Shown here: positions 1 to 64,000 of the stretch, one piece after another | Layout of the letters: the number at the start of each line of letters is the position of its first letter | Numbering within the stretch: the stretch's first letter is position 1 | Source: an uncultured Elusimicrobia bacterium | GTDB lineage: Bacteria; Elusimicrobiota; Elusimicrobia; 2-01-FULL-59-12 | Length of the DNA: 64,000 nucleotides | Assembly (NCBI GenBank): GCA_963702895.1 | Contig: OY969767.1 | Location: forward strand, 1,536,001 to 1,600,000 | Reading direction: 5' to 3' | Translations under genes and position numbers: made by a program | Notes under the pieces: model-generated | Told to the model about the DNA's origin: nothing | Seen by the model: only the letters and a program-made list of their open reading frames with translations | Database searches by the model: none

Positions 1-305
1 ATCAACCGCGGGGCCAGTATGAAAGTTGGAAATTCAGGTGGTGCTCACCATGGGAATGTCGGCCGGCCGACGGGAAGCGGGAGGGCACTTGTCGGGCGTC
101 AAGCGACCCTGAGGGGCTGGCCTTGCTGGCGCCGTGTGTGGCCCCGATGCGGTTCTCGGCGCGACGCGCCGTAGCCTCTTCCCGACTCGGTATGCCGGCG
201 AAGTTCGCCAGCGCGCATGGCCTCGAGCCTTTTGCCCTTCCGATGACCGCTTCTCTTTCTTCGTGCTTGTCCTGACATCGAACCTCCCCTGGGGTTCTGA
301 ACGGC

Positions 306-992
306 TTAGTTTAGATGATTGCTCTCTACCCAATGCACCGCGTGTTGGGTGAGCTCGTGGGCATTGGCCAGATTCATCTTGATTTTGATATGGGCCCGGT
401 AGGACTCTACCGTTTTGACGCTGACGTGGAGTTCCTCCGCGATTTGGCGCGTCCCCCGCCCCTGACCGATCAATTGAAATACCTGCAATTCACGGTCGCT
501 CAAAGCCCCCTCGGGAAGAGTCCTCTCCTCCGACTTGCCCTCCGCCACTTTATGGAGCATTTTGGCGGACATCTTTTCGCTGAGGTAAATCTCCCCGGCC
601 AGAATGTGACGGATGGCCTTGAGCACTTCCTTCGACGCTTCTTGCTTCATAATGTAGCCCTTGGCCCCCGCCCGCAGCGCGCGCTCGGCGTAGAGGGACT
701 CCTCATGCATGGAAAGAACCAGGACCAGTGACTTCAGGGACCGCAATTTCATGTCTTTGATGAGGTCCAAGCCGTCCGAGCCGGCCAAAGTCAGATCCAA
801 GATCACGATGTCGGGTTTGAGGACCGGGATGGATTTTAAGGCTTGATGCGCCGCCGAGGCTTCTCCACAGACGTTTAAGTCCGTTTGGAGATTGATGAGG
901 CGCGCGAGCCCTTCCCGGAGAAGTGGATGATCATCCACGAGGAAGACCTTGACCTTCCGAGGCTTTGACTTAAGCGAGCGCGAGGTTCCCAC
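306..992 (-). CDS. NarL/LuxR-family DNA-binding response regulator
   Basis: REC domain (VFLVDDH, D in VILDL, GAKGYIMK) plus LuxR HTH (LSDRELQVFQLIGQG...TVESYRAHI). Likely GTG start at 992 after AGGA; the ORF track starts at 1061. Confidence 0.92.
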   Translation of the reverse strand: MGTSRSLKSKPRKVKVFLVDDHPLLREGLARLINLQTDLNVCGEASAAHQALKSIPVLKPDIVILDLTLAGSDGLDLIKDMKLRSLKSLVLVLSMHEESLYAERALRAGAKGYIMKQEASKEVLKAIRHILAGEIYLSEKMSAKMLHKVAEGKSEERTLPEGALSDRELQVFQLIGQGRGTRQIAEELHVSVKTVESYRAHIKIKMNLANAHELTQHAVHWVESNHLN

Positions 993-2148
993 GGCGTCCT
1001 TTCTTGGCTTGGCCTGGCTCGTCGGAAGAGCAGTGAAGTGAACAGGTGACCACGGTGCCACTATTATGACCTGGCCGGATTTGGAGGGCCCCGTTAATGG
1101 TTTCTGCGCGAGAACTCATGATCGAGAGGCCCAGGCCGCCCTTACGAATGACTCCTGGCGCGATCCCTCTGCCATCATCGGTGACGGAGAGGATGACTTG
1201 ACCGTTCGTCTCCGAGAGCCGGATGACAATGTGCTTGGCCCTTGCGTGCTTTACGGCGTTGGTGACAGCTTCCTGCGCGATGCGATAAAGGTGCACGGCG
1301 AGCGCTCGATCGCGAATCATCACCGGCTTTCTCCCCTCCGTACAACAGGAGATGTGCGTCAACTTCTCAGTTGTGGCCGCCAGGTCCTCCAGCGCCGACA
1401 TGAGACCGTGGGCTTCGAGTTCGACAGGAAGAAGCCCTTTGGCGAGCAATCTCGTCTGCACAATCGCCTGCGCGATGAGCTGGTGAATCTCGCCGACGTC
1501 AGCGGCTTCCGCCAAGGATTTATCCGAGAGTTTCTTTTCCAACACCTCACTCAGAAGCGTGATCGCGGTCAGCTGTTGGCAGAGATCATCGTGCAGGTCC
1601 TGTCCGATCCGCTGTTGCTCTCGGCCGCTAATTTCCAGGATTTCCTTCTGCAGACGTTTGCGTTCGGTGATATCGCGGATGATGGTCGTAAAAAAGACTC
1701 TGTCCCCGAGCGCCCAGGTCAAAAGCGAGAGTTCAACAGGGAATCGGTGTCCATCCGCGCGGATCGCTCTTAGTTCGTGCGTCTTCCTGTCTATGGGAGC
1801 AGCCTTGCTGAAGAGGATGTGCTCCAGCTTACCCTCGCGCAGCGCGCTCGTTTGCATGGGGATCAAAAGAGCAAGGGGCCTTCCGACAATTTCTTTTTCG
1901 GCGTAACCAAAGATGGTCTCAGCACCTTCATTCCAAAACATAATATTCCCGCGTGCATCCGTGATCACAATCGCCTCATCGACCGATTGGGTGACCGAGC
2001 GGAATTCAAGTGCCGCTCGGGAACCGGCGGCAGACGTGATGCGTATGGATTTACTTTTGACAGGCAGAGAAGAGAGATCGTAACGTTCCGTTCGCCTTGG
2101 AGCGCGCTCAACGGAAGGGCGGGGTCGATGCTGCGGCTTCAATTTCAT
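970..2148 (-). CDS. PAS-domain sensor histidine kinase (HisKA_3/HATPase_c)
   Basis: PAS (IMFWNEGAETIFGY), H-box EQQRIGQDLHDDLCQ, QEAVTNAVKH, DDGRG, GLGL. Overlaps the regulator start. Confidence 0.92.
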   Translation of the reverse strand: MKLKPQHRPRPSVERAPRRTERYDLSSLPVKSKSIRITSAAGSRAALEFRSVTQSVDEAIVITDARGNIMFWNEGAETIFGYAEKEIVGRPLALLIPMQTSALREGKLEHILFSKAAPIDRKTHELRAIRADGHRFPVELSLLTWALGDRVFFTTIIRDITERKRLQKEILEISGREQQRIGQDLHDDLCQQLTAITLLSEVLEKKLSDKSLAEAADVGEIHQLIAQAIVQTRLLAKGLLPVELEAHGLMSALEDLAATTEKLTHISCCTEGRKPVMIRDRALAVHLYRIAQEAVTNAVKHARAKHIVIRLSETNGQVILSVTDDGRGIAPGVIRKGGLGLSIMSSRAETINGALQIRPGHNSGTVVTCSLHCSSDEPGQAKKGRRGNLALA

Positions 2149-2484
2149 AGAAGTTCCTTGACGTGTCGTTCTTGGTTCCTTATCCGAGCGTTATACATAA
2201 GCGCCTGCTCGCTGGGTGGCAGGCTTGGCTGTCTAATGAGGGCGAGCCTTTGGCAGAAGCTCACGCGTCTAGCCCGCTAGCCGGCCCGGTGCGATTGAAG
2301 AGAAGCATTTCTATTTTAACATCTCCTCGCCAAGAAACAGGAGCTCTTCTGGACTGAAACGCTTGCTCAAAGCTGCCTCGATTCTCCTCCTTCGATACCT
2401 TTATGGTATGCAAGAACGCCCCGAGAGGCTATCCGGGGTGAAGCTATTTTTCACGTACGTCAAACCCCTATTCGTGAGGGAGTA

Positions 2485-2590
2485 CCGGCGAATCGGGGAA
2501 CCGGCGAAACAGCGAGACGGGGAATAGGCGACTTCATGATCCTGTGATGCTGCGAAGCGCCGAATCCCGGGTGCGCCGATTCGCCGACAC
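2485..2590. repeat. Degenerate octamer repeat tract (GGCGAATC/CGCCGATT-like) with inverted arm
   Basis: ggcgaatcggggaaccggcgaaacagcgagacggggaataggcg followed by cgccgaatcc/cgccgattcgccga. Confidence 0.5.
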
Positions 2591-2604
2591 GATCATTCTG
2601 CCTC

Positions 2605-3363
2605 TCAGAAGCGGTGAGTGACGAGCACACCGTGCGGGGAGATCGCGATCGTCGTCGCGCGCTCGCGCGCCTTACGGTGGGATTGCCAGACCGCGTGGGC
2701 GGCGTTGGCGCCCAGCCAAGCCCCGAAAAATACATCCGAAGCGTAATGTTTGTTCGCCTCTATCCGTGAGAAGGCGATGAAAGCCGCTCCGGCATAAGCC
2801 GGCACCCCGGCCCATAGGCCATGGCGGAGCTGTAGCGTGGTGGCGATCGAAAACGCCCCCGCGGAATGATACGAAGGAAATGAAAAGGAGTCGGAACCGT
2901 CCGGTCGCTCGCGTCCGACGATTGGCTTAAGCGTCAGGACGCTTAAAGACGCGATAGACCATCCTTCAAACATCTGCGCGGTCGTCTCGACGATCTCGGG
3001 TTTCTCCCCCACCCGGCCGCACAAGTAGAGAGCCCCCATCATCCCCACTTCCGTGTAAGCCGCACCGAGCACGTCACCCACATGCGTCCAATCCTGACCG
3101 AGAGGCTGTTTATCTTGTACATGTTCTTGGATAGCTGCATCCTGGTTATGCAAGACCAGCGTGAGCGGCCCTCCGGCGAGTCCCAGTGCGGCCAGATGCG
3201 TCCCGGTATAAGCGGTCTTCGTTCCCGCCCACAGATTCCGCCAAAGCGGCCCAGCGAAATAGGTTGTTTCAGCAGTTTGCTCGCCCCAGGCCAACGGAAC
3301 GGCGAACAAGACAGTTGCGACGACATAACCGGCGATGGGCTTGCGGGCAGTCACGGCACCCAT
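2605..3363 (-). CDS. PAP2-family phosphatase, membrane/exported
   Basis: Motifs KxxxGRERP, SFPSYH and SRIEANKHYASDV; N-terminal signal-like segment. Confidence 0.88.
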   Translation of the reverse strand: MGAVTARKPIAGYVVATVLFAVPLAWGEQTAETTYFAGPLWRNLWAGTKTAYTGTHLAALGLAGGPLTLVLHNQDAAIQEHVQDKQPLGQDWTHVGDVLGAAYTEVGMMGALYLCGRVGEKPEIVETTAQMFEGWSIASLSVLTLKPIVGRERPDGSDSFSFPSYHSAGAFSIATTLQLRHGLWAGVPAYAGAAFIAFSRIEANKHYASDVFFGAWLGANAAHAVWQSHRKARERATTIAISPHGVLVTHRF

Positions 3364-3456
3364 TGTCTATCGTTCATACTGACAACGCAAGCATCGAAGT
3401 CACAGTCCCGAGTATCTCCCCTGACAAGGGCCCTGCCGATATGCCATCATCGGTAG

Positions 3457-5739
3457 GTGAAGCCCCGTTCTGAAATTAGGAAGATCGCCTTCTTAGGAGA
3501 TTACCTGCCACGGCGATGCGGCATCGCCACCTTCACGACGGATTTGTGCAACTCGGTGGCGGCCCAATTTCCCAAGCTGCAATGCTTTTCGGTTCCCGTC
3601 AACGATGTGGCGCAAGGCTACGACTACCCACCGGAGGTCCGCTTCGAAATTGAAGAGCAGAACCTGGCCTCCTATCGCCGGGCGGCGGATTTCTTAGGCA
3701 TTAGCGACGTGGACGTGCTCTCGGTTCAGCACGAGTTCGGCATCTACGGTGGAACGGCGGGCGGGCACCTGTTGGCTCTCCTACGCGAGGTCAACCTTCC
3801 CATCGTGACCACTCTGCACACCGTGCTCAAGGATCCCAACGCCGATCAAAAGCGTGTGATGAAGGAGCTCATTCACCTCTCCACGCGCCTGGTGGTCATG
3901 TCTCAAAAAGGAGAAGGTTTTCTTCGGGATATTTACAAGGCGCCCCCCGCCAAGATCGACTTGATCCCCCACGGCATCCCGGAAACCTCCTTTGTCGATT
4001 CCGGATTTTACAAGGACCTCTTTGGCGTTGAAGGAAAGCAGGTGCTCTTGACGTTCGGGCTGCTCTCGCCGAACAAGGGCATCGAAAACGTCCTCAACGC
4101 CCTCCCCAAAATCGTCTCGGAGATCCCCAACGTGGTGTACATCGTACTGGGGGCCACCCATCCGCATCTGTTGCGCGAAGAGGGCGAGTCATACCGGTTG
4201 AGCCTGGAGCTCTTGGCCGAAACAAACGGTGTTCAAAAGAACGTGATCTTCTACAACCGCTTCGTGGAATTGCCCGAGCTCAAAGAGTTTATCGGCGCCG
4301 CAGACATTTATATCACGCCCTATTTGAACGAGACTCAGATTACTTCGGGGACACTGGCCTACTGTTTCGGCGCCGGCAAGGCGGTGGTGTCCACACCCTA
4401 TTGGTACGCGCAGGAGCTCCTCGCGGAGGAGCGCGGCGTCTTGGTTCCCTTCCGCGACCCGCCTGCCATCGCCCGCGAAGTGATCGGGCTCTTGCGGGAC
4501 GATGTACGGCGTAATGCCATGCGCAAGAATGCCTACAAAATGGGACGAGAAATGGTCTGGGGCAACGTCGCCTGCTCCTACATGCAGACCTTTGAGAAAG
4601 CGCGGAACGAACGGGCGAGCCTCACGCGCAAACTGTTCACGGTGAAGACGCTCGATAAGCAGTTGAGCGAACTCCCTGAAATGAAGCTGGACCACCTCTA
4701 CCGGATGACGGACTCCACGGGTCTCTTTCAACATGCCATCGTCGCGGTACCAAACTTTTCCACCGGCTACTGCACCGATGACAATGCCCGCGCTCTGATT
4801 TTGTCGGTGCTCCTGGAGGAGCTGGGGGACGAATCCTCCCAGCTCCTGAACGCCGCCACCACCTACGCCGCTTTCGTCCAATACGCTTTCGATCCCAAAG
4901 TGAAGAGGTTCCGGAATATCATGGAATTTGACAGGTCTTGGAGGAAGGAAGACATCTCGGAAGACTGCTGCGGACGGGCCCTGTGGGCTCTGGGGACCTG
5001 TGTGGGACGCTCCAAGAACGTCGGTTTTCAAACCCTGGCGGGGCATGTCTTCGCTCAGGCGCTCGCGCCGGTGACCAGTTTCAGCTCGCCCCGCGCGTGG
5101 GCGCTTGCCTTGATGGGCGCCATCGAATACTTGCATCGGTTTAATGGCGACCGCCAGGTAAGCCAGGTGCGTGACGCCCTCACCGATCTCTTGATGGGGC
5201 TCTACAACCGAACGGCAACGCCTGAGTGGCCCTGGTTTGAAGACGCGGTCACCTACATGAACGCCGCGCTGCCCCATGCGCTGATTTTGAGCGGCCGGTG
5301 GAGCGCCCGGGCGAACGTTCTTGAGACAGGGTTGACCACCCTTCGTTGGCTCACCAAGATCCAGACCTCCGAAGGGGGCTATCTGCGTCCCATCGGATCC
5401 AATGGCTTCTATAAGCGCGGCGGCGAGCGGGCTCACTTTGACCAGCAACCGATCGAGGTTCAGGCGATGGTGTCTGCCTGCTTGGAAGCCTACCGGTGCA
5501 CCTCGGAGGATTTCTGGTTTAACCAGGCGCGCCGCGCCTTCGACTGGTTCTTGGGACGCAACGACCTGGGACTCTTCCTTTACGACCCCACGACCGGCGG
5601 CTGCCGGGACGGTCTTCATGTGGACCGTGTGAACCAGAATCAAGGGGCGGAATCGACCCTCGCGTTTCTCGTGTCGCTCGCGGAGATGCAGCAAGCGCAC
5701 AATGTGCTCGCGGCCTATCAAAACTTGCCGTCTTCTTAA
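3457..5739 (+). CDS. GT4 glycosyltransferase with C-terminal (alpha/alpha)-barrel-like domain
   Basis: PRRCGIATFT, QHEFGIYGG, FGLLSPNKGIE, SGTLAY...STPY; C-terminal GYCTDDNARAL, FDQQPIE, NQGAESTLAF. Confidence 0.88.
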   Translation: MKPRSEIRKIAFLGDYLPRRCGIATFTTDLCNSVAAQFPKLQCFSVPVNDVAQGYDYPPEVRFEIEEQNLASYRRAADFLGISDVDVLSVQHEFGIYGGTAGGHLLALLREVNLPIVTTLHTVLKDPNADQKRVMKELIHLSTRLVVMSQKGEGFLRDIYKAPPAKIDLIPHGIPETSFVDSGFYKDLFGVEGKQVLLTFGLLSPNKGIENVLNALPKIVSEIPNVVYIVLGATHPHLLREEGESYRLSLELLAETNGVQKNVIFYNRFVELPELKEFIGAADIYITPYLNETQITSGTLAYCFGAGKAVVSTPYWYAQELLAEERGVLVPFRDPPAIAREVIGLLRDDVRRNAMRKNAYKMGREMVWGNVACSYMQTFEKARNERASLTRKLFTVKTLDKQLSELPEMKLDHLYRMTDSTGLFQHAIVAVPNFSTGYCTDDNARALILSVLLEELGDESSQLLNAATTYAAFVQYAFDPKVKRFRNIMEFDRSWRKEDISEDCCGRALWALGTCVGRSKNVGFQTLAGHVFAQALAPVTSFSSPRAWALALMGAIEYLHRFNGDRQVSQVRDALTDLLMGLYNRTATPEWPWFEDAVTYMNAALPHALILSGRWSARANVLETGLTTLRWLTKIQTSEGGYLRPIGSNGFYKRGGERAHFDQQPIEVQAMVSACLEAYRCTSEDFWFNQARRAFDWFLGRNDLGLFLYDPTTGGCRDGLHVDRVNQNQGAESTLAFLVSLAEMQQAHNVLAAYQNLPSS

Positions 5740-5769
5740 GTGAAACTCTGCAGGCGCAAGGCCTGCTGC

Positions 5770-5857
5770 ACCCCTGCCCTCACCCCACCCTCTCCCGCGT
5801 GCACGCGGGAGAGGGAGAGGCCGAGCAACGCGAGAGCCGAGGGTGAGGGCACAGCCG
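5770..5857. repeat. CCCTCACCCC/CCCTCTCCC palindromic intergenic repeat, copy 1
   Basis: ccctcaccccaccctctcccgcgtgcacgcgggagaggg...gggtgagggcacagcc; related copy at 35705-35870. Confidence 0.65.
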
Positions 5858-5916
5858 TATGACGGCGGCTCCTCCGCACCCACTTGGGGTGCGGTAACCG
5901 CCAGAGGAATAGGGAA

Positions 5917-7395
5917 ATGAAACGACGATTTACCAACTCTCCCACCATCCAGGTCCACCGGACGACGATCCGGCTGACTCCGGATCAGCGTCGGGTTGTC
6001 TTGCGGCCCTTACGCTTGGGGACCGACGCCGAATATCACAAGATCATTCGTCGGGTCCTCTCGCTTCCGGAGAAGGACGTCCGCCGCACGCTCGATCAGG
6101 TGCTGGCGGATTTTTCTTCCCGCCACCGGCATTGGAGTGAGCGCGTCTTAGCGAGGTTCCGCCAGCTCGAGCATTTCCTGCCTGCCGGCGACAAGCTCTC
6201 GGAAGCGCGGAAACTTTTGATCGGGTCCTATTTCCTTTTCGAGTATTCCATCGAATCCGCGGGGCTTTTCAACCCCTCGATCCTCGCCCATCCGGACCAA
6301 TCGGCTCTGCCGCCTGGGAACCTGCGCTTTCTTCTGAGCCTCCGGTCCACGGGGGAGGGACATATCTCGTCTATTTCGTTTCGGAGCGGGGTCCTTGACG
6401 CCGAGAACCGAATTACCCTGGATCCCGCGTCGGGCTTTCTGTCCGAGCCAGAACTCCTTGAAAACGCCACTTACCACAAAGCACTTTTCGGTCGCAAAAT
6501 AGCGGAGATGGGACTCTCCGGCCGCCGGGTGGACCGCGTGATGGCCCAGCTGGGAGAGACGTTTACCTTAGATGAATTACGAAACCGTTTACGGGAGGCC
6601 CTCGGGAAAACGTCGCGGCGCCGGAGATTCGAGGATGATCCTGTCACCGGCGGCCTTTGGCTTTTGGCGAAGTGCAATTATGAAGTCCGATTCCCTCCAG
6701 ACCAGGACATTTCCGAAGGCGTGATCCTCCCGGTCACGCCCCTGCAAAGCAACGGCATCGAGGACGTCAGGCTGGTGGCGCATCAAGATGACCAGGGGAC
6801 AACAACGTACTACGCCACCTACACCGCCTACGACGGGCGCAACGTGCTCCCGCAGCTCTTTGTCACCGAGGACTTCCGGCATTTCAAATTCACGACCTTA
6901 AACGGTCCCGGCGCGCGGAACAAAGGCATGGCGCTATTCCCCCGCAAAATCAACGGACACTTCGCCATGCTCTCCCGGCATGACGGGGACAGCCTGTTTC
7001 TGAACTACTCCGACAACGTGCATTTCTGGCACGAGACGCGGCAGATGATCGCCCCGCTCTACCCTTGGGAGTTTTTGAAGATGGGCAACTGCGGTTCCCC
7101 GATCGAAACCTCAGCCGGATGGCTCGTCCTAACCCACGGGGTCGGTCCGGTGCGGCAATACTGTCTTGGCGCCTTTCTACTAGACCTGAAGGACCCTTCC
7201 CGGGTGATCGGGCGCTTGCGCGAACCCCTGATGCGCCCCGAAGGCCTTGAGCGGGAAGGCTACGTGCCCAATGTTCTCTACACGTGCGGAGCTCTCGTGC
7301 ATCAGGATCAGCTGGTTCTGCCCTACGGCATGTCCGACCGCGTCACAAGCTTCGCTCTCATCCCCCTGAACGACATCCTGTCCGCCATGTCCTGA
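5917..7395 (+). CDS. GH130-family glycoside phosphorylase/mannosidase
   Basis: FNPSI, NGIEDVRL, YYATYTAY, RNKGMALFPRK, GNCGSPI, EGYVPNVLYTCG. ATG at 5917 after GAGG/AGGGA. Confidence 0.88.
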   Translation: MKRRFTNSPTIQVHRTTIRLTPDQRRVVLRPLRLGTDAEYHKIIRRVLSLPEKDVRRTLDQVLADFSSRHRHWSERVLARFRQLEHFLPAGDKLSEARKLLIGSYFLFEYSIESAGLFNPSILAHPDQSALPPGNLRFLLSLRSTGEGHISSISFRSGVLDAENRITLDPASGFLSEPELLENATYHKALFGRKIAEMGLSGRRVDRVMAQLGETFTLDELRNRLREALGKTSRRRRFEDDPVTGGLWLLAKCNYEVRFPPDQDISEGVILPVTPLQSNGIEDVRLVAHQDDQGTTTYYATYTAYDGRNVLPQLFVTEDFRHFKFTTLNGPGARNKGMALFPRKINGHFAMLSRHDGDSLFLNYSDNVHFWHETRQMIAPLYPWEFLKMGNCGSPIETSAGWLVLTHGVGPVRQYCLGAFLLDLKDPSRVIGRLREPLMRPEGLEREGYVPNVLYTCGALVHQDQLVLPYGMSDRVTSFALIPLNDILSAMS

Positions 7396-7584
7396 CCCTT
7401 GGGGATCCGCAGCCTGGGGTAAGCCCCGGATCGAGAAAGCTCTATTTCCTAACAGGCTGCCGAAAAACTTCTCCGGAGGTCGTCATGGCGAGGACGGGCA
7501 TCCAACTGCTAAGCGCATTTAATTCGCCAATCTGTACTCTGCTGTTTCCGTCATGAACTCACTTAGACCTCCCTCTTAACCCTC

Positions 7585-8760
7585 TTAATCGATCAGTGAG
7601 GGCAGGTCCTGCCATGGAATGGCCTCGAACGACGCGGACAGTTTGAAGCGCCGAGGGGTTTGGCAAATGATGTAGCCGCGCTTGGCCGCGGGGTATTCGC
7701 GGAGAAACACTTCCAGATGGCGGGTGTCACGGAGCGAAGGGGCCGTGCTCCACTTCACTTCGATTGGAGTCAGGCGCCCATCGGACTGTAGGACCCAATC
7801 CACCTCCGGCCCATCCGGATCGCGCCAGAAGCGCAAAGTTGGATGAGGGACCTTATTACGTGACAGCCGGATGAGTTCTAACCCAACCCATTGTTCAAAG
7901 AGCTGTCCCCAGCGATCCTTCGGCGGTCGCGTCCCTTCATTGGCGGCTAGCCTTCGCACACCCAGATCAAACAGGAGATACCGCGGTGTTTTGGTCAATT
8001 TCTTACGCGTTTTGCTTTCGCTGTAGGACTCGACTCGTTCGGCGATCAAACAATCGTCCAGAATCTGATAGTAATCTGCGATCGTGGTGTGAGCGACGCC
8101 TATTTCTTGTGAGAGTTTTCTTAAATTGATGATTTGCCCGGATTCCGCTGCAGCTAATTCAAGGAACCGGGCGAAGGACGCCAGATTGCGGACGATGGAC
8201 TCTGCCCTTATCTCTTCCTCGAGATAGGTCGTGACATAGGAGGCGAGATCCGTTTCCTTGTCTTTGGGTGAGCGTATCTGGGTGATCCCCGGGAGATCTC
8301 CGTAGAGCAAACGGTTCTCAAGACCCCGCGATGGGTCTTCTCTCAGATGAAGCGGATCAAGACGAATCGCCACCACGCGTCCGGGCAACAAATTGACATC
8401 TGCTCCTCTGCGCAGCTTGCGGGCTGAAGAACCCGTGAGAACGAAAGAGGCTTTAGATTGATCAATGAGGCCCTGGATGACGTCCAGGAGAATAGGGGCT
8501 TTCTGGATTTCGTCGAGCACCACGAGCGGCCGGTCTCCATTCCGGGGCTTGAGCGACGCCACTTCACTTTTCAGGATTCCTGGATTTTTCTCGTAGCGCT
8601 GTCTTTCCGAGGGCTCCATCAGGGTCACGAAAAGATCGCTCTTCAGACGTTTCAAAAGCGTGGTCTTTCCAGTCTGGCGAGGACCGAGGAGTAGCACGCT
8701 CTTTTTCCGGCGCAACGCGGCCTGGACAAGAGCAGCCCCCGCCCTTTCAATGTATTCCAT
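7585..8760 (-). CDS. AAA_14 ATPase with C-terminal DUF4143 (PD-(D/E)xK-like) domain, paralog 1
   Basis: Walker A GPRQTGKT, Walker B VLDEIQK, TGSSARKL, YLLFDLGV, EVDWV...IEVK. Confidence 0.9.
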   Translation of the reverse strand: MEYIERAGAALVQAALRRKKSVLLLGPRQTGKTTLLKRLKSDLFVTLMEPSERQRYEKNPGILKSEVASLKPRNGDRPLVVLDEIQKAPILLDVIQGLIDQSKASFVLTGSSARKLRRGADVNLLPGRVVAIRLDPLHLREDPSRGLENRLLYGDLPGITQIRSPKDKETDLASYVTTYLEEEIRAESIVRNLASFARFLELAAAESGQIINLRKLSQEIGVAHTTIADYYQILDDCLIAERVESYSESKTRKKLTKTPRYLLFDLGVRRLAANEGTRPPKDRWGQLFEQWVGLELIRLSRNKVPHPTLRFWRDPDGPEVDWVLQSDGRLTPIEVKWSTAPSLRDTRHLEVFLREYPAAKRGYIICQTPRRFKLSASFEAIPWQDLPSLID

Positions 8761-9017
8761 AGGATCTATTTTCGCCGAATTTGGAGCCTTCGTCAACCCT
8801 TATCTTTCACGGGACTTTTCCTGAGCATGGTGGGCAGAATCACGGAAGATGCCTACCCCCCTAGGAGCGACTCAATCCTTCGATTGACAGATAATCTGAC
8901 TAAATATCAACTTGCCTTATGATTAAGCGTGACGATTATGTAAGAGGATAAAGTCTTCTATGAGTCATGGAATAACCGTCTTAAATATCCATTTCGAGGA
9001 TCAAATAACCGTCTTTT

Positions 9018-9047
9018 TTGGCAAGTTTCGGAAATATTGATTATAAT
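9018..9047 (+). promoter_or_regulatory. Sigma70-like promoter of AAA paralog 2 (probably leaderless)
   Basis: TTGGCA-N18-TATAAT, 6 nt before ATG 9054. The -10 lies in the palindrome TGATTATAATCA. 12-bp direct repeats AATAACCGTCTT at 8971 and 9004. Confidence 0.55.
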
Positions 9048-9053
9048 CACTCC

Positions 9054-10373
9054 ATGGAATCAATCCCGAGGCAATTCATTGCAGACCTTTCGACATGGAA
9101 GAGAGGCCCTAACCGCAAGCCGCTGTTGATCCGGGGGGCGCGCCAGGTTGGAAAGACGTGGGCTGTTCAAGAATGGTGCCGGCAGGAATCCCTTCAATTA
9201 ATCACGATTAATTTCGAAGAGCAGCCGCGTTTTGCCGCTTTGTTTGAAAGTGATCTCGACGTGGATCGCATCGCGAACGAGATTTCGCTGGCTTTTAATG
9301 CCTCGCTGGGTGACCCCAACATCGTCCTATTCTTTGATGAGATCCAGCGCGCGCCGAAAGCGATCACAGCGCTTCGGTATTTTTATGAAAAACGCCCCGA
9401 ATTGATTGTCGTCGCGGCGGGTTCCTTGATTGAATTTGTTTTAGAGGAACAAGGCATTCCCGTCGGGCGCGTTCAGTCCAAATTTCTCTACCCCCTTTCA
9501 TTCGCCGAGTTTCTGGGTGCGATTGGCAAGGACCGTCTGGCTCAAGTCATACGAGCGTTTGACCCTTCAAAACCCCGCCCCATTTCGGACTTCATTCACC
9601 AAGAACTTCTCTCCTGCCTCAAGCTCTATTACCGTATTGGGGGAATGCCCAAGGTCGTCTCTGCTTACCTGGCCCATCGCGACATGCGCGCCGTGGCCAT
9701 CGAGCAGGCCACGCTCGTTCGCGGGTACATGGACGACTTCAGGAAATATGCGAGAAAATCAGATTGGGCCCTGCTGGAAACGATCTTCCTGAAAATGGGA
9801 ATGATCGCCGGAGGACCTCAAGTGAAGTTCGCGAGCATCGACACTCAGTCCAAATCCACGCAGGTGCGCCGCGCGCTCCTCGCGCTCGAACAGGCCCTGA
9901 TCGTTCACAAAATTCGTCCGGTTCACACAACCAAACTGCCGTTGGCCGCTCACGCGCTCGATAAGGGATTCAAAGTGGCTTTTCTGGATATTGGCCTGCT
10001 CCATCACCTGCTGGGGTTCGACTGGACTCTGGTCAATCATGAGGCGGATCTTACGGATATTGCCGACGGTCGGTTCGCCGAGCAATTCGTAGCGCAGGAA
10101 ATCGTGGCCGCACGATCAGATCTGAGTCATTATCCCCTGCACTACTGGAGCCGGCCGCGCGCCGGATCGGAGGCCGAGGTCGATTTTGTGATCGAGCACC
10201 AAAATGGTCCTGCGCCCGTTGAAGTGAAAAGCGGGTTGAAAGGCCGGCTTCGAAGCCTCCATCTCTATCTCAAGGAATTGCATCCTACGGCCGCCTTCGT
10301 CCTTTCTCAACGAAGTGTGGAACAATCCGACTTCATAACCTTCCTGCCTTTGTACCTGGCTTCGAGACTCTGA
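9054..10373 (+). CDS. AAA_14 ATPase with DUF4143 domain, paralog 2 (long type)
   Basis: GARQVGKT, FFDEIQ, AAGSL, GGMP, FLDIGLL, EQFVAQE, AEVDFV...PVEVKSG. Confidence 0.9.
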   Translation: MESIPRQFIADLSTWKRGPNRKPLLIRGARQVGKTWAVQEWCRQESLQLITINFEEQPRFAALFESDLDVDRIANEISLAFNASLGDPNIVLFFDEIQRAPKAITALRYFYEKRPELIVVAAGSLIEFVLEEQGIPVGRVQSKFLYPLSFAEFLGAIGKDRLAQVIRAFDPSKPRPISDFIHQELLSCLKLYYRIGGMPKVVSAYLAHRDMRAVAIEQATLVRGYMDDFRKYARKSDWALLETIFLKMGMIAGGPQVKFASIDTQSKSTQVRRALLALEQALIVHKIRPVHTTKLPLAAHALDKGFKVAFLDIGLLHHLLGFDWTLVNHEADLTDIADGRFAEQFVAQEIVAARSDLSHYPLHYWSRPRAGSEAEVDFVIEHQNGPAPVEVKSGLKGRLRSLHLYLKELHPTAAFVLSQRSVEQSDFITFLPLYLASRL

Positions 10374-10491
10374 GGGGAGCGACGATCGTCCGATCGGTGG
10401 CGCATCGACGTGAAAATGCAGAGTACTCCCAATCCGGTGTCCCCGCGCATATCGTGGGCCGCTCTTCAACCTTGGTAGAATACAGATCGAC

Positions 10492-12471
10492 ATGCCATAT
10501 TCGAGCCCTTTTTCAGTGAGGTCGCAGCGGTTGCAGATTGTCCGGCTGCTGCTCTGGCTGTGTCTGGTTCCGCTTGTTTCTTCGGCCGAAACGCGGGAGG
10601 CTCCCTGCCGGGCGTACGTGGGGACCTATACCGGTCAAGGCAGTCAGGGTATATACACCTTCGATCTTGACCCGCAGACAGGTCAAGCCGGTCCGGTGAG
10701 TCTTGCGGCGGCGACGGAGAATCCGTCCTTTCTCGCGCTGGACCGGAAGGGTGAGTTTCTCTATGCCGTGAACGAACTGGACCTCTTCCAGGGAGCGCCC
10801 ACCGGCTCCGTGAGCGTCTTTGCCATCGCCCGAGACTCCGGCACCCTCGAACCCGTGCAACAAATCCCCTCGCATGGCGCCGCGCCAGCCCACTTATCCG
10901 TCGATGCGTCAAACAGATTCTTGTTCGTGGCCAATTACAACGGAGGGAACGTGGCGGTTTTCCCTATTGAGCGCAAAGGACGCTTAGGCCCGCACTCCGC
11001 GTTGGCGCAGGAGTCCGGGTCAAGCGTTAACCCGAAACGTCAATCAGGACCCCATGCTCATTTCATTCAGGCAGCCCGCGACAATCGATTCGTTCTCAGC
11101 GCGAACCTGGGGTTAGACAAGCTTTTTGTGTACAGGTTCGACGCGTCCACGGGGTCTCTCGCCCCCGGTGACCCGCCGTTCGTTCGGGTCGAACCCGGCG
11201 CGGGACCGCGGCATGTGGCTTTTGGACCTTTAGACAAGTATGTTTATGTGCTCAATGAACTGGGGTCGACCGTTGCGGCTTATTCCTTCAACGTGGACTC
11301 CGGAACTCTGCAGCACGTGCAAACACTCTCCACGCTCCCGAAAGACTTCACGGGCACGAACACCGCGGCGGAGATCCAGGTGGACGCGAAAGGCCGTTTC
11401 CTTTATGTATCAAACCGGGGACATGACAGTCTAGGGGTCTTCAGCATCCACCCTGATAGCGGAACGCTCAAGTCCGTTCAGTGGGTTTCAAGCGGAGGGA
11501 AGACGCCCCGTCACTTCACCTTCGAGCCGAGTGGAAAATGGCTGCTGGCTGCCAATCAGGATTCCAATACGATTAAGACCTTCCAAGTCGATCCCGAAAG
11601 TGGACGGCTCTCGGCGATGCAGGGAGTGATCCAAGCGCCGTATCCCGTCTTCGTCGGCTTCGTGCCCCCGGCCGAAGTCATCATCTCCACAGAAGTCGCG
11701 GCGGTCCTGCCATCCGCCCAGGAAGAAGTCGGCAATGACCCGACGAGGCTTCGCTCCCGGTTCGAACTGGGAGATGAATATTTAAACAATTCGGGAGGGC
11801 CGGATTGGCATTTGTTGACCGCGCGCATTGACGGGGCCCTAAACCCCAAGCTCGCTTTTCGCTTGGACATTCCCTATATGTTTCTGATCCCAAGAGGATA
11901 CCCGCACGAGAAGGATCGCGGGTTGGCCGATGTCATGTTTCGCAGTTCGGCTGTCTTAAAAAAGACAGCCCGAGCTGGCTTTACCGGAGTTTGCGATTTT
12001 TGGTTCGACACCGCAGAATCTGTGGATTTTGGACGTGGGAAGTACAGCGCCGCACCCGGGCTTGCGGTCGCCCTCATGAACCCCTATAAGGACGTGATGC
12101 TCACAGGCTTTGTTCATCATAAGTTTTCATTCGCGGGAGATCCTTCCCGAACCGACATCAGCCGGACAAAATTGCAAGTCACCATGGACAAATCTTTTAG
12201 CGAGCGCTATTGGTTGATCCTCGATCCTATGATGTATGTGGACTGGGTCAACCACGGACGCACCGCCGCTGTCCTCGAATTAGAAACCGGGGCGCGGATG
12301 GGTCAGCATTGGAGTTTGTGGGCCCGCCCCGGTATTGGCCTCTGGGGACAAGAGATCTCCGGCGGGTACAATTCTTATCTTCAGGCAGGGGTGCGTTATA
12401 TGTTTGGCAAACCTGTCCGGGAACAGATCTTGAAGCAATGGGGACTTCTCAAGCCAAAGTCCAATCGTTGA
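10492..12471 (+). CDS. Exported lactonase (6-phosphogluconolactonase-like beta-propeller) fused to a putative outer-membrane beta-barrel
   Basis: Signal peptide; YVGTYT, NPSFL, ANYNGG, PHAH, GAGPRH, YVSNRGHDS, TPRHF, ANQDSN. The last ~250 aa start GNDPTRL, have alternating beta-strand patterning and end near GVRYMF. Confidence 0.8.
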   Translation: MPYSSPFSVRSQRLQIVRLLLWLCLVPLVSSAETREAPCRAYVGTYTGQGSQGIYTFDLDPQTGQAGPVSLAAATENPSFLALDRKGEFLYAVNELDLFQGAPTGSVSVFAIARDSGTLEPVQQIPSHGAAPAHLSVDASNRFLFVANYNGGNVAVFPIERKGRLGPHSALAQESGSSVNPKRQSGPHAHFIQAARDNRFVLSANLGLDKLFVYRFDASTGSLAPGDPPFVRVEPGAGPRHVAFGPLDKYVYVLNELGSTVAAYSFNVDSGTLQHVQTLSTLPKDFTGTNTAAEIQVDAKGRFLYVSNRGHDSLGVFSIHPDSGTLKSVQWVSSGGKTPRHFTFEPSGKWLLAANQDSNTIKTFQVDPESGRLSAMQGVIQAPYPVFVGFVPPAEVIISTEVAAVLPSAQEEVGNDPTRLRSRFELGDEYLNNSGGPDWHLLTARIDGALNPKLAFRLDIPYMFLIPRGYPHEKDRGLADVMFRSSAVLKKTARAGFTGVCDFWFDTAESVDFGRGKYSAAPGLAVALMNPYKDVMLTGFVHHKFSFAGDPSRTDISRTKLQVTMDKSFSERYWLILDPMMYVDWVNHGRTAAVLELETGARMGQHWSLWARPGIGLWGQEISGGYNSYLQAGVRYMFGKPVREQILKQWGLLKPKSNR

Positions 12472-12502
12472 AGCTGGGGTGGCTATCCAAAACTCTCTAA
12501 GT

Positions 12503-12590
12503 CGTCACCCCGGCGGCCGTCAGCCGGGGTCTATCACCGACGTTAAGACATTATGGATCCCCCCCTTACGACCGGGGGGGGATGACAGCA
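12503..12590. repeat. REP-like paired-hairpin element (core of the MITE family)
   Basis: cgtcaccccggc..gccggggtcta...tggatcccc..cggggggggatgac; same core at 33875, 38460 (inverted), 48828 and 52524. Confidence 0.8.
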
Positions 12591-12660
12591 TAAGAAAGCG
12601 CAGAATGGCTGGACGATTAAGTGCGTCAAATTAAGTGCACCAAAAGGAGTATTTTCGGCT

Positions 12661-13440
12661 ATGAAAAACGAAAATGAGCGGGAGTCCCCGTGGGCTTTAT
12701 TTTTTTCCGAGCTGATTGGAACGGCGCTGCTCGTCCTGGTGGGCCTGTCGCTCGTGATCATGATGTTTGGGACCGGGACCCCGATGGCGAACCTCATCCC
12801 GAGCGAAGGGGCGCGGCGCTTAATTACTGGCTTTCTCTTTGGCACGACCGGCGCCTTGATTGCCCTCTCAGCAGTGGGTCGGATCAGTGGGGCCCATATC
12901 AACCCTGTGGTGACGCTCGCCTTCCGGCTCATGGGCAAACTCGACCTGCGTACGACGCTTGGCTATGTCGTGGCGCAGCTTATGGGCGCAGTGCTGGGAT
13001 GCTTGCCGCTTCTTGCTTGGGGACCCATGGGAGAAAGTGTGATCTTCGGGGCGACTGTACCTGGTGTGGGATATGCCACGGGCACGGTCTTCATGGGAGA
13101 GGTGGTGACGACTTTCACCATGGTGACACTCTTGGCTCTGTTCTTAGGGTATCGAAAGATACGCCCCTTTACCCCTGCCCTTTTCCCTCCGCTTTATGCC
13201 CTGATGGTGTGGCTCGAGGCGCCGATCTCGGGGACAAGCACCAACCCGGCCCGGAGCTTCGGACCTTCCGTAATCTCCGGGCAATGGCAAGGAGGTTGGA
13301 TCTATTGGATCGGTCCAATGGTTGGAATGTTCCTTGCTGTCCTGGCATGCAGTCTTCTCGCCAAGCGCATTGAAGTCGCGAAGCTCTATCACTTTGACAG
13401 CGACCGTGACCGCCTCTTCCGCCGCGTCTCTAAACCCTAG
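12661..13440 (+). CDS. MIP-family aquaporin
   Basis: SGAHINPVVT and GTSTNPARSFGP motifs; hydrophobic helices; WIYWIGP. Confidence 0.93.
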   Translation: MKNENERESPWALFFSELIGTALLVLVGLSLVIMMFGTGTPMANLIPSEGARRLITGFLFGTTGALIALSAVGRISGAHINPVVTLAFRLMGKLDLRTTLGYVVAQLMGAVLGCLPLLAWGPMGESVIFGATVPGVGYATGTVFMGEVVTTFTMVTLLALFLGYRKIRPFTPALFPPLYALMVWLEAPISGTSTNPARSFGPSVISGQWQGGWIYWIGPMVGMFLAVLACSLLAKRIEVAKLYHFDSDRDRLFRRVSKP

Positions 13441-13553
13441 ATACTACTGGAAGAGCATCTTCGCAAAGAATTTCTTGTCTAACCTAATGGGCTTTCTGTT
13501 ATTATGACTTAGATTCATCCCCAGGTTATTCAAAACCAGTCGAGGAGGCTCCC

Positions 13554-15263
13554 GTGGAAAGCAAAGCATCTATAACACAAAAGAAGGTCATCATTGTCGG
13601 TGGAGTGGCGGGCGGCGCGTCCTGCGCGGCGCGTTTGCGCCGATTGGATGAGAACGCGGAGATCCTCATGGTGGAACGGGGACCCTACGTGTCCTACGCC
13701 AACTGCGGACTTCCTTACCACATCGGCGGCGTGATCGAAAAAGAATCCGCGCTGTTTGTTGCCGACGAATCGACCTTTCGCCACATGTTCGCCATCGATG
13801 TGCGGACCCAGTGCGAAGCGGTGGGCATCAACACCGCGAAAAAGACAGTCGATCTCAAAGATTTGAAGACCGGCAAGATCACGACGGAATCGTATGACAA
13901 ACTTGTGATCTCTCCCGGAGCGGCCCCGATCCGCCCTCCGCTGCCCGGATTCGATCTTCCCGGTATCTTTACACTCCGAACGGTTCCGGATACCCGTGCC
14001 ATCAAGGCATGGCTCTCTCGCAAGGATCCCCCGGGCATGGATTCGTATACAGGATGCCAGACCCTGACCCAGGCCAAACATGCCGTCGTGATCGGCGGCG
14101 GGTTCATCGGCCTCGAAATGGTGGAAAACCTGGTTCATTTGGGGGTTGAAGTGACTCTGGTGGAGAAGATGAATCAGGTCATGCCTCCGCTCGATGTCGA
14201 AATGGCGCTTCTGGTCCGCCAGCGGCTCGAAAAGAACAGTGTCAAAGTCGTTTTGAATGACGGCGTGGCGGGCTTCAAGCAGCTTCCTGACGGTTCACTT
14301 GAGGTGCTGACGGAATCCGGCAAACCCCATCACGCCGATATCGTCATATCGGCCATTGGCGTCAAGCCTGAACTCGCGCTGGCGAAGATGGCGGGCCTCA
14401 CCGTCGGCGAACGCGGCGGGATCCGGGTGGACGACCATATGCGCACGAGCAACCCGGACATCTTCGCTGTGGGCGACGCCGTGGAAGTCAAAGACTTCGT
14501 CACGGGAGAATGGACGCTCATACCGCTCGCGGGGCCGGCCAACCGGCAGGGACGGATCGCGGCCGACGTCATCTGCGGACGGGAATCCCGTTACCGCGGT
14601 ACACAAGGCACCTCCATCTGTCTGGTCTTTGGCGCCGCTGTGGCTTCGACCGGCGCGAGCGAGAAGCAGCTGATCAAAGCCGGAGACAAAGATTTCGAAA
14701 AGATCTACCTCTACCCCAATTCGCACGCGGGCTATTATCCGGGCGCGAAAATGCTCGCGATTAAGGTGATCTTCCGGAAATCGAACGGAAAACTCCTGGG
14801 CGCGCAGGTGCTGGGGGATGACGGCGTGACCAAGCGCATCGACTCCTTCGCGATGGCGATCCAGATGGGCTGTACCGTCTACGACCTGGAAGAATCCGAG
14901 CTGTGCTACGCGCCACCCTTCGGAAGCGCGAAGGACCCGGTCAACTTTGCCGGCATGGTTGCCGCCAATATCCTTAAAGGAGATATGCCGGTCGCTCATT
15001 GGAATCAGCTGGATGGGGCGCTGCTTCTTGATGTGCGCAATCCGCCGGAGCTGGCCGTGGAGAGCGTGCCGGGAGCGGTGAACATCCCGATGCCGGAACT
15101 GCGCTCGCGCTTAAAGGAGCTCCCAAAGGACCGCGAGATCCTCGTCATCTGCCGCTCGGCACAGCGCGCCTATTATTCGACACGAATTCTGTTGCAGAAC
15201 GGGTTCAGAGCGAAGAACTTATCAGGTGGCATGTTGTCCCGATCGATCGTGCTGCCGAAATAA
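13554..15263 (+). CDS. CoA-disulfide reductase-like FAD/NAD(P)H oxidoreductase with C-terminal rhodanese domain
   Basis: GGVAGGASCA, SYANCGLPY redox Cys, GGGFIGLE, AVGDA, YAPPF; rhodanese LDVR...ICRSAQR. Confidence 0.92.
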   Translation: MESKASITQKKVIIVGGVAGGASCAARLRRLDENAEILMVERGPYVSYANCGLPYHIGGVIEKESALFVADESTFRHMFAIDVRTQCEAVGINTAKKTVDLKDLKTGKITTESYDKLVISPGAAPIRPPLPGFDLPGIFTLRTVPDTRAIKAWLSRKDPPGMDSYTGCQTLTQAKHAVVIGGGFIGLEMVENLVHLGVEVTLVEKMNQVMPPLDVEMALLVRQRLEKNSVKVVLNDGVAGFKQLPDGSLEVLTESGKPHHADIVISAIGVKPELALAKMAGLTVGERGGIRVDDHMRTSNPDIFAVGDAVEVKDFVTGEWTLIPLAGPANRQGRIAADVICGRESRYRGTQGTSICLVFGAAVASTGASEKQLIKAGDKDFEKIYLYPNSHAGYYPGAKMLAIKVIFRKSNGKLLGAQVLGDDGVTKRIDSFAMAIQMGCTVYDLEESELCYAPPFGSAKDPVNFAGMVAANILKGDMPVAHWNQLDGALLLDVRNPPELAVESVPGAVNIPMPELRSRLKELPKDREILVICRSAQRAYYSTRILLQNGFRAKNLSGGMLSRSIVLPK

Positions 15264-15365
15264 AGGGTCGGGAATCGATAGATTTGTCCAGGCGACCGGG
15301 CCTGCCTTCAAACAAATCAACATCACCACCGGTCCGGTGATGCAAAAAGTTAAAAGGAGAAAATT

Positions 15366-15764
15366 ATGAGAAAGAAATTGATGGATATGAAACCAGTCGA
15401 CGACATCGTCACACAAAAAACACCGGGCCTCAAGATTTGGGAGGAGAACTGGGGCGGCATGCAGTGCGCCTACCACATCTTTGCCCCGGGCACAGATTTC
15501 ACAGAGATTCTGGCGGGGAAGGGATTCCCGCACGATCTGTGTGGGGTTGAACACTGGGCTTACGTTTTGAAGGGCACGTTGAGGGTCATCTACCTTGATG
15601 GGAAAGAAGACGTTTGCCGCGCTGGGGAAGCATGCTACTGGCCAGCTCCGCACAACTTCATCTCTGAGGAAGGGGCCGAAATCATCCAGTTCAGCCACGC
15701 GGGCGGCTTGGCCGCGCAAGCCAAGATAGCCGAGGAGTTTTTCAAGAATAAGATGAAGAAATAA
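15366..15764 (+). CDS. Cupin-like protein, tandem copy 1
   Basis: CGVEHWAYVLKGTLRVIY..G.E...AGEACYWPAPH cupin motifs; AGGAG RBS. Confidence 0.75.
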   Translation: MRKKLMDMKPVDDIVTQKTPGLKIWEENWGGMQCAYHIFAPGTDFTEILAGKGFPHDLCGVEHWAYVLKGTLRVIYLDGKEDVCRAGEACYWPAPHNFISEEGAEIIQFSHAGGLAAQAKIAEEFFKNKMKK

Positions 15765-15912
15765 CTTGTGTTGTTGTTAAGCGTGGAGAGCGGATAACAG
15801 TGCGATCGATTCAAGTTGGCGTTCAGATTTGTACAGGCGACCGGGCCTGGTATCAAACAAATCATCCTCAATGCCGGTCCGGTGAGGCACAAACAAACCA
15901 AAGGAGAGAATT

Positions 15913-16311
15913 ATGAGAAAGAAATTGATGGATATGAAACCAGTCGACGACATCGTCACACAAAAAACCCCGGGCCTCAAGATTTGGGAGGAGAACTGGG
16001 GCGGCATGCAGGTCGCGTGCCACCACTTCGAACCGGGAACTGATTTCACGCAGATTCTGGCTGGGAAGGGACTACCGCACGATCTGTGCGGGGTTGAACA
16101 CTGGGCTTACGTTTTGAAGGGCACGTTGAGGGTTATCTACCTTGACGGGAAAGAAGACGTTTGCCGCGCCGGGGAAGCCTGCTACTGGCCGGCTCCGCAC
16201 AACTTCATCTCTGAGGAAGGGGCCGATATCCTCCAGTTCAGCCACGCGGGAGGCTTGGCTGCGCAAGCCAAGATAATCGATGCGTTTATCAAGAGTAAGA
16301 TGAAGAAATAA
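15913..16311 (+). CDS. Cupin-like protein, tandem copy 2
   Basis: Near-identical 132-aa paralog of 15366..15764 with a duplicated leader. Confidence 0.75.
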   Translation: MRKKLMDMKPVDDIVTQKTPGLKIWEENWGGMQVACHHFEPGTDFTQILAGKGLPHDLCGVEHWAYVLKGTLRVIYLDGKEDVCRAGEACYWPAPHNFISEEGADILQFSHAGGLAAQAKIIDAFIKSKMKK

Positions 16312-16348
16312 CGTTATTTGCACGTAAGTGTTGAGAAGTTTGAAGCAA

Positions 16349-16379
16349 CTGCAGGGCGTTCAATTTGAGCGCCCTGCAG
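16349..16379. other. Intergenic stem-loop (RNA stability/attenuation candidate)
   Basis: ctgcagggcgttcaa-t-ttgagcgccctgcag; no U-tract follows. Confidence 0.55.
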
Positions 16380-16416
16380 AAGATTTGGAGACTAAAAAAT
16401 AGGAGGAGAAAGTAAT

Positions 16417-17094
16417 ATGAAACTAAAAACAAATCCCACGCGTAGATTTCGCGCGACGAACATCCGCGGTGCTGCGTTCTGCGGCCTCGGTGCTTTCGTC
16501 GGCGTTGGCAAGACCCAGCGGGCGCACGTCTACTCGGCGAACACCCTGCCCGTCGGCCCGGACGACCATAAAAAAATCGACACCAAGAAATTGGCGGAAG
16601 AACTCGAAGTGGACATGTGCTTCGTTAACTCCGGGCGCTTCTGGATGATGGATGATATCGAGGTCGCCGCCGGAGACACGGTGGACTTTCATGGCGTCGG
16701 TATGAACTGGGTCGGCGACATGACCGGGGCCGAGATGGTCTCCCAGATGGAGAACGCCTATCTGCCGTCATTAATCAAGCGCGACACCATCTGGACCTTC
16801 AAGGCGGGCAAACCGCTGCATCTCCTGCGCGAGCCCGGCGGCCCGGTCTGGGTCCTGCAGGAATACACGAAGGTGGTTGATCCGAGCCTGACGCCCGACA
16901 ACCTCGACCAGTTGGGCAGCAAGCTGAAGAACCTTCCGAAAGGGTGGAAGTTCGAGACCAAGGTGCTGACCAAGGACCTGACGCTCGATACCGGCCGCTG
17001 CGGCGGCTGGGCGGCCATCATGCGCGACGACCTGCATTGCACCTATCAGGCCTGCGGCTACGGCAAGGACACCAGCGCTAATTATATTCCGTAA
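16417..17094 (+). CDS. Hypothetical protein
   Basis: 225 aa, strong AGGAGGAG RBS, GC-biased third codon positions. Confidence 0.75.
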   Translation: MKLKTNPTRRFRATNIRGAAFCGLGAFVGVGKTQRAHVYSANTLPVGPDDHKKIDTKKLAEELEVDMCFVNSGRFWMMDDIEVAAGDTVDFHGVGMNWVGDMTGAEMVSQMENAYLPSLIKRDTIWTFKAGKPLHLLREPGGPVWVLQEYTKVVDPSLTPDNLDQLGSKLKNLPKGWKFETKVLTKDLTLDTGRCGGWAAIMRDDLHCTYQACGYGKDTSANYIP

Positions 17095-17167
17095 CCCGGA
17101 TGACCAGCCGGATATACGTACGGAGGGTTCATCAGGATGCCCAACGACAGCCAGCACAGCTAAAGAG

Positions 17168-17734
17168 ATGACAAGCTCTCGCTCCATCACCGGAGGAGAG
17201 CGCGCAAGCGTTTCGACGTCACGGAAGCGTACGCTGTCGCCCGGCAATTTCATCAAAGTGGTTGCCAACGTCATGGCCTCAAGCCGAGTTCTTCTCGCAG
17301 CACTGCTGAGGCCGAAAATCCCGGCCGCGCTGCGTGAGAAGGTTTTCCTGGGCGTGACCTCGGTCACTAACTGCCGCTATTGCCAGTGGGGCCACACCCA
17401 CTGGGCCATGGCGCAGGGCGTGCCGCTGGAGGAGGTTAACCAGATCCTCGGCCAGCAGATCGGGGAACTGGAGGCAAAGAATCCGGCCGAGGCCGCGGCC
17501 ATTCTGTTCGCTCAGCACTGCGCGGAGAATATGGATCAGTTCGATCCGGCGTCTGTCGAATACTTGCGCCGGTATTACAGCGAGGCCCAGGTCGCCGAGA
17601 TCCTTGCCTACGTGCGCGTGATCACCCTTGGCAGCCTGACGGGCAACACCGTGGACGCGATTCTCGGCTATTTTCGTGCATTCCGCAGGTCGGGTGGGCC
17701 AGGTGACTCACAAGTCAACGAAAGAGGAGCCTAA
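17168..17734 (+). CDS. AhpD/carboxymuconolactone decarboxylase-like protein
   Basis: LREKVFLGVTSVTNCRYCQWGH (CxxC...H) motif. Confidence 0.8.
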   Translation: MTSSRSITGGERASVSTSRKRTLSPGNFIKVVANVMASSRVLLAALLRPKIPAALREKVFLGVTSVTNCRYCQWGHTHWAMAQGVPLEEVNQILGQQIGELEAKNPAEAAAILFAQHCAENMDQFDPASVEYLRRYYSEAQVAEILAYVRVITLGSLTGNTVDAILGYFRAFRRSGGPGDSQVNERGA

Positions 17735-17746
17735 AGGACGAATCCT

Positions 17747-18265
17747 ATGCGTGAACTCTCTAAAGATCTTCCCAAAGAAAAACAGACGGCGCTCGCCCTC
17801 TATGTGACAGCGAAGGATGCCTATGAAGCGTGGAAGGGAGATCCGGAGAAGGTGAAGATTATCGATGTCCGCACACCTGAGGAGTATCTCTTTGTCGGTC
17901 ATCCGACGATGGCCTGGAAGATCCCTGTCGCCGCTCAGTCCTATGAATGGGATGCCGAGAAGAAGCAGTTTCCGATGAAGCTGCTTCCCGATTTCGTCGC
18001 CCGGGTCAGCGAGGTGGCCAAGCACGACGACACGCTGATGGTGATGTGCCGCTCCGGTGGCCGAAGCGCCATGGCCGTGAATCTTCTCGCGAAGGCAGGT
18101 TTTAAGCAGGCGCACAACATCATTGATGGAATGGAAGGGGATGTCGTTACGGATGCTGACAGCGCGGTCAAAGGCCAGCGGGTCATTAACGGCTGGAAGA
18201 ATTCCGGGTGCCCATGGACGTACACCCTGACGCCTGAACGGATGATGCTGCCCAACGTCCAGTAA
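17747..18265 (+). CDS. Rhodanese-like sulfurtransferase
   Basis: IIDVRTPEEY..VGH, MCRSGGRS, GWKNSGCPW. Confidence 0.88.
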   Translation: MRELSKDLPKEKQTALALYVTAKDAYEAWKGDPEKVKIIDVRTPEEYLFVGHPTMAWKIPVAAQSYEWDAEKKQFPMKLLPDFVARVSEVAKHDDTLMVMCRSGGRSAMAVNLLAKAGFKQAHNIIDGMEGDVVTDADSAVKGQRVINGWKNSGCPWTYTLTPERMMLPNVQ

Positions 18266-18271
18266 AGGAGC

Positions 18272-18586
18272 ATGACCATGCAAGCCAACGAGCTGGTTCA
18301 AAGAATAAAATCGGGCCGCGCGCCCATCATCGTCGACGCACGCGGTGCGAACGAATACAAGATCGGCCACGTGCCGGGCGCCATCCGCGCGTCGGTTGTG
18401 AATATTTTGATGAAGAAAGTGAAATTCCCTGACGATAAAAACGTGGAAATGGTGGTTTACTGCATGCGCGGGGGGCGCGCCAGGATCGCCAGGGCGCTTC
18501 TGGCCCGGCAGGGGTTTTGCCGTCTTGATCTTCTTCAGGGAGATTGGCAGGAGTGGGTCAAGGCTGGCCTGCCTGTTGAAAAGTGA
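18272..18586 (+). CDS. Single-domain rhodanese
   Basis: IVDARGANEY..GHVPGA, VYCMRGGRA, WVKAGLPVE. Confidence 0.88.
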   Translation: MTMQANELVQRIKSGRAPIIVDARGANEYKIGHVPGAIRASVVNILMKKVKFPDDKNVEMVVYCMRGGRARIARALLARQGFCRLDLLQGDWQEWVKAGLPVEK

Positions 18587-19020
18587 AAGTGAGCCAATTC
18601 ATGGGCGACAATAAGCCACGCAATAACTTTGCGAAGTTCCTGATTCCCGCCGTGCTTATTCTTGTGACAGCCGCCTGTTCCTCGCCGCCGAAGGAAAAAG
18701 AATGGAATCCGCAACAAGCTCGCGCCCAATGGGAAAAGGAAGTGCACAAACGCATTAAAGATCCAAAACGGGCAGCGATCGTGACCGAACTCGCGGTGCA
18801 GCTTGAGCTTAAAAATCGGAACCTCACTCATTTACTGGGTCAGTTTAGCCAAGAGATGCTGGCCATTAACCGAAATTACGACTCAACGAGGGAAGACTAT
18901 GAGCAGGCATTCAGAAGTTTCACGGACAAGAAAAATGAAGCCCTAAAACAATTCCTCGATGCGGTTTTTGCCATGAGAATGCAGACGACTCCCGAAGAAT
19001 GGAAGCGCCTGCTGAACTAA
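18583..19020 (+). CDS. Hypothetical helical lipoprotein
   Basis: Lipobox VTAAC; 4-bp overlap with the upstream gene. Confidence 0.65.
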   Translation: MKVSQFMGDNKPRNNFAKFLIPAVLILVTAACSSPPKEKEWNPQQARAQWEKEVHKRIKDPKRAAIVTELAVQLELKNRNLTHLLGQFSQEMLAINRNYDSTREDYEQAFRSFTDKKNEALKQFLDAVFAMRMQTTPEEWKRLLN

Positions 19021-19036
19021 GGGAAAGGAGATCAAC

Positions 19037-19453
19037 ATGATTTGGGCTCTGTTGGCCGTATTTCTATTGATATGTTTGGGCGGTTCTTCAGACCAGGCAT
19101 TCAATCCCTGGGTCCTCAAAGGGGCCAAGAGCCAATTCAAATCAGTCATTCGAGATAAAGAACGACGGCGTCAAGCCATGGATGTGTTCCAGGAGATGAT
19201 TGTTGACGCGAAAGGATTTATAAAAGATCTCAAGCGGACCGAAAAAGAGATAAGAAAACTGGCGGAGGATTATGGGTCCACCCGAGCAGAATTCGAGCGC
19301 ATTTTCGCGGATGTCCAGGCGAAACGCGAGGCAGCGGCTGGGAAGATCATCGAACGGATTCCGGAATTAAAGAAGAACATCTCGCGGGAAGAATGGACGA
19401 AGGCCTTTGCCGATCATGACGCAAAGTCCAGAAAGGCGTCGCAGGGGTCGTGA
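19037..19453 (+). CDS. Hypothetical exported/anchored helical protein
   Basis: AAGGAG RBS, hydrophobic N-terminus; C-terminal S/T-x-EEW motif shared with the upstream gene. Confidence 0.65.
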   Translation: MIWALLAVFLLICLGGSSDQAFNPWVLKGAKSQFKSVIRDKERRRQAMDVFQEMIVDAKGFIKDLKRTEKEIRKLAEDYGSTRAEFERIFADVQAKREAAAGKIIERIPELKKNISREEWTKAFADHDAKSRKASQGS

Positions 19454-20232
19454 CTCAGAATAGCCTGAGTATGTTGGGGACACTCGCTGTAGCGCTTCTG
19501 TTCGCCGTCATCTTTCTGTTCGGAGGGCGGTTGGCGTACCGCCCGGGTCAAAAAGGACGCCGGAGATTCCTCTCCTTTGCGGCCGGCATATCGGTGTCCT
19601 ATACGTTCGTGCACGTGCTGCCCACGCTGCAAGCGATCCGGGAGTTCCAACGACAGTCCGCCGGTGATTTCAATATGATGTTTCCTGAACATAACGTTTA
19701 TCTGTGGACTCTGGTCGGCTTCCTGGTTTTTTACGGACTCGAGAACTTGGCGGCTTCTACACGACAGGAACCGGAGAATCACGGCCGCCGCATCGACACA
19801 GCGACCCCATGGCAAGCGTGGATGCATATGGGAGGGTTCGCGTTGTACACTGGAGTCCTCACGCACATGATGGTCTGGACCGGCAAAACCTCATTGGCTT
19901 TATGTCTCTTCGCCGTGGCCATGGGTATGCACCTGTTCACGATCACTTGTAGCCTCAGCAGCCATTATCCGCTCACCTACGAGCGCCGCGGTGCTTATCT
20001 CTTGGCGCTGGCCTCTCTGGCGGGTTGGGCGTCTGCCGTGACGTTGAATATTCCCATCCCGATTCTGTTGAGCTTGGTGGCGTTCGTGATTGGAGGCATC
20101 GTCGTCAATACGGCCATCGCCGAATTGCCCAGGGACAGAGAGGGTCGGTACTGGTCTTTTTTGGCGGGCGCAGCGACTTATACGGCGCTCCTTCTGATCT
20201 TGTTTCACTTCGAACAAGGGAATCAAACCTGA
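19450..20232 (+). CDS. Polytopic membrane protein (ZIP-like)
   Basis: LSFAAGISVSYTFVHVLP, AMGMH, multiple TM helices. Confidence 0.7.
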   Translation: MTQNSLSMLGTLAVALLFAVIFLFGGRLAYRPGQKGRRRFLSFAAGISVSYTFVHVLPTLQAIREFQRQSAGDFNMMFPEHNVYLWTLVGFLVFYGLENLAASTRQEPENHGRRIDTATPWQAWMHMGGFALYTGVLTHMMVWTGKTSLALCLFAVAMGMHLFTITCSLSSHYPLTYERRGAYLLALASLAGWASAVTLNIPIPILLSLVAFVIGGIVVNTAIAELPRDREGRYWSFLAGAATYTALLLILFHFEQGNQT

Positions 20233-20249
20233 CAAAGAGAGGCTGAGCC

Positions 20250-20681
20250 ATGTTGACAGAAATCATCCGAGACGTCTTTTCACGGGGGGCCGATCAATTG
20301 GCCGGTCGGATAAGCGGCCCGTTTCATCTGAGACTCATTATTACGCCGGTCATCGTCTCCTTATTTGCCATCCGTGCCGGGTTTGTTGACGGTCGAAGCG
20401 AAAAGCCGTCCTTTTTTTTTGGTCCTTTAGTGGACCCTGTGCAGCGCCGGGAGCGGATGCGGAAAGGCTGGACGGCGATCAAGCGTGTCATCATCGGGGC
20501 CTTCCTGATCGATATGCTGTATCAGTTCTACGCCTTCAGGGCCTTTTACGTATTTCAGACTGTCCTTCTTGTGGTGGTCCTGGCCATCGTCCCGTACAGT
20601 TTGGTTCGCGGCCTGGTCACGCGCGTCACAGCGTTTGTTTATAGAAAACATCCTATCTCAGATGGGGGTCACAATGGCTGA
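20250..20681 (+). CDS. Hypothetical membrane protein
   Basis: GRISGPFHLRLI...LAIVPYSLVRG; GAGG RBS. Confidence 0.7.
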   Translation: MLTEIIRDVFSRGADQLAGRISGPFHLRLIITPVIVSLFAIRAGFVDGRSEKPSFFFGPLVDPVQRRERMRKGWTAIKRVIIGAFLIDMLYQFYAFRAFYVFQTVLLVVVLAIVPYSLVRGLVTRVTAFVYRKHPISDGGHNG

Positions 20682-21072
20682 AGAAGCGTCATCCAGCACG
20701 GCACTCGCGGTCGAACGCACGGTCATGGCGGCGGACCGGTCGCTCATGGCCTGGGTACGAACCGGGTTGTCCCTCATCTCGTTTGGGTTCACGATTTATA
20801 AGTTCCTCGAATATGAACGGGCGCAGCTCATCGAAGCGGGAAAAGCGGTCGGGTCAGGGTCTCGCGCGATTGGGCTCATCATGATTGGAATGGGAATCTT
20901 GTCCCTGCTGCTGGGCACTATCGAAAATGTGGTGGTGGTGCATCGCCTCAGAGGACAGTACGACATCAGGCATCCGCGATATTCTCTGGTGATGGCAGGC
21001 GTCATCGCCTTCGTCGGCATCGTGCTGTTCATGGGCATTCTGTTTAAGCTCAAAGGCATCGCGTCCGTTTAG
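20674..21072 (+). CDS. DUF202/YidH-family membrane protein
   Basis: LAVERTVMAADRSLMAWVRTGLSLISFGF signature. Confidence 0.88.
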   Translation: MAEEASSSTALAVERTVMAADRSLMAWVRTGLSLISFGFTIYKFLEYERAQLIEAGKAVGSGSRAIGLIMIGMGILSLLLGTIENVVVVHRLRGQYDIRHPRYSLVMAGVIAFVGIVLFMGILFKLKGIASV

Positions 21073-21121
21073 CTCAGCCATAGAGTTCACGGTCAACACT
21101 GGACGTATCATCCCGCAGAAG

Positions 21122-21810
21122 GTGGGCATGGGAATGAAGACAATCGTGAGAGTCGCCTTATGGAGTCTTGCAGCCGCCTCCTTGTGCGGCGCCAAGGCCG
21201 CATTGAGGGCGGAGCCGTCGGCGAGCATTCCCAAGCCATCGCTGACCGAAAATAACAAGAAACTCACCCATCCCGCGAGTGAGCTTTCCGAAGTTGACCA
21301 CGCAACGGGGCTTGGGGATACGATGTTCATGGAACTCGTCTCGCCCGGTCCAAATCTCGTCGGCAATGGGTTGCTCGGCGCCGGCTCATCATTTGTTTTT
21401 CCGATGGCCACCTCCGCCAACAGTAGGCAAGGCTCGTGGCAAGTCGGGCCGACTGAGACGACCGGTTCCCCCTCGAAGAAATGGATCCTGGGCGGCCTTG
21501 TTCAGAACTGCTCGTCCTTCGGAGAATCGTTCGAGCAGGAGGATCACCCGACAGACTTTCAGCCTTTCGCGACCTACTTCTTCGGGAATAGCTGGGGAAT
21601 CGGATATTTTGGCAATATCCTCGGTATCCTTGCGAATTGGAACGTCGAATCAGCGGGCGATATCTGGACGGTCCCGACCGGCGTGATGATCTCAAAAAGC
21701 TTCGAAATCCGGAGGACTTCCGGTAACATGCGATGAAGGAGCCTCGATGCTACCAGACGAAGCCGGCCGGACCCATTCAAACACCAGACGAAATAACTTT
21801 AAACGCCGTT
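21122..21810 (+). pseudogene. Degenerate outer-membrane barrel (transporter-like) with internal deletion and frameshift
   Basis: Remnant motifs KKLTHPAS, GLGD, LLGAG..FVFP.A, WQVGP, WTVP.G. The family-like tail KxGGLPV continues in another frame after the A-run near 21695. Confidence 0.5.
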
Positions 21811-21840
21811 CATAGTTCACTCAAACATCGGAGGTCTCAA

Positions 21841-23100
21841 ATGAAAACCATGTCAAGCCGCGTCATGTTACATATTCTTGCGTTGCTGATCAGCGCGCCA
21901 TGCGTTTGGGCCGGTGGAATCGGGCTCTATGAAATGGGCGCTCCCGATACCGGGTCTGCCGGAGCAGGCCGCGCAGCTCTGGCCCAGGATGCCTCCACGG
22001 CGTTCATGAATCCTGCCGGTATGTCGCGTCTTGACGGATCGGCCGTGATGGTGGGAATGGAAGCCTTGGTCATTACCACCAAATTTGAGCCTGGTGAGGG
22101 AACCACGACCACAGGCAGTAACGGCGGCAATGCCGGAACCGTCATGCCGGTGGCCTCGGTTTTTTACAGCCAGAAGGTGAATGACAAAGTAAACCTTGGA
22201 GTGACCCTGGGATCCTATGCTGGGTTGGGCATCGAATATCGAAGTGACTGGGTCGGCCGCTACTACGTTCAGAAAGCATCCCTGATCACCTTCGCCTTGA
22301 ATCCCGTCCTTTCCTATCAGATCGATTCCAAGTGGTCCGTCGGGGCCGGCTTCACGACAATGCTTGGCATGATGGACCTTCGCGCCGCAGTCAATAACGG
22401 CGCCGAAGGGGATGGAACGATCCAATTCAAAGACCAAACCGTCGGGTTCGGGGGCAATGCCGGCGTGCTTTTTGAGCCGAGCGCGGTGACTCGCCTGGGA
22501 CTTACTTACCGCTCTAGCGTCGATCTTCCCTTCGAAAATATCGTGTCCCTCTCAGGACTCCAATTTCCCTTGAGTTCCGTGCAGGAACGTCTGGCCGGTT
22601 CTGAGTTGGACACCAAGATCACGATCCCACAGGAGTTCATGTTGAGCGGCTATCAACAGTTGACTGAGAAAGTGGCGCTTCTTGCCAATGTTGGCTGGCA
22701 GGAGTGGAGCGCCTTTGGACAAGTGGATGTGACCGTCAGCCGCAACGACCAACGCGAGGCCACGACGGACATCGATTGGCAGGACACCTGGCACGGGGCG
22801 CTTGGGACGCAGATCCGGCTCGCGGAGAAGGTCGTGGGTTCCTTGGGCATTGCCTATGACACATCCGCCGTCAAGGATGAAAGCCGCACGCCGGCCATGC
22901 CGATCGACGACACCTGGCGATATGGCACCGGTGTGCAATGGTTCGTCGCGCCCAATGCGACCTTGGGCGCTACGTATGAATTTATCGATGGCGGAAAGGC
23001 GCCGATCAATCAAACGCGAGAATTGGCGGGAACGCTTCAAGGGGACTACGGCTCCAACTTCATCAATGTCGTGAGTATCAATCTGAACGTGAAATTCTAG
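21841..23100 (+). CDS. OmpP1/FadL-family outer-membrane transporter
   Basis: GSAGAGRAALAQDASTAFMNPAGM hatch, GLTYRS, WQDTW, C-terminal F; GGAGG RBS. Confidence 0.9.
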   Translation: MKTMSSRVMLHILALLISAPCVWAGGIGLYEMGAPDTGSAGAGRAALAQDASTAFMNPAGMSRLDGSAVMVGMEALVITTKFEPGEGTTTTGSNGGNAGTVMPVASVFYSQKVNDKVNLGVTLGSYAGLGIEYRSDWVGRYYVQKASLITFALNPVLSYQIDSKWSVGAGFTTMLGMMDLRAAVNNGAEGDGTIQFKDQTVGFGGNAGVLFEPSAVTRLGLTYRSSVDLPFENIVSLSGLQFPLSSVQERLAGSELDTKITIPQEFMLSGYQQLTEKVALLANVGWQEWSAFGQVDVTVSRNDQREATTDIDWQDTWHGALGTQIRLAEKVVGSLGIAYDTSAVKDESRTPAMPIDDTWRYGTGVQWFVAPNATLGATYEFIDGGKAPINQTRELAGTLQGDYGSNFINVVSINLNVKF

Positions 23101-23154
23101 GACTGCTCTCAAACACGATGGCGCGCACGCCCGCGACCCAATAGGAGATCCTCG

Positions 23155-25884
23155 GTGAACGAAGAGCAATCTCGTCTCGAAGAAGCTCGGACCAAGAAAG
23201 TCCCCTGGAAAAAGTGGGGGCCTTACCTGAGTGAACGCCAGTGGGGGACCGTCCGTGAGGATTACAGCGAAAGCGGTGACGCTTGGACCTATTTTCCCCA
23301 TGATCACGCCCGCTCGCGCGCTTACCAATGGGGCGAAGACGGGCTTGCCGGCATCAGTGACGACAAGCAGCAGCTATGTTTCGCGCTCGGCCTTTGGAAC
23401 GGAAAAGACCCGATTCTCAAAGAACGACTCTTTGGCCTCACCGGCCCTGAAGGCAATCACGGTGAAGACGTCAAGGAGTATTACTTTTATCTGGACTCCA
23501 CCCCCACCCACTCCTACATGAAGTATCTCTACAAATATCCACAAGCGGCCTTCCCATACGACCACCTGGTGGCCACCAACCGTGAACGCGGCCGGGGCAA
23601 GCCGGAGTATGAACTCTTAGACACCGGCCTTTTTGATCAGGATGCGTATTTTGATGTATTCGTCGAGTATGCTAAAGATTCGCCTGAAGACCTGCTCATT
23701 CAAATCACGATCCATAACCGGGCCCTGAATCCCGCGACATTGCATCTGTTGCCTACTCTCTGGTTCCGGAACGACTGGTCGTGGGGCGAGAAGGTCGCCC
23801 GCCCAAGTCTTCGACAGATCTCTCAGGACAAATCAGGCGGTATCGTCGTGCTCTCGCACCGGGACTTGGGAGAGCGCCTCTTTTACGCGGATGGCTGCTC
23901 GGAACTTCTCTTCACCGAAAATGAGACCAATACGCACCGCCTGGTCGGCACTCCCAACTTGTCCCCGTTTGTGAAAGACGGTATCGAGAACTACATCGTT
24001 CACGGCGAAAAAGGAGCGGTCAACCCGGAAAAGAAGGGAACAAAAGTCGCCGCCCACTATTCCATCGCCCTTAGCGCCGGAGAATCTCGTGTGATACGCC
24101 TGAGACTGACCGATCAGTTGGCGAAGGACCCCGCCAAAACCCTCTCAGAACAGTTCGGGAAATCCTATGCATCTGTTTTTCAAGCCAGGCTCAAAGAAGC
24201 TGACGAGTTTTATGCGGGCGTGATTCCGGCATCCTTGGATCCTGACAAGACCCTGGTGATGAGGCAGGCGCTTGCCGGCATGCTCTGGTCCAAACAGTTC
24301 TTTTTCTATGACGTCGGCAAGTGGCTCAAGCAGCATGGCCTTAAGCCCCTCAAATCGAATCAGCGGCCCATCCGTAACGACCACTGGGGCCACATGAAGA
24401 CGATGGACGTCATTTCCATGCCGGATAAGTGGGAGTATCCCTGGTTTGCCGCCTGGGACCTTGCGTTTCATGTGACCGCGCTTGCGCTCGTCGACAAGGA
24501 TTTCGGCAAAGAGCAGCTGGAGCTCATGCTCAAGGCCCGCTACCAGCATCCGTGCGGACAGATCCCGGCGTATGAATGGAACTTTGCTGATGTAAATCCC
24601 CCGGTTCACGCCTGGTCCACGATCTTCACGTACCTGCGGGATAAGTCTGGCCGGAACAAAGGCGATCTGGCCTGGTTGGAGCGTTCATTTCACAAGCTCT
24701 TGTTCAACTTCAATTGGTGGGTGAACCGCAAAGACCGGGCCGGAAACAATGCGTTCGAAGGTGGATTCCTCGGATTGGATAATATTGGGGTCTTCGATCG
24801 CTCATCGGCCTTGCCGACCGGAGGCCACCTGGAGCAGGCCGACGGCACTGCCTGGATGGCGCTTTTTTGCCAAAATATGGTCGAGATCAGCGCGGAGCTG
24901 GCACTCGACAACCCGGTCTACATCCATCTCCTGACTAAATTCGTTGAGCACTTTCTCCTGATCGCCTCAGGAATGATTCGGCCCCCCGAGGAGTTCGGCA
25001 TGTGGGACGAGCACGACGGGTTCTTCTACGACGTGCTCAAGCTTCCGGATGGCCGTGCGGAGCGCCTCAAAGTGCGTTCCATGGTGGGCCTCTTGCCGAT
25101 GTGCGCGGTGACCATCTTTGAAAAGGATCTGCGGGAGAAATATCCCGAGGTGCGCTCCCGCTTGATGGACTATCTGAAGGGCTGCCCTGAATTGACCGCG
25201 TTCATCCACGATCCGAGGAAGCTGGGATGCCGTGACCGGGCGCTGGGGTCCATTCTGAACGAAACCAACCTGCGGCGGGTGCTCGCGATCATGCTCGATG
25301 AGAAAGAATTCTTAAGCGACTACGGCATCCGGGCGATCTCCCGCGTTCACAAGGACCATCCCTATGTCTACCGCGTGGGAGATCAGCAGCATCAGGTCTC
25401 GTATCTCCCTGGAGAGTCGGACAACGCCATGTTCGGCGGCAACTCGAACTGGCGGGGTCCCATTTGGATGCCGGTTAATATTCTCATCCTGCGGGCGCTC
25501 CTGCAGTACTACCTGTATTACGGAGATTCTTTCAAAATCGAATGCCCGACAGGCTCCGGGAAGCACATGACCCTCTTTGATGTCGCCAAAGAGATCGGAC
25601 GTCGATTGACGAGCATTTTCCTGGTGGATGAGAAGGGGCACCGCCCGGTGCACGGAGACTCCAAGAAATTCCAAGAGGATCCCTTCTGGAAAGATCTCCC
25701 CCTGTTTTATGAATACTTCCATGGGGACAGCGGCCGCGGCGTCGGTGCCAGTCATCAGACCGGATGGACCGGTGTCATCGCGGTCGTCATGCATCTCTTT
25801 GAGGTCCTCAACACGGACCAGTTCCTCGAACAGAGTAAAGCGGACGCGATGGCAAAGACGTCAGCGCCGGTTCAGGAAAAATAA
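23155..25884 (+). CDS. GH63-like (mannosyl-oligosaccharide glucosidase-type) glycoside hydrolase
   Basis: WGPYLSERQWGTVREDYS, SMPDKWEYPWFAAWDLAFH, GGNSNWRGPIW, EYFHGD.GRGVGASHQTGWT. Confidence 0.9.
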   Translation: MNEEQSRLEEARTKKVPWKKWGPYLSERQWGTVREDYSESGDAWTYFPHDHARSRAYQWGEDGLAGISDDKQQLCFALGLWNGKDPILKERLFGLTGPEGNHGEDVKEYYFYLDSTPTHSYMKYLYKYPQAAFPYDHLVATNRERGRGKPEYELLDTGLFDQDAYFDVFVEYAKDSPEDLLIQITIHNRALNPATLHLLPTLWFRNDWSWGEKVARPSLRQISQDKSGGIVVLSHRDLGERLFYADGCSELLFTENETNTHRLVGTPNLSPFVKDGIENYIVHGEKGAVNPEKKGTKVAAHYSIALSAGESRVIRLRLTDQLAKDPAKTLSEQFGKSYASVFQARLKEADEFYAGVIPASLDPDKTLVMRQALAGMLWSKQFFFYDVGKWLKQHGLKPLKSNQRPIRNDHWGHMKTMDVISMPDKWEYPWFAAWDLAFHVTALALVDKDFGKEQLELMLKARYQHPCGQIPAYEWNFADVNPPVHAWSTIFTYLRDKSGRNKGDLAWLERSFHKLLFNFNWWVNRKDRAGNNAFEGGFLGLDNIGVFDRSSALPTGGHLEQADGTAWMALFCQNMVEISAELALDNPVYIHLLTKFVEHFLLIASGMIRPPEEFGMWDEHDGFFYDVLKLPDGRAERLKVRSMVGLLPMCAVTIFEKDLREKYPEVRSRLMDYLKGCPELTAFIHDPRKLGCRDRALGSILNETNLRRVLAIMLDEKEFLSDYGIRAISRVHKDHPYVYRVGDQQHQVSYLPGESDNAMFGGNSNWRGPIWMPVNILILRALLQYYLYYGDSFKIECPTGSGKHMTLFDVAKEIGRRLTSIFLVDEKGHRPVHGDSKKFQEDPFWKDLPLFYEYFHGDSGRGVGASHQTGWTGVIAVVMHLFEVLNTDQFLEQSKADAMAKTSAPVQEK

Positions 25885-26108
25885 CGCGGATGTCTTATCC
25901 TTTGCTCTATCAAATGAACACGCGCGTCTGGTTGACGGAACTCTCCCAGCACTTGGGGCGACTCGCGACCTTCGATGACGTGCCCGAGACCGCCCTGAAT
26001 CACTGGCAGGCGCTGGGGTTTGATTGGATTTGAAGGACTCTTTCTCGATCTTCCGCCATGGGGATTTCACGTTTTTGATTTCTCAATCTTAAGAAAAGAG
26101 GTGGCCCG

Positions 26109-27158
26109 ATGAAAGCCATTACCGTTGAACCGAAAAAGGTTGGAACCGCGATGCTTGAGGAGATCCCAGAACCCGACATCCTCGAAGGATCCGTTCTGGT
26201 GGAGGCGGTCGCGGTCGGTGTGTGCGGGACCGATGTCGAGATCGTCGAAGGAAAATATGGCTGGGCGCCTCCAGGAAAATCGCGGCTGATTCTTGGCCAT
26301 GAATCCCTAGGACGAGTCGTTGACCCCGGGCCGAGGAGTGGACTCAAAAAAGGGGACCTTGTGGTCGGCATCGTGCGTCGGCCAGACCCCGTACCCTGCC
26401 CGAATTGCGCCATTGGCGAGTGGGACATGTGCCGGAACGGCCAGTACACCGAGCGCGGCATCAAAGAGATTCATGGCTTTCTGTCGGAGCGATGGCGGAT
26501 CGAACCCGAATACACGATCAAAATTGATCCCACGCTCGGGCTCTTGGGTGTCTTGCTGGAACCGACCACCGTCGTCGCGAAGGCCTTGGAACACACCACC
26601 GCCATCGGAAATCGCACCTTTTGGCAACCGCGCACGGTGTTGGTCACCGGCGCGGGGCCCATTGGACTGCTGGCAGCCATGATTGCGACTCAGCGCGGCC
26701 ACGAGGTCCACGTTCTAGACCGCGCCACGTCCGGGCCGAAGCCCGATTTGGTGAAGGCGTTGGGCGCGACCTATCACAACACGCGCGTCAGCGAGGTTGG
26801 GTTTGAGCCCGATGTCATCGTCGAATGCACAGGTGTGGCTTCCCTCGTCAGGGAGTCCATTCAAAGCATAGGAACCGGCGGCGTTGTCTGTCTCACCGGC
26901 GTGGGTAGCGGCGCGATAGCGGGCGCAGCGCCTGTGGGTGATGTGGCGGCAGCGGTGGTACTCAAAAACAACGTGATCGTGGGAAGCGTGAATGCCAACA
27001 AGCGTCACTGGTACAAAGCCGGCGAATTCTTGGCACGGGCGGACCGGTCGTGGCTTGCCAAACTTATCACCCGTGTGGAAAAGCCGGAGAATTTCAAGCA
27101 AGCGCTGGACCGTAAGCCGGACGACGTCAAAGTCGTGATTCAGTTTTCAAAGGTATAA
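26109..27158 (+). CDS. Zn-dependent glucose 1-dehydrogenase (MDR family)
   Basis: GVCGTD, LGHES, CPNC...DMC, ERGIKEIHG, GAGPIG, GSVNA. Confidence 0.85.
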   Translation: MKAITVEPKKVGTAMLEEIPEPDILEGSVLVEAVAVGVCGTDVEIVEGKYGWAPPGKSRLILGHESLGRVVDPGPRSGLKKGDLVVGIVRRPDPVPCPNCAIGEWDMCRNGQYTERGIKEIHGFLSERWRIEPEYTIKIDPTLGLLGVLLEPTTVVAKALEHTTAIGNRTFWQPRTVLVTGAGPIGLLAAMIATQRGHEVHVLDRATSGPKPDLVKALGATYHNTRVSEVGFEPDVIVECTGVASLVRESIQSIGTGGVVCLTGVGSGAIAGAAPVGDVAAAVVLKNNVIVGSVNANKRHWYKAGEFLARADRSWLAKLITRVEKPENFKQALDRKPDDVKVVIQFSKV

Positions 27159-27177
27159 TCTGCGACCAGAGTCTAAA

Positions 27178-27675
27178 GTGAAAGATTCCTCATTTACTCA
27201 GGAGGTCCGTGTGAGCGCTTCAGTCGAACAAACGTTGTTTGCGCAGAAACAGGCCATGGCGAGCGGCAAGAAGGTCTTGCACGGGAAGGCCTCCGGTCGC
27301 GTCTTACGGTGGTTCGATGCGATCCGGTCCTATGGCCCGCCGCGTGTCGCCCTGGAGCGGGCGGTGTGCTTCACGGAATCCTTCAAGGCCACCGAAGGCC
27401 AGCCGCTCGTGCTGCGCTGGGCCAAAGCCCTGCAGAACATTGCAGAAAAGATGTCCGTCGCCGTCTTTGACGATGAGCTGATCGTGGGCCGGCCCTGCAC
27501 CTGGTTCGGACGGTACTCGCTGGTGTACCCGGAGCTCGACGGCACGATCATCCAAGAGGGAGCGAAAGCTTTCATTGAGGCAAAAAAGGCCGGAGCCCCG
27601 GATGCCGTTACCGTAACCGACGAAGACAAGAAGATCATTGATGAGGCGTTCGGTCGGAGGAGAAACGCCGCATGA
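27178..27675 (+). pseudogene. N-terminal fragment of a glycyl-radical enzyme (PFL-like family)
   Basis: ERAVCFTESFKATEGQPLVLRWAKAL..IAE..V..DDELIVG; ends after ~160 aa with no catalytic Cys or Gly loop. Confidence 0.8.
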
Positions 27676-28760
27676 GATCCAAGAGCCCTTTGTCACGCCG
27701 TGCCGTTCCTCTGCTGGCGATGCTCCTCATAGGCGTGACCGGGTGGGCGGCGTTGCGGAACCGCCCGGATGTCTACGCCCACCGCGGGGTACGGGCATTT
27801 TCCCCGGAAAACACCCTGCCCGCGTACCAAGCGGCCCTCCGCATCGGCGCGGACTGGCTCGACATGGACGTGGTCCTCACCAAGGACAACGAGGTCCTGC
27901 TCTCCCACGATCTGGTACTCAATCCGGACATCACCCGCGACGAGCGCGGTGCGTTCTTGGCCCAGAGCCGCGAGGCTCTGAGGAAGCGCCCGCCTGCGGA
28001 GCAGATCGAATACGAGCGAAAGTATGCAGTCAGGGGACTCACCCTCGCGGAGCTGGGGCGTTTTGACGTAGGCCGGCTCAACCCGGACAGCGCCTATTCG
28101 AAGTTCTTCCCGGACCAGTTCCCCTTGGACGGGATCCGCATGCCCACTCTGCGAGAAGTCGTGCGCTTCGCGGAGAGCGCGACCGGCAAGAAGATCGGGT
28201 ACCAGATCGAGATGAAGACGGAACCTTCACGTCCCGACTTCAGCCCGCCGCCGGAGGCTTTTGCCGCGGCGGTGTACAAGGTGCTCGAGGAGGAAGGGAT
28301 ACTCGATCGCGTCGAGGTCCATGCCTTCGATTTCAGATGCCTCTACGAGCTCCAGAAGCTCGACAAGCGCGTCAAGACCGCCTACCTCACGTCGCGCGAC
28401 AACGAGAAGGGGGGAGCAGACAGCTTTTTCGATTCGGACCCGAAGTCCGCCGGCCTCTGGACGGGGGGCAAGCTCGTCAAGGACTACGGCGGCTCCATCC
28501 CCGCGATGGTCAAGGCCCTGGGCGGCTTCGCCTGGGACCCCGAAGACGCCGAACTCACCAAGGACTCGCTGGACGAGGCCCACCGCCTGGGCCTCAAGGT
28601 CGTCGTGTGGAGCTGGCCCGAGAAGCTGGGGACCGCATTCGATGCGGAGCTGACGGCCAGAATGATCGACTGGGGCGTCGATGGCATCATCACCGACGAC
28701 CCCGCCAAGCTCCTCTCCATGCTCGCCGCGCGTGGCTTGCACGTACCCGACCGCTACTGA
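27672..28760 (+). CDS. Glycerophosphodiester phosphodiesterase (GDPD)
   Basis: AHRG...PENTLPAY, DVVLTKD..LSHD, IEMK, GVDGIITDDP; signal peptide. Confidence 0.92.
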   Translation: MRSKSPLSRRAVPLLAMLLIGVTGWAALRNRPDVYAHRGVRAFSPENTLPAYQAALRIGADWLDMDVVLTKDNEVLLSHDLVLNPDITRDERGAFLAQSREALRKRPPAEQIEYERKYAVRGLTLAELGRFDVGRLNPDSAYSKFFPDQFPLDGIRMPTLREVVRFAESATGKKIGYQIEMKTEPSRPDFSPPPEAFAAAVYKVLEEEGILDRVEVHAFDFRCLYELQKLDKRVKTAYLTSRDNEKGGADSFFDSDPKSAGLWTGGKLVKDYGGSIPAMVKALGGFAWDPEDAELTKDSLDEAHRLGLKVVVWSWPEKLGTAFDAELTARMIDWGVDGIITDDPAKLLSMLAARGLHVPDRY

Positions 28761-28954
28761 CAACCGGCAAGGCGGGGTCGGGTCTTTCAGGGCCGCCTCT
28801 GCGACCCGACGAACCTTGATCTGACGGCTGCGGGAGCCTGGACGATGGGGAAACCTGACGCCGGCTGGGACTCGCAAAGCAACAACCGGCCTTGCCTCCG
28901 CCGCAGACGTCCCACCCAAAGACTCCTGCCGCTCCTGTTTCTAAACCTTCACGC

Positions 28955-29110
28955 CGCAGTCCTTGGACTGACCTCTTCGCCCGGGTCTTTGGCCTCGACC
29001 TCATAACGCGCCCACAGTGCGGCGGAAGCGTCAAAATCGTCGCGGTGATCCTCGATCCTTTTGCGATCACGTCCATCCGCCGCCGCAGGGGACCACGCGC
29101 TCCGCGCGTG
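28955..29110 (+). mobile_element. Remnant of the C-terminus of an IS91-family-like transposase
   Basis: W.DLFARVFGLD...(C>R)PQCGGSVKIVAVILDP..I..I...RAP pattern, degenerate and without the N-terminus. Confidence 0.6.
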
Positions 29111-29164
29111 GGGGAATGCGGCTACCCCCTGCTATGGCGGATGTCGCCAAGGAATCGGCGGATG

Positions 29165-29191
29165 CCCGCCGTAGCCTTGGCGAAGGCGGGC
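29165..29191. repeat. REP-like palindrome
   Basis: cccgccgtagccttggcgaaggcggg. Confidence 0.5.
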
Positions 29192-29546
29192 GGTCATTAT
29201 GGGTACCACGGGCTCCGCCCGTGGGGCTCCATTTCTCTCCTACCTGGGCCTGCCGGATAAGCCCCCGGTATTGGTCCCGGCGCGGGTCGGCACACAAAGT
29301 CACTTCGCATAAACCCCGTCAAAAACGGGGGATCGGGATCCTTTGCGCCAGACCGCAAAATCCCCCTCGCGTCACCCTCAAACCACCGCCCATCAGTGCT
29401 CTCGAAGCTGCTTCAAGCATGCCCCCGGATGCAAAAGTCTGCCGCCTTGAATTGGAGGGGTCAAGTTGCGATAATGCCTAAAGACAAGAAAGTGCGGGCC
29501 TCACCCGTAGAAATGTCAATCAATGAATGAAAAGGAGACACATGCC

Positions 29547-29972
29547 ATGCGAAACACAGTTATTGGATTAGCCGTCGTAGCCGCCCTGGCCGGGAACGTC
29601 ATGGGCGCTGATGTTGTCACCAAGAAAGTCGAGAAACTGATCCAGACCGTGCAGGAAGGATGCTCGGAAGAGTTGGGGACTTATTGTAAAGGAGTCACGC
29701 CCGGTGAAGGACGAGTTCTCGCTTGTTTGTATGCCTTTGAGGACAAGCTATCAAGCCGTTGCGAATACGCTCTTTATGACGTGGCCGCTCAGCTCCAGCA
29801 AGCCGTAGTGAAGCTCACCTACGTCGCCAATGAATGCAAAGAGGACCTCCAGAAATATTGCTCTGGTGTAGAACCTGGCCAGGGGCGGATTCTCGACTGC
29901 ATGAAGAAGAACGAGAAGAAGGTTTCTCAACGCTGCAACCAGGCCATCAAGGATACCGTTCCGAAATCCTAA
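29547..29972 (+). CDS. Exported cysteine-rich repeat protein (GLG1/Cys_rich_FGFR-like)
   Basis: Two C..(D/E)L..YC.GV.PG.GR...C......S.RC repeats; signal peptide; AAGGAG RBS. Confidence 0.82.
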   Translation: MRNTVIGLAVVAALAGNVMGADVVTKKVEKLIQTVQEGCSEELGTYCKGVTPGEGRVLACLYAFEDKLSSRCEYALYDVAAQLQQAVVKLTYVANECKEDLQKYCSGVEPGQGRILDCMKKNEKKVSQRCNQAIKDTVPKS

Positions 29973-29998
29973 TCGACTGGATTCCTAGTCTTTCATGA

Positions 29999-30039
29999 CC
30001 TGCAGGCCCCTTTCCCATCAATCAACGGGGGCCTGCAGG
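29999..30039. other. 12-bp-stem hairpin
   Basis: cctgcaggcccc...ggggcctgcagg. Confidence 0.5.
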
Positions 30040-30047
30040 GTGGTGTT

Positions 30048-30377
30048 ATGTCCTTGTTATCGCTCATGTTCCCCATTCTGGCAGCCTCAGAGGAATACGG
30101 CGCTGAGGATAACAGCTGGGAAGCTTCATTTTTCGGCGGAGGCCATTTCACGGGGCACGTCAAACTCGATTCCTCGACCGGCCATGATCAGCTCGAACTC
30201 ACCAATGGATCGTCCTTCGGCGTGACCGCAGGAAAGGACTTCGCCGAAGACAGCGCTCTGGAAGTGATGTGGACGCGCCAGAATTCCGAGATGCGCGCGC
30301 AAGGCGGCTCGGCAGCGCCAACTGATTTAGGGTCGCTTACGATTGACCGGTATCATTTCAGCAGTATCGGACTGTAG
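30048..30377 (+). pseudogene. Truncated outer-membrane beta-barrel protein
   Basis: WEASFFGGG...SFGVTAG...LEVMWTRQ strands; stops after about half an 8-stranded barrel. Confidence 0.55.
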
Positions 30378-30511
30378 GAGGAACGGCTTAGGTGTGACGC
30401 CGAAACACCAATCTTCCGTTGCCCGAGTACGGCAACGACTTCGGCTGGCTCTTCTCGTCGCCCTCGCCACCTTGAACTCTATAATTCCCGTCCCGGCCTC
30501 AACCGCTGATA

Positions 30512-31240
30512 TTACCGTTGGATCGTGACAGCTTCCTCGAGATGAAAATCCTGTAGTGTGCCTGCGGCCACGCCCACCGTTTGTCGCCTCAGGGTGGAAG
30601 CGGCCGCGCCCACCATGGCGCCAGTCGCTGCGCCACTGCCGCCGCCGGCGGCGGCGCCTATGGCAGATCCCGCCGCCGCGCCACGCGCGCCTTGCCTCAC
30701 CTTGCGATCACCCGCCCCTGAGAGAACCTCCGTTTTGATCGGCACGATATTTCCGCCGATGTTAAACCCCGTGAGCATGATTGCGATCGCCGATTGACCG
30801 ACCAATCCCTGCTGCCTCGAATCAGTCACCACCCCATAGACTTTGGTTCCCGCTGGAACCGCCACCTGATGGTTCACCACGATATTGGTTTCCAAAGTGG
30901 CGGTAAACTTGTGCCCACGACGATGTTTTGACGTCACATCAGCATCGAATTGAACGGTCAGGACTGTCCCCTGGGGGATGATCACGGATCCTTTTGGTGT
31001 TGCGGCGACTGGGACTGGTGCAGCTGCTAACGGGGCGGCCGCCTCCTTCTGAATGGACACTATTTCGTTGTCTTTAAAGAATCGTACTTCGCCTGCGGTG
31101 GTTTCAAACCGGACACCCTGCTCATTCATCAGCAGGATCTTTCCCTCTATCGATTTCCCGTCGCGAAGTTTTAGAGTATCGGCTGAAAGAGCCACCGTTA
31201 GAAACAGAAGCGTCAGTCCTTTCCAATAGGCTTGTCGCAT
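30512..31240 (-). CDS. Exported hypothetical protein with glycine-zipper segment
   Basis: ADTLKLRDGKSIEG N-domain, IPQGT/VPAGTKVYG, GAAAGSAIGAAAGG; GGAGG RBS. Confidence 0.75.
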   Translation of the reverse strand: MRQAYWKGLTLLFLTVALSADTLKLRDGKSIEGKILLMNEQGVRFETTAGEVRFFKDNEIVSIQKEAAAPLAAAPVPVAATPKGSVIIPQGTVLTVQFDADVTSKHRRGHKFTATLETNIVVNHQVAVPAGTKVYGVVTDSRQQGLVGQSAIAIMLTGFNIGGNIVPIKTEVLSGAGDRKVRQGARGAAAGSAIGAAAGGGSGAATGAMVGAAASTLRRQTVGVAAGTLQDFHLEEAVTIQR

Positions 31241-31365
31241 GCTTAGAATCCTCCTTTATCATCGATAAGATCGATCAACCCTCTTTCAACGACATCATGA
31301 AAAGACTCTCGCTCCTCAACCATGATGCTCATCATACTCGGTTAATAGCGCTTGTGTACCTTCCG

Positions 31366-32577
31366 TCATATTCGCGCTTTCTCAGGTGTCGATACCGGGA
31401 CCGTGAACGTGTAGAGCCAAACGGAAAAAGAATGCACCTGGTAGCGCGGGGCAAGGTCAAAGGCATACGAGATCGCGAGGGGCCGATTGTCCCAGATATT
31501 GAACTTCGTCAAGCGTAGCTCTAAGCCACCCGTGACGTGATAACGGGTCGAGATGTCCTCGTACCGGCTGGGTTCCCGGTAGGTTCCCCCGCGCAGCCGG
31601 AGCACGCGAGGAACCGCTTCCACCTCAAGGCCTGTGTGGAGCGTCGTGATGGTTTTCTGCCCTACCGGCTGCGAAGTCTGTGTAAGGAAGGCTTTGGCGC
31701 CGTTGGCGTCATCCGGGGACTCGTTAAAAATCCGCATATCAAAGGTCGCGATGGCGGGACGTGTCCGCCAAAGAGGAAACTTGTCCCACTCATAGGCGAT
31801 GCCTAAAGCCGTGGAACCAGCGACCAGGACGCCGCTTGGCACAATCAAATTCCCCACTTTCACAGGCCCGGTGCTCTCGGGCAGATCCTCCGTCGACGAG
31901 ACGGCGCCTCGATAGGCCGCTCCAAATCTCCAGTGGCCTCGCTGAGGATGCCATATGACTCCGGCTCCATATCCCACCCCTTCCAGCCCAAAGGACCGGG
32001 GATCGTGGGAGTCCTTGGGATGGACGCGAGCTCCAATGGGTGCGACCGAAACACCCACGGCGAGCTGATGCTCCATGAAACTGTAGCCGGTCGCGACGTT
32101 GCCGCTGAGGAGTTGCGCCTCCTGATCTTGAGGGAGGTCATTGGAGCCATAGACAGATAAAGACGCGACGCCGCCCAAACCAAAGTTTTTGTATTGACCC
32201 ATGAGACCCACATCCATGAGGGCATGGTCGCTGTAGACGAGGCTCGTTGATCCACTGTTATCCGTATCATCGTCGGTGGTGGTGAGGGTGGAGAGCACCA
32301 TGTCAAGTTCCCACGGACGCATAAAGGCCCGTGGACGATAAGCTACTGCAGCAGGGTTGTCGGGGATAGAAGCGTTTCCTTCGGCCAGACCGACAAAGGC
32401 GCCGCCCATCGCGATTTTACGCGTGGAGCCTGTCGCGACGGTACGTGTCAAGTCGAGGCGATACTGATTGTCTAGGATCGGGTCACCGGTGGCGGCAAAA
32501 ACAATCCCGCTGATTCCAATCATCAGAACCATCCTGATGACTGAACCAGCGGGGATGAACGTTTTCCTTGGTTGCAT
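31366..32577 (-). CDS. Putative FadL-like outer-membrane barrel
   Basis: RKIAMGGAFVGLAE....DNPAA hatch-like motif; beta-strand patterning. Confidence 0.65.
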   Translation of the reverse strand: MQPRKTFIPAGSVIRMVLMIGISGIVFAATGDPILDNQYRLDLTRTVATGSTRKIAMGGAFVGLAEGNASIPDNPAAVAYRPRAFMRPWELDMVLSTLTTTDDDTDNSGSTSLVYSDHALMDVGLMGQYKNFGLGGVASLSVYGSNDLPQDQEAQLLSGNVATGYSFMEHQLAVGVSVAPIGARVHPKDSHDPRSFGLEGVGYGAGVIWHPQRGHWRFGAAYRGAVSSTEDLPESTGPVKVGNLIVPSGVLVAGSTALGIAYEWDKFPLWRTRPAIATFDMRIFNESPDDANGAKAFLTQTSQPVGQKTITTLHTGLEVEAVPRVLRLRGGTYREPSRYEDISTRYHVTGGLELRLTKFNIWDNRPLAISYAFDLAPRYQVHSFSVWLYTFTVPVSTPEKARI

Positions 32578-32615
32578 GATGCCGATCCTAGGCGGCTGCC
32601 TAGGAACGGGCCGAT

Positions 32616-33203
32616 TTACTTCCCAGGTTTACTGACGTCAATGGCGACCGTGCGGGTGCGTTTGATCACGAGTTGGTCACCTTTTTTCACGTTCTCAAGA
32701 TTTTTCACATCGGGCGCGATGTCGATCGGAAAGGTTTTCCCATCGGGGCCTTTGAGGACGGCGGTCCTCTTTTTGGCATTGATTTTTTCGACCGTCGCCG
32801 TGACAATTTCCGTCTCGACTTTCGTGCCAGAAGGTTTTTGTCCTTTGTTACGGATGATGACACTTCCTGAGCTTTCGGCGGAGGAAATCGTGTCGCTCGG
32901 GGATTGCACCATGACCGCCACCGATTCCAGATAGTCAATTTTCACCTGATCGCCCTTCTTGACATCATTAAACCGGACAGCCTCGGGCCCGACTTCCATC
33001 GACACCGTTTGGCCATCCGTTCCTTTGAGGGTCATCATGCGGGTGGTGTAGTCTATGCTCTCGACAGTACCGGTATAATGGACCACTTCAGCTTCTACGA
33101 CGGCAGGCTTTGACACGTCTTTGGGTTGATCGGCAGCTGAGGCTATTCTAGGGGCGCTGAAGCTCATAACAACGGCGAAGCAAAATGCAGTGGATATTTT
33201 CAT
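32616..33203 (-). CDS. Exported hypothetical protein with duplicated OB-like repeat
   Basis: Two repeats TVE.I....R...LKG.DG......V.P.......VKKGDQ; AAGGAG RBS. Confidence 0.75.
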   Translation of the reverse strand: MKISTAFCFAVVMSFSAPRIASAADQPKDVSKPAVVEAEVVHYTGTVESIDYTTRMMTLKGTDGQTVSMEVGPEAVRFNDVKKGDQVKIDYLESVAVMVQSPSDTISSAESSGSVIIRNKGQKPSGTKVETEIVTATVEKINAKKRTAVLKGPDGKTFPIDIAPDVKNLENVKKGDQLVIKRTRTVAIDVSKPGK

Positions 33204-33311
33204 AACGATCTCCTTTAGGTCAATTCGGACGAACTGTCTTATGAGGTGATGGGAGTCCTGGAGACAGCCTTCTTGCAGGGCAACTGTACCAAAAATGCTA
33301 CAATCCGCGCA

Positions 33312-33857
33312 ATGAAACGGCTCCTTCCACTGACTACCGTCTGCTTCCTCTTGTCATCGGCCCTCGTGGAGGCGGAGGATCTGTCCAACCGTTTTGGTAT
33401 TGCAGGCATTGTGGGAGCCGCTTTCCCAGTGGCTCCGGACTACGTGACCTCGAACACCAGCAGTGTCGGGCTCGATATTGGCTTCGTGGGAAGTTTTTAT
33501 GTCAGCCCCTACATCGGCATGGGCCTGTCCTATGAAAGCATTCACCTGGGAGACGGACAGTGGGTGTCCCCCATCGATATCCTTTTTCTTTATCGCTTCC
33601 ACTCCGATAAAAACTGGACGCCCACGTTTCAATTTGGTGCGGGATCCGCCAAGGGCGTCAATTCCGATCGGATGGAAAACTTAAACTTCAAAACGGGCCT
33701 TGGCGTGGATTGGTTTGTGTCGCCTTCGGTGGCGGTCGGCCCGCAGATCAACTATTTCTTCATCTCCCACAGCGGCGACGCGTCGACCGAGGTGCATCTG
33801 GTCACCACCAATATACTCGTCTCCTATTACTTCGGTTCAACCTACTCCAAGAATTAA
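33312..33857 (+). CDS. Small outer-membrane beta-barrel protein
   Basis: Signal peptide, WTPTFQFGAG, GLGVDWF, terminal SYYF. Confidence 0.75.
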   Translation: MKRLLPLTTVCFLLSSALVEAEDLSNRFGIAGIVGAAFPVAPDYVTSNTSSVGLDIGFVGSFYVSPYIGMGLSYESIHLGDGQWVSPIDILFLYRFHSDKNWTPTFQFGAGSAKGVNSDRMENLNFKTGLGVDWFVSPSVAVGPQINYFFISHSGDASTEVHLVTTNILVSYYFGSTYSKN

Positions 33858-34164
33858 CCTCGAATCTTCTGTTGACGTCACCCCGGCGGATTGTTAGCCG
33901 GCCCTCCACACATCCGGCGGGCCGTCCGCCCTGCCGTGTGGCGGACGGGGTCTATTATCGACGTAAAAATATGATGGATCCGACACACTACGGTCGGACG
34001 CCTGTCGTCTGGCGTCCCCCCCCTTACCATCAGCCGATGCGTTACTGGCTGATGGCCATCGTCCTATAAAAATGGGATACGATAGCGGCCGGGGGGGATG
34101 ACGGCACTAAAAGGTGCGCCGGGTTGAGACGGAGAGAATTGGGCAAGTACAGGTTTCGGGCTAA
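33855..34164 (+). mobile_element. MITE-like element carrying three nested hairpin inserts
   Basis: Left end taacctcgaatcttctgttgac, REP core, right end tttcgggctaa; extra segments relative to the 12503, 48807 and 52505 copies. Confidence 0.65.
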
Positions 34165-34202
34165 CGACATGCCGGGATGACGGCCCAAATGAATCTTTGC
34201 GA

Positions 34203-35627
34203 CTAGATCGCTCGGAAAGCCCAGGAGAGAAACACCTTGATGCCGGAATTGGCCTGGTTGACCTCCGGCAGGTGGTCATAGAGCGTACGGCGCTCCTGGA
34301 AGGACCACCCCAGACCCGCGTACAAATCTTTCATCAAGGGATAGCGCGCTTCCGCGTCCACCAAGATGAGGCGGTTCTCGCTTGAGATCCCGTCGTTCGT
34401 GTTGAACCACCCAGCCGACATGGAGAGCTTAAACCAATCAACCTCGTGACGACGGATACGGACATCGATTTTAGGGCCACCACCACTACCAAAGTCATAG
34501 TTTCGACCTGTGGCGTTGATGCTATCTTCTTCATAGTCGACCTGGATTCCCGCGAAGATAAAACCCTGGGCGGAGAGTTCGGTCCGCAGATCAAATTCCT
34601 CGGGAAGCTTCCAGCGTGACAGGAGCGTCAGATTCAGGCCTTGCCCCCCCAACGCCGAGGCCGTGTTGTTGAAATAGTTATAGCTCAAGGTGGGCGCCAG
34701 CATATGGTGTACGTCACCATCATCCTTGAGTTCCCACCCAGCGAGCAACCCTCGGTAGGTCACATAGGGTAAGAGGGGTCCTTTGGCCAGAGACATCGTC
34801 CCTTCCAGGTCAAAGTAATCAAAGGGTTTTTTGATCTCCGTTTCGTGAGGGTCGTTTTGGCGCAAGATGAGCGAGAAATACCCTTGATCCGGATGGGCTG
34901 ACATTTCACGGCCATGCTGGTAGCCACCGTCCACCATCACAAAGAGCATGTTCGGAAACCGGTCGGGAGGATTGTCTTTCTTTTTCCACATATCACCAAA
35001 CACGAGCCGGTCCACGAACCCCACCGGGTTCACGATCCCCGCGCCGAACTCACGCCAAAATCGTTCAGCGCCGGTCGCTCGGTTATCGCGGATGACATTG
35101 GACAAACGATAAGTCATTTCGCCACGGCTCATACCCCCAAACAAGGTATTGACCATATCGTTATAAGAGGGGAGCTCCGATTCCATGAAGAACTCCCAGC
35201 CGAAATCGCCCACAAGGGTAAAGAGCGACGACTCCCAGAAGTTAAACCCATTTTCGCGGCCAGCGTTGAAATACAGGGATCCCTGAAAGGGGTGGCCCCA
35301 TTGGTTGGTTTGGAAACTGTCCTGATCGAAGACAAAGCCCTCCTCAAAGTTGCGCCGGACTGAGTCCATGGAAATGTCCGCGTAGTCCGCGTCGAGGACG
35401 TAGTGGCTATAGAGCCAGGGCGAATACCCGACCACAATCATTTCGGCAGTTGCGCGCCAAAACCGTTTTTGAACACGAGGGGCCGCCGCGGCTGCTTCGC
35501 TTGGCAATGTCGTCGTTGATAAGCTCGGGGAGTCCGGCGCGGCAGCGGGCGTGGGACTCTGCGCGTAAGCGTGTGCGATGAAGAACAGGAAAACGCTAGC
35601 CGCAAGCGGAACCGGATACCTTTTCAT
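34203..35627 (-). CDS. DUF3943-like outer-membrane protein, copy 1
   Basis: FVFDQDSFQTNQWGHPFQGSLYFNAGR.NG..FWES...WE.FME.E.PSYND; C-terminal barrel strands. Confidence 0.8.
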   Translation of the reverse strand: MKRYPVPLAASVFLFFIAHAYAQSPTPAAAPDSPSLSTTTLPSEAAAAAPRVQKRFWRATAEMIVVGYSPWLYSHYVLDADYADISMDSVRRNFEEGFVFDQDSFQTNQWGHPFQGSLYFNAGRENGFNFWESSLFTLVGDFGWEFFMESELPSYNDMVNTLFGGMSRGEMTYRLSNVIRDNRATGAERFWREFGAGIVNPVGFVDRLVFGDMWKKKDNPPDRFPNMLFVMVDGGYQHGREMSAHPDQGYFSLILRQNDPHETEIKKPFDYFDLEGTMSLAKGPLLPYVTYRGLLAGWELKDDGDVHHMLAPTLSYNYFNNTASALGGQGLNLTLLSRWKLPEEFDLRTELSAQGFIFAGIQVDYEEDSINATGRNYDFGSGGGPKIDVRIRRHEVDWFKLSMSAGWFNTNDGISSENRLILVDAEARYPLMKDLYAGLGWSFQERRTLYDHLPEVNQANSGIKVFLSWAFRAI

Positions 35628-35704
35628 AAAATAGCCTCTCTAGAAGTTAACCCAAAATCTTCCATTCACCAAGTCCTGCCGTCTGAGCCTGCAGCACTTT
35701 TTTA

Positions 35705-35870
35705 TCCCCTCTCCCGCCGCCAGGTGGGAGACCCGCGCTTCCGCAATTTCCTATAGCGCGCAGGTCCCACGGTCGTAAGTGGGAGGGTAAAGGGTGAGGG
35801 CACAGCCTCATCTTACGACGGAGCCTTGCCCTCACCCCCGCCCTCTCCCGCGTTCCGCGGGCGAGGGGGT
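35705..35870. repeat. CCCTCTCCC palindromic repeat, copy 2, with a twin-hairpin insert at 35732-35784
   Basis: cccctctcccgc..gtgggaga[...]gggtaaggggtgagggcacagcc...gccctcacccccgccctctcccgcgttccgcgggcgagggg. Confidence 0.6.
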
Positions 35871-35995
35871 TCCATAGAACCGAAGATTTTGAGTTAACGA
35901 TGCTCAACAACTTTTCAACATCGTATATTTTTGACACCCTACAGTTCCAGGCGAAAGACTCCCTATGAAAGTCCTCAGCTTGAGAGGACCTATCC

Positions 35996-37423
35996 TTATC
36001 CGATGATTCGGAAAGCCCAGGATAAGAAGGCTTTGATTCCGGAACTGGTTCGTGAGGTCGCGGGGAGGTCCTGATAATGCGTGTGGCGGTCCTGAAACGA
36101 CCACCCCAAGCCGACGAACAAGTCTTGGGTGATCGGGTAGCGGGCTTCCGTGTTGACAACAATGATCCGATTGTCCGATGAAATCCCATCATTGGTCTTG
36201 AACCATCCGGCCGAAAGTGAGCACCGGAACCAGTCAACGTCATGGCGGCGGATCCGGGCATCGAGGACCGGACCTCCACCAGAACCGAAATCATAATTGC
36301 GCCCCGTGGCAGCGATACTTTCCGCTTCGTAGTCGGTTTGGATCCCGGCAAAGATATAACCTAAAGCTCCCGCCTCTGTGCGAAGCTCAAAGTCCTTGGG
36401 AAGCATCCATCGGGAAAGGAGCGCCAGATCCAACCCCTGCCCCCCGAAGGCGGAATGACCGTTATCGAAGTAGTCAAAGGTCATCCCGGGCGAAAGCATA
36501 TGGTGGGCATCTGCATCCTCGAAGACATCCCAGCCGGCGACCAAGCCCCTGAAGGACGCGGCAGGAAGGGCTGGACCTTTCGCCGTACTGAGGGTGGCGT
36601 CGACGTGAAAATAATCAAATGGTTTTTGGATCGGCGTTTCATGGGGATCGTTTTGACGCATGGAGAACGAAAAATATCCCTGGTCTGGATGCGGCGTATT
36701 GCTTCTTCCATGTTGGTAACCACCGTCGACCGTCAGAAAAAGCTTGTTGGGAAACCGGTCCGGCGGGTTGTCTGCCTTTTTCCACATGTCCCCAAAGACC
36801 GCTCGGTCCGCAAATCCAACGGGGTTTAGGGCGCCGGCCACCACCTCACGCCAAAATCTGTCAAAACCCGTGGCGCGGTTGTCTCGGACCATTGTCGAAA
36901 GACGGTAGTTGATTTCCCCGTGACTGATACCGCCGAAAAAGGTGTTGGCCAGATCGTTGTAGGACGGTTGCTCGGCTTCCATGAAGAGTTCCCAGCCCAA
37001 ATCACCCACCAAGACGAAGGGAACGGATTCCCAGAACGTAAAGCCGTTTTCTCGGGCTGCGTTGAAATACATAGCCCCCTGATACGAATGGCCCCAGATA
37101 CTGGTTTGGAATTTGTCTTGGTCAAACACAAATCCCTCTTCAAAGTTATGGCGGACCGTATCCATGGAAATATCGGCGTAGTCCGCATCCAAGACGTAAT
37201 GGCTGTAGAGCCAAGGGGAATACCCGACCAGGATCATTTCACCGGTCGCCCGCCAGAACCGCTTTTGAACGACCGGGTCCACCGTGCCCCTTGCGCTTGG
37301 CGAAGTTGTCGTCGAAATAGTTGAAACGCTCGTCACATCAGGCAGTGAAGCGCTCTGCGCGTAAGCACTTGAACTGAGCAAGAGGCAGGCGCTGATCACT
37401 AAAAAAAGAGGGCGGATTTTCAT
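35996..37423 (-). CDS. DUF3943-like outer-membrane protein, copy 2
   Basis: Full-length paralog of 34203..35627. Confidence 0.8.
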   Translation of the reverse strand: MKIRPLFLVISACLLLSSSAYAQSASLPDVTSVSTISTTTSPSARGTVDPVVQKRFWRATGEMILVGYSPWLYSHYVLDADYADISMDTVRHNFEEGFVFDQDKFQTSIWGHSYQGAMYFNAARENGFTFWESVPFVLVGDLGWELFMEAEQPSYNDLANTFFGGISHGEINYRLSTMVRDNRATGFDRFWREVVAGALNPVGFADRAVFGDMWKKADNPPDRFPNKLFLTVDGGYQHGRSNTPHPDQGYFSFSMRQNDPHETPIQKPFDYFHVDATLSTAKGPALPAASFRGLVAGWDVFEDADAHHMLSPGMTFDYFDNGHSAFGGQGLDLALLSRWMLPKDFELRTEAGALGYIFAGIQTDYEAESIAATGRNYDFGSGGGPVLDARIRRHDVDWFRCSLSAGWFKTNDGISSDNRIIVVNTEARYPITQDLFVGLGWSFQDRHTHYQDLPATSRTSSGIKAFLSWAFRIIG

Positions 37424-37512
37424 GGGATTGATATCGCCGTGGAATATACTTCAGTGGCAATCGTGCACATAATATATTTTTCCACGTGTTCTGTGTTAGG
37501 ATTAATCGCTCT

Positions 37513-38403
37513 ATGAGATCCCTTGGGCTTCGTCGGATCCATCGGTGTGGCATAGCTTTTGCAATCGCCAGCGTTCTCCCCTGGCTGCCACGCCAGGCCC
37601 TTGGCTCTTCCCCCAGCAGCCTGGAAGAACGTATCGCGAAAGAAGAGCGCTTGAAGCAGGTGGGGTATTTTATCCTTCCTCACCGGCCCAATTATTTGAT
37701 GCCGCTCAGCTACAACCCCCACCCTAACAATGAACCTTTTGCGCCAGAGACGCAGCCGCTTGATGAAATTGAGACGAAGTTTCAAATCAGCGTCAAAGTC
37801 CCCTTAGCCGAGCGCCTCTTCACGGTGCCTATCCAGACCTATATCGCCTATACACAGGTGTCCTTCTGGCAAACCTACAACGACCAAAAATCTTCTTTAT
37901 TCCGGAACACGGACTACGAGCCGGAGTTCTTTTTTCAATCGAACGCGACATGGAAGATCTCGGGCCTCACCAACCGCTATAGCCGGCTTGGCTTTACCCA
38001 TCAATCCAATGGACAAGCCACCCCCATCTCCCGGAGTTGGAACCGGATTTATGCCGAATTTGTCCTGGATTACGGCCCCAGCATGATTTCCATCAAGCCT
38101 TGGTTCCGCATCATCGGACCCGCCGAAGAAGACACGAATCCTGACATGTGGAAGTATTATGGTTACGGCGAATTGCGGGGCGCGGTCAAAGTTTGGGGCA
38201 AGCAGGAGTTCTCTTTGCTTTTCCGCAACAACTTGGACTTCCATGACAATAAGGGGGCCGTCGAACTCGGATGGTCCTTCCCCTTGATTCGCAGCATGAA
38301 CGGTTTTGTTCAGTACTTCAACGGCTACGGCGAGTCCCTTCTGGATTACAACGTTCCGGTGAGCCGCGTGAGCGTGGGCGTGTCGTTTTCGGGTTGGCTC
38401 TAG
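37513..38403 (+). CDS. pldA: Outer-membrane phospholipase A (OMPLA)
   Basis: KFQISVK, YTQVSFWQ, FRNTDYEPE, catalytic HQSNG...SRSWNRIY, QYFNGYGESLLDYN. Confidence 0.93.
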   Translation: MRSLGLRRIHRCGIAFAIASVLPWLPRQALGSSPSSLEERIAKEERLKQVGYFILPHRPNYLMPLSYNPHPNNEPFAPETQPLDEIETKFQISVKVPLAERLFTVPIQTYIAYTQVSFWQTYNDQKSSLFRNTDYEPEFFFQSNATWKISGLTNRYSRLGFTHQSNGQATPISRSWNRIYAEFVLDYGPSMISIKPWFRIIGPAEEDTNPDMWKYYGYGELRGAVKVWGKQEFSLLFRNNLDFHDNKGAVELGWSFPLIRSMNGFVQYFNGYGESLLDYNVPVSRVSVGVSFSGWL

Positions 38404-38606
38404 CCGGGAATCCTCTGTTGGGTCGGTATTGTCGTCTGAGGTTAGTGGACTTTTTTGTGCCGTCATCCCGGCATGCCGTCAGCCGGGATCCATCATTTAC
38501 GTCGAAACGTGATAGACCCCGTCCGCCACACGGCAGGGCGGACGGTCCGCCGGAAGTCTGGAGGACCGGCTTTCGCCGGGGTGACATCAACAGATGATTC
38601 CGGGCT
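38401..38606 (-). mobile_element. MITE-like element (inverted copy) with a 47-bp twin-hairpin insert
   Basis: Terminal inverted repeats tagccgggaatcctctgttg / caacagatgattccgggct; REP core; insert at 38522-38568. Confidence 0.7.
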
Positions 38607-38661
38607 CGGATATCTGGTGCTAGGCACTATTGGCTAAAAAAGCAGGATGAGTGACAAGACG

Positions 38662-39846
38662 TTAGGATGGGAACAGCACATCCAGGCCTTCCTGCCAGGG
38701 TAGGATGTGAATGCCATGCGCCAAGCGCGGCCGGGGGGCGTTGGAGAAACAGTAGAGTTTTGCTTTGGGGTTTTCTTTCTGGAAGGCCAGAAGCCCTTTG
38801 AGTTCCTGTTCGGCCGGCGCCTCGCCGGATTTGATCTCGATGGCAACTGGCGCCTCCGCCGTATTGCGATAAAGGATCACATCCACCTCTAGGCCGGTGT
38901 TGGTCCGCCAATAAGCGAACCGGTATCCGGCGTCCGTATAGTCATTCAGGCGGATCATTTCGAGGAGGACCCAGGACTCGAACAGCTTGCCATAGCGGAA
39001 GGATCTCGAGCGCAGCTCGGTGCGCAATTCTCCCCGAAGGGCGTTCAGTACCCCGCAATCGAAGAAATAGAACTTGGGCGCCTGCATCAACTGCCGGCGC
39101 ACGGAGGTGGACCATCCGTCCAGCCGGAAGGCGATCAGCGTATCCTCGAGAATGGAAAAATAATCCTGAATGGTCGGGACCGAGGCAATACCCTGGCGGG
39201 CCATCTTGGAAAAATTCACCGGTTCCCCGTGCGCCTGTGCCGCGAATTCCAGAAATCGCGTAAAACGATCCAGCTTGCGAACCAGCGCTTCCTGCTGGAT
39301 TTCCTCTTTCAGATAGGTTCCCACGTAGGCGTCCAGCCAGGCTTCGGGTTTCGCTTCCGAAAGGTAGAGTCCTGGCAACGTCCCGAACTGCAGAGCCTTA
39401 GCCAGATCCAAACGCACTTCTCGGTGCGTCAAAGGATGCAGATGAGTGACATAAGCCCGACCCGCCAGGAGATTGGCGCCGCCTCGCTTGAGCTTGCGGG
39501 CGCTGGAGCCGGTCAGGAGAAACTGAACGTCTTTGGAACTCTCATTAAACAGGGAATGAACGACATCCAGCAGAGCGGGCACTTTCTGAACTTCATCGAT
39601 GAGCACAAAAAGAGGCTTTCCCGGCCTGCGCTCCCAGGCGGCATGAACTTCTTCTTTCAACGCCCCAGGGTGTTTGAGGTAACGTAAAAACGCCTTCTGA
39701 TCAAGGAGATCAATGGACAGAGCCGGCGGTCGCGTCTGAACCAACGCTTGAGCCAGATGTGTTTTTCCTGTTCCGCGCGCGCCAAAGAGGAAGGAAGAAC
39801 CCTCCTTCCCCAGAAGTTTTCCCAAGTCCAAGAGCCTCTTAACCAT
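38662..39846 (-). CDS. AAA_14 ATPase with DUF4143 domain, paralog 3
   Basis: GARGTGKT, LIDEVQK, TGSSARKLKRGGANLLAGRA, KFYFFDCGV, EVDVI...IEIKS. Confidence 0.9.
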   Translation of the reverse strand: MVKRLLDLGKLLGKEGSSFLFGARGTGKTHLAQALVQTRPPALSIDLLDQKAFLRYLKHPGALKEEVHAAWERRPGKPLFVLIDEVQKVPALLDVVHSLFNESSKDVQFLLTGSSARKLKRGGANLLAGRAYVTHLHPLTHREVRLDLAKALQFGTLPGLYLSEAKPEAWLDAYVGTYLKEEIQQEALVRKLDRFTRFLEFAAQAHGEPVNFSKMARQGIASVPTIQDYFSILEDTLIAFRLDGWSTSVRRQLMQAPKFYFFDCGVLNALRGELRTELRSRSFRYGKLFESWVLLEMIRLNDYTDAGYRFAYWRTNTGLEVDVILYRNTAEAPVAIEIKSGEAPAEQELKGLLAFQKENPKAKLYCFSNAPRPRLAHGIHILPWQEGLDVLFPS

Positions 39847-39907
39847 GGTTTAAATATATCATATATATGTAAAGTCCTCTATAGGCTCCATCGCAGTGGC
39901 CGGGATT

Positions 39908-40996
39908 CTAACGGCCCCAGGAGTGCGTATAGACCGTCGCGACCGTTTGGAAATCCGCGCCGGTGCGCGTGACAATCCCATTACTGTAGTTGATCCCCAC
40001 AGAATCCCACCGCGACAGCGCCATCGTGAGAGTCCCCCCCAGACGGTGATTGGTTTGAAGGTCCGCTCTTTCGGCGCCATTGACACTTGTCTGACCGCCG
40101 GAAGCGATCCCATAGTTAAAAGCCAGCCATATCTTCTTGTCTAACGAATAGATGACGTCGCCCTTGAGATAGGCGATCGGCTTTTGAGTGAGCTCTTTGC
40201 CTCCGAAATAGTTATGGTTCGTCGTGAAGAACCAGGCTCCTCCCGCGACTTCGGCGCACCAAGGCCCCCAGGCCCGCGACACGCCGGTTTCCGGACGAAA
40301 CGACCAGCGGTTCGCCCCCAGGTTGATCATGCGCGTGGAATCATACTGTCCCAAGGGCGCCGCCATCATGAAACTCAGGCCCCAAATGGTGCGTTGTTGG
40401 TAACTCTGAAACTCTGACCGGCGGAGTGCCGGCGCGCCCGCCAAATTTACGGTTAAGCGAAAACGAGGATCAATGAGCCCCTGCGGATCGCGGGTCATGA
40501 ATTGGCCGTCCACCAAGCCCTCGTAATGGCCCCACGCCACCGCCGTGACGGCATCCGCGCGCGCCATTCGGCCGAAGAGGTTGAAATATCGTGCATACAA
40601 CATCAACGCCCCATGGAGATGTGCTTTCGCATCTTCAAGGGGGACCTGACTGTCTTCCGCAAGAATATTCCCACCGGTGTAGGCATAGCCGAGGGATAAG
40701 GCATTCAGGCCTACAGGCGCGTTCCTGTACAGACCCGGCTCGAGCTCCAGGGCATGGGCCACTGCCGCCGAATAGAGCACGAGTAGACCCAGGAGAAGTT
40801 CGCCCAGTCGCTTATGCTTGCAGTGCAAGACTTTTGTGTTCGGCAAGATGCCTACTGTTCTTCGGGTTGGATAGGTTGTAGCCTCACTTGGCGGCCCTTC
40901 CACGTCCGGTTCGCCAGCAGGCAATTCTTCATAGCACAACGCTGATACGCACTCGATATTCTCAATCTGACAGGCTCTTTCTATGATCGGCCTCAT
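39908..40996 (-). CDS. Outer-membrane transporter (Phenol_MetA_deg-like barrel); true start probably downstream, near 40830
   Basis: ELEPGLYRNAPVG, DPRFRL.VNL.GAPAL, APLGQYD...INLGANRWSFRPE.G. Confidence 0.8.
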   Translation of the reverse strand: MRPIIERACQIENIECVSALCYEELPAGEPDVEGPPSEATTYPTRRTVGILPNTKVLHCKHKRLGELLLGLLVLYSAAVAHALELEPGLYRNAPVGLNALSLGYAYTGGNILAEDSQVPLEDAKAHLHGALMLYARYFNLFGRMARADAVTAVAWGHYEGLVDGQFMTRDPQGLIDPRFRLTVNLAGAPALRRSEFQSYQQRTIWGLSFMMAAPLGQYDSTRMINLGANRWSFRPETGVSRAWGPWCAEVAGGAWFFTTNHNYFGGKELTQKPIAYLKGDVIYSLDKKIWLAFNYGIASGGQTSVNGAERADLQTNHRLGGTLTMALSRWDSVGINYSNGIVTRTGADFQTVATVYTHSWGR

Positions 40997-43424
40997 TTTT
41001 CGCTTTGGCTGCGGCCGCCTGATCTGACGACTTCAAATCGGCCACCGTAATGACCAACTTTGGAATATGGCCAGTGAATTTTGATTTCCGCTCAGCGCCA
41101 ATGGTTTCCACCACAGGCGAGGCAAGGTCAATGCCGACATCCGCGGTTTCATCCGCCGAGAAGATGGCCGGCTGGGTCCGGTCAACGCGCCCTTGCGCGA
41201 CTTTTTGTCCATTGACGCTGATCGTGCCAAGGCCCCCTTTGCCGAGACCGCCGCCGTCATAGGTAAAATCAAGCTTGACGGTAGCTTTGCCCGGCTTCAG
41301 TTTATTCTTCCCAGCGACCGTATAGCGCTGCATGCCGAGAAAGTTGTAGTCGAAAGAGGGGACGCCTTCGTTCACATACAGAGCAAAACCGCCAAAGCGT
41401 CCGCCCTGGGCAAAGACGATCCCATGTGCGCCCTTTTCAGGCACCTCAATGTCTGCCGTGATGGTATAAGACCGGTTCTTCATGTCCAGGAACGTATTCT
41501 CCGTCATCGCAACCATTCCTTCGGCCAGCGTAATGGAGTTCCTCCCGGGCATCAGCTCGGGGCGGCCCACATTGGCGGCAGTGAGGCGGTCAAAGAGCCG
41601 GTCATCGATCGGCAGCGCGTAGTTTTTCCCCGCCACCTTCATGAAGAGATCCTGAAGCTCGGCTAATTTCTTCGGCTCCTTCTTCGCCAAGTCGTGAACC
41701 AGGCTAAAGTCCTTGTTCAGATCATAGAGCTCCCAGATATCGTCTTTCAGCGGTCGGCGAGGCGTCGCCTCCCAGGGCGCGCGGTGGATGGTCCTGGCAT
41801 ACCAGCCGTCCTTGTACATCGCCCGGTTTCCGAACATCTCGAAATACTGTTCGGTGTGCCGGTCCTTTGCCCTGCCGTTGTTGAAGGAGTAGAGCATGCT
41901 GAGGCCGTCTATCGGGCGCTGCGCAACGCCGTTGACCACCTTGGGCTCCGGCAGCCCGGCCGCTTCAAGGATCGTTGGCGCCACATCGATCACGTGATGG
42001 AACTGCCGGCGGATTTCACCCTTGGCTTTGATGCCTTTAGGCCAACGAATCGTCGTGCCGACTTTCGTGCCGCCCGGATCGGAGCCAATCTGCTTGGTCC
42101 AGGTGTAGGGGGTATCGAGCGCGACCGCCCAGCCCGCTGCCATATGCGGATAGGTCATGGGGCCGCCCCATTGATCCATTTTCTTGAGCATGTCTTCGAC
42201 CTTCTCCTGGACGCCGTTAAAGTAGGTCATCTCGCTAAACATCCCGTTGGCTCCGCCTTCGGCGCTCGTCCCGTTGTCGCCGTAGACGAGAATGATCATG
42301 GTGTTGTCACGCTGTCCCGTTTCATCGATGGCCTTGATCAGCCGGCCGATGTGGTAGTCCGAGTATTCCAGATAAGCGGCGAACACTTCCATCTGCCGCG
42401 CGTAGAGCTTCTTCTGATCCGGAGAGAGCGTGTTCCAGTCGGGGATGGCCGCCGGTTTGGGAGCCAGAGGCGTTCCCTTGGGCGTGATGCCGAGCTTGAT
42501 CTGGCGCGCGAGGATTTCCTCGCGCATCTTGTCCCATCCGCCATCAAACTTTCCTTTGAAGTGCGCGATCCACTCTTGGGGGGCATGATGCGGCGCATGC
42601 GTGGCACCCGGCGCGAAATACATGAAGAAGGGCTTCTCGGGGCTGAGCGCCTTCAAGTGCTTAACCCAGGCAATCGATTTGTCGGTCATGTCCTGCATGA
42701 AATGGTAATTCGGGTCTTCGGGCATCTCGACAGGCGTGGTGCCGTCATAAACAAACGGCGCCCACTGGTTCGTTTCGCCTCCCAGAAAACCGTAAAACTT
42801 GTCGAACCCCTGGCGCGTCGGCCAGCGGTCGAAGGGGCCCGCCATCGTGGCTTCCCAGGCGGCCAGTTCGTGCCATTTACCGAAGGCGCCGGTCGCGTAG
42901 CCGTTTAAGCGCAGCGTCTCGGCCACGGGCGTCACGTTCTGCGGGATCTTCCCCGTATTGCCGGGAAAGGCCGTGCCCGTCTCGATGATGGATCCCATAT
43001 TGTTGACGTGGTGGTTGCGTCCGCTCTTTAAGGCCGCGCGCGTGGGCGAGGAGACAGCGCAGGTATGGAAGTTGTTGTAACGCAGGCCCTCCTTGGCGAT
43101 CTGGTCAAATGCTTTAGTCTCGACAGGTCCGCCAAAGGCGCTCGTGCCTCCGAAACCGAGGTCATCCATTAAAACGAGGAGCACGTTCGGCGCGCCGGCC
43201 GGAGCGTTGACGTTGAAGGCGGGAGGTGCCTTCGCGTTTCGGACGTCGAGAATATAGCTGGTAGGAGCCTCCGGCTCCCGAATCGGAAGAACGCTGCGGT
43301 CGATCGGCGTCCGGGTGTCGGAGGCCGCGGCGAAAGCGGGCCCCATGTTGCCGACAAGCAAAGCGCCTGTCGAAAAGCACGCACCGAGACGAGTCATCTT
43401 GATTTCCAAGTTTTTCATTTTCAT
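40962..43424 (-). CDS. Arylsulfatase, Ser-type, with C-terminal extension
   Basis: PNVLLVLMDDLG, SSPTRAALKSGR (S-x-P-x-R), FGKWH, GATHAPH, GDNG, WELYDL; signal peptide. Confidence 0.93.
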   Translation of the reverse strand: MKMKNLEIKMTRLGACFSTGALLVGNMGPAFAAASDTRTPIDRSVLPIREPEAPTSYILDVRNAKAPPAFNVNAPAGAPNVLLVLMDDLGFGGTSAFGGPVETKAFDQIAKEGLRYNNFHTCAVSSPTRAALKSGRNHHVNNMGSIIETGTAFPGNTGKIPQNVTPVAETLRLNGYATGAFGKWHELAAWEATMAGPFDRWPTRQGFDKFYGFLGGETNQWAPFVYDGTTPVEMPEDPNYHFMQDMTDKSIAWVKHLKALSPEKPFFMYFAPGATHAPHHAPQEWIAHFKGKFDGGWDKMREEILARQIKLGITPKGTPLAPKPAAIPDWNTLSPDQKKLYARQMEVFAAYLEYSDYHIGRLIKAIDETGQRDNTMIILVYGDNGTSAEGGANGMFSEMTYFNGVQEKVEDMLKKMDQWGGPMTYPHMAAGWAVALDTPYTWTKQIGSDPGGTKVGTTIRWPKGIKAKGEIRRQFHHVIDVAPTILEAAGLPEPKVVNGVAQRPIDGLSMLYSFNNGRAKDRHTEQYFEMFGNRAMYKDGWYARTIHRAPWEATPRRPLKDDIWELYDLNKDFSLVHDLAKKEPKKLAELQDLFMKVAGKNYALPIDDRLFDRLTAANVGRPELMPGRNSITLAEGMVAMTENTFLDMKNRSYTITADIEVPEKGAHGIVFAQGGRFGGFALYVNEGVPSFDYNFLGMQRYTVAGKNKLKPGKATVKLDFTYDGGGLGKGGLGTISVNGQKVAQGRVDRTQPAIFSADETADVGIDLASPVVETIGAERKSKFTGHIPKLVITVADLKSSDQAAAAKAKNEADHRKSLSD

Positions 43425-43448
43425 GTCTCCCTGTTGTTGGATGTCTGC

Positions 43449-44612
43449 TTATGAACTTAGGTCTATTTCCTGGAGTCCCCTCATCCAGGGAAGGCAGTGA
43501 ACCCTACCGATTTTCTTGGGATGAGGATCCAGCGAAAAACAAAACGCGCGGCTGCCCGCCAGATTCGACTGGAAGCGGGCCAGGCTCAACACATCCCGTT
43601 CTCCCACCCGGTCCGTTGACTTGATTTCAATCAAGAGAAGCGGGTCCCCGGGCCGCTCGAGGATCAGATCCACCTCGGCATCGTCCTTCGTCCTCAAGTA
43701 CGAAAGGCTGAAGTCCTTTTGGAGATAGTCGTTGAGCCGGGCTATTTCAAGAACCAGGAGATGTTCGAAGGCATTTCCAAACTCGGTTGAGCGCGGCTCC
43801 AGGGAATGGTGGAACGAACGTTCCAGCGCCCGCTTGACTCCCGTATCAAACAGGTAGAACTTCGGATGGCTTTGCTGACGCTTGCGGATCGATCGATGAA
43901 ACGCGGGCAGGCGCCATCCCACCAGCGTATCTTCCAGAATCCCAAAATACATCTGTACGGTATGCGGGTCCACGCCAACGTCCTGGGCGATTCTCGCGTA
44001 GTTGAGGATCTGGCCATTCGATTGAGCCGCGACCTCGAGAAACCCCCGGAAGGGATTGAGCTTCCGCACGATCTGTTCCGCGGCGATTTCTTCTTTAAGG
44101 TAGGTGAGGCTGTACGCGCGCAGAAAGCTCGCTTTTTCCTCATCGCTGGCCAGCTGATACACTTTGGGAAGCGAACCCCATCGCAGCACGTCAAGCAGAT
44201 CAAACCGCTCGCCGATCTCCCGGTGGGTCAGCGGATGGAGATGATGAACAAACGCCCGTCCGGCCAAAAGGTTAGACACGCCGCGCTTGAGTTTCCTGGG
44301 GCTTGATCCGGTCAGCGCGAATCGCCGTGCCGACTTTTCAATCAGGCGGTGGACCAGGTCCAGGAGCCGCGGCGCCTTCTGGATCTCATCGATGACCACC
44401 CATTGGATTGCCGCCGGCAAGGCCGCGACCCGGCGCTCCAACTCCAGGGGGTCCCGGTTGAAAAGATCCTCTTCGACGGGATTGAGCAGATCGTAGACCT
44501 CGGCACGCTGGGCCGGCAGCTGGTGACTGAGCAACGTGGACTTGCCCGTGCCCCGGGGCCCGAACAGAAAGAAAGACTGCGTTTTGGATACGGAAAGAAG
44601 TCTTTGGAACAT
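43449..44612 (-). CDS. AAA_14 ATPase with DUF4143 domain, paralog 4
   Basis: GPRGTGKS, VIDEIQK, TGSSPRKL, KFYLFDTGV, EVDLI...IEIKS. Confidence 0.9.
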   Translation of the reverse strand: MFQRLLSVSKTQSFFLFGPRGTGKSTLLSHQLPAQRAEVYDLLNPVEEDLFNRDPLELERRVAALPAAIQWVVIDEIQKAPRLLDLVHRLIEKSARRFALTGSSPRKLKRGVSNLLAGRAFVHHLHPLTHREIGERFDLLDVLRWGSLPKVYQLASDEEKASFLRAYSLTYLKEEIAAEQIVRKLNPFRGFLEVAAQSNGQILNYARIAQDVGVDPHTVQMYFGILEDTLVGWRLPAFHRSIRKRQQSHPKFYLFDTGVKRALERSFHHSLEPRSTEFGNAFEHLLVLEIARLNDYLQKDFSLSYLRTKDDAEVDLILERPGDPLLLIEIKSTDRVGERDVLSLARFQSNLAGSRAFCFSLDPHPKKIGRVHCLPWMRGLQEIDLSS

Positions 44613-44649
44613 GCTCCATAATCGTACGCCATTTATGGAGTACGGTCAA
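44613..44649 (-). promoter_or_regulatory. Sigma70-like promoter with overlapping inverted repeat
   Basis: TTGACC-N17-TACGAT, 8 nt before ATG; CTCCATAA-N11-TTATGGAG inverted repeat at 44614-44640. Confidence 0.6.
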
Positions 44650-44816
44650 CCTCGTTGTTTTCGGCCCGTTTCAGCCGCGCGCGGGGCGCACAGGGTCGTC
44701 CCGCTTCTCATTCAGCTGTCGTTTAAAAAATCCACCGCAACGTCACCGTAATCAAGTGCAACGCCGTGTTAGGGTACATGCCGGCGCGATCGATGGGACC
44801 TGGCTCTGATCAGTTC

Positions 44817-44984
44817 CTATCGCCCGGCCATTCGTTGGACGGGATTGACGGGGGTTTGACGCAGACCTGCGGCTATCTTATCCACTTTTAGCAGCACGTG
44901 TTTAAAGTAATTTTTGAAACCACGGCAAAGGTAATTAAGTCCCGGTTCGCCGTCCTCGGCGCGGAGGATGCGGTTCTTGGGACA
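44817..44984 (-). pseudogene. Orphan duplicate of the anSME 3' end (55 codons plus stop)
   Basis: Translates CPKNRILRAEDGEPGLNYLCRGFKNYFKHVLLKVDKIAAGLRQTPVNPVQRMAGR*, matching the anSME tail at 46353-46511. Confidence 0.9.
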
Positions 44985-44989
44985 CGTCT

Positions 44990-46162
44990 TCAAAAAACCT
45001 CGCCTGCGCGAAGTTGGCGCAGGAATTCAACCACGGGAAGGACGTCGAAGCCGTTGACGTGAAGGGTTTGCGTCCCTGCATAGACGCCGATCATGCGCTC
45101 CACGTTCACTTTCGGCTCGGCCGCCAGCGCACGGATCGGCCTTTCCCATTCGCTTTTCCAACGCTCGGAAAGTTTGACTTCAATGCAGATGAGGCGAGAA
45201 GGCTTATCGCCTTGGACGCTTTGGCGCTCAATAACAAAGTCAATTTCCTGATTGCCAGTCGTCCGGTAGTAGGCGATCTTTCGATGCTTGCGTGACACTT
45301 CGTTGTAGACCCGCAGTTCATGGAAGACCCATGTTTCCAGGGCATGGCCCTTGACCTGGCTGTCCAGGGGGTCGAAGAGGCGTCCGGCGGCCGCCCGCGC
45401 AACCCCCGCGTCAAACCAGTAGAACTTGGCGTGGGCACGCTCGCGCACCTTAAGTCTTGGCTGATACGCCGGCAGGAAATGCCCCACCAGAGTGTCCACC
45501 AGGATCGAAAAATATCCGTCCACGCTGGCCCTGGGCACGGCGGCTTCGCGGGCGATGTTCGATCCGTTCACAATGTGCCCGTTCAACTGTCCGGCGATGG
45601 TCAAGAACCGCACAAACGGGGGGTATTGGCGGACGATACCCTCTTCCTTGATTTCTTCACGCAGATAGGTATGTAAATACGCGGCTAATGTATCCGGAGC
45701 GTTCTCGCGCCGGGTCCAGACCAAAGGCAGCGAACCCCATTGAAGCGCATGCTCCGAATTCCAATCACCCTCCAATTCAGCGGCCGTAAGCCCCTCCAGG
45801 TTTTTTTCCAACGCGCGCCCCGCCAGCATATCGGCACCACCTCGGCGAAGTTTCCGCGCGGAAGAGCCGCAAAGGGCGAACCGCCACCGCTGGCTTTCCA
45901 TTAATCGGTGAACTTCATTCAGCAGCAGGGGGATTTTCTGAATCTCATCCAGCACCACCCATGATTCTGCCGGACGCTTCCCAATCAGCGCTTCCAACCG
46001 GTGAGGCTCGCGAGTCAGCTGAAGTGCCAGGGATGTATCAAGGAGATCAAACGTGAGCGCCTCAGGGAAGAACTGCTTGAGCCAAGTGCTTTTTCCTGCT
46101 CCTCTCGGACCAAAAAGGAAAAAAGACTGCTCTGGACGCTCCAGAAGACGATTCCACACCAT
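44990..46162 (-). CDS. AAA_14 ATPase with DUF4143 domain, paralog 5
   Basis: GPRGAGKS, VLDEIQK, CGSSARKLRRGG, KFYWFDAGV, EIDFV...IEVK. Confidence 0.9.
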   Translation of the reverse strand: MVWNRLLERPEQSFFLFGPRGAGKSTWLKQFFPEALTFDLLDTSLALQLTREPHRLEALIGKRPAESWVVLDEIQKIPLLLNEVHRLMESQRWRFALCGSSARKLRRGGADMLAGRALEKNLEGLTAAELEGDWNSEHALQWGSLPLVWTRRENAPDTLAAYLHTYLREEIKEEGIVRQYPPFVRFLTIAGQLNGHIVNGSNIAREAAVPRASVDGYFSILVDTLVGHFLPAYQPRLKVRERAHAKFYWFDAGVARAAAGRLFDPLDSQVKGHALETWVFHELRVYNEVSRKHRKIAYYRTTGNQEIDFVIERQSVQGDKPSRLICIEVKLSERWKSEWERPIRALAAEPKVNVERMIGVYAGTQTLHVNGFDVLPVVEFLRQLRAGEVF

Positions 46163-46187
46163 AGTGTTAATAATTATTACATTTAAT

Positions 46188-46212
46188 TGTAAATATGCAA
46201 TACATATTTACA
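46188..46212. promoter_or_regulatory. Perfect inverted repeat upstream of AAA paralog 5 (operator candidate)
   Basis: TGTAAATATG-caata-CATATTTACA within an AT-rich patch. Confidence 0.55.
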
Positions 46213-46352
46213 TGATGTTTTCTGCTCCGGGGATTCGCCAACCCCTTGTCTGCCTTCCCCGCTTCACAGAGCCTAATCCATCCTGCCCGACGCGGGAGAT
46301 CGGTGCGAGAATAACAACAGCGAGAACAGCCATGCGGCACATTCGGTTTATC

Positions 46353-47630
46353 TTAAAACCTCACTTTGAGATCGTTTGGTGTTGCGCGCAACCCCGCCAC
46401 AATCTTATCGACTTTCGGCAGCACGTGTTTAAAGTATTTTTTGAAACCACGGCAAAGGTAATTAAGTCCCGGTTCGCCGTCTTCGGTGCGGAGGATCCGG
46501 TTCTTTGGGCACTCCCCCCAGCAGTCGCTGAGATAAGGACACTTCCGGCAATACCCAGGCAGCGTTTCGTTTTTCGCATAGCCGAATCGGACCTGGGTCG
46601 GCGAGAAGACGAGCTCTGATAATTTCTGATTCGTAATCGTGCCGGTGCGGTACTCCGGATAGACGTAATGGTCGCAGGCGTAAACGCTTCCGTCGTGTTC
46701 GATGGCCAGCCCCTTGCCACAGATGTCGTTGTAGACGCACATCTGGGACCCCTGGCCCATGTGCTGGGACACCAGCGACTCGAAGTGATTCACCAGCACC
46801 TTTCCTAAATCCTTCTGGCACCACTCCTGGAACACCTTGATCAGAAAATCTCCCCAATCGTAGGGATCCACTGACCAATCGGTCACAATCGATTGGGGGT
46901 GGCCGGGGCGAGCCTCAGGTGTTCCGTCGATCGGGAGATCTTCGGGACGCCACGTCTGCGGCGCCTGGGTGGTGAATTGTTTGTATTCGACGATCGGAAT
47001 AAACTGCAAGTACGTGGAATCCAGCTCCCTCCGCAGGAACCGGTAGACTTTTAGGGGCTCTTTGGCGTTGAAGCGGTTCACGCACGTCAGAGTGTTAAAC
47101 GGCACCCCGACGCGTTTCAAGAGCTTGGCCGCGGCAAAAACTTTATCGAACGTAGGTTGGCCACCTTTGGTAAGACGATACTTGTCATGGAACTCACGCG
47201 GGCCATCGATGCTGAGACCCACAAGGAACCGATGTTCTTTCAAGAACGCGGCCCACTCTTCATTCATGAGCGTGCCGTTCGTTTGAAGATCGTTTTCGAT
47301 GCGTTGTCCGGGTTTGGCGTATTTTTTCTCAAGCTCCACCACTTTGCGGTAAAACTCGAGGCCGCGGAGCATCGGCTCCCCGCCTTGCCAGGAGAACACG
47401 ACCTCATCGCCCGTCACGCCTTCCATATATTGCAGGATGAAATGTTCGAGAGTCTCGTCCGACATGAGGCCCGCGCCCGGGCCACCTGGCAGGGTTTCCT
47501 TGCTCAAATAGAAGCAGTACGTGCAACCCAGGTTACAGACGGAGCTGTTGGGTTTGGCCATGACATGGAAACGCCTTTGGCCGAGCTTACCCAACAGAGA
47601 AGGCATACTGTATGGGTCGATGGGACTCAA
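46353..47630 (-). CDS. Anaerobic sulfatase-maturating radical SAM enzyme (anSME/AtsB-like)
   Basis: CNLGCTYC, WQGGEP, LQTNG, GLSIDGP; SPASM cysteines CDHYV...CRKC...CWGECPKNR...NYLC. Confidence 0.93.
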   Translation of the reverse strand: MSPIDPYSMPSLLGKLGQRRFHVMAKPNSSVCNLGCTYCFYLSKETLPGGPGAGLMSDETLEHFILQYMEGVTGDEVVFSWQGGEPMLRGLEFYRKVVELEKKYAKPGQRIENDLQTNGTLMNEEWAAFLKEHRFLVGLSIDGPREFHDKYRLTKGGQPTFDKVFAAAKLLKRVGVPFNTLTCVNRFNAKEPLKVYRFLRRELDSTYLQFIPIVEYKQFTTQAPQTWRPEDLPIDGTPEARPGHPQSIVTDWSVDPYDWGDFLIKVFQEWCQKDLGKVLVNHFESLVSQHMGQGSQMCVYNDICGKGLAIEHDGSVYACDHYVYPEYRTGTITNQKLSELVFSPTQVRFGYAKNETLPGYCRKCPYLSDCWGECPKNRILRTEDGEPGLNYLCRGFKKYFKHVLPKVDKIVAGLRATPNDLKVRF

Positions 47631-48010
47631 GGCTTTAACCTCGAGAAGGTCACCTCATAGAGTTCCTTGTCAAGTGCCTGGTAATAGGTTCCCGTAAGCT
47701 GATCAGTTTTTGGGTCGTACGTTAGTTTATAAGTGGACCCGGGGTAGTTGACGTCGCGAAGTTCGATCAAAATACTGAGGGTTCCTTGCTTGTGCGTCGC
47801 GCGGGCCTTCGCCACATGAATCGACCTGGGGTTGAAGTAGAAGGCGTCCATCTCGCCACTGGCCTGCACGTCCTGGACTTCGATCACGTATCCGCCATCG
47901 GGTCGCAGCCATTTTCCTTGAAGCTTCTGGAAGCTGGCATTTGGAGCCGCCCATGCCAGAGGAACCAAGAGGAGAACAAGCGAAGCGAAGAGAACGCGAT
48001 TCAGGTTCAA
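47627..48010 (-). CDS. Exported hypothetical protein
   Basis: Signal peptide, GKWLRPDGGYVI, NYPGSTY.L.Y; 4-bp overlap with anSME. Confidence 0.75.
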   Translation of the reverse strand: MNLNRVLFASLVLLLVPLAWAAPNASFQKLQGKWLRPDGGYVIEVQDVQASGEMDAFYFNPRSIHVAKARATHKQGTLSILIELRDVNYPGSTYKLTYDPKTDQLTGTYYQALDKELYEVTFSRLKP

Positions 48011-48060
48011 CGTGTCAATTCCTTTCGCATGATGACGTTGGGAAGGCGGCTACATCAACC

Positions 48061-48087
48061 AGGGGACAGTCCTGGGACTGTCCCCTG
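48061..48087. repeat. GGGGACAGTCC-type REP palindrome
   Basis: aggggacagtcc-tg-ggactgtcccct. Confidence 0.65.
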
Positions 48088-48113
48088 ATTCTCCGGATGG
48101 TCAGAAAGATTAT

Positions 48114-48776
48114 TTACCAGCGGAAACCGAAGTTGATCGGCATGAACGGCGTTGCGTTCTTCGAGGTCTCAGCCTGGTGATAACGGAGTTCCACGAAGAA
48201 TTCCGTGCCCCCGAGCAATTCGTAGCCGACCGAAGCCCCGACGTTCCACCCGAATTTGGTTTGTGACTTACTGTCGGTCACGTATGTAGTATCTCCCGAG
48301 CAATAGTAGTAGCCATACCAGGGGTCCCAGCAAGTCCCGCCGTATCGACCCTCTTCGGTCGTCTTAAGCACACGGTTGTAAACCCCGATCCCTCCGATGA
48401 GCCGTGGTTTGAGTCGCGCCTGCTTAAACTTTTCCGGCAACCAGGTGATGTTGGCGGTCCCCGCGGTCATCTGCATATAGCCTTCGGAACTGGCGAGTTC
48501 CTCCGCTTTGCCGTTGAACCCGAACCGGTAGGTCATGCCTTCGAACTGAAGGCCGATCGGCCAGGTGGCCTCCTGATAGCCAAACCCTCCCAGGATTCCA
48601 TACTCGCCGTCCATATACTGATGGGTGACGCCAACAGAAAACGGATAGGCGCCCGCGAAGAACACGGACCAGGGACCGTCCGCAAGAGCCATCGCCGACG
48701 GCGAAGTCGTACAGATAAGCGCATAGACAAGGGTGAGCCTTGTGACGAGACTGACAAACGAGACTTTTCGCTTCAT
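48114..48776 (-). CDS. Outer-membrane beta-barrel protein
   Basis: Signal peptide, GGIGVY, FGWNVG, FVELRYH, terminal PINFGFRW; GAGGAG RBS. Confidence 0.8.
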   Translation of the reverse strand: MKRKVSFVSLVTRLTLVYALICTTSPSAMALADGPWSVFFAGAYPFSVGVTHQYMDGEYGILGGFGYQEATWPIGLQFEGMTYRFGFNGKAEELASSEGYMQMTAGTANITWLPEKFKQARLKPRLIGGIGVYNRVLKTTEEGRYGGTCWDPWYGYYYCSGDTTYVTDSKSQTKFGWNVGASVGYELLGGTEFFVELRYHQAETSKNATPFMPINFGFRW

Positions 48777-48806
48777 AATGATTCTCCTCTTCATGATGAT
48801 AAAGAC

Positions 48807-48973
48807 TAACCCGGAATCTTCGTTTGACGTCACCCCGGCGGATTGTTAGCCGGGGTCTATCATCGACGTATAAAACATGATGGATCCCCCCCTAGGACCG
48901 GGGGGGATGACGGCACGAAAAAGTCCCGAATTCTCTGTCGACAAGTCATGTTCAACTGTATTCTTTTTGCTAA
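48807..48973 (+). mobile_element. MITE-like element (insert-free copy)
   Basis: taacccggaatcttcgtttgacgtcaccccggc...gatgacggcac...ttcaactgt...gctaa; aligns end to end with 52505-52660. Confidence 0.7.
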
Positions 48974-49063
48974 TTATTCCAAATCTTTACATCGATCGTG
49001 CTTATCGACTGACAGACTGTTCCTTGAGGGCATCCCGGCATGTCTTAAGCCGGGGGTGACGTC

Positions 49064-51085
49064 TTAGCGACGGCCGCCGCCTCCGCGCATGCCCCCGCCG
49101 CTCCGCATGCCTCCTCCTGAGCCCGAACCAGAGTAGGACGGCCGACTGGAAGCTTGATAGTTCGAAGCGCGCTGCGCGCCGCGGTCGCGCGCTTGGGAAT
49201 CACGCTGCACATCCTGTCTGGGTGCAGCACTATCCTTCCAGCCGCCGCTCGAGCGATCTTGCCACTGCCCATCATCATTACGTCGGGACACGTTGCCGTC
49301 TCGGTCCGCATAAACATCTCTGTCCCGACTGCCGCCAGCAGTCGCCGCGCGGTCCCTTGAGTCAGCGCGTGCGCCACGGTCTGACGTGCTTGGTCTGGTG
49401 CTTGCGCGGTCTCCGCGGTTCTGGCCGCGGTCGTATAAATTCTGTTTAGCCTGGGCACGGTTTCCATTATAAGGCGTCGCATGCGGGCCGCCGGGCCGAT
49501 AACCCCCTGCCGGCCCATACCAGCCGCCGTAGTACCCCCCGCCCCACCCCACGCCGATGCCGATACCGATGCCCACGCTCATACCCCACCCGTAATACGG
49601 GCTGTAGCCGTAGCCAAATCCGTAGGTAACCATCGGTGGATAATAATAGACGGGTCCGTACCATCCCGAATAGTAATAGCCCGTTCCGTAAACGACGGTC
49701 CCGTAATAGGGGTAGGATCCCACGTAACCCGGGTAATAGCCGACGTAAACCGTGTCGGGCTGGGCGTCATAAATATGGACATAGCGGCAGTTGTAGTAGG
49801 GACAGCTCGGCGGGATCTGGTAGATGGCCTTCGGGACATAATTGGCAACCACCCAGGGCCCGGTGGCATTTTTCGAAGCGTACCAAATCCCTTCCGTGCA
49901 GGACCAATACCCTTCTTTTCCAACTCGAAAGACGGGCACGGACGCGTTGAGCGAATACGCCACCGACAAACCCTCGAGGTCCTCAAATTTTGGATCCCCG
50001 TCCCAGACGACGACCAGTTTGCCGTCTTTGTCCTTGCGGGACACGGCCGCCGTTTGAGGGATCTGGGCATCCAAGAGCGCTTCCTTGGCCTCCTCAGTCC
50101 CGGCAACGCTGGCACGGACGGACGCCTTGGGCGAAGCTGGCGGAATCTGCGAAAACGCCTTCGGCAGCTGGTCCGGACGCACAAAGGTCCAGGGCCCCTT
50201 CAAACTGGATGCCGTGAACCACCGGCCGGACAAGAGGACAAATACGTTGGAATTCGTCGTGTCGACGAATACGTTACTCTCGGTATTGCTCATATAAAGG
50301 AGGTTGCTGCCCGCTAGCGGAGTGTAGGCTGGCTCTCCCTTGGACACGATGAGCTCTGCCGGTTCCTTGGTTACGATGATCCTGGGGACCGCGGCAGTGG
50401 CGTTGGATTCATCTTTCCAAGGGCCATTCAAATCGGGCGCCCGCAGGTAGCGCTCGCCTGCTTTGAGTCTCCACTCTTTCGAACGGGTGAAGGTCAGCTG
50501 AAATGGCGTGTTGACGACGCGCTGATCGGGAGAATCCTTCATCGGGCGAAGCTGGGGCTCGCCATCGAGCAAGACAAGGACTGCGTCGGTCGTTTCCACA
50601 TAGATCTTGGGCGGGTCTGTTTTTAAGTTTTCGACAGACTTCATTTCCTTTTGGGCGTTTTCGAGACTCACCAAAAGTTTATCGAGTGAAAGCACGTATT
50701 GATGGCGCGCGAGCTCAGCCGTGAGAATCTGAGAAAGCACCTGCTCCTTCTCTGGCGTGGCCTCGGCAAAACGAGTGCGCGTCACTTGGACATCTTCCAC
50801 CGTGACGGTGCGAGCGTCCCGGTCCGTGGAGACGCGGGCTTCGATCCAAACAGCGCCAAAGACAGGATCCTTGCCATCCGGTTGAACAGAAACGGCGGCG
50901 CGGAACGTGATCTTGTTGTCTTTGAAAGACTCCGGCTGAGGCTGATAGAGCACGATGGGCACTCGCGCGCCTTCAATCTTGAGAGGCCATTCCTGGGCAG
51001 AAGGTTCCGCACTGACCACCCACGACGGCCACAGGATCAGACAGGACAAGAAGAACGCTAGGAATCTTTTCTGAATCTGGATCAC
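49064..51085 (-). CDS. Large exported protein with Tyr/Gly-rich and RGG-rich tail
   Basis: Signal peptide, LYQPQ, VLLSGRWF, IPQTA, IYQIPPSCP, GTVVYGTGY, low-complexity C-terminus. Confidence 0.8.
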   Translation of the reverse strand: MIQIQKRFLAFFLSCLILWPSWVVSAEPSAQEWPLKIEGARVPIVLYQPQPESFKDNKITFRAAVSVQPDGKDPVFGAVWIEARVSTDRDARTVTVEDVQVTRTRFAEATPEKEQVLSQILTAELARHQYVLSLDKLLVSLENAQKEMKSVENLKTDPPKIYVETTDAVLVLLDGEPQLRPMKDSPDQRVVNTPFQLTFTRSKEWRLKAGERYLRAPDLNGPWKDESNATAAVPRIIVTKEPAELIVSKGEPAYTPLAGSNLLYMSNTESNVFVDTTNSNVFVLLSGRWFTASSLKGPWTFVRPDQLPKAFSQIPPASPKASVRASVAGTEEAKEALLDAQIPQTAAVSRKDKDGKLVVVWDGDPKFEDLEGLSVAYSLNASVPVFRVGKEGYWSCTEGIWYASKNATGPWVVANYVPKAIYQIPPSCPYYNCRYVHIYDAQPDTVYVGYYPGYVGSYPYYGTVVYGTGYYYSGWYGPVYYYPPMVTYGFGYGYSPYYGWGMSVGIGIGIGVGWGGGYYGGWYGPAGGYRPGGPHATPYNGNRAQAKQNLYDRGQNRGDRASTRPSTSDRGARADSRDRAATAGGSRDRDVYADRDGNVSRRNDDGQWQDRSSGGWKDSAAPRQDVQRDSQARDRGAQRASNYQASSRPSYSGSGSGGGMRSGGGMRGGGGRR

Positions 51086-51756
51086 TGGGCACCTCCCTTG
51101 TCCGGTGTCGCGGCATCGGCCGGCGCATAGAGCGCCTCCGCCATCATCTCGGCAAAGGACCGGATGAGATCATCCAGATAGCCATTGATCAGTGTTTCCG
51201 AACGGCACGTCCAGACGTTCTTTCCCCCCGCAGTTTCGAAGACTTTCGTTTCCAAAACCGCCACGGTTTGATCGACCGTATATCCTGGGGTCGTCACAAC
51301 CTTGGCCGATTCGTTGTAGTACGCCAGAGGCCCTTCCAGAGGATCGGGCGGGACCTCGGACGTGCTTCCCGGGACCGAGGTTTCCACCGTTTTCCTGTCA
51401 ATCAAACGGGTGATGAGGACGGAACTGATTTGCTTCTGTCGGACCCAAGGCTCGAGCGTTGCGCGAGTGACGCCATCGATCGTCGGAAACGACTCGTAGG
51501 AACGCACGGCGATCATGCCTCTTTGCCGGAATTCCGACGCCACCAGAGCCTCAAACATTCGCCGCCGATCCGGGTTGGGTAAGACGCCGATCACGAGCAT
51601 CCGCCTCAACACGTCCGGCCGAAAGGCGGGATCTCTTTGGATCGCAGCCAGTCGCGTGGAGGGCCTCGTGGTGATGCAACCGGGCATCACGGCAAGCAAC
51701 ACCACGAGCCCCGCGAGAAGCCGTGTCCATGACATGAAAAGTCGTGCCATGTTCAC
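51082..51756 (-). CDS. DUF4136-like lipoprotein
   Basis: Lipobox MPGC; MLVIGV...RRMFE; LETKVFE....VW. Confidence 0.7.
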   Translation of the reverse strand: MNMARLFMSWTRLLAGLVVLLAVMPGCITTRPSTRLAAIQRDPAFRPDVLRRMLVIGVLPNPDRRRMFEALVASEFRQRGMIAVRSYESFPTIDGVTRATLEPWVRQKQISSVLITRLIDRKTVETSVPGSTSEVPPDPLEGPLAYYNESAKVVTTPGYTVDQTVAVLETKVFETAGGKNVWTCRSETLINGYLDDLIRSFAEMMAEALYAPADAATPDKGGAQ

Positions 51757-51772
51757 TTCAGGAGAGACCCCC

Positions 51773-52456
51773 TTATTTCGCTTGAACGGATTCGGCTAGA
51801 TTTTTGTCAAGCAGCATGATTTCGATACGGCGGTTTCTCTGCTTGTTCTCAGGCGTATCATTGGGCGCGACGGGCGCATACTCGCCACGTCCGGAGATGA
51901 TGAGCCGTTCCGGCGGCACGCCGGCATCCTGAAGGAAGCGAACGACGTTGGTCGCGCGGATCGCCGAGAGTTCCCAGTTGGTCGGATAGGTGGCCTGGGT
52001 GCCCTTGGAGACGGGGACATTGTCCGTATGTCCCACCACACGAATGTACTTGTCCGCATAGGACCTTAAGGCGCTGGCGAGCTTCCGAAGCACTTCTTTG
52101 CCGCCCTCTTTGAGCATCGCACTGCCGGAAGCAAAGAAGATCTTTTCCGCCACGTCCACCGTGAGCATGTTCTGATACTGGGTCACTTTGAGCTGGCCCT
52201 TCTGGAGCTCATCCGAGAGTTGGCTCACCAGCTCGTTGTATTGCGTTTGCGTCTGAGCGCTGGCTTTGGCGAGAGCTTCTTTTTCGGCCGCGATCGCTGA
52301 TTTTTCCTGCTCCAGGCTTGACACCTGACCCTGGAGTTGAGAGATCTGCTGGTTCTTATCTGTTTCGAGCTTCTTGTATTTACCCGTACTGACACATCCG
52401 GTGAGCAGGGACAAACCTAAAACGCCGAAGAGTACCGCGTGGATGTTGCTATACAT
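51773..52456 (-). CDS. OmpA/MotB-family peptidoglycan-binding lipoprotein
   Basis: Lipobox LLTGC, coiled coil, FASGSA, GHTDN, NWELSAIRA, NRRIEI. Confidence 0.9.
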   Translation of the reverse strand: MYSNIHAVLFGVLGLSLLTGCVSTGKYKKLETDKNQQISQLQGQVSSLEQEKSAIAAEKEALAKASAQTQTQYNELVSQLSDELQKGQLKVTQYQNMLTVDVAEKIFFASGSAMLKEGGKEVLRKLASALRSYADKYIRVVGHTDNVPVSKGTQATYPTNWELSAIRATNVVRFLQDAGVPPERLIISGRGEYAPVAPNDTPENKQRNRRIEIMLLDKNLAESVQAK

Positions 52457-52504
52457 AGGACAGCCTCCTTATTTAATGATGATGTCTTAAATCTTACTGA
52501 ACGC

Positions 52505-52660
52505 TAACCGGGAATCTTCTGTTGACGTCACCCCGGTGAAAACCGGGGTCTATCATGTTTCGACGGAAATGATGGATCCCGGCCTTCGCCGGGATGACGG
52601 CATTAAAAAATCCCGAAGTCTCATTCGATAAGCGACATTCAACTGAACTTTTCCGGCTAA
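52505..52660 (+). mobile_element. MITE-like element (insert-free copy)
   Basis: taaccgggaatcttctgttgac...REP core...caactgaacttttccggctaa. Confidence 0.7.
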
Positions 52661-52663
52661 CCT

Positions 52664-53557
52664 TTACCAATGGAACGACAGATAGCTGAACAGGCTGTTC
52701 CAGGCGTTGGTGATTTTGAACGTATTGTCGCCCGCGGGACCCTTGAGATCCAACGTAAACCGGTCGTACCCGACGCCCAAAGTCCAGCGCTTCGCGAGTT
52801 TGTACGTCAGGCCGATGTTAAGGTCGGATTGCGCACCTTCCCAGTCGCCGTAGGCGAAGTAAAACCAATCGGCGGAGAAAAACGTCCCCCAGCGCGGCGA
52901 CAGTTTACATTCCACGTTGATCCCGGCGGTCGGAAGCGGCGCCGCAAGCGTGGTGGACTGCGAAGCGATGCCGGTGGTCGTCGTTTGACTTCCATCGGCT
53001 GCCGTTCGGGTGATGGTGCCGTCTGCCGTCACGGTCATTTTGATTTTCCCGTAGTAAATGCCGCCGCCGATATCAAAGTTGATCTGGTCGGTCTTCACCA
53101 TGCTGTAACGGTAGAGCAGCCGGTTCAGCCGGATATCGATCTGGGTGTCCAGCTGCGCACCGGCGCCATAGGTCTGATCGCCAAAGTCAATCGACCGATC
53201 GATCCTCCTGACCCCGGTGCGATTGACGTCATACCAAGTGTAGGACAAGCCGTGCTTGCGATTGATGTGCCAGATACCGTCGAAGCGGAAGGTCGAATTG
53301 CTGGTCTCGCCATTCAATGTTTCATCGTAATCGACCACCGTCCCGAACCCGCTCGGTCGCGATAAAGACGCCGTCGTATTCGCGCCAAACACCCAGCCGC
53401 CGCCCAAGCGGATGTCAAACCGGTCATAATCCCGGGCCGACGCGACTTGCGGAGGTGGCTCTCCTTCGGTCTTCCCGATGGCGGGCACCATCATGAGAAT
53501 TCCCAACAGCGAGCAAGAGACAGCCAAGCGTTCCCAGATCCGAATAGTTGTGTGCAT
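52664..53557 (-). CDS. Outer-membrane beta-barrel protein
   Basis: Signal peptide, beta-strand patterning, APLPTAG, terminal SFHW. Confidence 0.75.
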   Translation of the reverse strand: MHTTIRIWERLAVSCSLLGILMMVPAIGKTEGEPPPQVASARDYDRFDIRLGGGWVFGANTTASLSRPSGFGTVVDYDETLNGETSNSTFRFDGIWHINRKHGLSYTWYDVNRTGVRRIDRSIDFGDQTYGAGAQLDTQIDIRLNRLLYRYSMVKTDQINFDIGGGIYYGKIKMTVTADGTITRTAADGSQTTTTGIASQSTTLAAPLPTAGINVECKLSPRWGTFFSADWFYFAYGDWEGAQSDLNIGLTYKLAKRWTLGVGYDRFTLDLKGPAGDNTFKITNAWNSLFSYLSFHW

Positions 53558-53569
53558 GTTTGTTCTCCT

Positions 53570-54208
53570 TTAGAAAGTGAATGTAATTGTAAATTCTGGG
53601 TAGGCGGTTGAGCAATAAGTATTCACATCCGAGTCACAGTCCAATTGCTGTTCGTAGACGATGCCCACACCTCCGTAAAGACGATTTCCAAGAGGCATAT
53701 AGGCCCCCGCGCGACCGCCCCAAGAGTCGAGCGGGTCCTCATTGCTGTAAAAGACGCGTCGGTAAAAAGCGCCCAGGTAGGGGAAGATCTTTTGCTTGTA
53801 GGCAAAGACGTAACGCAGGCCCGGCGTAACCTTATAAATTTGAGGGGAATTGCCAAACCAGACTTCGCCATCAAGACCCGCCTCCAGCCCGTTCATCAAA
53901 AAATAGCCGTAGCCGCCGGAAATGAGGGCGTAGCTGCCATTGGAGGCAGATCCCCATCCGGCGCCTAAGCTGAGACGCGACCGGCCGCGGCTGATCCATC
54001 CGGAGGCCCCGAGCGAGCGCGTCGAGCCTCCTGTGGCGCTCATCCCCCCTCCGGAAGAGATCTCGGGACTGTCACTGACCGCATCGGGTGAAGCCGCCGC
54101 TTCGACGGCAGGCGGAGACTCCGCAACAGAGCCAGAGGCGACAAGACTCATAACGACACCCGCACATGCCAACCACTTCAGGCTTCGCTTCATATGATTG
54201 TTTTCCAT
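53570..54208 (-). CDS. Small outer-membrane beta-barrel protein
   Basis: GYGYF..GLEAG, PYLGAFY, terminal FTF. Confidence 0.72.
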   Translation of the reverse strand: MENNHMKRSLKWLACAGVVMSLVASGSVAESPPAVEAAASPDAVSDSPEISSGGGMSATGGSTRSLGASGWISRGRSRLSLGAGWGSASNGSYALISGGYGYFLMNGLEAGLDGEVWFGNSPQIYKVTPGLRYVFAYKQKIFPYLGAFYRRVFYSNEDPLDSWGGRAGAYMPLGNRLYGGVGIVYEQQLDCDSDVNTYCSTAYPEFTITFTF

Positions 54209-54229
54209 ATATAGGGAGGATCCAGAGTT

Positions 54230-54853
54230 TTAGTGTCGAAATATGGATCTGTCTACGCGTCCCGCAAATTCACGGATGAGGGCGTCCTTGTTAGCACCTT
54301 CTTGAACTTGGGTGCGCGAATCCGCTGACCAGAGCAGCTTCTCGGTCTTGGCGTCATAGAGCCGGGTTTCGACCACGGCTGTATTTTCCGTAATCGTATA
54401 ACCCGACTCATCGATCATCCGATACGTCGAATCGTAATAGCCGTAATACCCCGCGTGGCCAGAGGCGTGGAAAGAGGGACCGATTTGCGCCTGGGACGCG
54501 ACCTCTTTTTCCACCGTCTCCACATAGACTAAACGCGAGACGACCACGGTGTCAAAGGATTGTTCCGAGACGACTCGCTTAAGCCCTTCCTTATCCCAGC
54601 GGGCACCTTGCGGAGAAAGGGAAGAGGCAGCGGTCGCTTGGAGATTGCGTTTGGAAAAGTTTTTCACGAGAGACTCTTCGAGAAGCTGTTGCTTGTCCAG
54701 ACCTACTCCGAGGACAAGAATCTTCTTTATTTGACCGGGCGAAAAGGTTGGATCCTTCCATGATTTCACGACCTGGGTCGTCGCACACGAAGACAATAGC
54801 CCGATCAGCATGAGGAGTCCGGGTGCCATCGTAGCGCAATAGAGCTTCCTCAT
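54230..54853 (-). CDS. DUF4136-like lipoprotein
   Basis: Lipobox LSSC; SWKDP, KILVLG, ETRLYD..TEKLLWS. Confidence 0.72.
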   Translation of the reverse strand: MRKLYCATMAPGLLMLIGLLSSCATTQVVKSWKDPTFSPGQIKKILVLGVGLDKQQLLEESLVKNFSKRNLQATAASSLSPQGARWDKEGLKRVVSEQSFDTVVVSRLVYVETVEKEVASQAQIGPSFHASGHAGYYGYYDSTYRMIDESGYTITENTAVVETRLYDAKTEKLLWSADSRTQVQEGANKDALIREFAGRVDRSIFRH

Positions 54854-54940
54854 CGCACAGACTCCGTCATGAGCTGACCCATTCCGTGTACTGTCGAATG
54901 ATTAACATCAAAACGGATTATAGATTATATTGTTATTGTG

Positions 54941-54970
54941 TTGACGCGCGATTGCACCTGATGATACTAT
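54941..54970 (+). promoter_or_regulatory. Sigma70-like promoter of the patatin gene
   Basis: TTGACG-N18-TACTAT with TGn extension, 8 nt before ATG, no SD. Confidence 0.55.
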
Positions 54971-54978
54971 CATCATAG

Positions 54979-57192
54979 ATGTCACCCACTCGTCTCTCAT
55001 TAGCGCTCCTGCTGTTGATCGCCCCATGCACGAGCGCCTTCTCTGCCAACCCTCAACGACGAAAGATAGGACTCGTTCTCTCCGGAGGCGGCGCGCGCGG
55101 GGCTGCCCATGTCGGGGTGCTAAAAGTTTTGGAAGAACTGCGAATTCCGGTTGACTTCATCGCGGGAACCAGCATGGGCTCGGCCGTTGGTGGCCTCTAC
55201 GCGACAGGGCTTTCCGCCGAGGAAATGAACAAGATTTTTGAAAAGTTCGACTGGGACGCCGCGTTTAACGATTCTCCGCCGCGCCGAGAACGCTCCTTCC
55301 GCCGCAAGCAAGATGATCAGAATGGCCTGGTGAAAGCCCGCGTGGGCATTGGCGCAAACGGCCTTGAGTTCCCCCGCGGCATCGTGGAAGGGCAAAATTT
55401 CGTCACCGAGTTGCGAAAGCTGGGGCATATCACGCAGGACCTGCCTTCCTTTGATGAGCTGCCCACGCCCTTCCGGGCGCTGGCCACCGATGTCGTGACC
55501 GCGGAAAGCGTCGTCATCAGCTCCGGGGACCTCGCCATGGCCATTCGCGCGAGCGTCGCCATCGCGCCGCTTTTTTCTCCCGTCGAATACCAGGGTCGTC
55601 TCCTGTCGGATGGCGGCTATTTGAACAACATCCCCGTCAACGTCGCCCGGGACATGGGAGCCAACGAGGTGATTGTCGTCAATATCGGGACGCCGCTCGC
55701 CAAACGCGAAACGATCCGGTCCGTGATGGATGTGATGTCCCAAACAGCGCGAGTGGGAGGCACCCAATTTGATCAGCAGCAGATCAAGTCGATCACGTCC
55801 AAGGACCTCTTGATTGAGCCGGATCTGACGGGGCTTTCATTCGTCGATTTTGGGAAAGTCCCCGAGATGATCCAGCGCGGCGAAGCAACGGCGAGAGCGA
55901 TGATCGATCAGCTTCGCCGCTATTCCGTCTCCGAGGCAGAATACGCAGCGTGGAAATCGCGCCGCAAAGGCATACAGCCCTGGCCGGTGATCCAGGAAAT
56001 CGAGATACACAATCACAGCAACATTCACACCGATATTATCCGCCCTTTCATCAGTCAGCCGGTTGGAGCGCCGCTGGATCCCGTCGTGATGCAGCAGGAC
56101 CTCGGGCGCGTCTACGGACTCGGCTATTTCGAATTTGTCGACTATACGGTGGTCCCGAGCACCGCGGGAGCCAAGCTCATCATCAACGCCCCTCGCAAAT
56201 CTTGGGGACCGAATTATCTGCGCTTCGGGGTCAAATTTATCGATGATTTTAACGGCAGTTCGCAGTACCAACTGGCCTCGCGCTTTACGATGACCGAGCT
56301 CAACAAAATGGGCGGGGAGTTTCAGAGCGACCTGGGCATCGGGACCAATTCACGCCTGGGCCTAGAGTACTATCAGCCGTTTCTCTACAGCAAGCAGCGT
56401 TTCGACAAAGGCGCCGCTTATTTTGTCACGCCCGTCTTCGGTGCCGAGCGAGCGACAGAAGAGGTGATCGTCGACGGCGAACGCGCCCTTGAATACCGCG
56501 TTAACCGCTATCTCTCTGGGATCGACCTCGGGCGTCAATTCAGCAATTACGCCGAGCTGCGCGGCGGCTTCCGCAAGTCCATAACGGACTCTGATCTGCG
56601 GGTCGGCACACCACCGGCCGGCCTGGAAGACCCCCAGTTCGATGATGCCTACGTTAGGGCCATCCTCCGCTACGACACGCTTGACAAGGTGGCCTTCCCC
56701 ACCCGAGGCGGCATAGGATACCTGGAGTGGCGCAATACCGTCCAAGCCATGGGCTCCGATTTCGATTACCAGAGCCTCGACCTTTCCGCCCAGCACTTTT
56801 GGCCGTGGAAAAAGAACACCTTCGCCGCCCGCGGCGTTTACTCCACCAACCTGGATCGGAGTACCAGCCGTCCACGTCCCTACGATCTCGGGGGATTTCT
56901 CTTCATGTCCGGGTTTAAGGAAAATGAAATGGTGGGAACCGACCGCATACTCGGACAGCTCCAGTACTATTACGAAATGGGAAAACTCGCAAAGTCTCCT
57001 TGGTATCTAGGTGTTATCGCTGAAGCGGGAGGGACCTGGTTCGGAGAAAGCGATATCACGCTTTCTTCCACCAAGACCTCCGGCACTCTCTTTCTGGGTG
57101 TGGACAGCTTCTTCGGCCCACTCTACCTAGGCTACACGTACGCCAGCGGCGGCAACAGCAGCGCGGCCTTCCTCCTCGGCGTACGCTACTAA
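54979..57192 (+). CDS. Patatin-like phospholipase-POTRA-Omp85 barrel (type Vd autotransporter, PlpD-like)
   Basis: LSGGGARGAAH, GTSMG, DGG; POTRA-like segment; C-terminal barrel ending GPLYLGY...LGVRY. Confidence 0.92.
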   Translation: MSPTRLSLALLLLIAPCTSAFSANPQRRKIGLVLSGGGARGAAHVGVLKVLEELRIPVDFIAGTSMGSAVGGLYATGLSAEEMNKIFEKFDWDAAFNDSPPRRERSFRRKQDDQNGLVKARVGIGANGLEFPRGIVEGQNFVTELRKLGHITQDLPSFDELPTPFRALATDVVTAESVVISSGDLAMAIRASVAIAPLFSPVEYQGRLLSDGGYLNNIPVNVARDMGANEVIVVNIGTPLAKRETIRSVMDVMSQTARVGGTQFDQQQIKSITSKDLLIEPDLTGLSFVDFGKVPEMIQRGEATARAMIDQLRRYSVSEAEYAAWKSRRKGIQPWPVIQEIEIHNHSNIHTDIIRPFISQPVGAPLDPVVMQQDLGRVYGLGYFEFVDYTVVPSTAGAKLIINAPRKSWGPNYLRFGVKFIDDFNGSSQYQLASRFTMTELNKMGGEFQSDLGIGTNSRLGLEYYQPFLYSKQRFDKGAAYFVTPVFGAERATEEVIVDGERALEYRVNRYLSGIDLGRQFSNYAELRGGFRKSITDSDLRVGTPPAGLEDPQFDDAYVRAILRYDTLDKVAFPTRGGIGYLEWRNTVQAMGSDFDYQSLDLSAQHFWPWKKNTFAARGVYSTNLDRSTSRPRPYDLGGFLFMSGFKENEMVGTDRILGQLQYYYEMGKLAKSPWYLGVIAEAGGTWFGESDITLSSTKTSGTLFLGVDSFFGPLYLGYTYASGGNSSAAFLLGVRY

Positions 57193-57222
57193 TAGGGTCA
57201 GCTAATCGGAGACAATCGAAAG

Positions 57223-57813
57223 ATGTCCTATATGAAACGAATTGCTCCCTTTCTAACGGTCGCCTTTTTCTTAAGCGGCTGCGCCTCCACGCAAATGCAG
57301 AAGGTGGAGCGGGCTCCCGGTTTTCAGAGCGCACAGATCCGAAAGGTCCTCGTCATTTCGGCTGCGAAAATGCCGGAGCGGCGACGCGCGATTGAGGAGG
57401 AATTTTCCAGCCAATGGAAGAAGCGAAAGGTGAATGCAGTCGCCAGCTACACCTTGATTCAGGACCTCTCCTCGCAAAACAAAGAGAGCGTCGCGACACT
57501 CGCACGAGAACAGCGCTTCGATAGCGTTCTGCTCGGGCAGTTGAAGAAGCGCGGCGAGATCACGCCTCAATATCCCAACCAGGCCCAGAAAGATAGCGCG
57601 GGGATGACGGAGGACATTCAGGTCACCATCGCCTCCCCGCAGGATCCGATCGATTTCGAAGCGGCGATCATCACGACCAAGCTCTACGATGTCGCAACAG
57701 AACAACTGCAATGGACCGGAGTGAGCCAAACCATCATCATCAGCGGAAATGTCCAAGATGTGTTCAAGCCGCTCGTGAAGACCATCCTCAAAAGCCTCTA
57801 CGAAAAGCCCTAG
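57223..57813 (+). CDS. DUF4136-like lipoprotein
   Basis: Lipobox LSGC; KVLVI...RRAIEE; TTKLYD..TEQLQW. Confidence 0.7.
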   Translation: MSYMKRIAPFLTVAFFLSGCASTQMQKVERAPGFQSAQIRKVLVISAAKMPERRRAIEEEFSSQWKKRKVNAVASYTLIQDLSSQNKESVATLAREQRFDSVLLGQLKKRGEITPQYPNQAQKDSAGMTEDIQVTIASPQDPIDFEAAIITTKLYDVATEQLQWTGVSQTIIISGNVQDVFKPLVKTILKSLYEKP

Positions 57814-57821
57814 TCAGTTGA

Positions 57822-58020
57822 AGTATCGGAGTATCGGAGTATCGGAGTGCCGGAGTAACGGCGTAACGGAGTATCGGCGGAACGGGGTATCGGAGTAATG
57901 GCGTAACGGAGTAATGGGGTATCGGAGTGCCGTGCGTGGGGAGGAACGGAGTACCGGTTCGTCGGTTTAGCTCAAAACAGCTTTTGTGCTGTTACTCCGA
58001 TACTCCGATACCCCGTTACT
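57822..58020. repeat. Octamer tandem repeat (GGAGTATC/GGAGTAAC/GGCGTAAC) with inverted arm
   Basis: More than 10 degenerate 8-mers at 57822-57957; reverse-complement units gttactccgatactccgataccccgttact at 57990-58020. Confidence 0.85.
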
Positions 58021-58029
58021 TCTATCGCG

Positions 58030-58686
58030 TTAACGGGCGGGCAAGAGCCCCGCGGAGGCGGCTTCTTCGACACAACGTTTGGCGATGAGTTTTTGGACTT
58101 TGCTGGTAGGCAAATCGTGAGGAATTTTCACGGGGACAGTGTTGTGCCACTGCAGATGGCCCGTCGACGTTCGGTAAACGCTCATGCCCACCTTCATCAT
58201 CTGGTAGCCCGTCTGACCGCTTGACCCAGGGATCGGCTGTCTCCCCGGGGCTCTGGGCATTGTTTCCACATACGTCTCTCCCTTCACGGGCTCGATGAGG
58301 ATCGGCTCTGCTCCCGGTGCCTGCGGAACGGCTTGGGATTTCAAAAAGTCTTCGAAAGAAGCAGGCGTCTTGCGGCTCGGCATTCGGATGTTTCGTTGCG
58401 TGCGCAGCACAAGGATAGAATCAAAAAGCTCTTTCTTTAATTGATTTTGTATCTCCGAGGGCTTCCAGGTCTTCTCAGACGGAAAGAGGGTCTCATAGGA
58501 AGCCGACTCCACTTGCCGGCCGGCCAGAAGCGCGCGCACTTCAAGCTCCGTATCACGGACGACTTTCGGGTCATTCCCTACGACCATGACCGCGACTTTC
58601 TGCAGCGGCCCGGAGTCATTCGAAACGGCTGCCCCCATGGGGCGGGCCAGAGCGCTGACCAGGATCAAAAGGAAGACCTTTTTCAT
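58030..58686 (-). CDS. Exported protein, distant DUF4136-like paralog
   Basis: Signal peptide; KVAVMVV, SYE..P, FDSILV, VYRTSTGHLQW. Confidence 0.6.
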   Translation of the reverse strand: MKKVFLLILVSALARPMGAAVSNDSGPLQKVAVMVVGNDPKVVRDTELEVRALLAGRQVESASYETLFPSEKTWKPSEIQNQLKKELFDSILVLRTQRNIRMPSRKTPASFEDFLKSQAVPQAPGAEPILIEPVKGETYVETMPRAPGRQPIPGSSGQTGYQMMKVGMSVYRTSTGHLQWHNTVPVKIPHDLPTSKVQKLIAKRCVEEAASAGLLPAR

Positions 58687-59027
58687 GGTTGGGGAGCAGA
58701 GCTCTTTTCGGGTTCCATGACCGCGCAGCCAACATTGCCTTCCTGGCACCAGATCACAAGCGTCTTGTTTTCACCACACCCAGACACAAGAATGGAGTAT
58801 TTCGCCTGACGACCACTGCCCGTCCAGGCAGCCTGACCGACGGGAGGTGTGGTGACTTCGCTGGTGATGACTTGGGTTTTGGGCGCTGGGCAGCGCCAGG
58901 TCAGCCTTGCCCTGTCCGTGGCTGCCTCCAAAGCGCTCGCTTCGTTGTCAATCAAAAGACGCGACTTGGTGGCGCAACCCGCCAGCAGCATCATTCCCAG
59001 AATCCCTATGTTGATGCGCTTGTCCAT
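58683..59027 (-). CDS. Small Cys-containing lipoprotein
   Basis: Lipobox LAGC; four further Cys. Confidence 0.68.
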   Translation of the reverse strand: MDKRINIGILGMMLLAGCATKSRLLIDNEASALEAATDRARLTWRCPAPKTQVITSEVTTPPVGQAAWTGSGRQAKYSILVSGCGENKTLVIWCQEGNVGCAVMEPEKSSAPQP

Positions 59028-59039
59028 GTCTTGCCTTCC

Positions 59040-59435
59040 TTAATAGTCCGGCTGTATCGGAAGCGCTAAGAGTTTGTCGTAGTGTTTCCGGCATTCCGGA
59101 ATCAGTTGGTTCTTCCACGCCTTGAGGCACTTAATCCGGGCAAGCGCGTCCTGGGGTTCCATGGCGCAATAGTGCTGTATGTCCGGAGCGCAGGCGTTAC
59201 GCGCCCTCTGGACATGCTTATCGATCTTGGCGATGCTTTTTTGACAAGCGGGTGAGAGATCCTCGAGATGCTCGACCATACAGGTAAAGATTCTCCCCTT
59301 TCCGCGATCGATCGTTCCGCAAAGGTTGGCTTCATCCAAAATACAAGGGTCGGTCTGGGCGCGCGCCGGCGAACTCGCCAAGGCACCGAAGATCCCCAAG
59401 GACATCAGAAAGATTCGTACGCATTCCTTCTTCAT
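59040..59435 (-). CDS. Exported cysteine-rich repeat protein
   Basis: C..D...LC.....G.GRI..C......LS..C repeat twice; AAGGAGG RBS. Confidence 0.78.
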   Translation of the reverse strand: MKKECVRIFLMSLGIFGALASSPARAQTDPCILDEANLCGTIDRGKGRIFTCMVEHLEDLSPACQKSIAKIDKHVQRARNACAPDIQHYCAMEPQDALARIKCLKAWKNQLIPECRKHYDKLLALPIQPDY

Positions 59436-59534
59436 GATTAGGCCTCCTTCGTTCACGCCGGTATATTCTAGCCGAACAAGACACCGAACACCAGCGCTGT
59501 TTCCGAGCGCGGAGATTGCGGTAAAATGGCTCTC

Positions 59535-61544
59535 ATGAAGATACGCAGGTCCGTACAGCGCATCGTCGCCTTAACCGTTCTCTTCGGCCTCCCCTTGCTT
59601 GTGCTGATCGCCGGCATGATGTTGCCACACTTCCTGAAGTTGGAAACATACCGGCCCCTGATTGAGGAACAGCTCCGGGAAGCGAGCGGCCGTCATGTGA
59701 CGGTCGGCGCGCTTCGCGCGAGGCTCGTGCCGCCTGGCGTGACGGCAGAGAAGGTCGGGGTCTTCGAGCGCGAACCGCCTCAACGACCGATTGTGACCGC
59801 CGAGCGAGTCCGTTTACGCTTGCGTCTGCTGCCGCTTCTGAGCGGGAAGATTAGCCTTCATACAGCAGCCTTTGAGCGTCCTGTGCTCATTCTGTATACC
59901 GATCGCACACCCAGCGCTCCGGCTTTGAAGGCACAGGGTGCTGGACCGAGCCACCGTCCCTCCCTGCGGGCATTGATTCATCAGGGCACCATCGAGCTTC
60001 GTGGTTCACTTTTCGGTCAGACCGTGCGCTGGCCCGTTGACAATGTCGAAGGTGAAATGGAAACAACGAAACGGCGCATCACGCTTACGGCAAGGCCATC
60101 GTTTCTCGGACGATCGGCGCGCCTGGTCGTCACCTTGGATCCCGAGGCCGAGGAGTCCTTTTATGCCGAGCTCAAAAATGCCAATCTCGATTCTCTCTTT
60201 GCGGTCCTCGGATCAACGCAGGCGGCTCCCTGGACCGGATCGACCCTCGACGCGCATGCCACGGCCCAGTGGCCGGATAAGAAGGGCATGGTGTTGTATC
60301 TGGATCGCCTTAGACTTTCCCCTCTCCCAGAGGCTTCGGCGCGAGGCAGTGTTCAGATTTCCACGACTTCCGTCAGCGGCAAGGTTCAGTTTGATGGGCT
60401 CGCCTCCACCATGACCCTACAAGGCAGATGGCGCTCACGCCGGTCGGGATGGGAAGCCACGGCCAACGTGAGCGAGTATTCTCCAGAAGTGCTGCGTCTT
60501 TTGATGGACAACTATTGGGTCAAGGCTTTGGAAGGACCGGGATCGCTCATGCTCACGGTTGCTAAAAAAGGGTCGAAGGCGCCGCAATACTCCCTCAAGG
60601 GATCCAGTTTTACATTCACCGGAAGCCGGCTGCTGGTCCCTTCCTGGTGGGCTTCCGATGATGGAGCGGGACTTCAGGTGGGAGTCGAGGCCAAGACGCC
60701 GGAAGGGGACGGGAAGGTCGAGGTCCGGTGGGCGCAAGCCTCTTCGTCCCCTTACGGGAACATTAGCATCGCGATGTCGACCGTCACGGTCGGGGACGTG
60801 TTCGATGTATTTTCCGTTCGCCCCTCGACGCCCCTAGGACTCGAACCCTGGCTGGTTCGGGAAGGACACTACACGGGACTTGTGCATGACGACGGACGGG
60901 TCGAGATTGAGAACACGCTCTTTGAGCTCCAGGAACTGCGTGTTGCAACCGCTGGCGAGATCGATCTGAGCACCTCGCCCGCCCTCGCACGATTCGAAGG
61001 GCAGCTCTCCAGAGTCAATTTATCTCCTGTTCTGGAAAGCCTCGGGGTGCGTCCTTCTCCCTTGTCGGGCCTTGCGAGTGCGGACTATTCGATCCAGTTT
61101 TCAGCCGATTCCCGGTGGCTCCAGAGCTTGAGTGGCCGAATCAGCACCCAAAGCCAGGATGGATTTTTGCGCGCTGGAAAATTGATCTACAAGATCGCGG
61201 GGGTGCTCAACCTCACCAACCTCGTCAAGTCATCGAACCAATCCAAGACCACCAAGGACGGGATTCCCTACCGCAGCGCCGCAGCGAGCGCAACGCTAAC
61301 CGATGGACTTCTGGACTGTGAGGACCTTAAGATCCGCACGCCCAATTACAACATCGGCGGCAAAGGGAAGGTAAATCTCCCCGAAAGCACCATCGACGCC
61401 AAGATCAAGCTGCAATTCCTGAATGTCCTCAAAGACAGCCTCAACGCGATCCCACTTGTCAAACGCGTCATAACGCCGGACACGGGGCTCCTCGAAGTGC
61501 CGGTGCGCCTGCGCGGCAAACTGGACAATCCCGAGATCGACTAA
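59535..61544 (+). CDS. AsmA-family protein
   Basis: N-terminal TM, YRPLIEEQL..ASGR.V, LRLLPLLSGKI; C-terminal G.G.VNL, VPVRLRGKLDNP. Confidence 0.82.
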   Translation: MKIRRSVQRIVALTVLFGLPLLVLIAGMMLPHFLKLETYRPLIEEQLREASGRHVTVGALRARLVPPGVTAEKVGVFEREPPQRPIVTAERVRLRLRLLPLLSGKISLHTAAFERPVLILYTDRTPSAPALKAQGAGPSHRPSLRALIHQGTIELRGSLFGQTVRWPVDNVEGEMETTKRRITLTARPSFLGRSARLVVTLDPEAEESFYAELKNANLDSLFAVLGSTQAAPWTGSTLDAHATAQWPDKKGMVLYLDRLRLSPLPEASARGSVQISTTSVSGKVQFDGLASTMTLQGRWRSRRSGWEATANVSEYSPEVLRLLMDNYWVKALEGPGSLMLTVAKKGSKAPQYSLKGSSFTFTGSRLLVPSWWASDDGAGLQVGVEAKTPEGDGKVEVRWAQASSSPYGNISIAMSTVTVGDVFDVFSVRPSTPLGLEPWLVREGHYTGLVHDDGRVEIENTLFELQELRVATAGEIDLSTSPALARFEGQLSRVNLSPVLESLGVRPSPLSGLASADYSIQFSADSRWLQSLSGRISTQSQDGFLRAGKLIYKIAGVLNLTNLVKSSNQSKTTKDGIPYRSAAASATLTDGLLDCEDLKIRTPNYNIGGKGKVNLPESTIDAKIKLQFLNVLKDSLNAIPLVKRVITPDTGLLEVPVRLRGKLDNPEID

Positions 61545-61730
61545 CTTGCTTGGATCGGCGATGGGGCGTATCGGCGTCCCGGCGCATCACGGAACGGCCT
61601 TGTCACGTGAGCAAGGAATAGCGGCTCGCTGGCGTTGGCAGGCTACGCGAGTCGAAGACTGTAGTTTTTTGTGTGAAGTTTGCATTGCGTGTCGGCCCTT
61701 AGGCTGGTACTATTTAGGCACAGGACCATC

Positions 61731-62021
61731 ATGGACATCAACGAATTCTTGAAAGACAAAAGAGAAGGCATTCTCCGGATTGCCACAAAGCACGGAGCGC
61801 ACCATGTCCGCGTGATTGGTTCTGTTGCGCGAGGAGAAGCGCGTCCCGAGAGCGATATCGACCTTTTGGTGGAGCTGGATCCTGATCGGAGCTTGATGGA
61901 CCATGCGGCCCTCATGATTGAGCTTGAATCTTTTTTGGGACGGAAAGTCGATGTGGCCACCGAGCGCGGTATGCGTCCTCATATTCGTCAACATGTCATA
62001 CAGGACGCCATCCCCCTATGA
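61731..62021 (+). CDS. Minimal nucleotidyltransferase (MntA-type antitoxin)
   Basis: GSVARGEARPESDIDLLV (GS-x10-DxD), LGRKVDV. Confidence 0.92.
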   Translation: MDINEFLKDKREGILRIATKHGAHHVRVIGSVARGEARPESDIDLLVELDPDRSLMDHAALMIELESFLGRKVDVATERGMRPHIRQHVIQDAIPL

Positions 62022-62359
62022 GGCCTGATCGCGATCGGCTAGGAGATGTTTTGGAAGCCATTGAACGTATCGAGAAATACGTCGTTCACGGCAAGGCTCG
62101 GTTTCAAACAGACGAGCTCATTCAAAATTGGATCATTCATCACCTGCAAATCATCGGGGAAGCGTGCCGGGCTTTATCTCCCGATTTCCAGAAAGGCCAT
62201 CCTGAAGTGCCTTGGGCACAAATCGTCGGCATGCGCCACATTCTTGTCCATGACTATTTTGGGATTGATCTGGTTGAAGTGTGGAAAGCGGTCGAGCGCG
62301 ACTTGCCTATCCTCAAAACAAAAATCCAAGGCCTCGTCCATTCCTTACCGAAAAAATAA
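62018..62359 (+). CDS. HepT-like HEPN RNase toxin (DUF86)
   Basis: IIGEA, PEVPW, RHILVHDY (R-x4-H); 4-bp overlap with the MNT gene. Confidence 0.92.
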   Translation: MRPDRDRLGDVLEAIERIEKYVVHGKARFQTDELIQNWIIHHLQIIGEACRALSPDFQKGHPEVPWAQIVGMRHILVHDYFGIDLVEVWKAVERDLPILKTKIQGLVHSLPKK

Positions 62360-62361
62360 TC

Positions 62362-62576
62362 TCTTCGCTGTTTCGCCTGTTCACCCACTCTCTGATTCCC
62401 CGATTCGCCGACATGCCGGCTCGCCGATTCCCCGTTTCGCCGGTTCGGCAAAGGAAGATTGGCAAGAGAGATGACCGCAAAAATGCAGAGAGCAGAGATG
62501 AAACAAGAGAGCTGTTTATCAAGCGGCCGACGCTTGGAGGCCGAGCGCATTTCTGCTCTCTGCTTTCTGCTCTGCC
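62362..62576. repeat. Octamer (CGCCGATT-like) tract followed by an inverted heptamer (GCAGAGA/TCTCTGC) tract
   Basis: ccccgattcgccgacatgccggctcgccgattccccgtttcgccggttc; gcagagagcagagatg...ctgctctctgctttctgctctgc. Confidence 0.6.
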
Positions 62577-62582
62577 GTAAAA

Positions 62583-62718
62583 TGGTGGCAGGGGAGAGGA
62601 TCGTCCGCCACACAACAGGCGGACGCCCGACCGTCGTGTGTCGGGCGAACTCTCGACACCGAGCGCCACCACAACGCGGCGCTCGCCCGCCGGGCCCCAG
62701 TGGCGGGCGGTTTTTCAG
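62583..62718 (-). pseudogene. 3' half of tRNA-Phe (anticodon loop to CCA) interrupted by two twin-hairpin inserts
   Basis: Matches 63036-63080 after removing 62604-62647 and 62661-62708. Confidence 0.85.
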
Positions 62719-62806
62719 TCCCGTCCACTCTATAAGCGGCCTGAGGCCGCGTTCGATCGACGGGACAGCCCCGTCAATCACTGCATTTGCCGGGCGCGCT
62801 TAGATT

Positions 62807-63056
62807 TGGCAGGGGAGAGGATCGTCCGCCACACAACAGGCGGACGCCCGACCGTCGTGTGTCGGGCGAACTCTCGACTCATGATCTTCTGAACAGGACC
62901 ACGATCCTGCGCAAAGAAATGGTGGCAGGGGAGAGGATCGTCCGCCACACAACAGGCGGACGCCCGACCGTCGTGTGTCGGGCGAACTCTCGACTCATGA
63001 TCTTCTGAACAGGACCACGATCCTGCGCAAAGAAATGGTGGCAGGGGAGAGGATCG
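62807..63056 (-). repeat. Perfect 116-bp tandem repeat containing the tRNA-Phe T-arm/acceptor 3' strand with a 44-bp T-loop insert
   Basis: tggcaggggagaggatcg recurs at 62807, 62923 and 63039; the two units are identical. Confidence 0.95.
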
Positions 63057-63110
63057 AACTCTCGACACCTGGTTTTTCAGACCAGTGCTCTACCACTGAG
63101 CTACCCTGCC
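63036..63110 (-). tRNA. tRNA-Phe (GAA), CCA encoded
   Basis: GGCAGGG TAGCTCAGTGGTAGAGCA CTGGT CTGAAAA ACCAG GTGTC GAGAG TTCGATC CTCTC CCCTGCC ACCA folds as a cloverleaf. Confidence 0.97.
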
Positions 63111-63144
63111 GGAAAACCACGAATCATATGGCGCTTTGAAGAAG

Positions 63145-63474
63145 CTAGCTGAGGCGTTTTACCGCTGTTGATAGCGGCGCCAGTTTATGATCGATGATAT
63201 CCCAAATGATTACAACATCGACCCCAAAGTACTCATGAATCAGGATATCACGAAGGCCGGCGATCTTCTTCCAATCGACTTCCGGGGCGCTTTGGCGAAC
63301 GGCCTCCGGGATGTGTTTGACGGCTTCACCAATCACTTCCAGATTGCGCACGACAGCATCCAAAGTTTTCGCGTCGGCCGCCAGGGCCTCCTTGCTGAGA
63401 CCCTTGGTGAACGTCTAAATCTTGGTGATGGCCTCCAGGATGTCCTCGAGATAGACTTTATAATCCCTGGGCAT
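63145..63474 (-). pseudogene. HepT-like HEPN toxin (DUF86) with an in-frame TAG at codon 20
   Basis: MPRDYKVYLEDILEAITKI*TFTKG...[13 protein letters not shown]...RDILIHEY; stop at 63415-63417. Confidence 0.85.
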
Positions 63475-63757
63475 ACAAAGCTTCGGAAAGAATGGCCGGG
63501 CGCAACCGTGGCTTGATCGTGTTTTCTAACACCAGATCAACAGAATGTCCGAATAGCGTCTCGAGATAAAACTTCAAATCCATATAATTATCGAATGTCT
63601 TTTCTTTAAACTCCACGACAAAGTCGAGGTCGCTCTTATCGGTATTTTCCCCCCGCGCATACGAACCAAAGAGCCCCAGACGTTTCACTCGGTATTTCTG
63701 GAGCTCTTGCGTATGCTCTTCGAGCGTCTTCATGATTTCCTGCTGCTTCATTGGCAT
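63458..63757 (-). CDS. Minimal nucleotidyltransferase (MntA-type antitoxin)
   Basis: LFGSYARGENTDKSDLDFVV, LFGHSVDLV, IKPRL. Confidence 0.92.
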   Translation of the reverse strand: MPMKQQEIMKTLEEHTQELQKYRVKRLGLFGSYARGENTDKSDLDFVVEFKEKTFDNYMDLKFYLETLFGHSVDLVLENTIKPRLRPAILSEALYAQGL

Positions 63758-63849
63758 AAACTCATTATAGAAAATACGCGCGCGAGCTCTTGGGTTGACT
63801 CTGTTCCAGGCGACGCTCCCGGCCTACCGAGATCGTGTAAAATTTCAGT

Positions 63850-64000
63850 ATGAAGCTCCCCCCGCTCCCATCGATGAGGCGACTGCTGAAGGATTTGCCC
63901 ATCAATACGGTCTACCTGTTTGGGTCTGCCGCCAGGAATGAACGTGGCCCTTTGAGCGATTTTGACTTTGCGATTCAAACCGCACCCGGCTTGAGCGCGT
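63850..64000 (+). CDS. Third MNT-type nucleotidyltransferase, cut by the window end
   Basis: MKLPPLPSMRRLLKDLPINTVYLFGSAARNERGPLSDFDFAI; TAAAAT 6 nt upstream; not in the ORF track. Confidence 0.8.
   Translation, partial: MKLPPLPSMRRLLKDLPINTVYLFGSAARNERGPLSDFDFAIQTAPGLSA

Follow-up and report, generated by a model that had tools for sequence, protein, structure and literature searches.

Twin-hairpin inserts with a direct–inverted–direct copy of their target bases in an Elusimicrobia genome

The twin-hairpin inserts (twins) of this uncultured Elusimicrobia bacterium are non-coding inserts with the footprint X–hairpin–X′–inverted hairpin–X, where X is k target bases and X′ is their reverse complement. 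Judged from sequence, they likely rank among the smallest mobile DNA elements of bacteria, and database look-ups and literature searches found no earlier description of this triplication rule. The unit is a hairpin of 20–23 nt with a 6-bp stem of four fixed and two variable bases and a loop of either A-[CG]-A-C-N-N-C-N or ACTR-N5-8. Each insert holds two units head to head, and hairpin 2 is homologous to hairpin 1 in reverse complement. Between them lies a linker that is as long as the target duplication and is its reverse complement. The net insert is two hairpins plus 2k, or 36–50 bp, with k ranging from -2 to 4. Either end reads inward NN-CGMC-A[CG]AC, which gives terminal inverted repeats with variable dinucleotides adjoining CGMC and no terminal tag of the GTAG or CGTC type. 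The stems and three of the loop bases do not vary among units, as for a protein-bound signal.

The window, the whole stretch of 64,000 nucleotides analysed, contains the following features (strand is given where assigned).

33899..33948: class A twin, k=3, net 47 bp, in the 3′ arm of a CGTC-REP/SRM stem; X=CGG 33899-33901, hairpin 33902-33921, linker CCG 33922-33924, hairpin (9-nt loop) 33925-33945, X=CGG 33946-33948
33979..34016: class A twin, k=-2, net 36 bp, in the partner repeat arm; hairpins 33979-33998 and 33997-34016, with 2 bases in common
35732..35784: 53-bp two-hairpin insert of the TTAC-loop family in another palindromic repeat; analogous, non-member
38519..38568: class A twin, k=3, orientation opposite to 33899..33948; X=CCG 38519-38521, hairpin 38522-38542, linker CGG 38543-38545, hairpin 38546-38565 (compensatory T-A at the stem base), X=CCG 38566-38568
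48828..48860, + strand: empty CGTC-REP/SRM-type hairpin repeat, long-loop variant; unfilled allele of 33899-33948
62602..62647: class A twin, k=2, net 44 bp, in the T-loop of a spare tRNA-Phe copy; X=CG 62602-62603, hairpin 1 62604-62623, linker CG 62624-62625, inverted hairpin 2 62626-62645, X=CG 62646-62647
62660..62709: class B twin (10-nt loops), k=2, CG/CG/CG; hairpins 62662-62683 and 62686-62707 (48 bp)
62807..63038, - strand: two identical 116-bp tandem units, each a tRNA-Phe 3′ end with twin and downstream sequence
62823..62868: second identical 44-bp twin; hairpins 62825-62844 and 62847-62866
62939..62984: third identical 44-bp twin; hairpins 62941-62960 and 62963-62982
63036..63110, - strand: intact tRNA-Phe(GAA) gene; its T-loop (63051-63056 region) is the empty allele

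An earlier sequence-only reading had located most of these inserts. Its 44-bp inserts (62604-62647, 62825-62868 and 62941-62984) are correctly placed and identical, and they count as one event because two of them form a 116-bp tandem duplication (62807-62922 = 62923-63038). The empty T-loop allele that it recognized lies in the intact tRNA-Phe gene at 63036-63110 on the minus strand, which matches the empty form of the 62602..62647 twin exactly. All coordinates of the two 47-bp inserts and of the empty repeat at 48828-48860 also check, and the compensatory C-G to T-A change between the 47-bp copies is present. The proposed CG duplication applies to the 44-bp inserts (k=2); the 47-bp inserts carry 3 bp instead (CCG/CGG), and CG is one case of the wider rule. 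Two of the inserts called analogous, 33979-34016 and 62662-62707, are members of this family, whereas 35732-35784 belongs to a separate TTAC-loop family with one exact second copy and empty alleles at C1:1437904 and 1963736. The k=-2 class is backed by 14 empty alleles, the copy at 33979..34016 being ambiguous owing to a C run. The class B twin at 62660..62709 lies near the anticodon stem in the far copy of tRNA-Phe; because the parent gene is one base different there, its empty-allele test gives d=1. The host described as a MITE stem is a CGTC-tagged REP/SRM repeat: the host repeat of the 47- and 36-bp inserts fits the SRM consensus (147 matches versus 18–39 in shuffles), which matches the host repeat family and not the twins. 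Rfam matched tRNA alone in the window.

Genome-wide, a finder that needs intact 6-bp stems gives 113 twin-hairpin loci. A genome scan for tandem hairpins, as the sequence-only reading had suggested, returned 60 rows, or 58 loci, under a strict pattern, versus 0, 0 and 1 in three Markov-4 shuffles; the reversed pattern had no match across 61 genomes. Clustering by flank and stem resolves 55 independent insertions in the genome, so the caveat that only two events might be involved holds within the window and not beyond it. These many insertions and the empty paralogous alleles bear out a family of non-autonomous ultra-short inserts. The strict pattern matched no cyanobacterial genome, and no twin was found on viral contigs. 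Of 33 matches, just one (L018) lies outside the Elusimicrobiota; its outer stems are imperfect, and it was put down to chance. A sequence-agnostic T-loop pattern run on 401 genomes gave mostly noise, and only the canonical inserts that it printed were used; one genome (G139) has 125 matches to it, none in its first 20 kb.

The footprint follows the rule closely. Where empty alleles were informative, the duplication length d equals k at 44 of 46 loci (94 tested; 48 contexts, left out of the count, lacked a unique empty match at up to 2 mismatches), including a 3-bp duplication at 10/10 informative loci of the k=3 class. The X..X′..X order is present in 95/102 loci with k>=1 and in 44/47 with non-palindromic X; by event, the figures are 54/60 and 23/25. 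In a prospective set of 12, which leaves out 8 head-to-tail array loci and 4 without a closing arm, the rule is exact in 8, including TAA/TTA/TAA and TAAA/TTTA/TAAA. The rule failed at five rows (3 distinct loci) with other stem pairing, which the finder leaves out. These three odd-paired loci include the sole matches of two genomes (G006 and G008). Pairing between X and X′ extends over 233/242 positions inside X and drops to 36/190 one base beyond and 28/190 two bases beyond. A duplication is present in 60/108 events and none in 35/108. A consistent target dinucleotide, as had been expected, is found only in that CG (the k=2 class) is the commonest duplication; C/G, CA, GG, CCG, CCGG, TAA, TAAA and none also occur. 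Adjacent units lie head to head in 75/83 pairs, the 7 same-strand pairs being nests and the last two abutting twins. Two simpler routes, exchange between a pair of hairpin-capped ends and serial addition to a single strand, were rejected for twins, since each predicts same-strand loops.

Twins reside in spare tRNA copies, CGTC-REP/SRM stems and other twins; the suggested bias towards structured DNA is supported. The duplicated bases track the target: 8 tRNA loci with TTCGA carry CG/CG/CG, and 3 tRNA-Pro loci with TTCAA carry CA/TG/CA in 5/5 inserts, with no CA/CG/CG intermediate at CA-type tRNAs. One T-loop insert is an exception, carrying CG at a place that reads CA in the working tRNA-Thr. 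A twin landing in a functional tRNA gene would presumably kill the cell, and this would account for twins being confined to spare copies. Genes are also entered: in a relative, RarA and a pseudouridine synthase each contain a 14-aa in-frame loop. The RarA loop is the sole gap between two orthologues of 79% identity, so that an empty site in a relative, as had been proposed, does exist. At strain level, two DNA sequencing runs contain 6–7% of the words and no RNA run does; the reads aligned from them leave the inserts uncovered.

Our favoured reading, to which we give a probability of roughly 0.4, is that a staggered break in structured DNA gains one 20–23-nt hairpin per 3′ end, probably aided by a small GIY-YIG nuclease that is nested in tRNA genes and by the repair machinery of the host. 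The donor hairpin pair, read on opposite strands, would be held in one complex, so that class, stem pair and stagger k would be inherited. The target would be nicked on both strands, k bases apart, at a site chosen partly by pairing with the donor linker. Each hairpin 5′ end would then be joined to a target 3′ end, the hairpin 3′ end would be extended across the overhang X to yield X′, and the two ends would anneal via X′/X before fill-in. A hydrolytic GIY-YIG nuclease cannot itself do the joining, so host ligase and polymerase are assumed. The full form of this proposal, in which 20-nt hairpins serve as adaptors, one per staggered-break end, via the tRNA-nested GIY-YIG enzyme of 70–90 aa and leave the direct–inverted–direct target copy by a previously undescribed insertion reaction, is tentative and, in our estimate, doubtful. 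The two-ended scheme agrees with d=k, the linker rule, the sharp stop of pairing beyond X, the change of X from CG to CA with the target and the head-to-head symmetry. The halves also behave as modules: L135 is a T-loop insert with a CG/CG/CG footprint and an unrelated second hairpin, single hairpins replace tRNA arms, and the k=3 and k=4 REP families have one half in common and differ in the other. One genome (G211) has head-to-tail arrays followed by inverted copies.

The gene co-located with twins encodes a GIY-YIG nuclease of 71–86 aa, and a tiny tRNA-adjacent enzyme of this kind probably helps to spread them. Among small GIY-YIG genes, 4/8 have a unit within 300 bp versus 5% expected. A clade with K[ST]GNGRR lies between twin-bearing tRNA copies in G000, G001, G005, G007 and G050, the five genomes with canonical class-A twins, and has no close match in G002-G004, G006 and G008-G011. 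In metagenomes (19 loci; L136 and L137 repeat query-set loci and were uncounted), 7/7 new full-length close matches lie between twin-bearing tRNA copies; the canonical twin is absent at 8 more distant matches and at one of two partial close ones. Viral contigs hold no relative of the clade. The catalytic Y/R/H/E residues are retained, and the fold is closest to UPF0213 and Slx1. Foldseek gave no match at E<=0.001 and NCBIfam only sub-threshold matches to group I intron endonucleases; the protein may fall under cd10449, SLX1-like. The genome also has two SRM-flanked GIY-YIG genes, and the twin-associated nuclease matches its SRM-flanked paralogue weakly, over 28 aligned residues, and sits on a separate tree branch. 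The link is one of co-location among kin, mostly in incomplete genomes, and other GIY-YIG clades adjoin twins too (L057, L070 and L127), so the clade may be a neighbour and not a cause. SsnA, a related small GIY-YIG enzyme, binds to an ssDNA hairpin repeat of its own and cleaves immediately on the 5′ side (Chenal et al. 2025, PMC11893778), which favours the two-ended scheme; that paper shows cutting, not insertion, and its main text does not contain the word 'tRNA' (PMC11893778).

Other observations fit the two-ended scheme less well. Lineages retain X at unrelated targets: an X of TT(T)A type persists at 4 sites in one G006 lineage, and outside T-loops CG is still the rule in most k=2 inserts. 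The stem pair is tied to k (0/5000 permutations), 7/9 k=1 events share the same stem pair and linker base, and classes almost never mix, AB accounting for only 2/163. Retained X, fixed k and unmixed classes fit whole-element transfer equally. The CG insert in the CA-type tRNA-Thr copy also counts against the scheme, as do the other GIY-YIG clades beside twins, and the k=-2/-1 classes require an extra assumption (shorter stems or 5′ overhangs). In favour of modular halves, class-A halves are distinct in 52/56 cases and stem pairs recur at random frequency; however, the argument that no pair recurs is weakened because loops are rewritten after insertion, and near-identical pairs are in excess (3 versus 0.36 expected).

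Whole-element transfer could take the form of a twin that leaves one strand as a 36–50-nt circle, folds into a dumbbell and integrates by single strand exchange at a matching X, with resolution by replication; stem b′-X-a would pair with a′-X′-b, the inner X′ would be the other strand of the stem, and small mismatches would be evened out later. By analogy with the CTX mechanism (PMC4246890), one-strand integration of a folded donor would yield exactly X..X′..X, and the lineage-fixed X and k, the matching class of halves (161/163) and the slight excess of near-identical pairs suit it. We consider it unlikely, since k from -2 to 4 and the 35/108 events without duplication are unlike the fixed overlap of a recombinase. 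Within k=2, the linker is independent of the stem pair (p=0.67, 40 events); CA linkers occur on 5 different stem pairs, and the missing CA/CG/CG intermediate at CA-type tRNAs tells against the dumbbell. The heterologous half of L135 and the single-hairpin replacements require a different route, the inverted homology of the two loops is left unexplained, and a search limited to the Y1, RT, GIY-YIG and DUF559 families revealed no recombinase gene next to the elements.

It is still less probable that no dedicated chemistry operates and that a double template switch onto a twin already present, primed by nicks where hairpins readily form, proceeds via 1–4-base micro-homology. Quasi-palindrome correction would perfect the stems and linker, and GIY-YIG cassettes would supply just spare tRNA copies and nicks. 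The 45 REP-resident copies do show ongoing short-tract loop rewriting with C/G transversions at one position, stems are perfectly compensated, and slippage derivatives occur (L141). Against this, inserts end exactly at the base of the 6-bp stems, pairing stops sharply at k where generic correction is expected to creep further, k=0 events lack micro-homology, and the three loop bases and stems are invariant.

Movement in trans by an HUH (RAYT/TnpA-like) enzyme, which the sequence-only reading favoured, or by a group II intron RT through twin-primed reverse transcription is very improbable: HUH chemistry, in which the hairpin 5′ end is joined to a 3′-OH, has the needed polarity, Y1 genes occur in all 5 relatives searched and three intact 507-aa RT genes are present here, but this genome has one weak 89-codon Y1 match only, 14/15 Y1 loci across six genomes lack a hairpin unit within ~1.5 kb (at the other, units lie at distances of 259 and 1418 bp), G004 has Y1 genes and no twins, and the RTs are ordinary ORFs of group II introns, with no units at either end.

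Twins share features with several known systems. Like MITEs of DDE transposases, they have terminal inverted repeats, but their duplication length varies (k -2 to 4) and their linker is the reverse complement of X. Non-autonomous IS200/IS605 elements have both end hairpins on one strand and no target duplication, whereas twin hairpins lie on opposite strands with a duplication in 60/108 events. Elhai and co-workers reportedly described in 2008 the SDR1-8 repeats of Nostocales, 21–27-nt structured repeats inside heptamer repeats, MITEs and themselves; twins occupy the same kinds of target. SDRs are not known to take a paired head-to-head form or to triplicate their target. Double-hairpin elements of mitochondria are said to have been described by Paquin and co-workers in 2000. 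SDRs are reported in Nostocaceae only (PMC5861425). Mitochondrial GC clusters are ~40-nt GC-rich palindromic inserts with a short putative target duplication, whose units merge and shuffle and for which intron endonucleases are proposed as movers (PMC4478555). They differ in being organellar and in a fixed AG duplication (PMC4478555), and they are not known to carry an inverted internal target copy. REPINs resemble twins in that the replicative unit consists of two short palindromes in inverted orientation (Bertels and Rainey 2011, PMC3116915), and REPIN/RAYT and CGTC REPs are likewise non-autonomous with intergenic and in-frame copies (PMC3116915; Di Nocera et al. 2013, PMC3733652); twins differ in a spacer of 0–4 bases at most, a total of 36–50 bp, a linker tied to the target and the lack of a GTAG/CGTC tag or an adjoining RAYT. 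Folded-ssDNA integration, as at CTX phage attP(+)/XerCD or integron attC, would leave direct–inverted–direct crossover copies (PMC4246890), but twins have no recombinase binding arms (none is conserved beyond the hairpins), a variable overlap and no cargo. Ssn nucleases with their NTS/SRM repeats are similar in that a small single-domain GIY-YIG gene is flanked by dispersed hairpin repeats, here by twins via tRNA copies, and in a signal made of sequence plus structure. The twin is nevertheless a distinct, shorter hairpin that is itself inserted into SRMs, and its nuclease, flanked by tRNA copies and probably of a clade other than that of SsnA (cd10448), aligns over just 28 residues with the SRM-flanked one.

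Twins remodel genes through in-frame loops and disable spare tRNA copies. They bear on the spread of CGTC REPs, SDRs, mitochondrial GC clusters and similar very short palindromic repeats for which no transposase is known. The exact quantitative footprint, the sharp recognition logo and a specific candidate enzyme make the competing mechanisms separable by oligonucleotide assays. The two-ended scheme, if true, would be a natural hairpin-adaptor insertion reaction; with a GIY-YIG enzyme, it would represent a new transposition chemistry and would explain the origin of many tiny palindromes in bacteria that lack an assigned transposase.

The 44- and 47-bp inserts that the sequence-only reading had placed in the window were borne out on re-reading the sequence. 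The T-loop of partial tRNA-Phe copies is split by a 44-bp insert in three identical cases, two of these copies forming one 116-bp tandem duplication, and an insert of 47 bp occupies a CGTC-tagged hairpin repeat. The window also holds the empty alleles:

63036–63110, minus strand: intact tRNA-Phe gene, the empty allele of the 44-bp T-loop inserts
33902 and 38522: 47-bp inserts, in the 3′ arm of the CGTC-tagged hairpin repeat
48828–48860: empty form of the CGTC-tagged hairpin repeat

Each insert, here termed a twin, is composed of two hairpins, and hairpin 2 is the reverse-complement homologue of hairpin 1. The unit, or half, is NN-CGMC-loop-GKCG-N′N′ with a 6 bp stem. Class A has a loop of 8–9 nt, A-[CG]-A-[CA]-N-N-C-N, in which positions 1 and 3 are fixed in 52/52 halves and position 7 in 51; the class B loop has 10–12 nt and usually starts with ACT[AG]. 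The orientation is head-to-head in 75 of 83 adjacent pairs, while the seven same-strand pairs are nested insertions and the remaining one represents two abutting twins. A motif-anchored scan of the genome (a single contig of 2.72 Mb, GC 57%) found 58 loci, against 0, 0 and 1 in shuffles. With a finder demanding intact stems, the count rose to 113 distinct loci in this genome, plus 50 from loci of relatives; collapsing loci into events left about 55 (this genome) and 108 separate events. That this is a real family with many insertions behind it is nearly certain.

The window holds other repeats and genes. The tRNA-Phe array is flanked on both sides by small gene pairs (61733–62359, plus strand; 63145–63757, minus strand) whose translations resemble nucleotidyltransferase and HEPN/DUF86, a putative MNT–HEPN toxin–antitoxin type. 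A convergent heptamer-repeat hairpin with gcagaga-type units (62482–62575) adjoins the last tRNA-Phe copy and, like the twins, is built head to head. At 35700–35880, a ccctcacc-type palindromic repeat contains a 53-bp two-hairpin insert with TTAC loops, to which 12 hairpins in the genome are related; at locus L127, two class-B halves enclose this module.

The filled allele reads L-X-H1-X′-H2(inverted)-X-R and the empty allele L-X-R, where L and R are the flanks, X is the duplicated target and X′ its reverse complement, so that the net insert is |H1|+|H2|+2k, with k = |X|. A unique empty allele within 2 mismatches of 26 was found for 46 of 94 contexts, and in 44 of the 46 the linker length equals the duplication length (k = −2, 14; 0, 10; 1, 1; 2, 9; 3, 10). 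A k of −2 denotes two bases common to both stems and defines the 36-bp class. The intact-stem finder later added k = 4 and k = −1. Of the 102 loci with k ≥ 1, 95 have three concordant X copies (44/47 where X is non-palindromic); counted per event, the figure is 54 of 60 (non-palindromic, 23/25). Pairing holds in 233/242 cases inside X and in only 36/190 and 28/190 immediately beyond it; because of this drop, the rule does not reflect stems creeping outward. Twelve additional inverted twins picked by their linker gave eight exact cases, including TAA/TTA/TAA and TAAA/TTTA/TAAA, three partial cases and one failure. CG copies do flank the inserts, as noted earlier from the sequence, but a plain CG duplication misses the inverted middle copy X′. 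Since CG and CCGG are their own complements, they hide the inversion, hence that first impression.

None of the 48 tRNA calls contains a twin; the twins sit in partial copies, mostly 20–600 bp from the parent. Eight tRNA loci with a TTCGA T-loop give CG/CG/CG, with one altered X copy in two of the five Gln copies, and at the three tRNA-Pro loci whose T-loop has TTCAA, 5/5 inserts read CA/TG/CA. The tRNA-Thr(GGT) T-loop insert is the exception to this target-matching X. Further targets are D-loops, anticodon arms, heptamer repeats, the loops and linkers of earlier twins, other palindromic repeats and the stems of the CGTC-REP/SRM repeat, where arm matches comprise 45 filled, 140 empty and 119 unclassified. 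Coding sequence is also entered: in the relative G001, the RarA/MgsA protein has gained 14 residues from a 42-bp twin, and these form the single gap against the 79% identical orthologue in the source genome. This pair supplies the empty site in a relative that the sequence-only reading had proposed as a check. A pseudouridine synthase shows the same twin-caused gap. At C1:897021, 975662, 1133645 and 252480 (L202, L203, L199 and L198), twins of length divisible by three, inside larger repeats, are candidate in-gene inserts; the long frames around them match EPSP synthase, a menaquinone enzyme, a UvrD-type helicase and an ABC ATPase.

Our favoured reading, with a probability of about 0.4, is hairpin delivery from a paired donor to both 3′ ends of a staggered break. 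The donor would give one hairpin per 3′ end, gap filling would create X′, and X′/X annealing would close the break. Analogous processes are twin priming, P nucleotides and IS608 guide pairing. Such two-ended delivery would account for the symmetry, the sharp edge, the target tracking, the free halves and the convergent arrays. Solo halves replace tRNA arms as single hairpins, the T-loop insert at L135 joins a class-A half to an unrelated hairpin, and genome G211 has up to four units head to tail, followed by degenerate inverted copies. Class-B head-to-tail arrays with fixed short spacers are seen in G211 (L216, L228, L229, L231, L237–L239) and in G116 (L217), some with alternating loops before the degenerate inverted copies.

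Integration of a folded dumbbell through one strand exchange is rather unlikely, although it better explains an X fixed by lineage. Seven of nine k = 1 events have one stem pair and linker base in common at unrelated sites, and the G006 lineage retains TT(T)A-type X. The stem pair is tied to k (0/5000 permutations, with k = 1 included or left out), but among k = 2 events the linker sequence shows no dependence on the stem pair (p = 0.67). Class mixing is rare (AA 133, BB 28, AB 2). Both halves are never common to two events (distinct halves, 52/56 and 38/40). The 45 copies that reside in REPs have a constant stem and constant loop positions 1, 3, 4 and 7, while positions 2, 5 and 6 vary, C/G transversions included; loops are rewritten after insertion, which makes the non-recurrence of halves weak evidence. 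Template switching with stem correction is a weaker, improbable explanation. HUH or RT routes are the least probable, and searches of Y1 genes and their surroundings lent no support to the RAYT mover proposed earlier.

Regarding the enzyme, the genome has nine GIY-YIG matches, one being a long protein. An intact GIY-YIG gene is encoded at C1:1813478–1813693 (minus strand). A unit lies within 300 bp of four of the eight small genes (5% expected), and two of the eight are flanked by SRMs. Two genes behind tRNA-Asn both end within a twin-bearing tRNA 3′ copy; their clade has support of 93/95, under the starred threshold. In G001, G005, G007 and G050, clade members again sit between tRNA copies that bear twins, and eight other kin genomes gave no close match. 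All seven new full-length close metagenomic matches lie next to a tRNA of which a copy carries a twin. Across the phylum, distant relatives often adjoin tRNA copies with single, related hairpins. One of these relatives, in G006 (L068), lies between three tRNA-Leu 5′ copies; the insert in their D-loop is instead a different palindrome, perfect and 20 nt long, with no duplication. The twin-associated protein retains the GIY-YIG catalytic residues, and its predicted fold (pLDDT 91.7) is nearest to UPF0213 and Slx1. That this nuclease takes part in twin insertion is a tentative proposal at slightly under even odds; the co-location is among kin and falls short of proof, and other GIY-YIG clades also adjoin twins.

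Several further arrangements were recorded. A modified copy of tRNA-Ala follows the GIY-YIG gene L050 (C1:580617–580811), which has an in-frame TGA and lies between tRNA-Ile and tRNA-Ala of the rRNA spacer. Directly behind tRNA-Ala at L047 (1245–1365) is a GATA/GATG tetranucleotide microsatellite of ∼120 bp, unusual for a bacterium. A DUF559 gene (L054, C1:1904956–1905273) between ccctcacc-type repeats, one repeat tip being replaced by a single class-A hairpin, forms a second small-nuclease/repeat pair. Three intact group II intron RT genes of 507 aa (L042–L044; C1:230277, 463860 and 1962540) each adjoin hairpin repeats.

In the species collection, 32 of 33 matches to the strict class-A pattern are titled Elusimicrobiota. 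The pattern occurs in 7 of 61 genomes, five of them among ten of the same family and one from another, and class B in 11 of 20 chosen genomes from five families. Neither class was found in G004, G009 or G010, and no twins were found in the viral contigs searched. Genome G139 has 125 matches to a loose T-loop pattern, against 0–30 in other genomes.

A literature search, with most subscription journals outside it, found neither an account of paired hairpin inserts that triplicate their target nor one of tRNA-nested GIY-YIG cassettes. Twins belong with the tiny, non-autonomous palindromic elements already known, but the feature tests run set them apart from REPIN, MITE and SRM. Their worth lies in an exact footprint together with a testable candidate enzyme.
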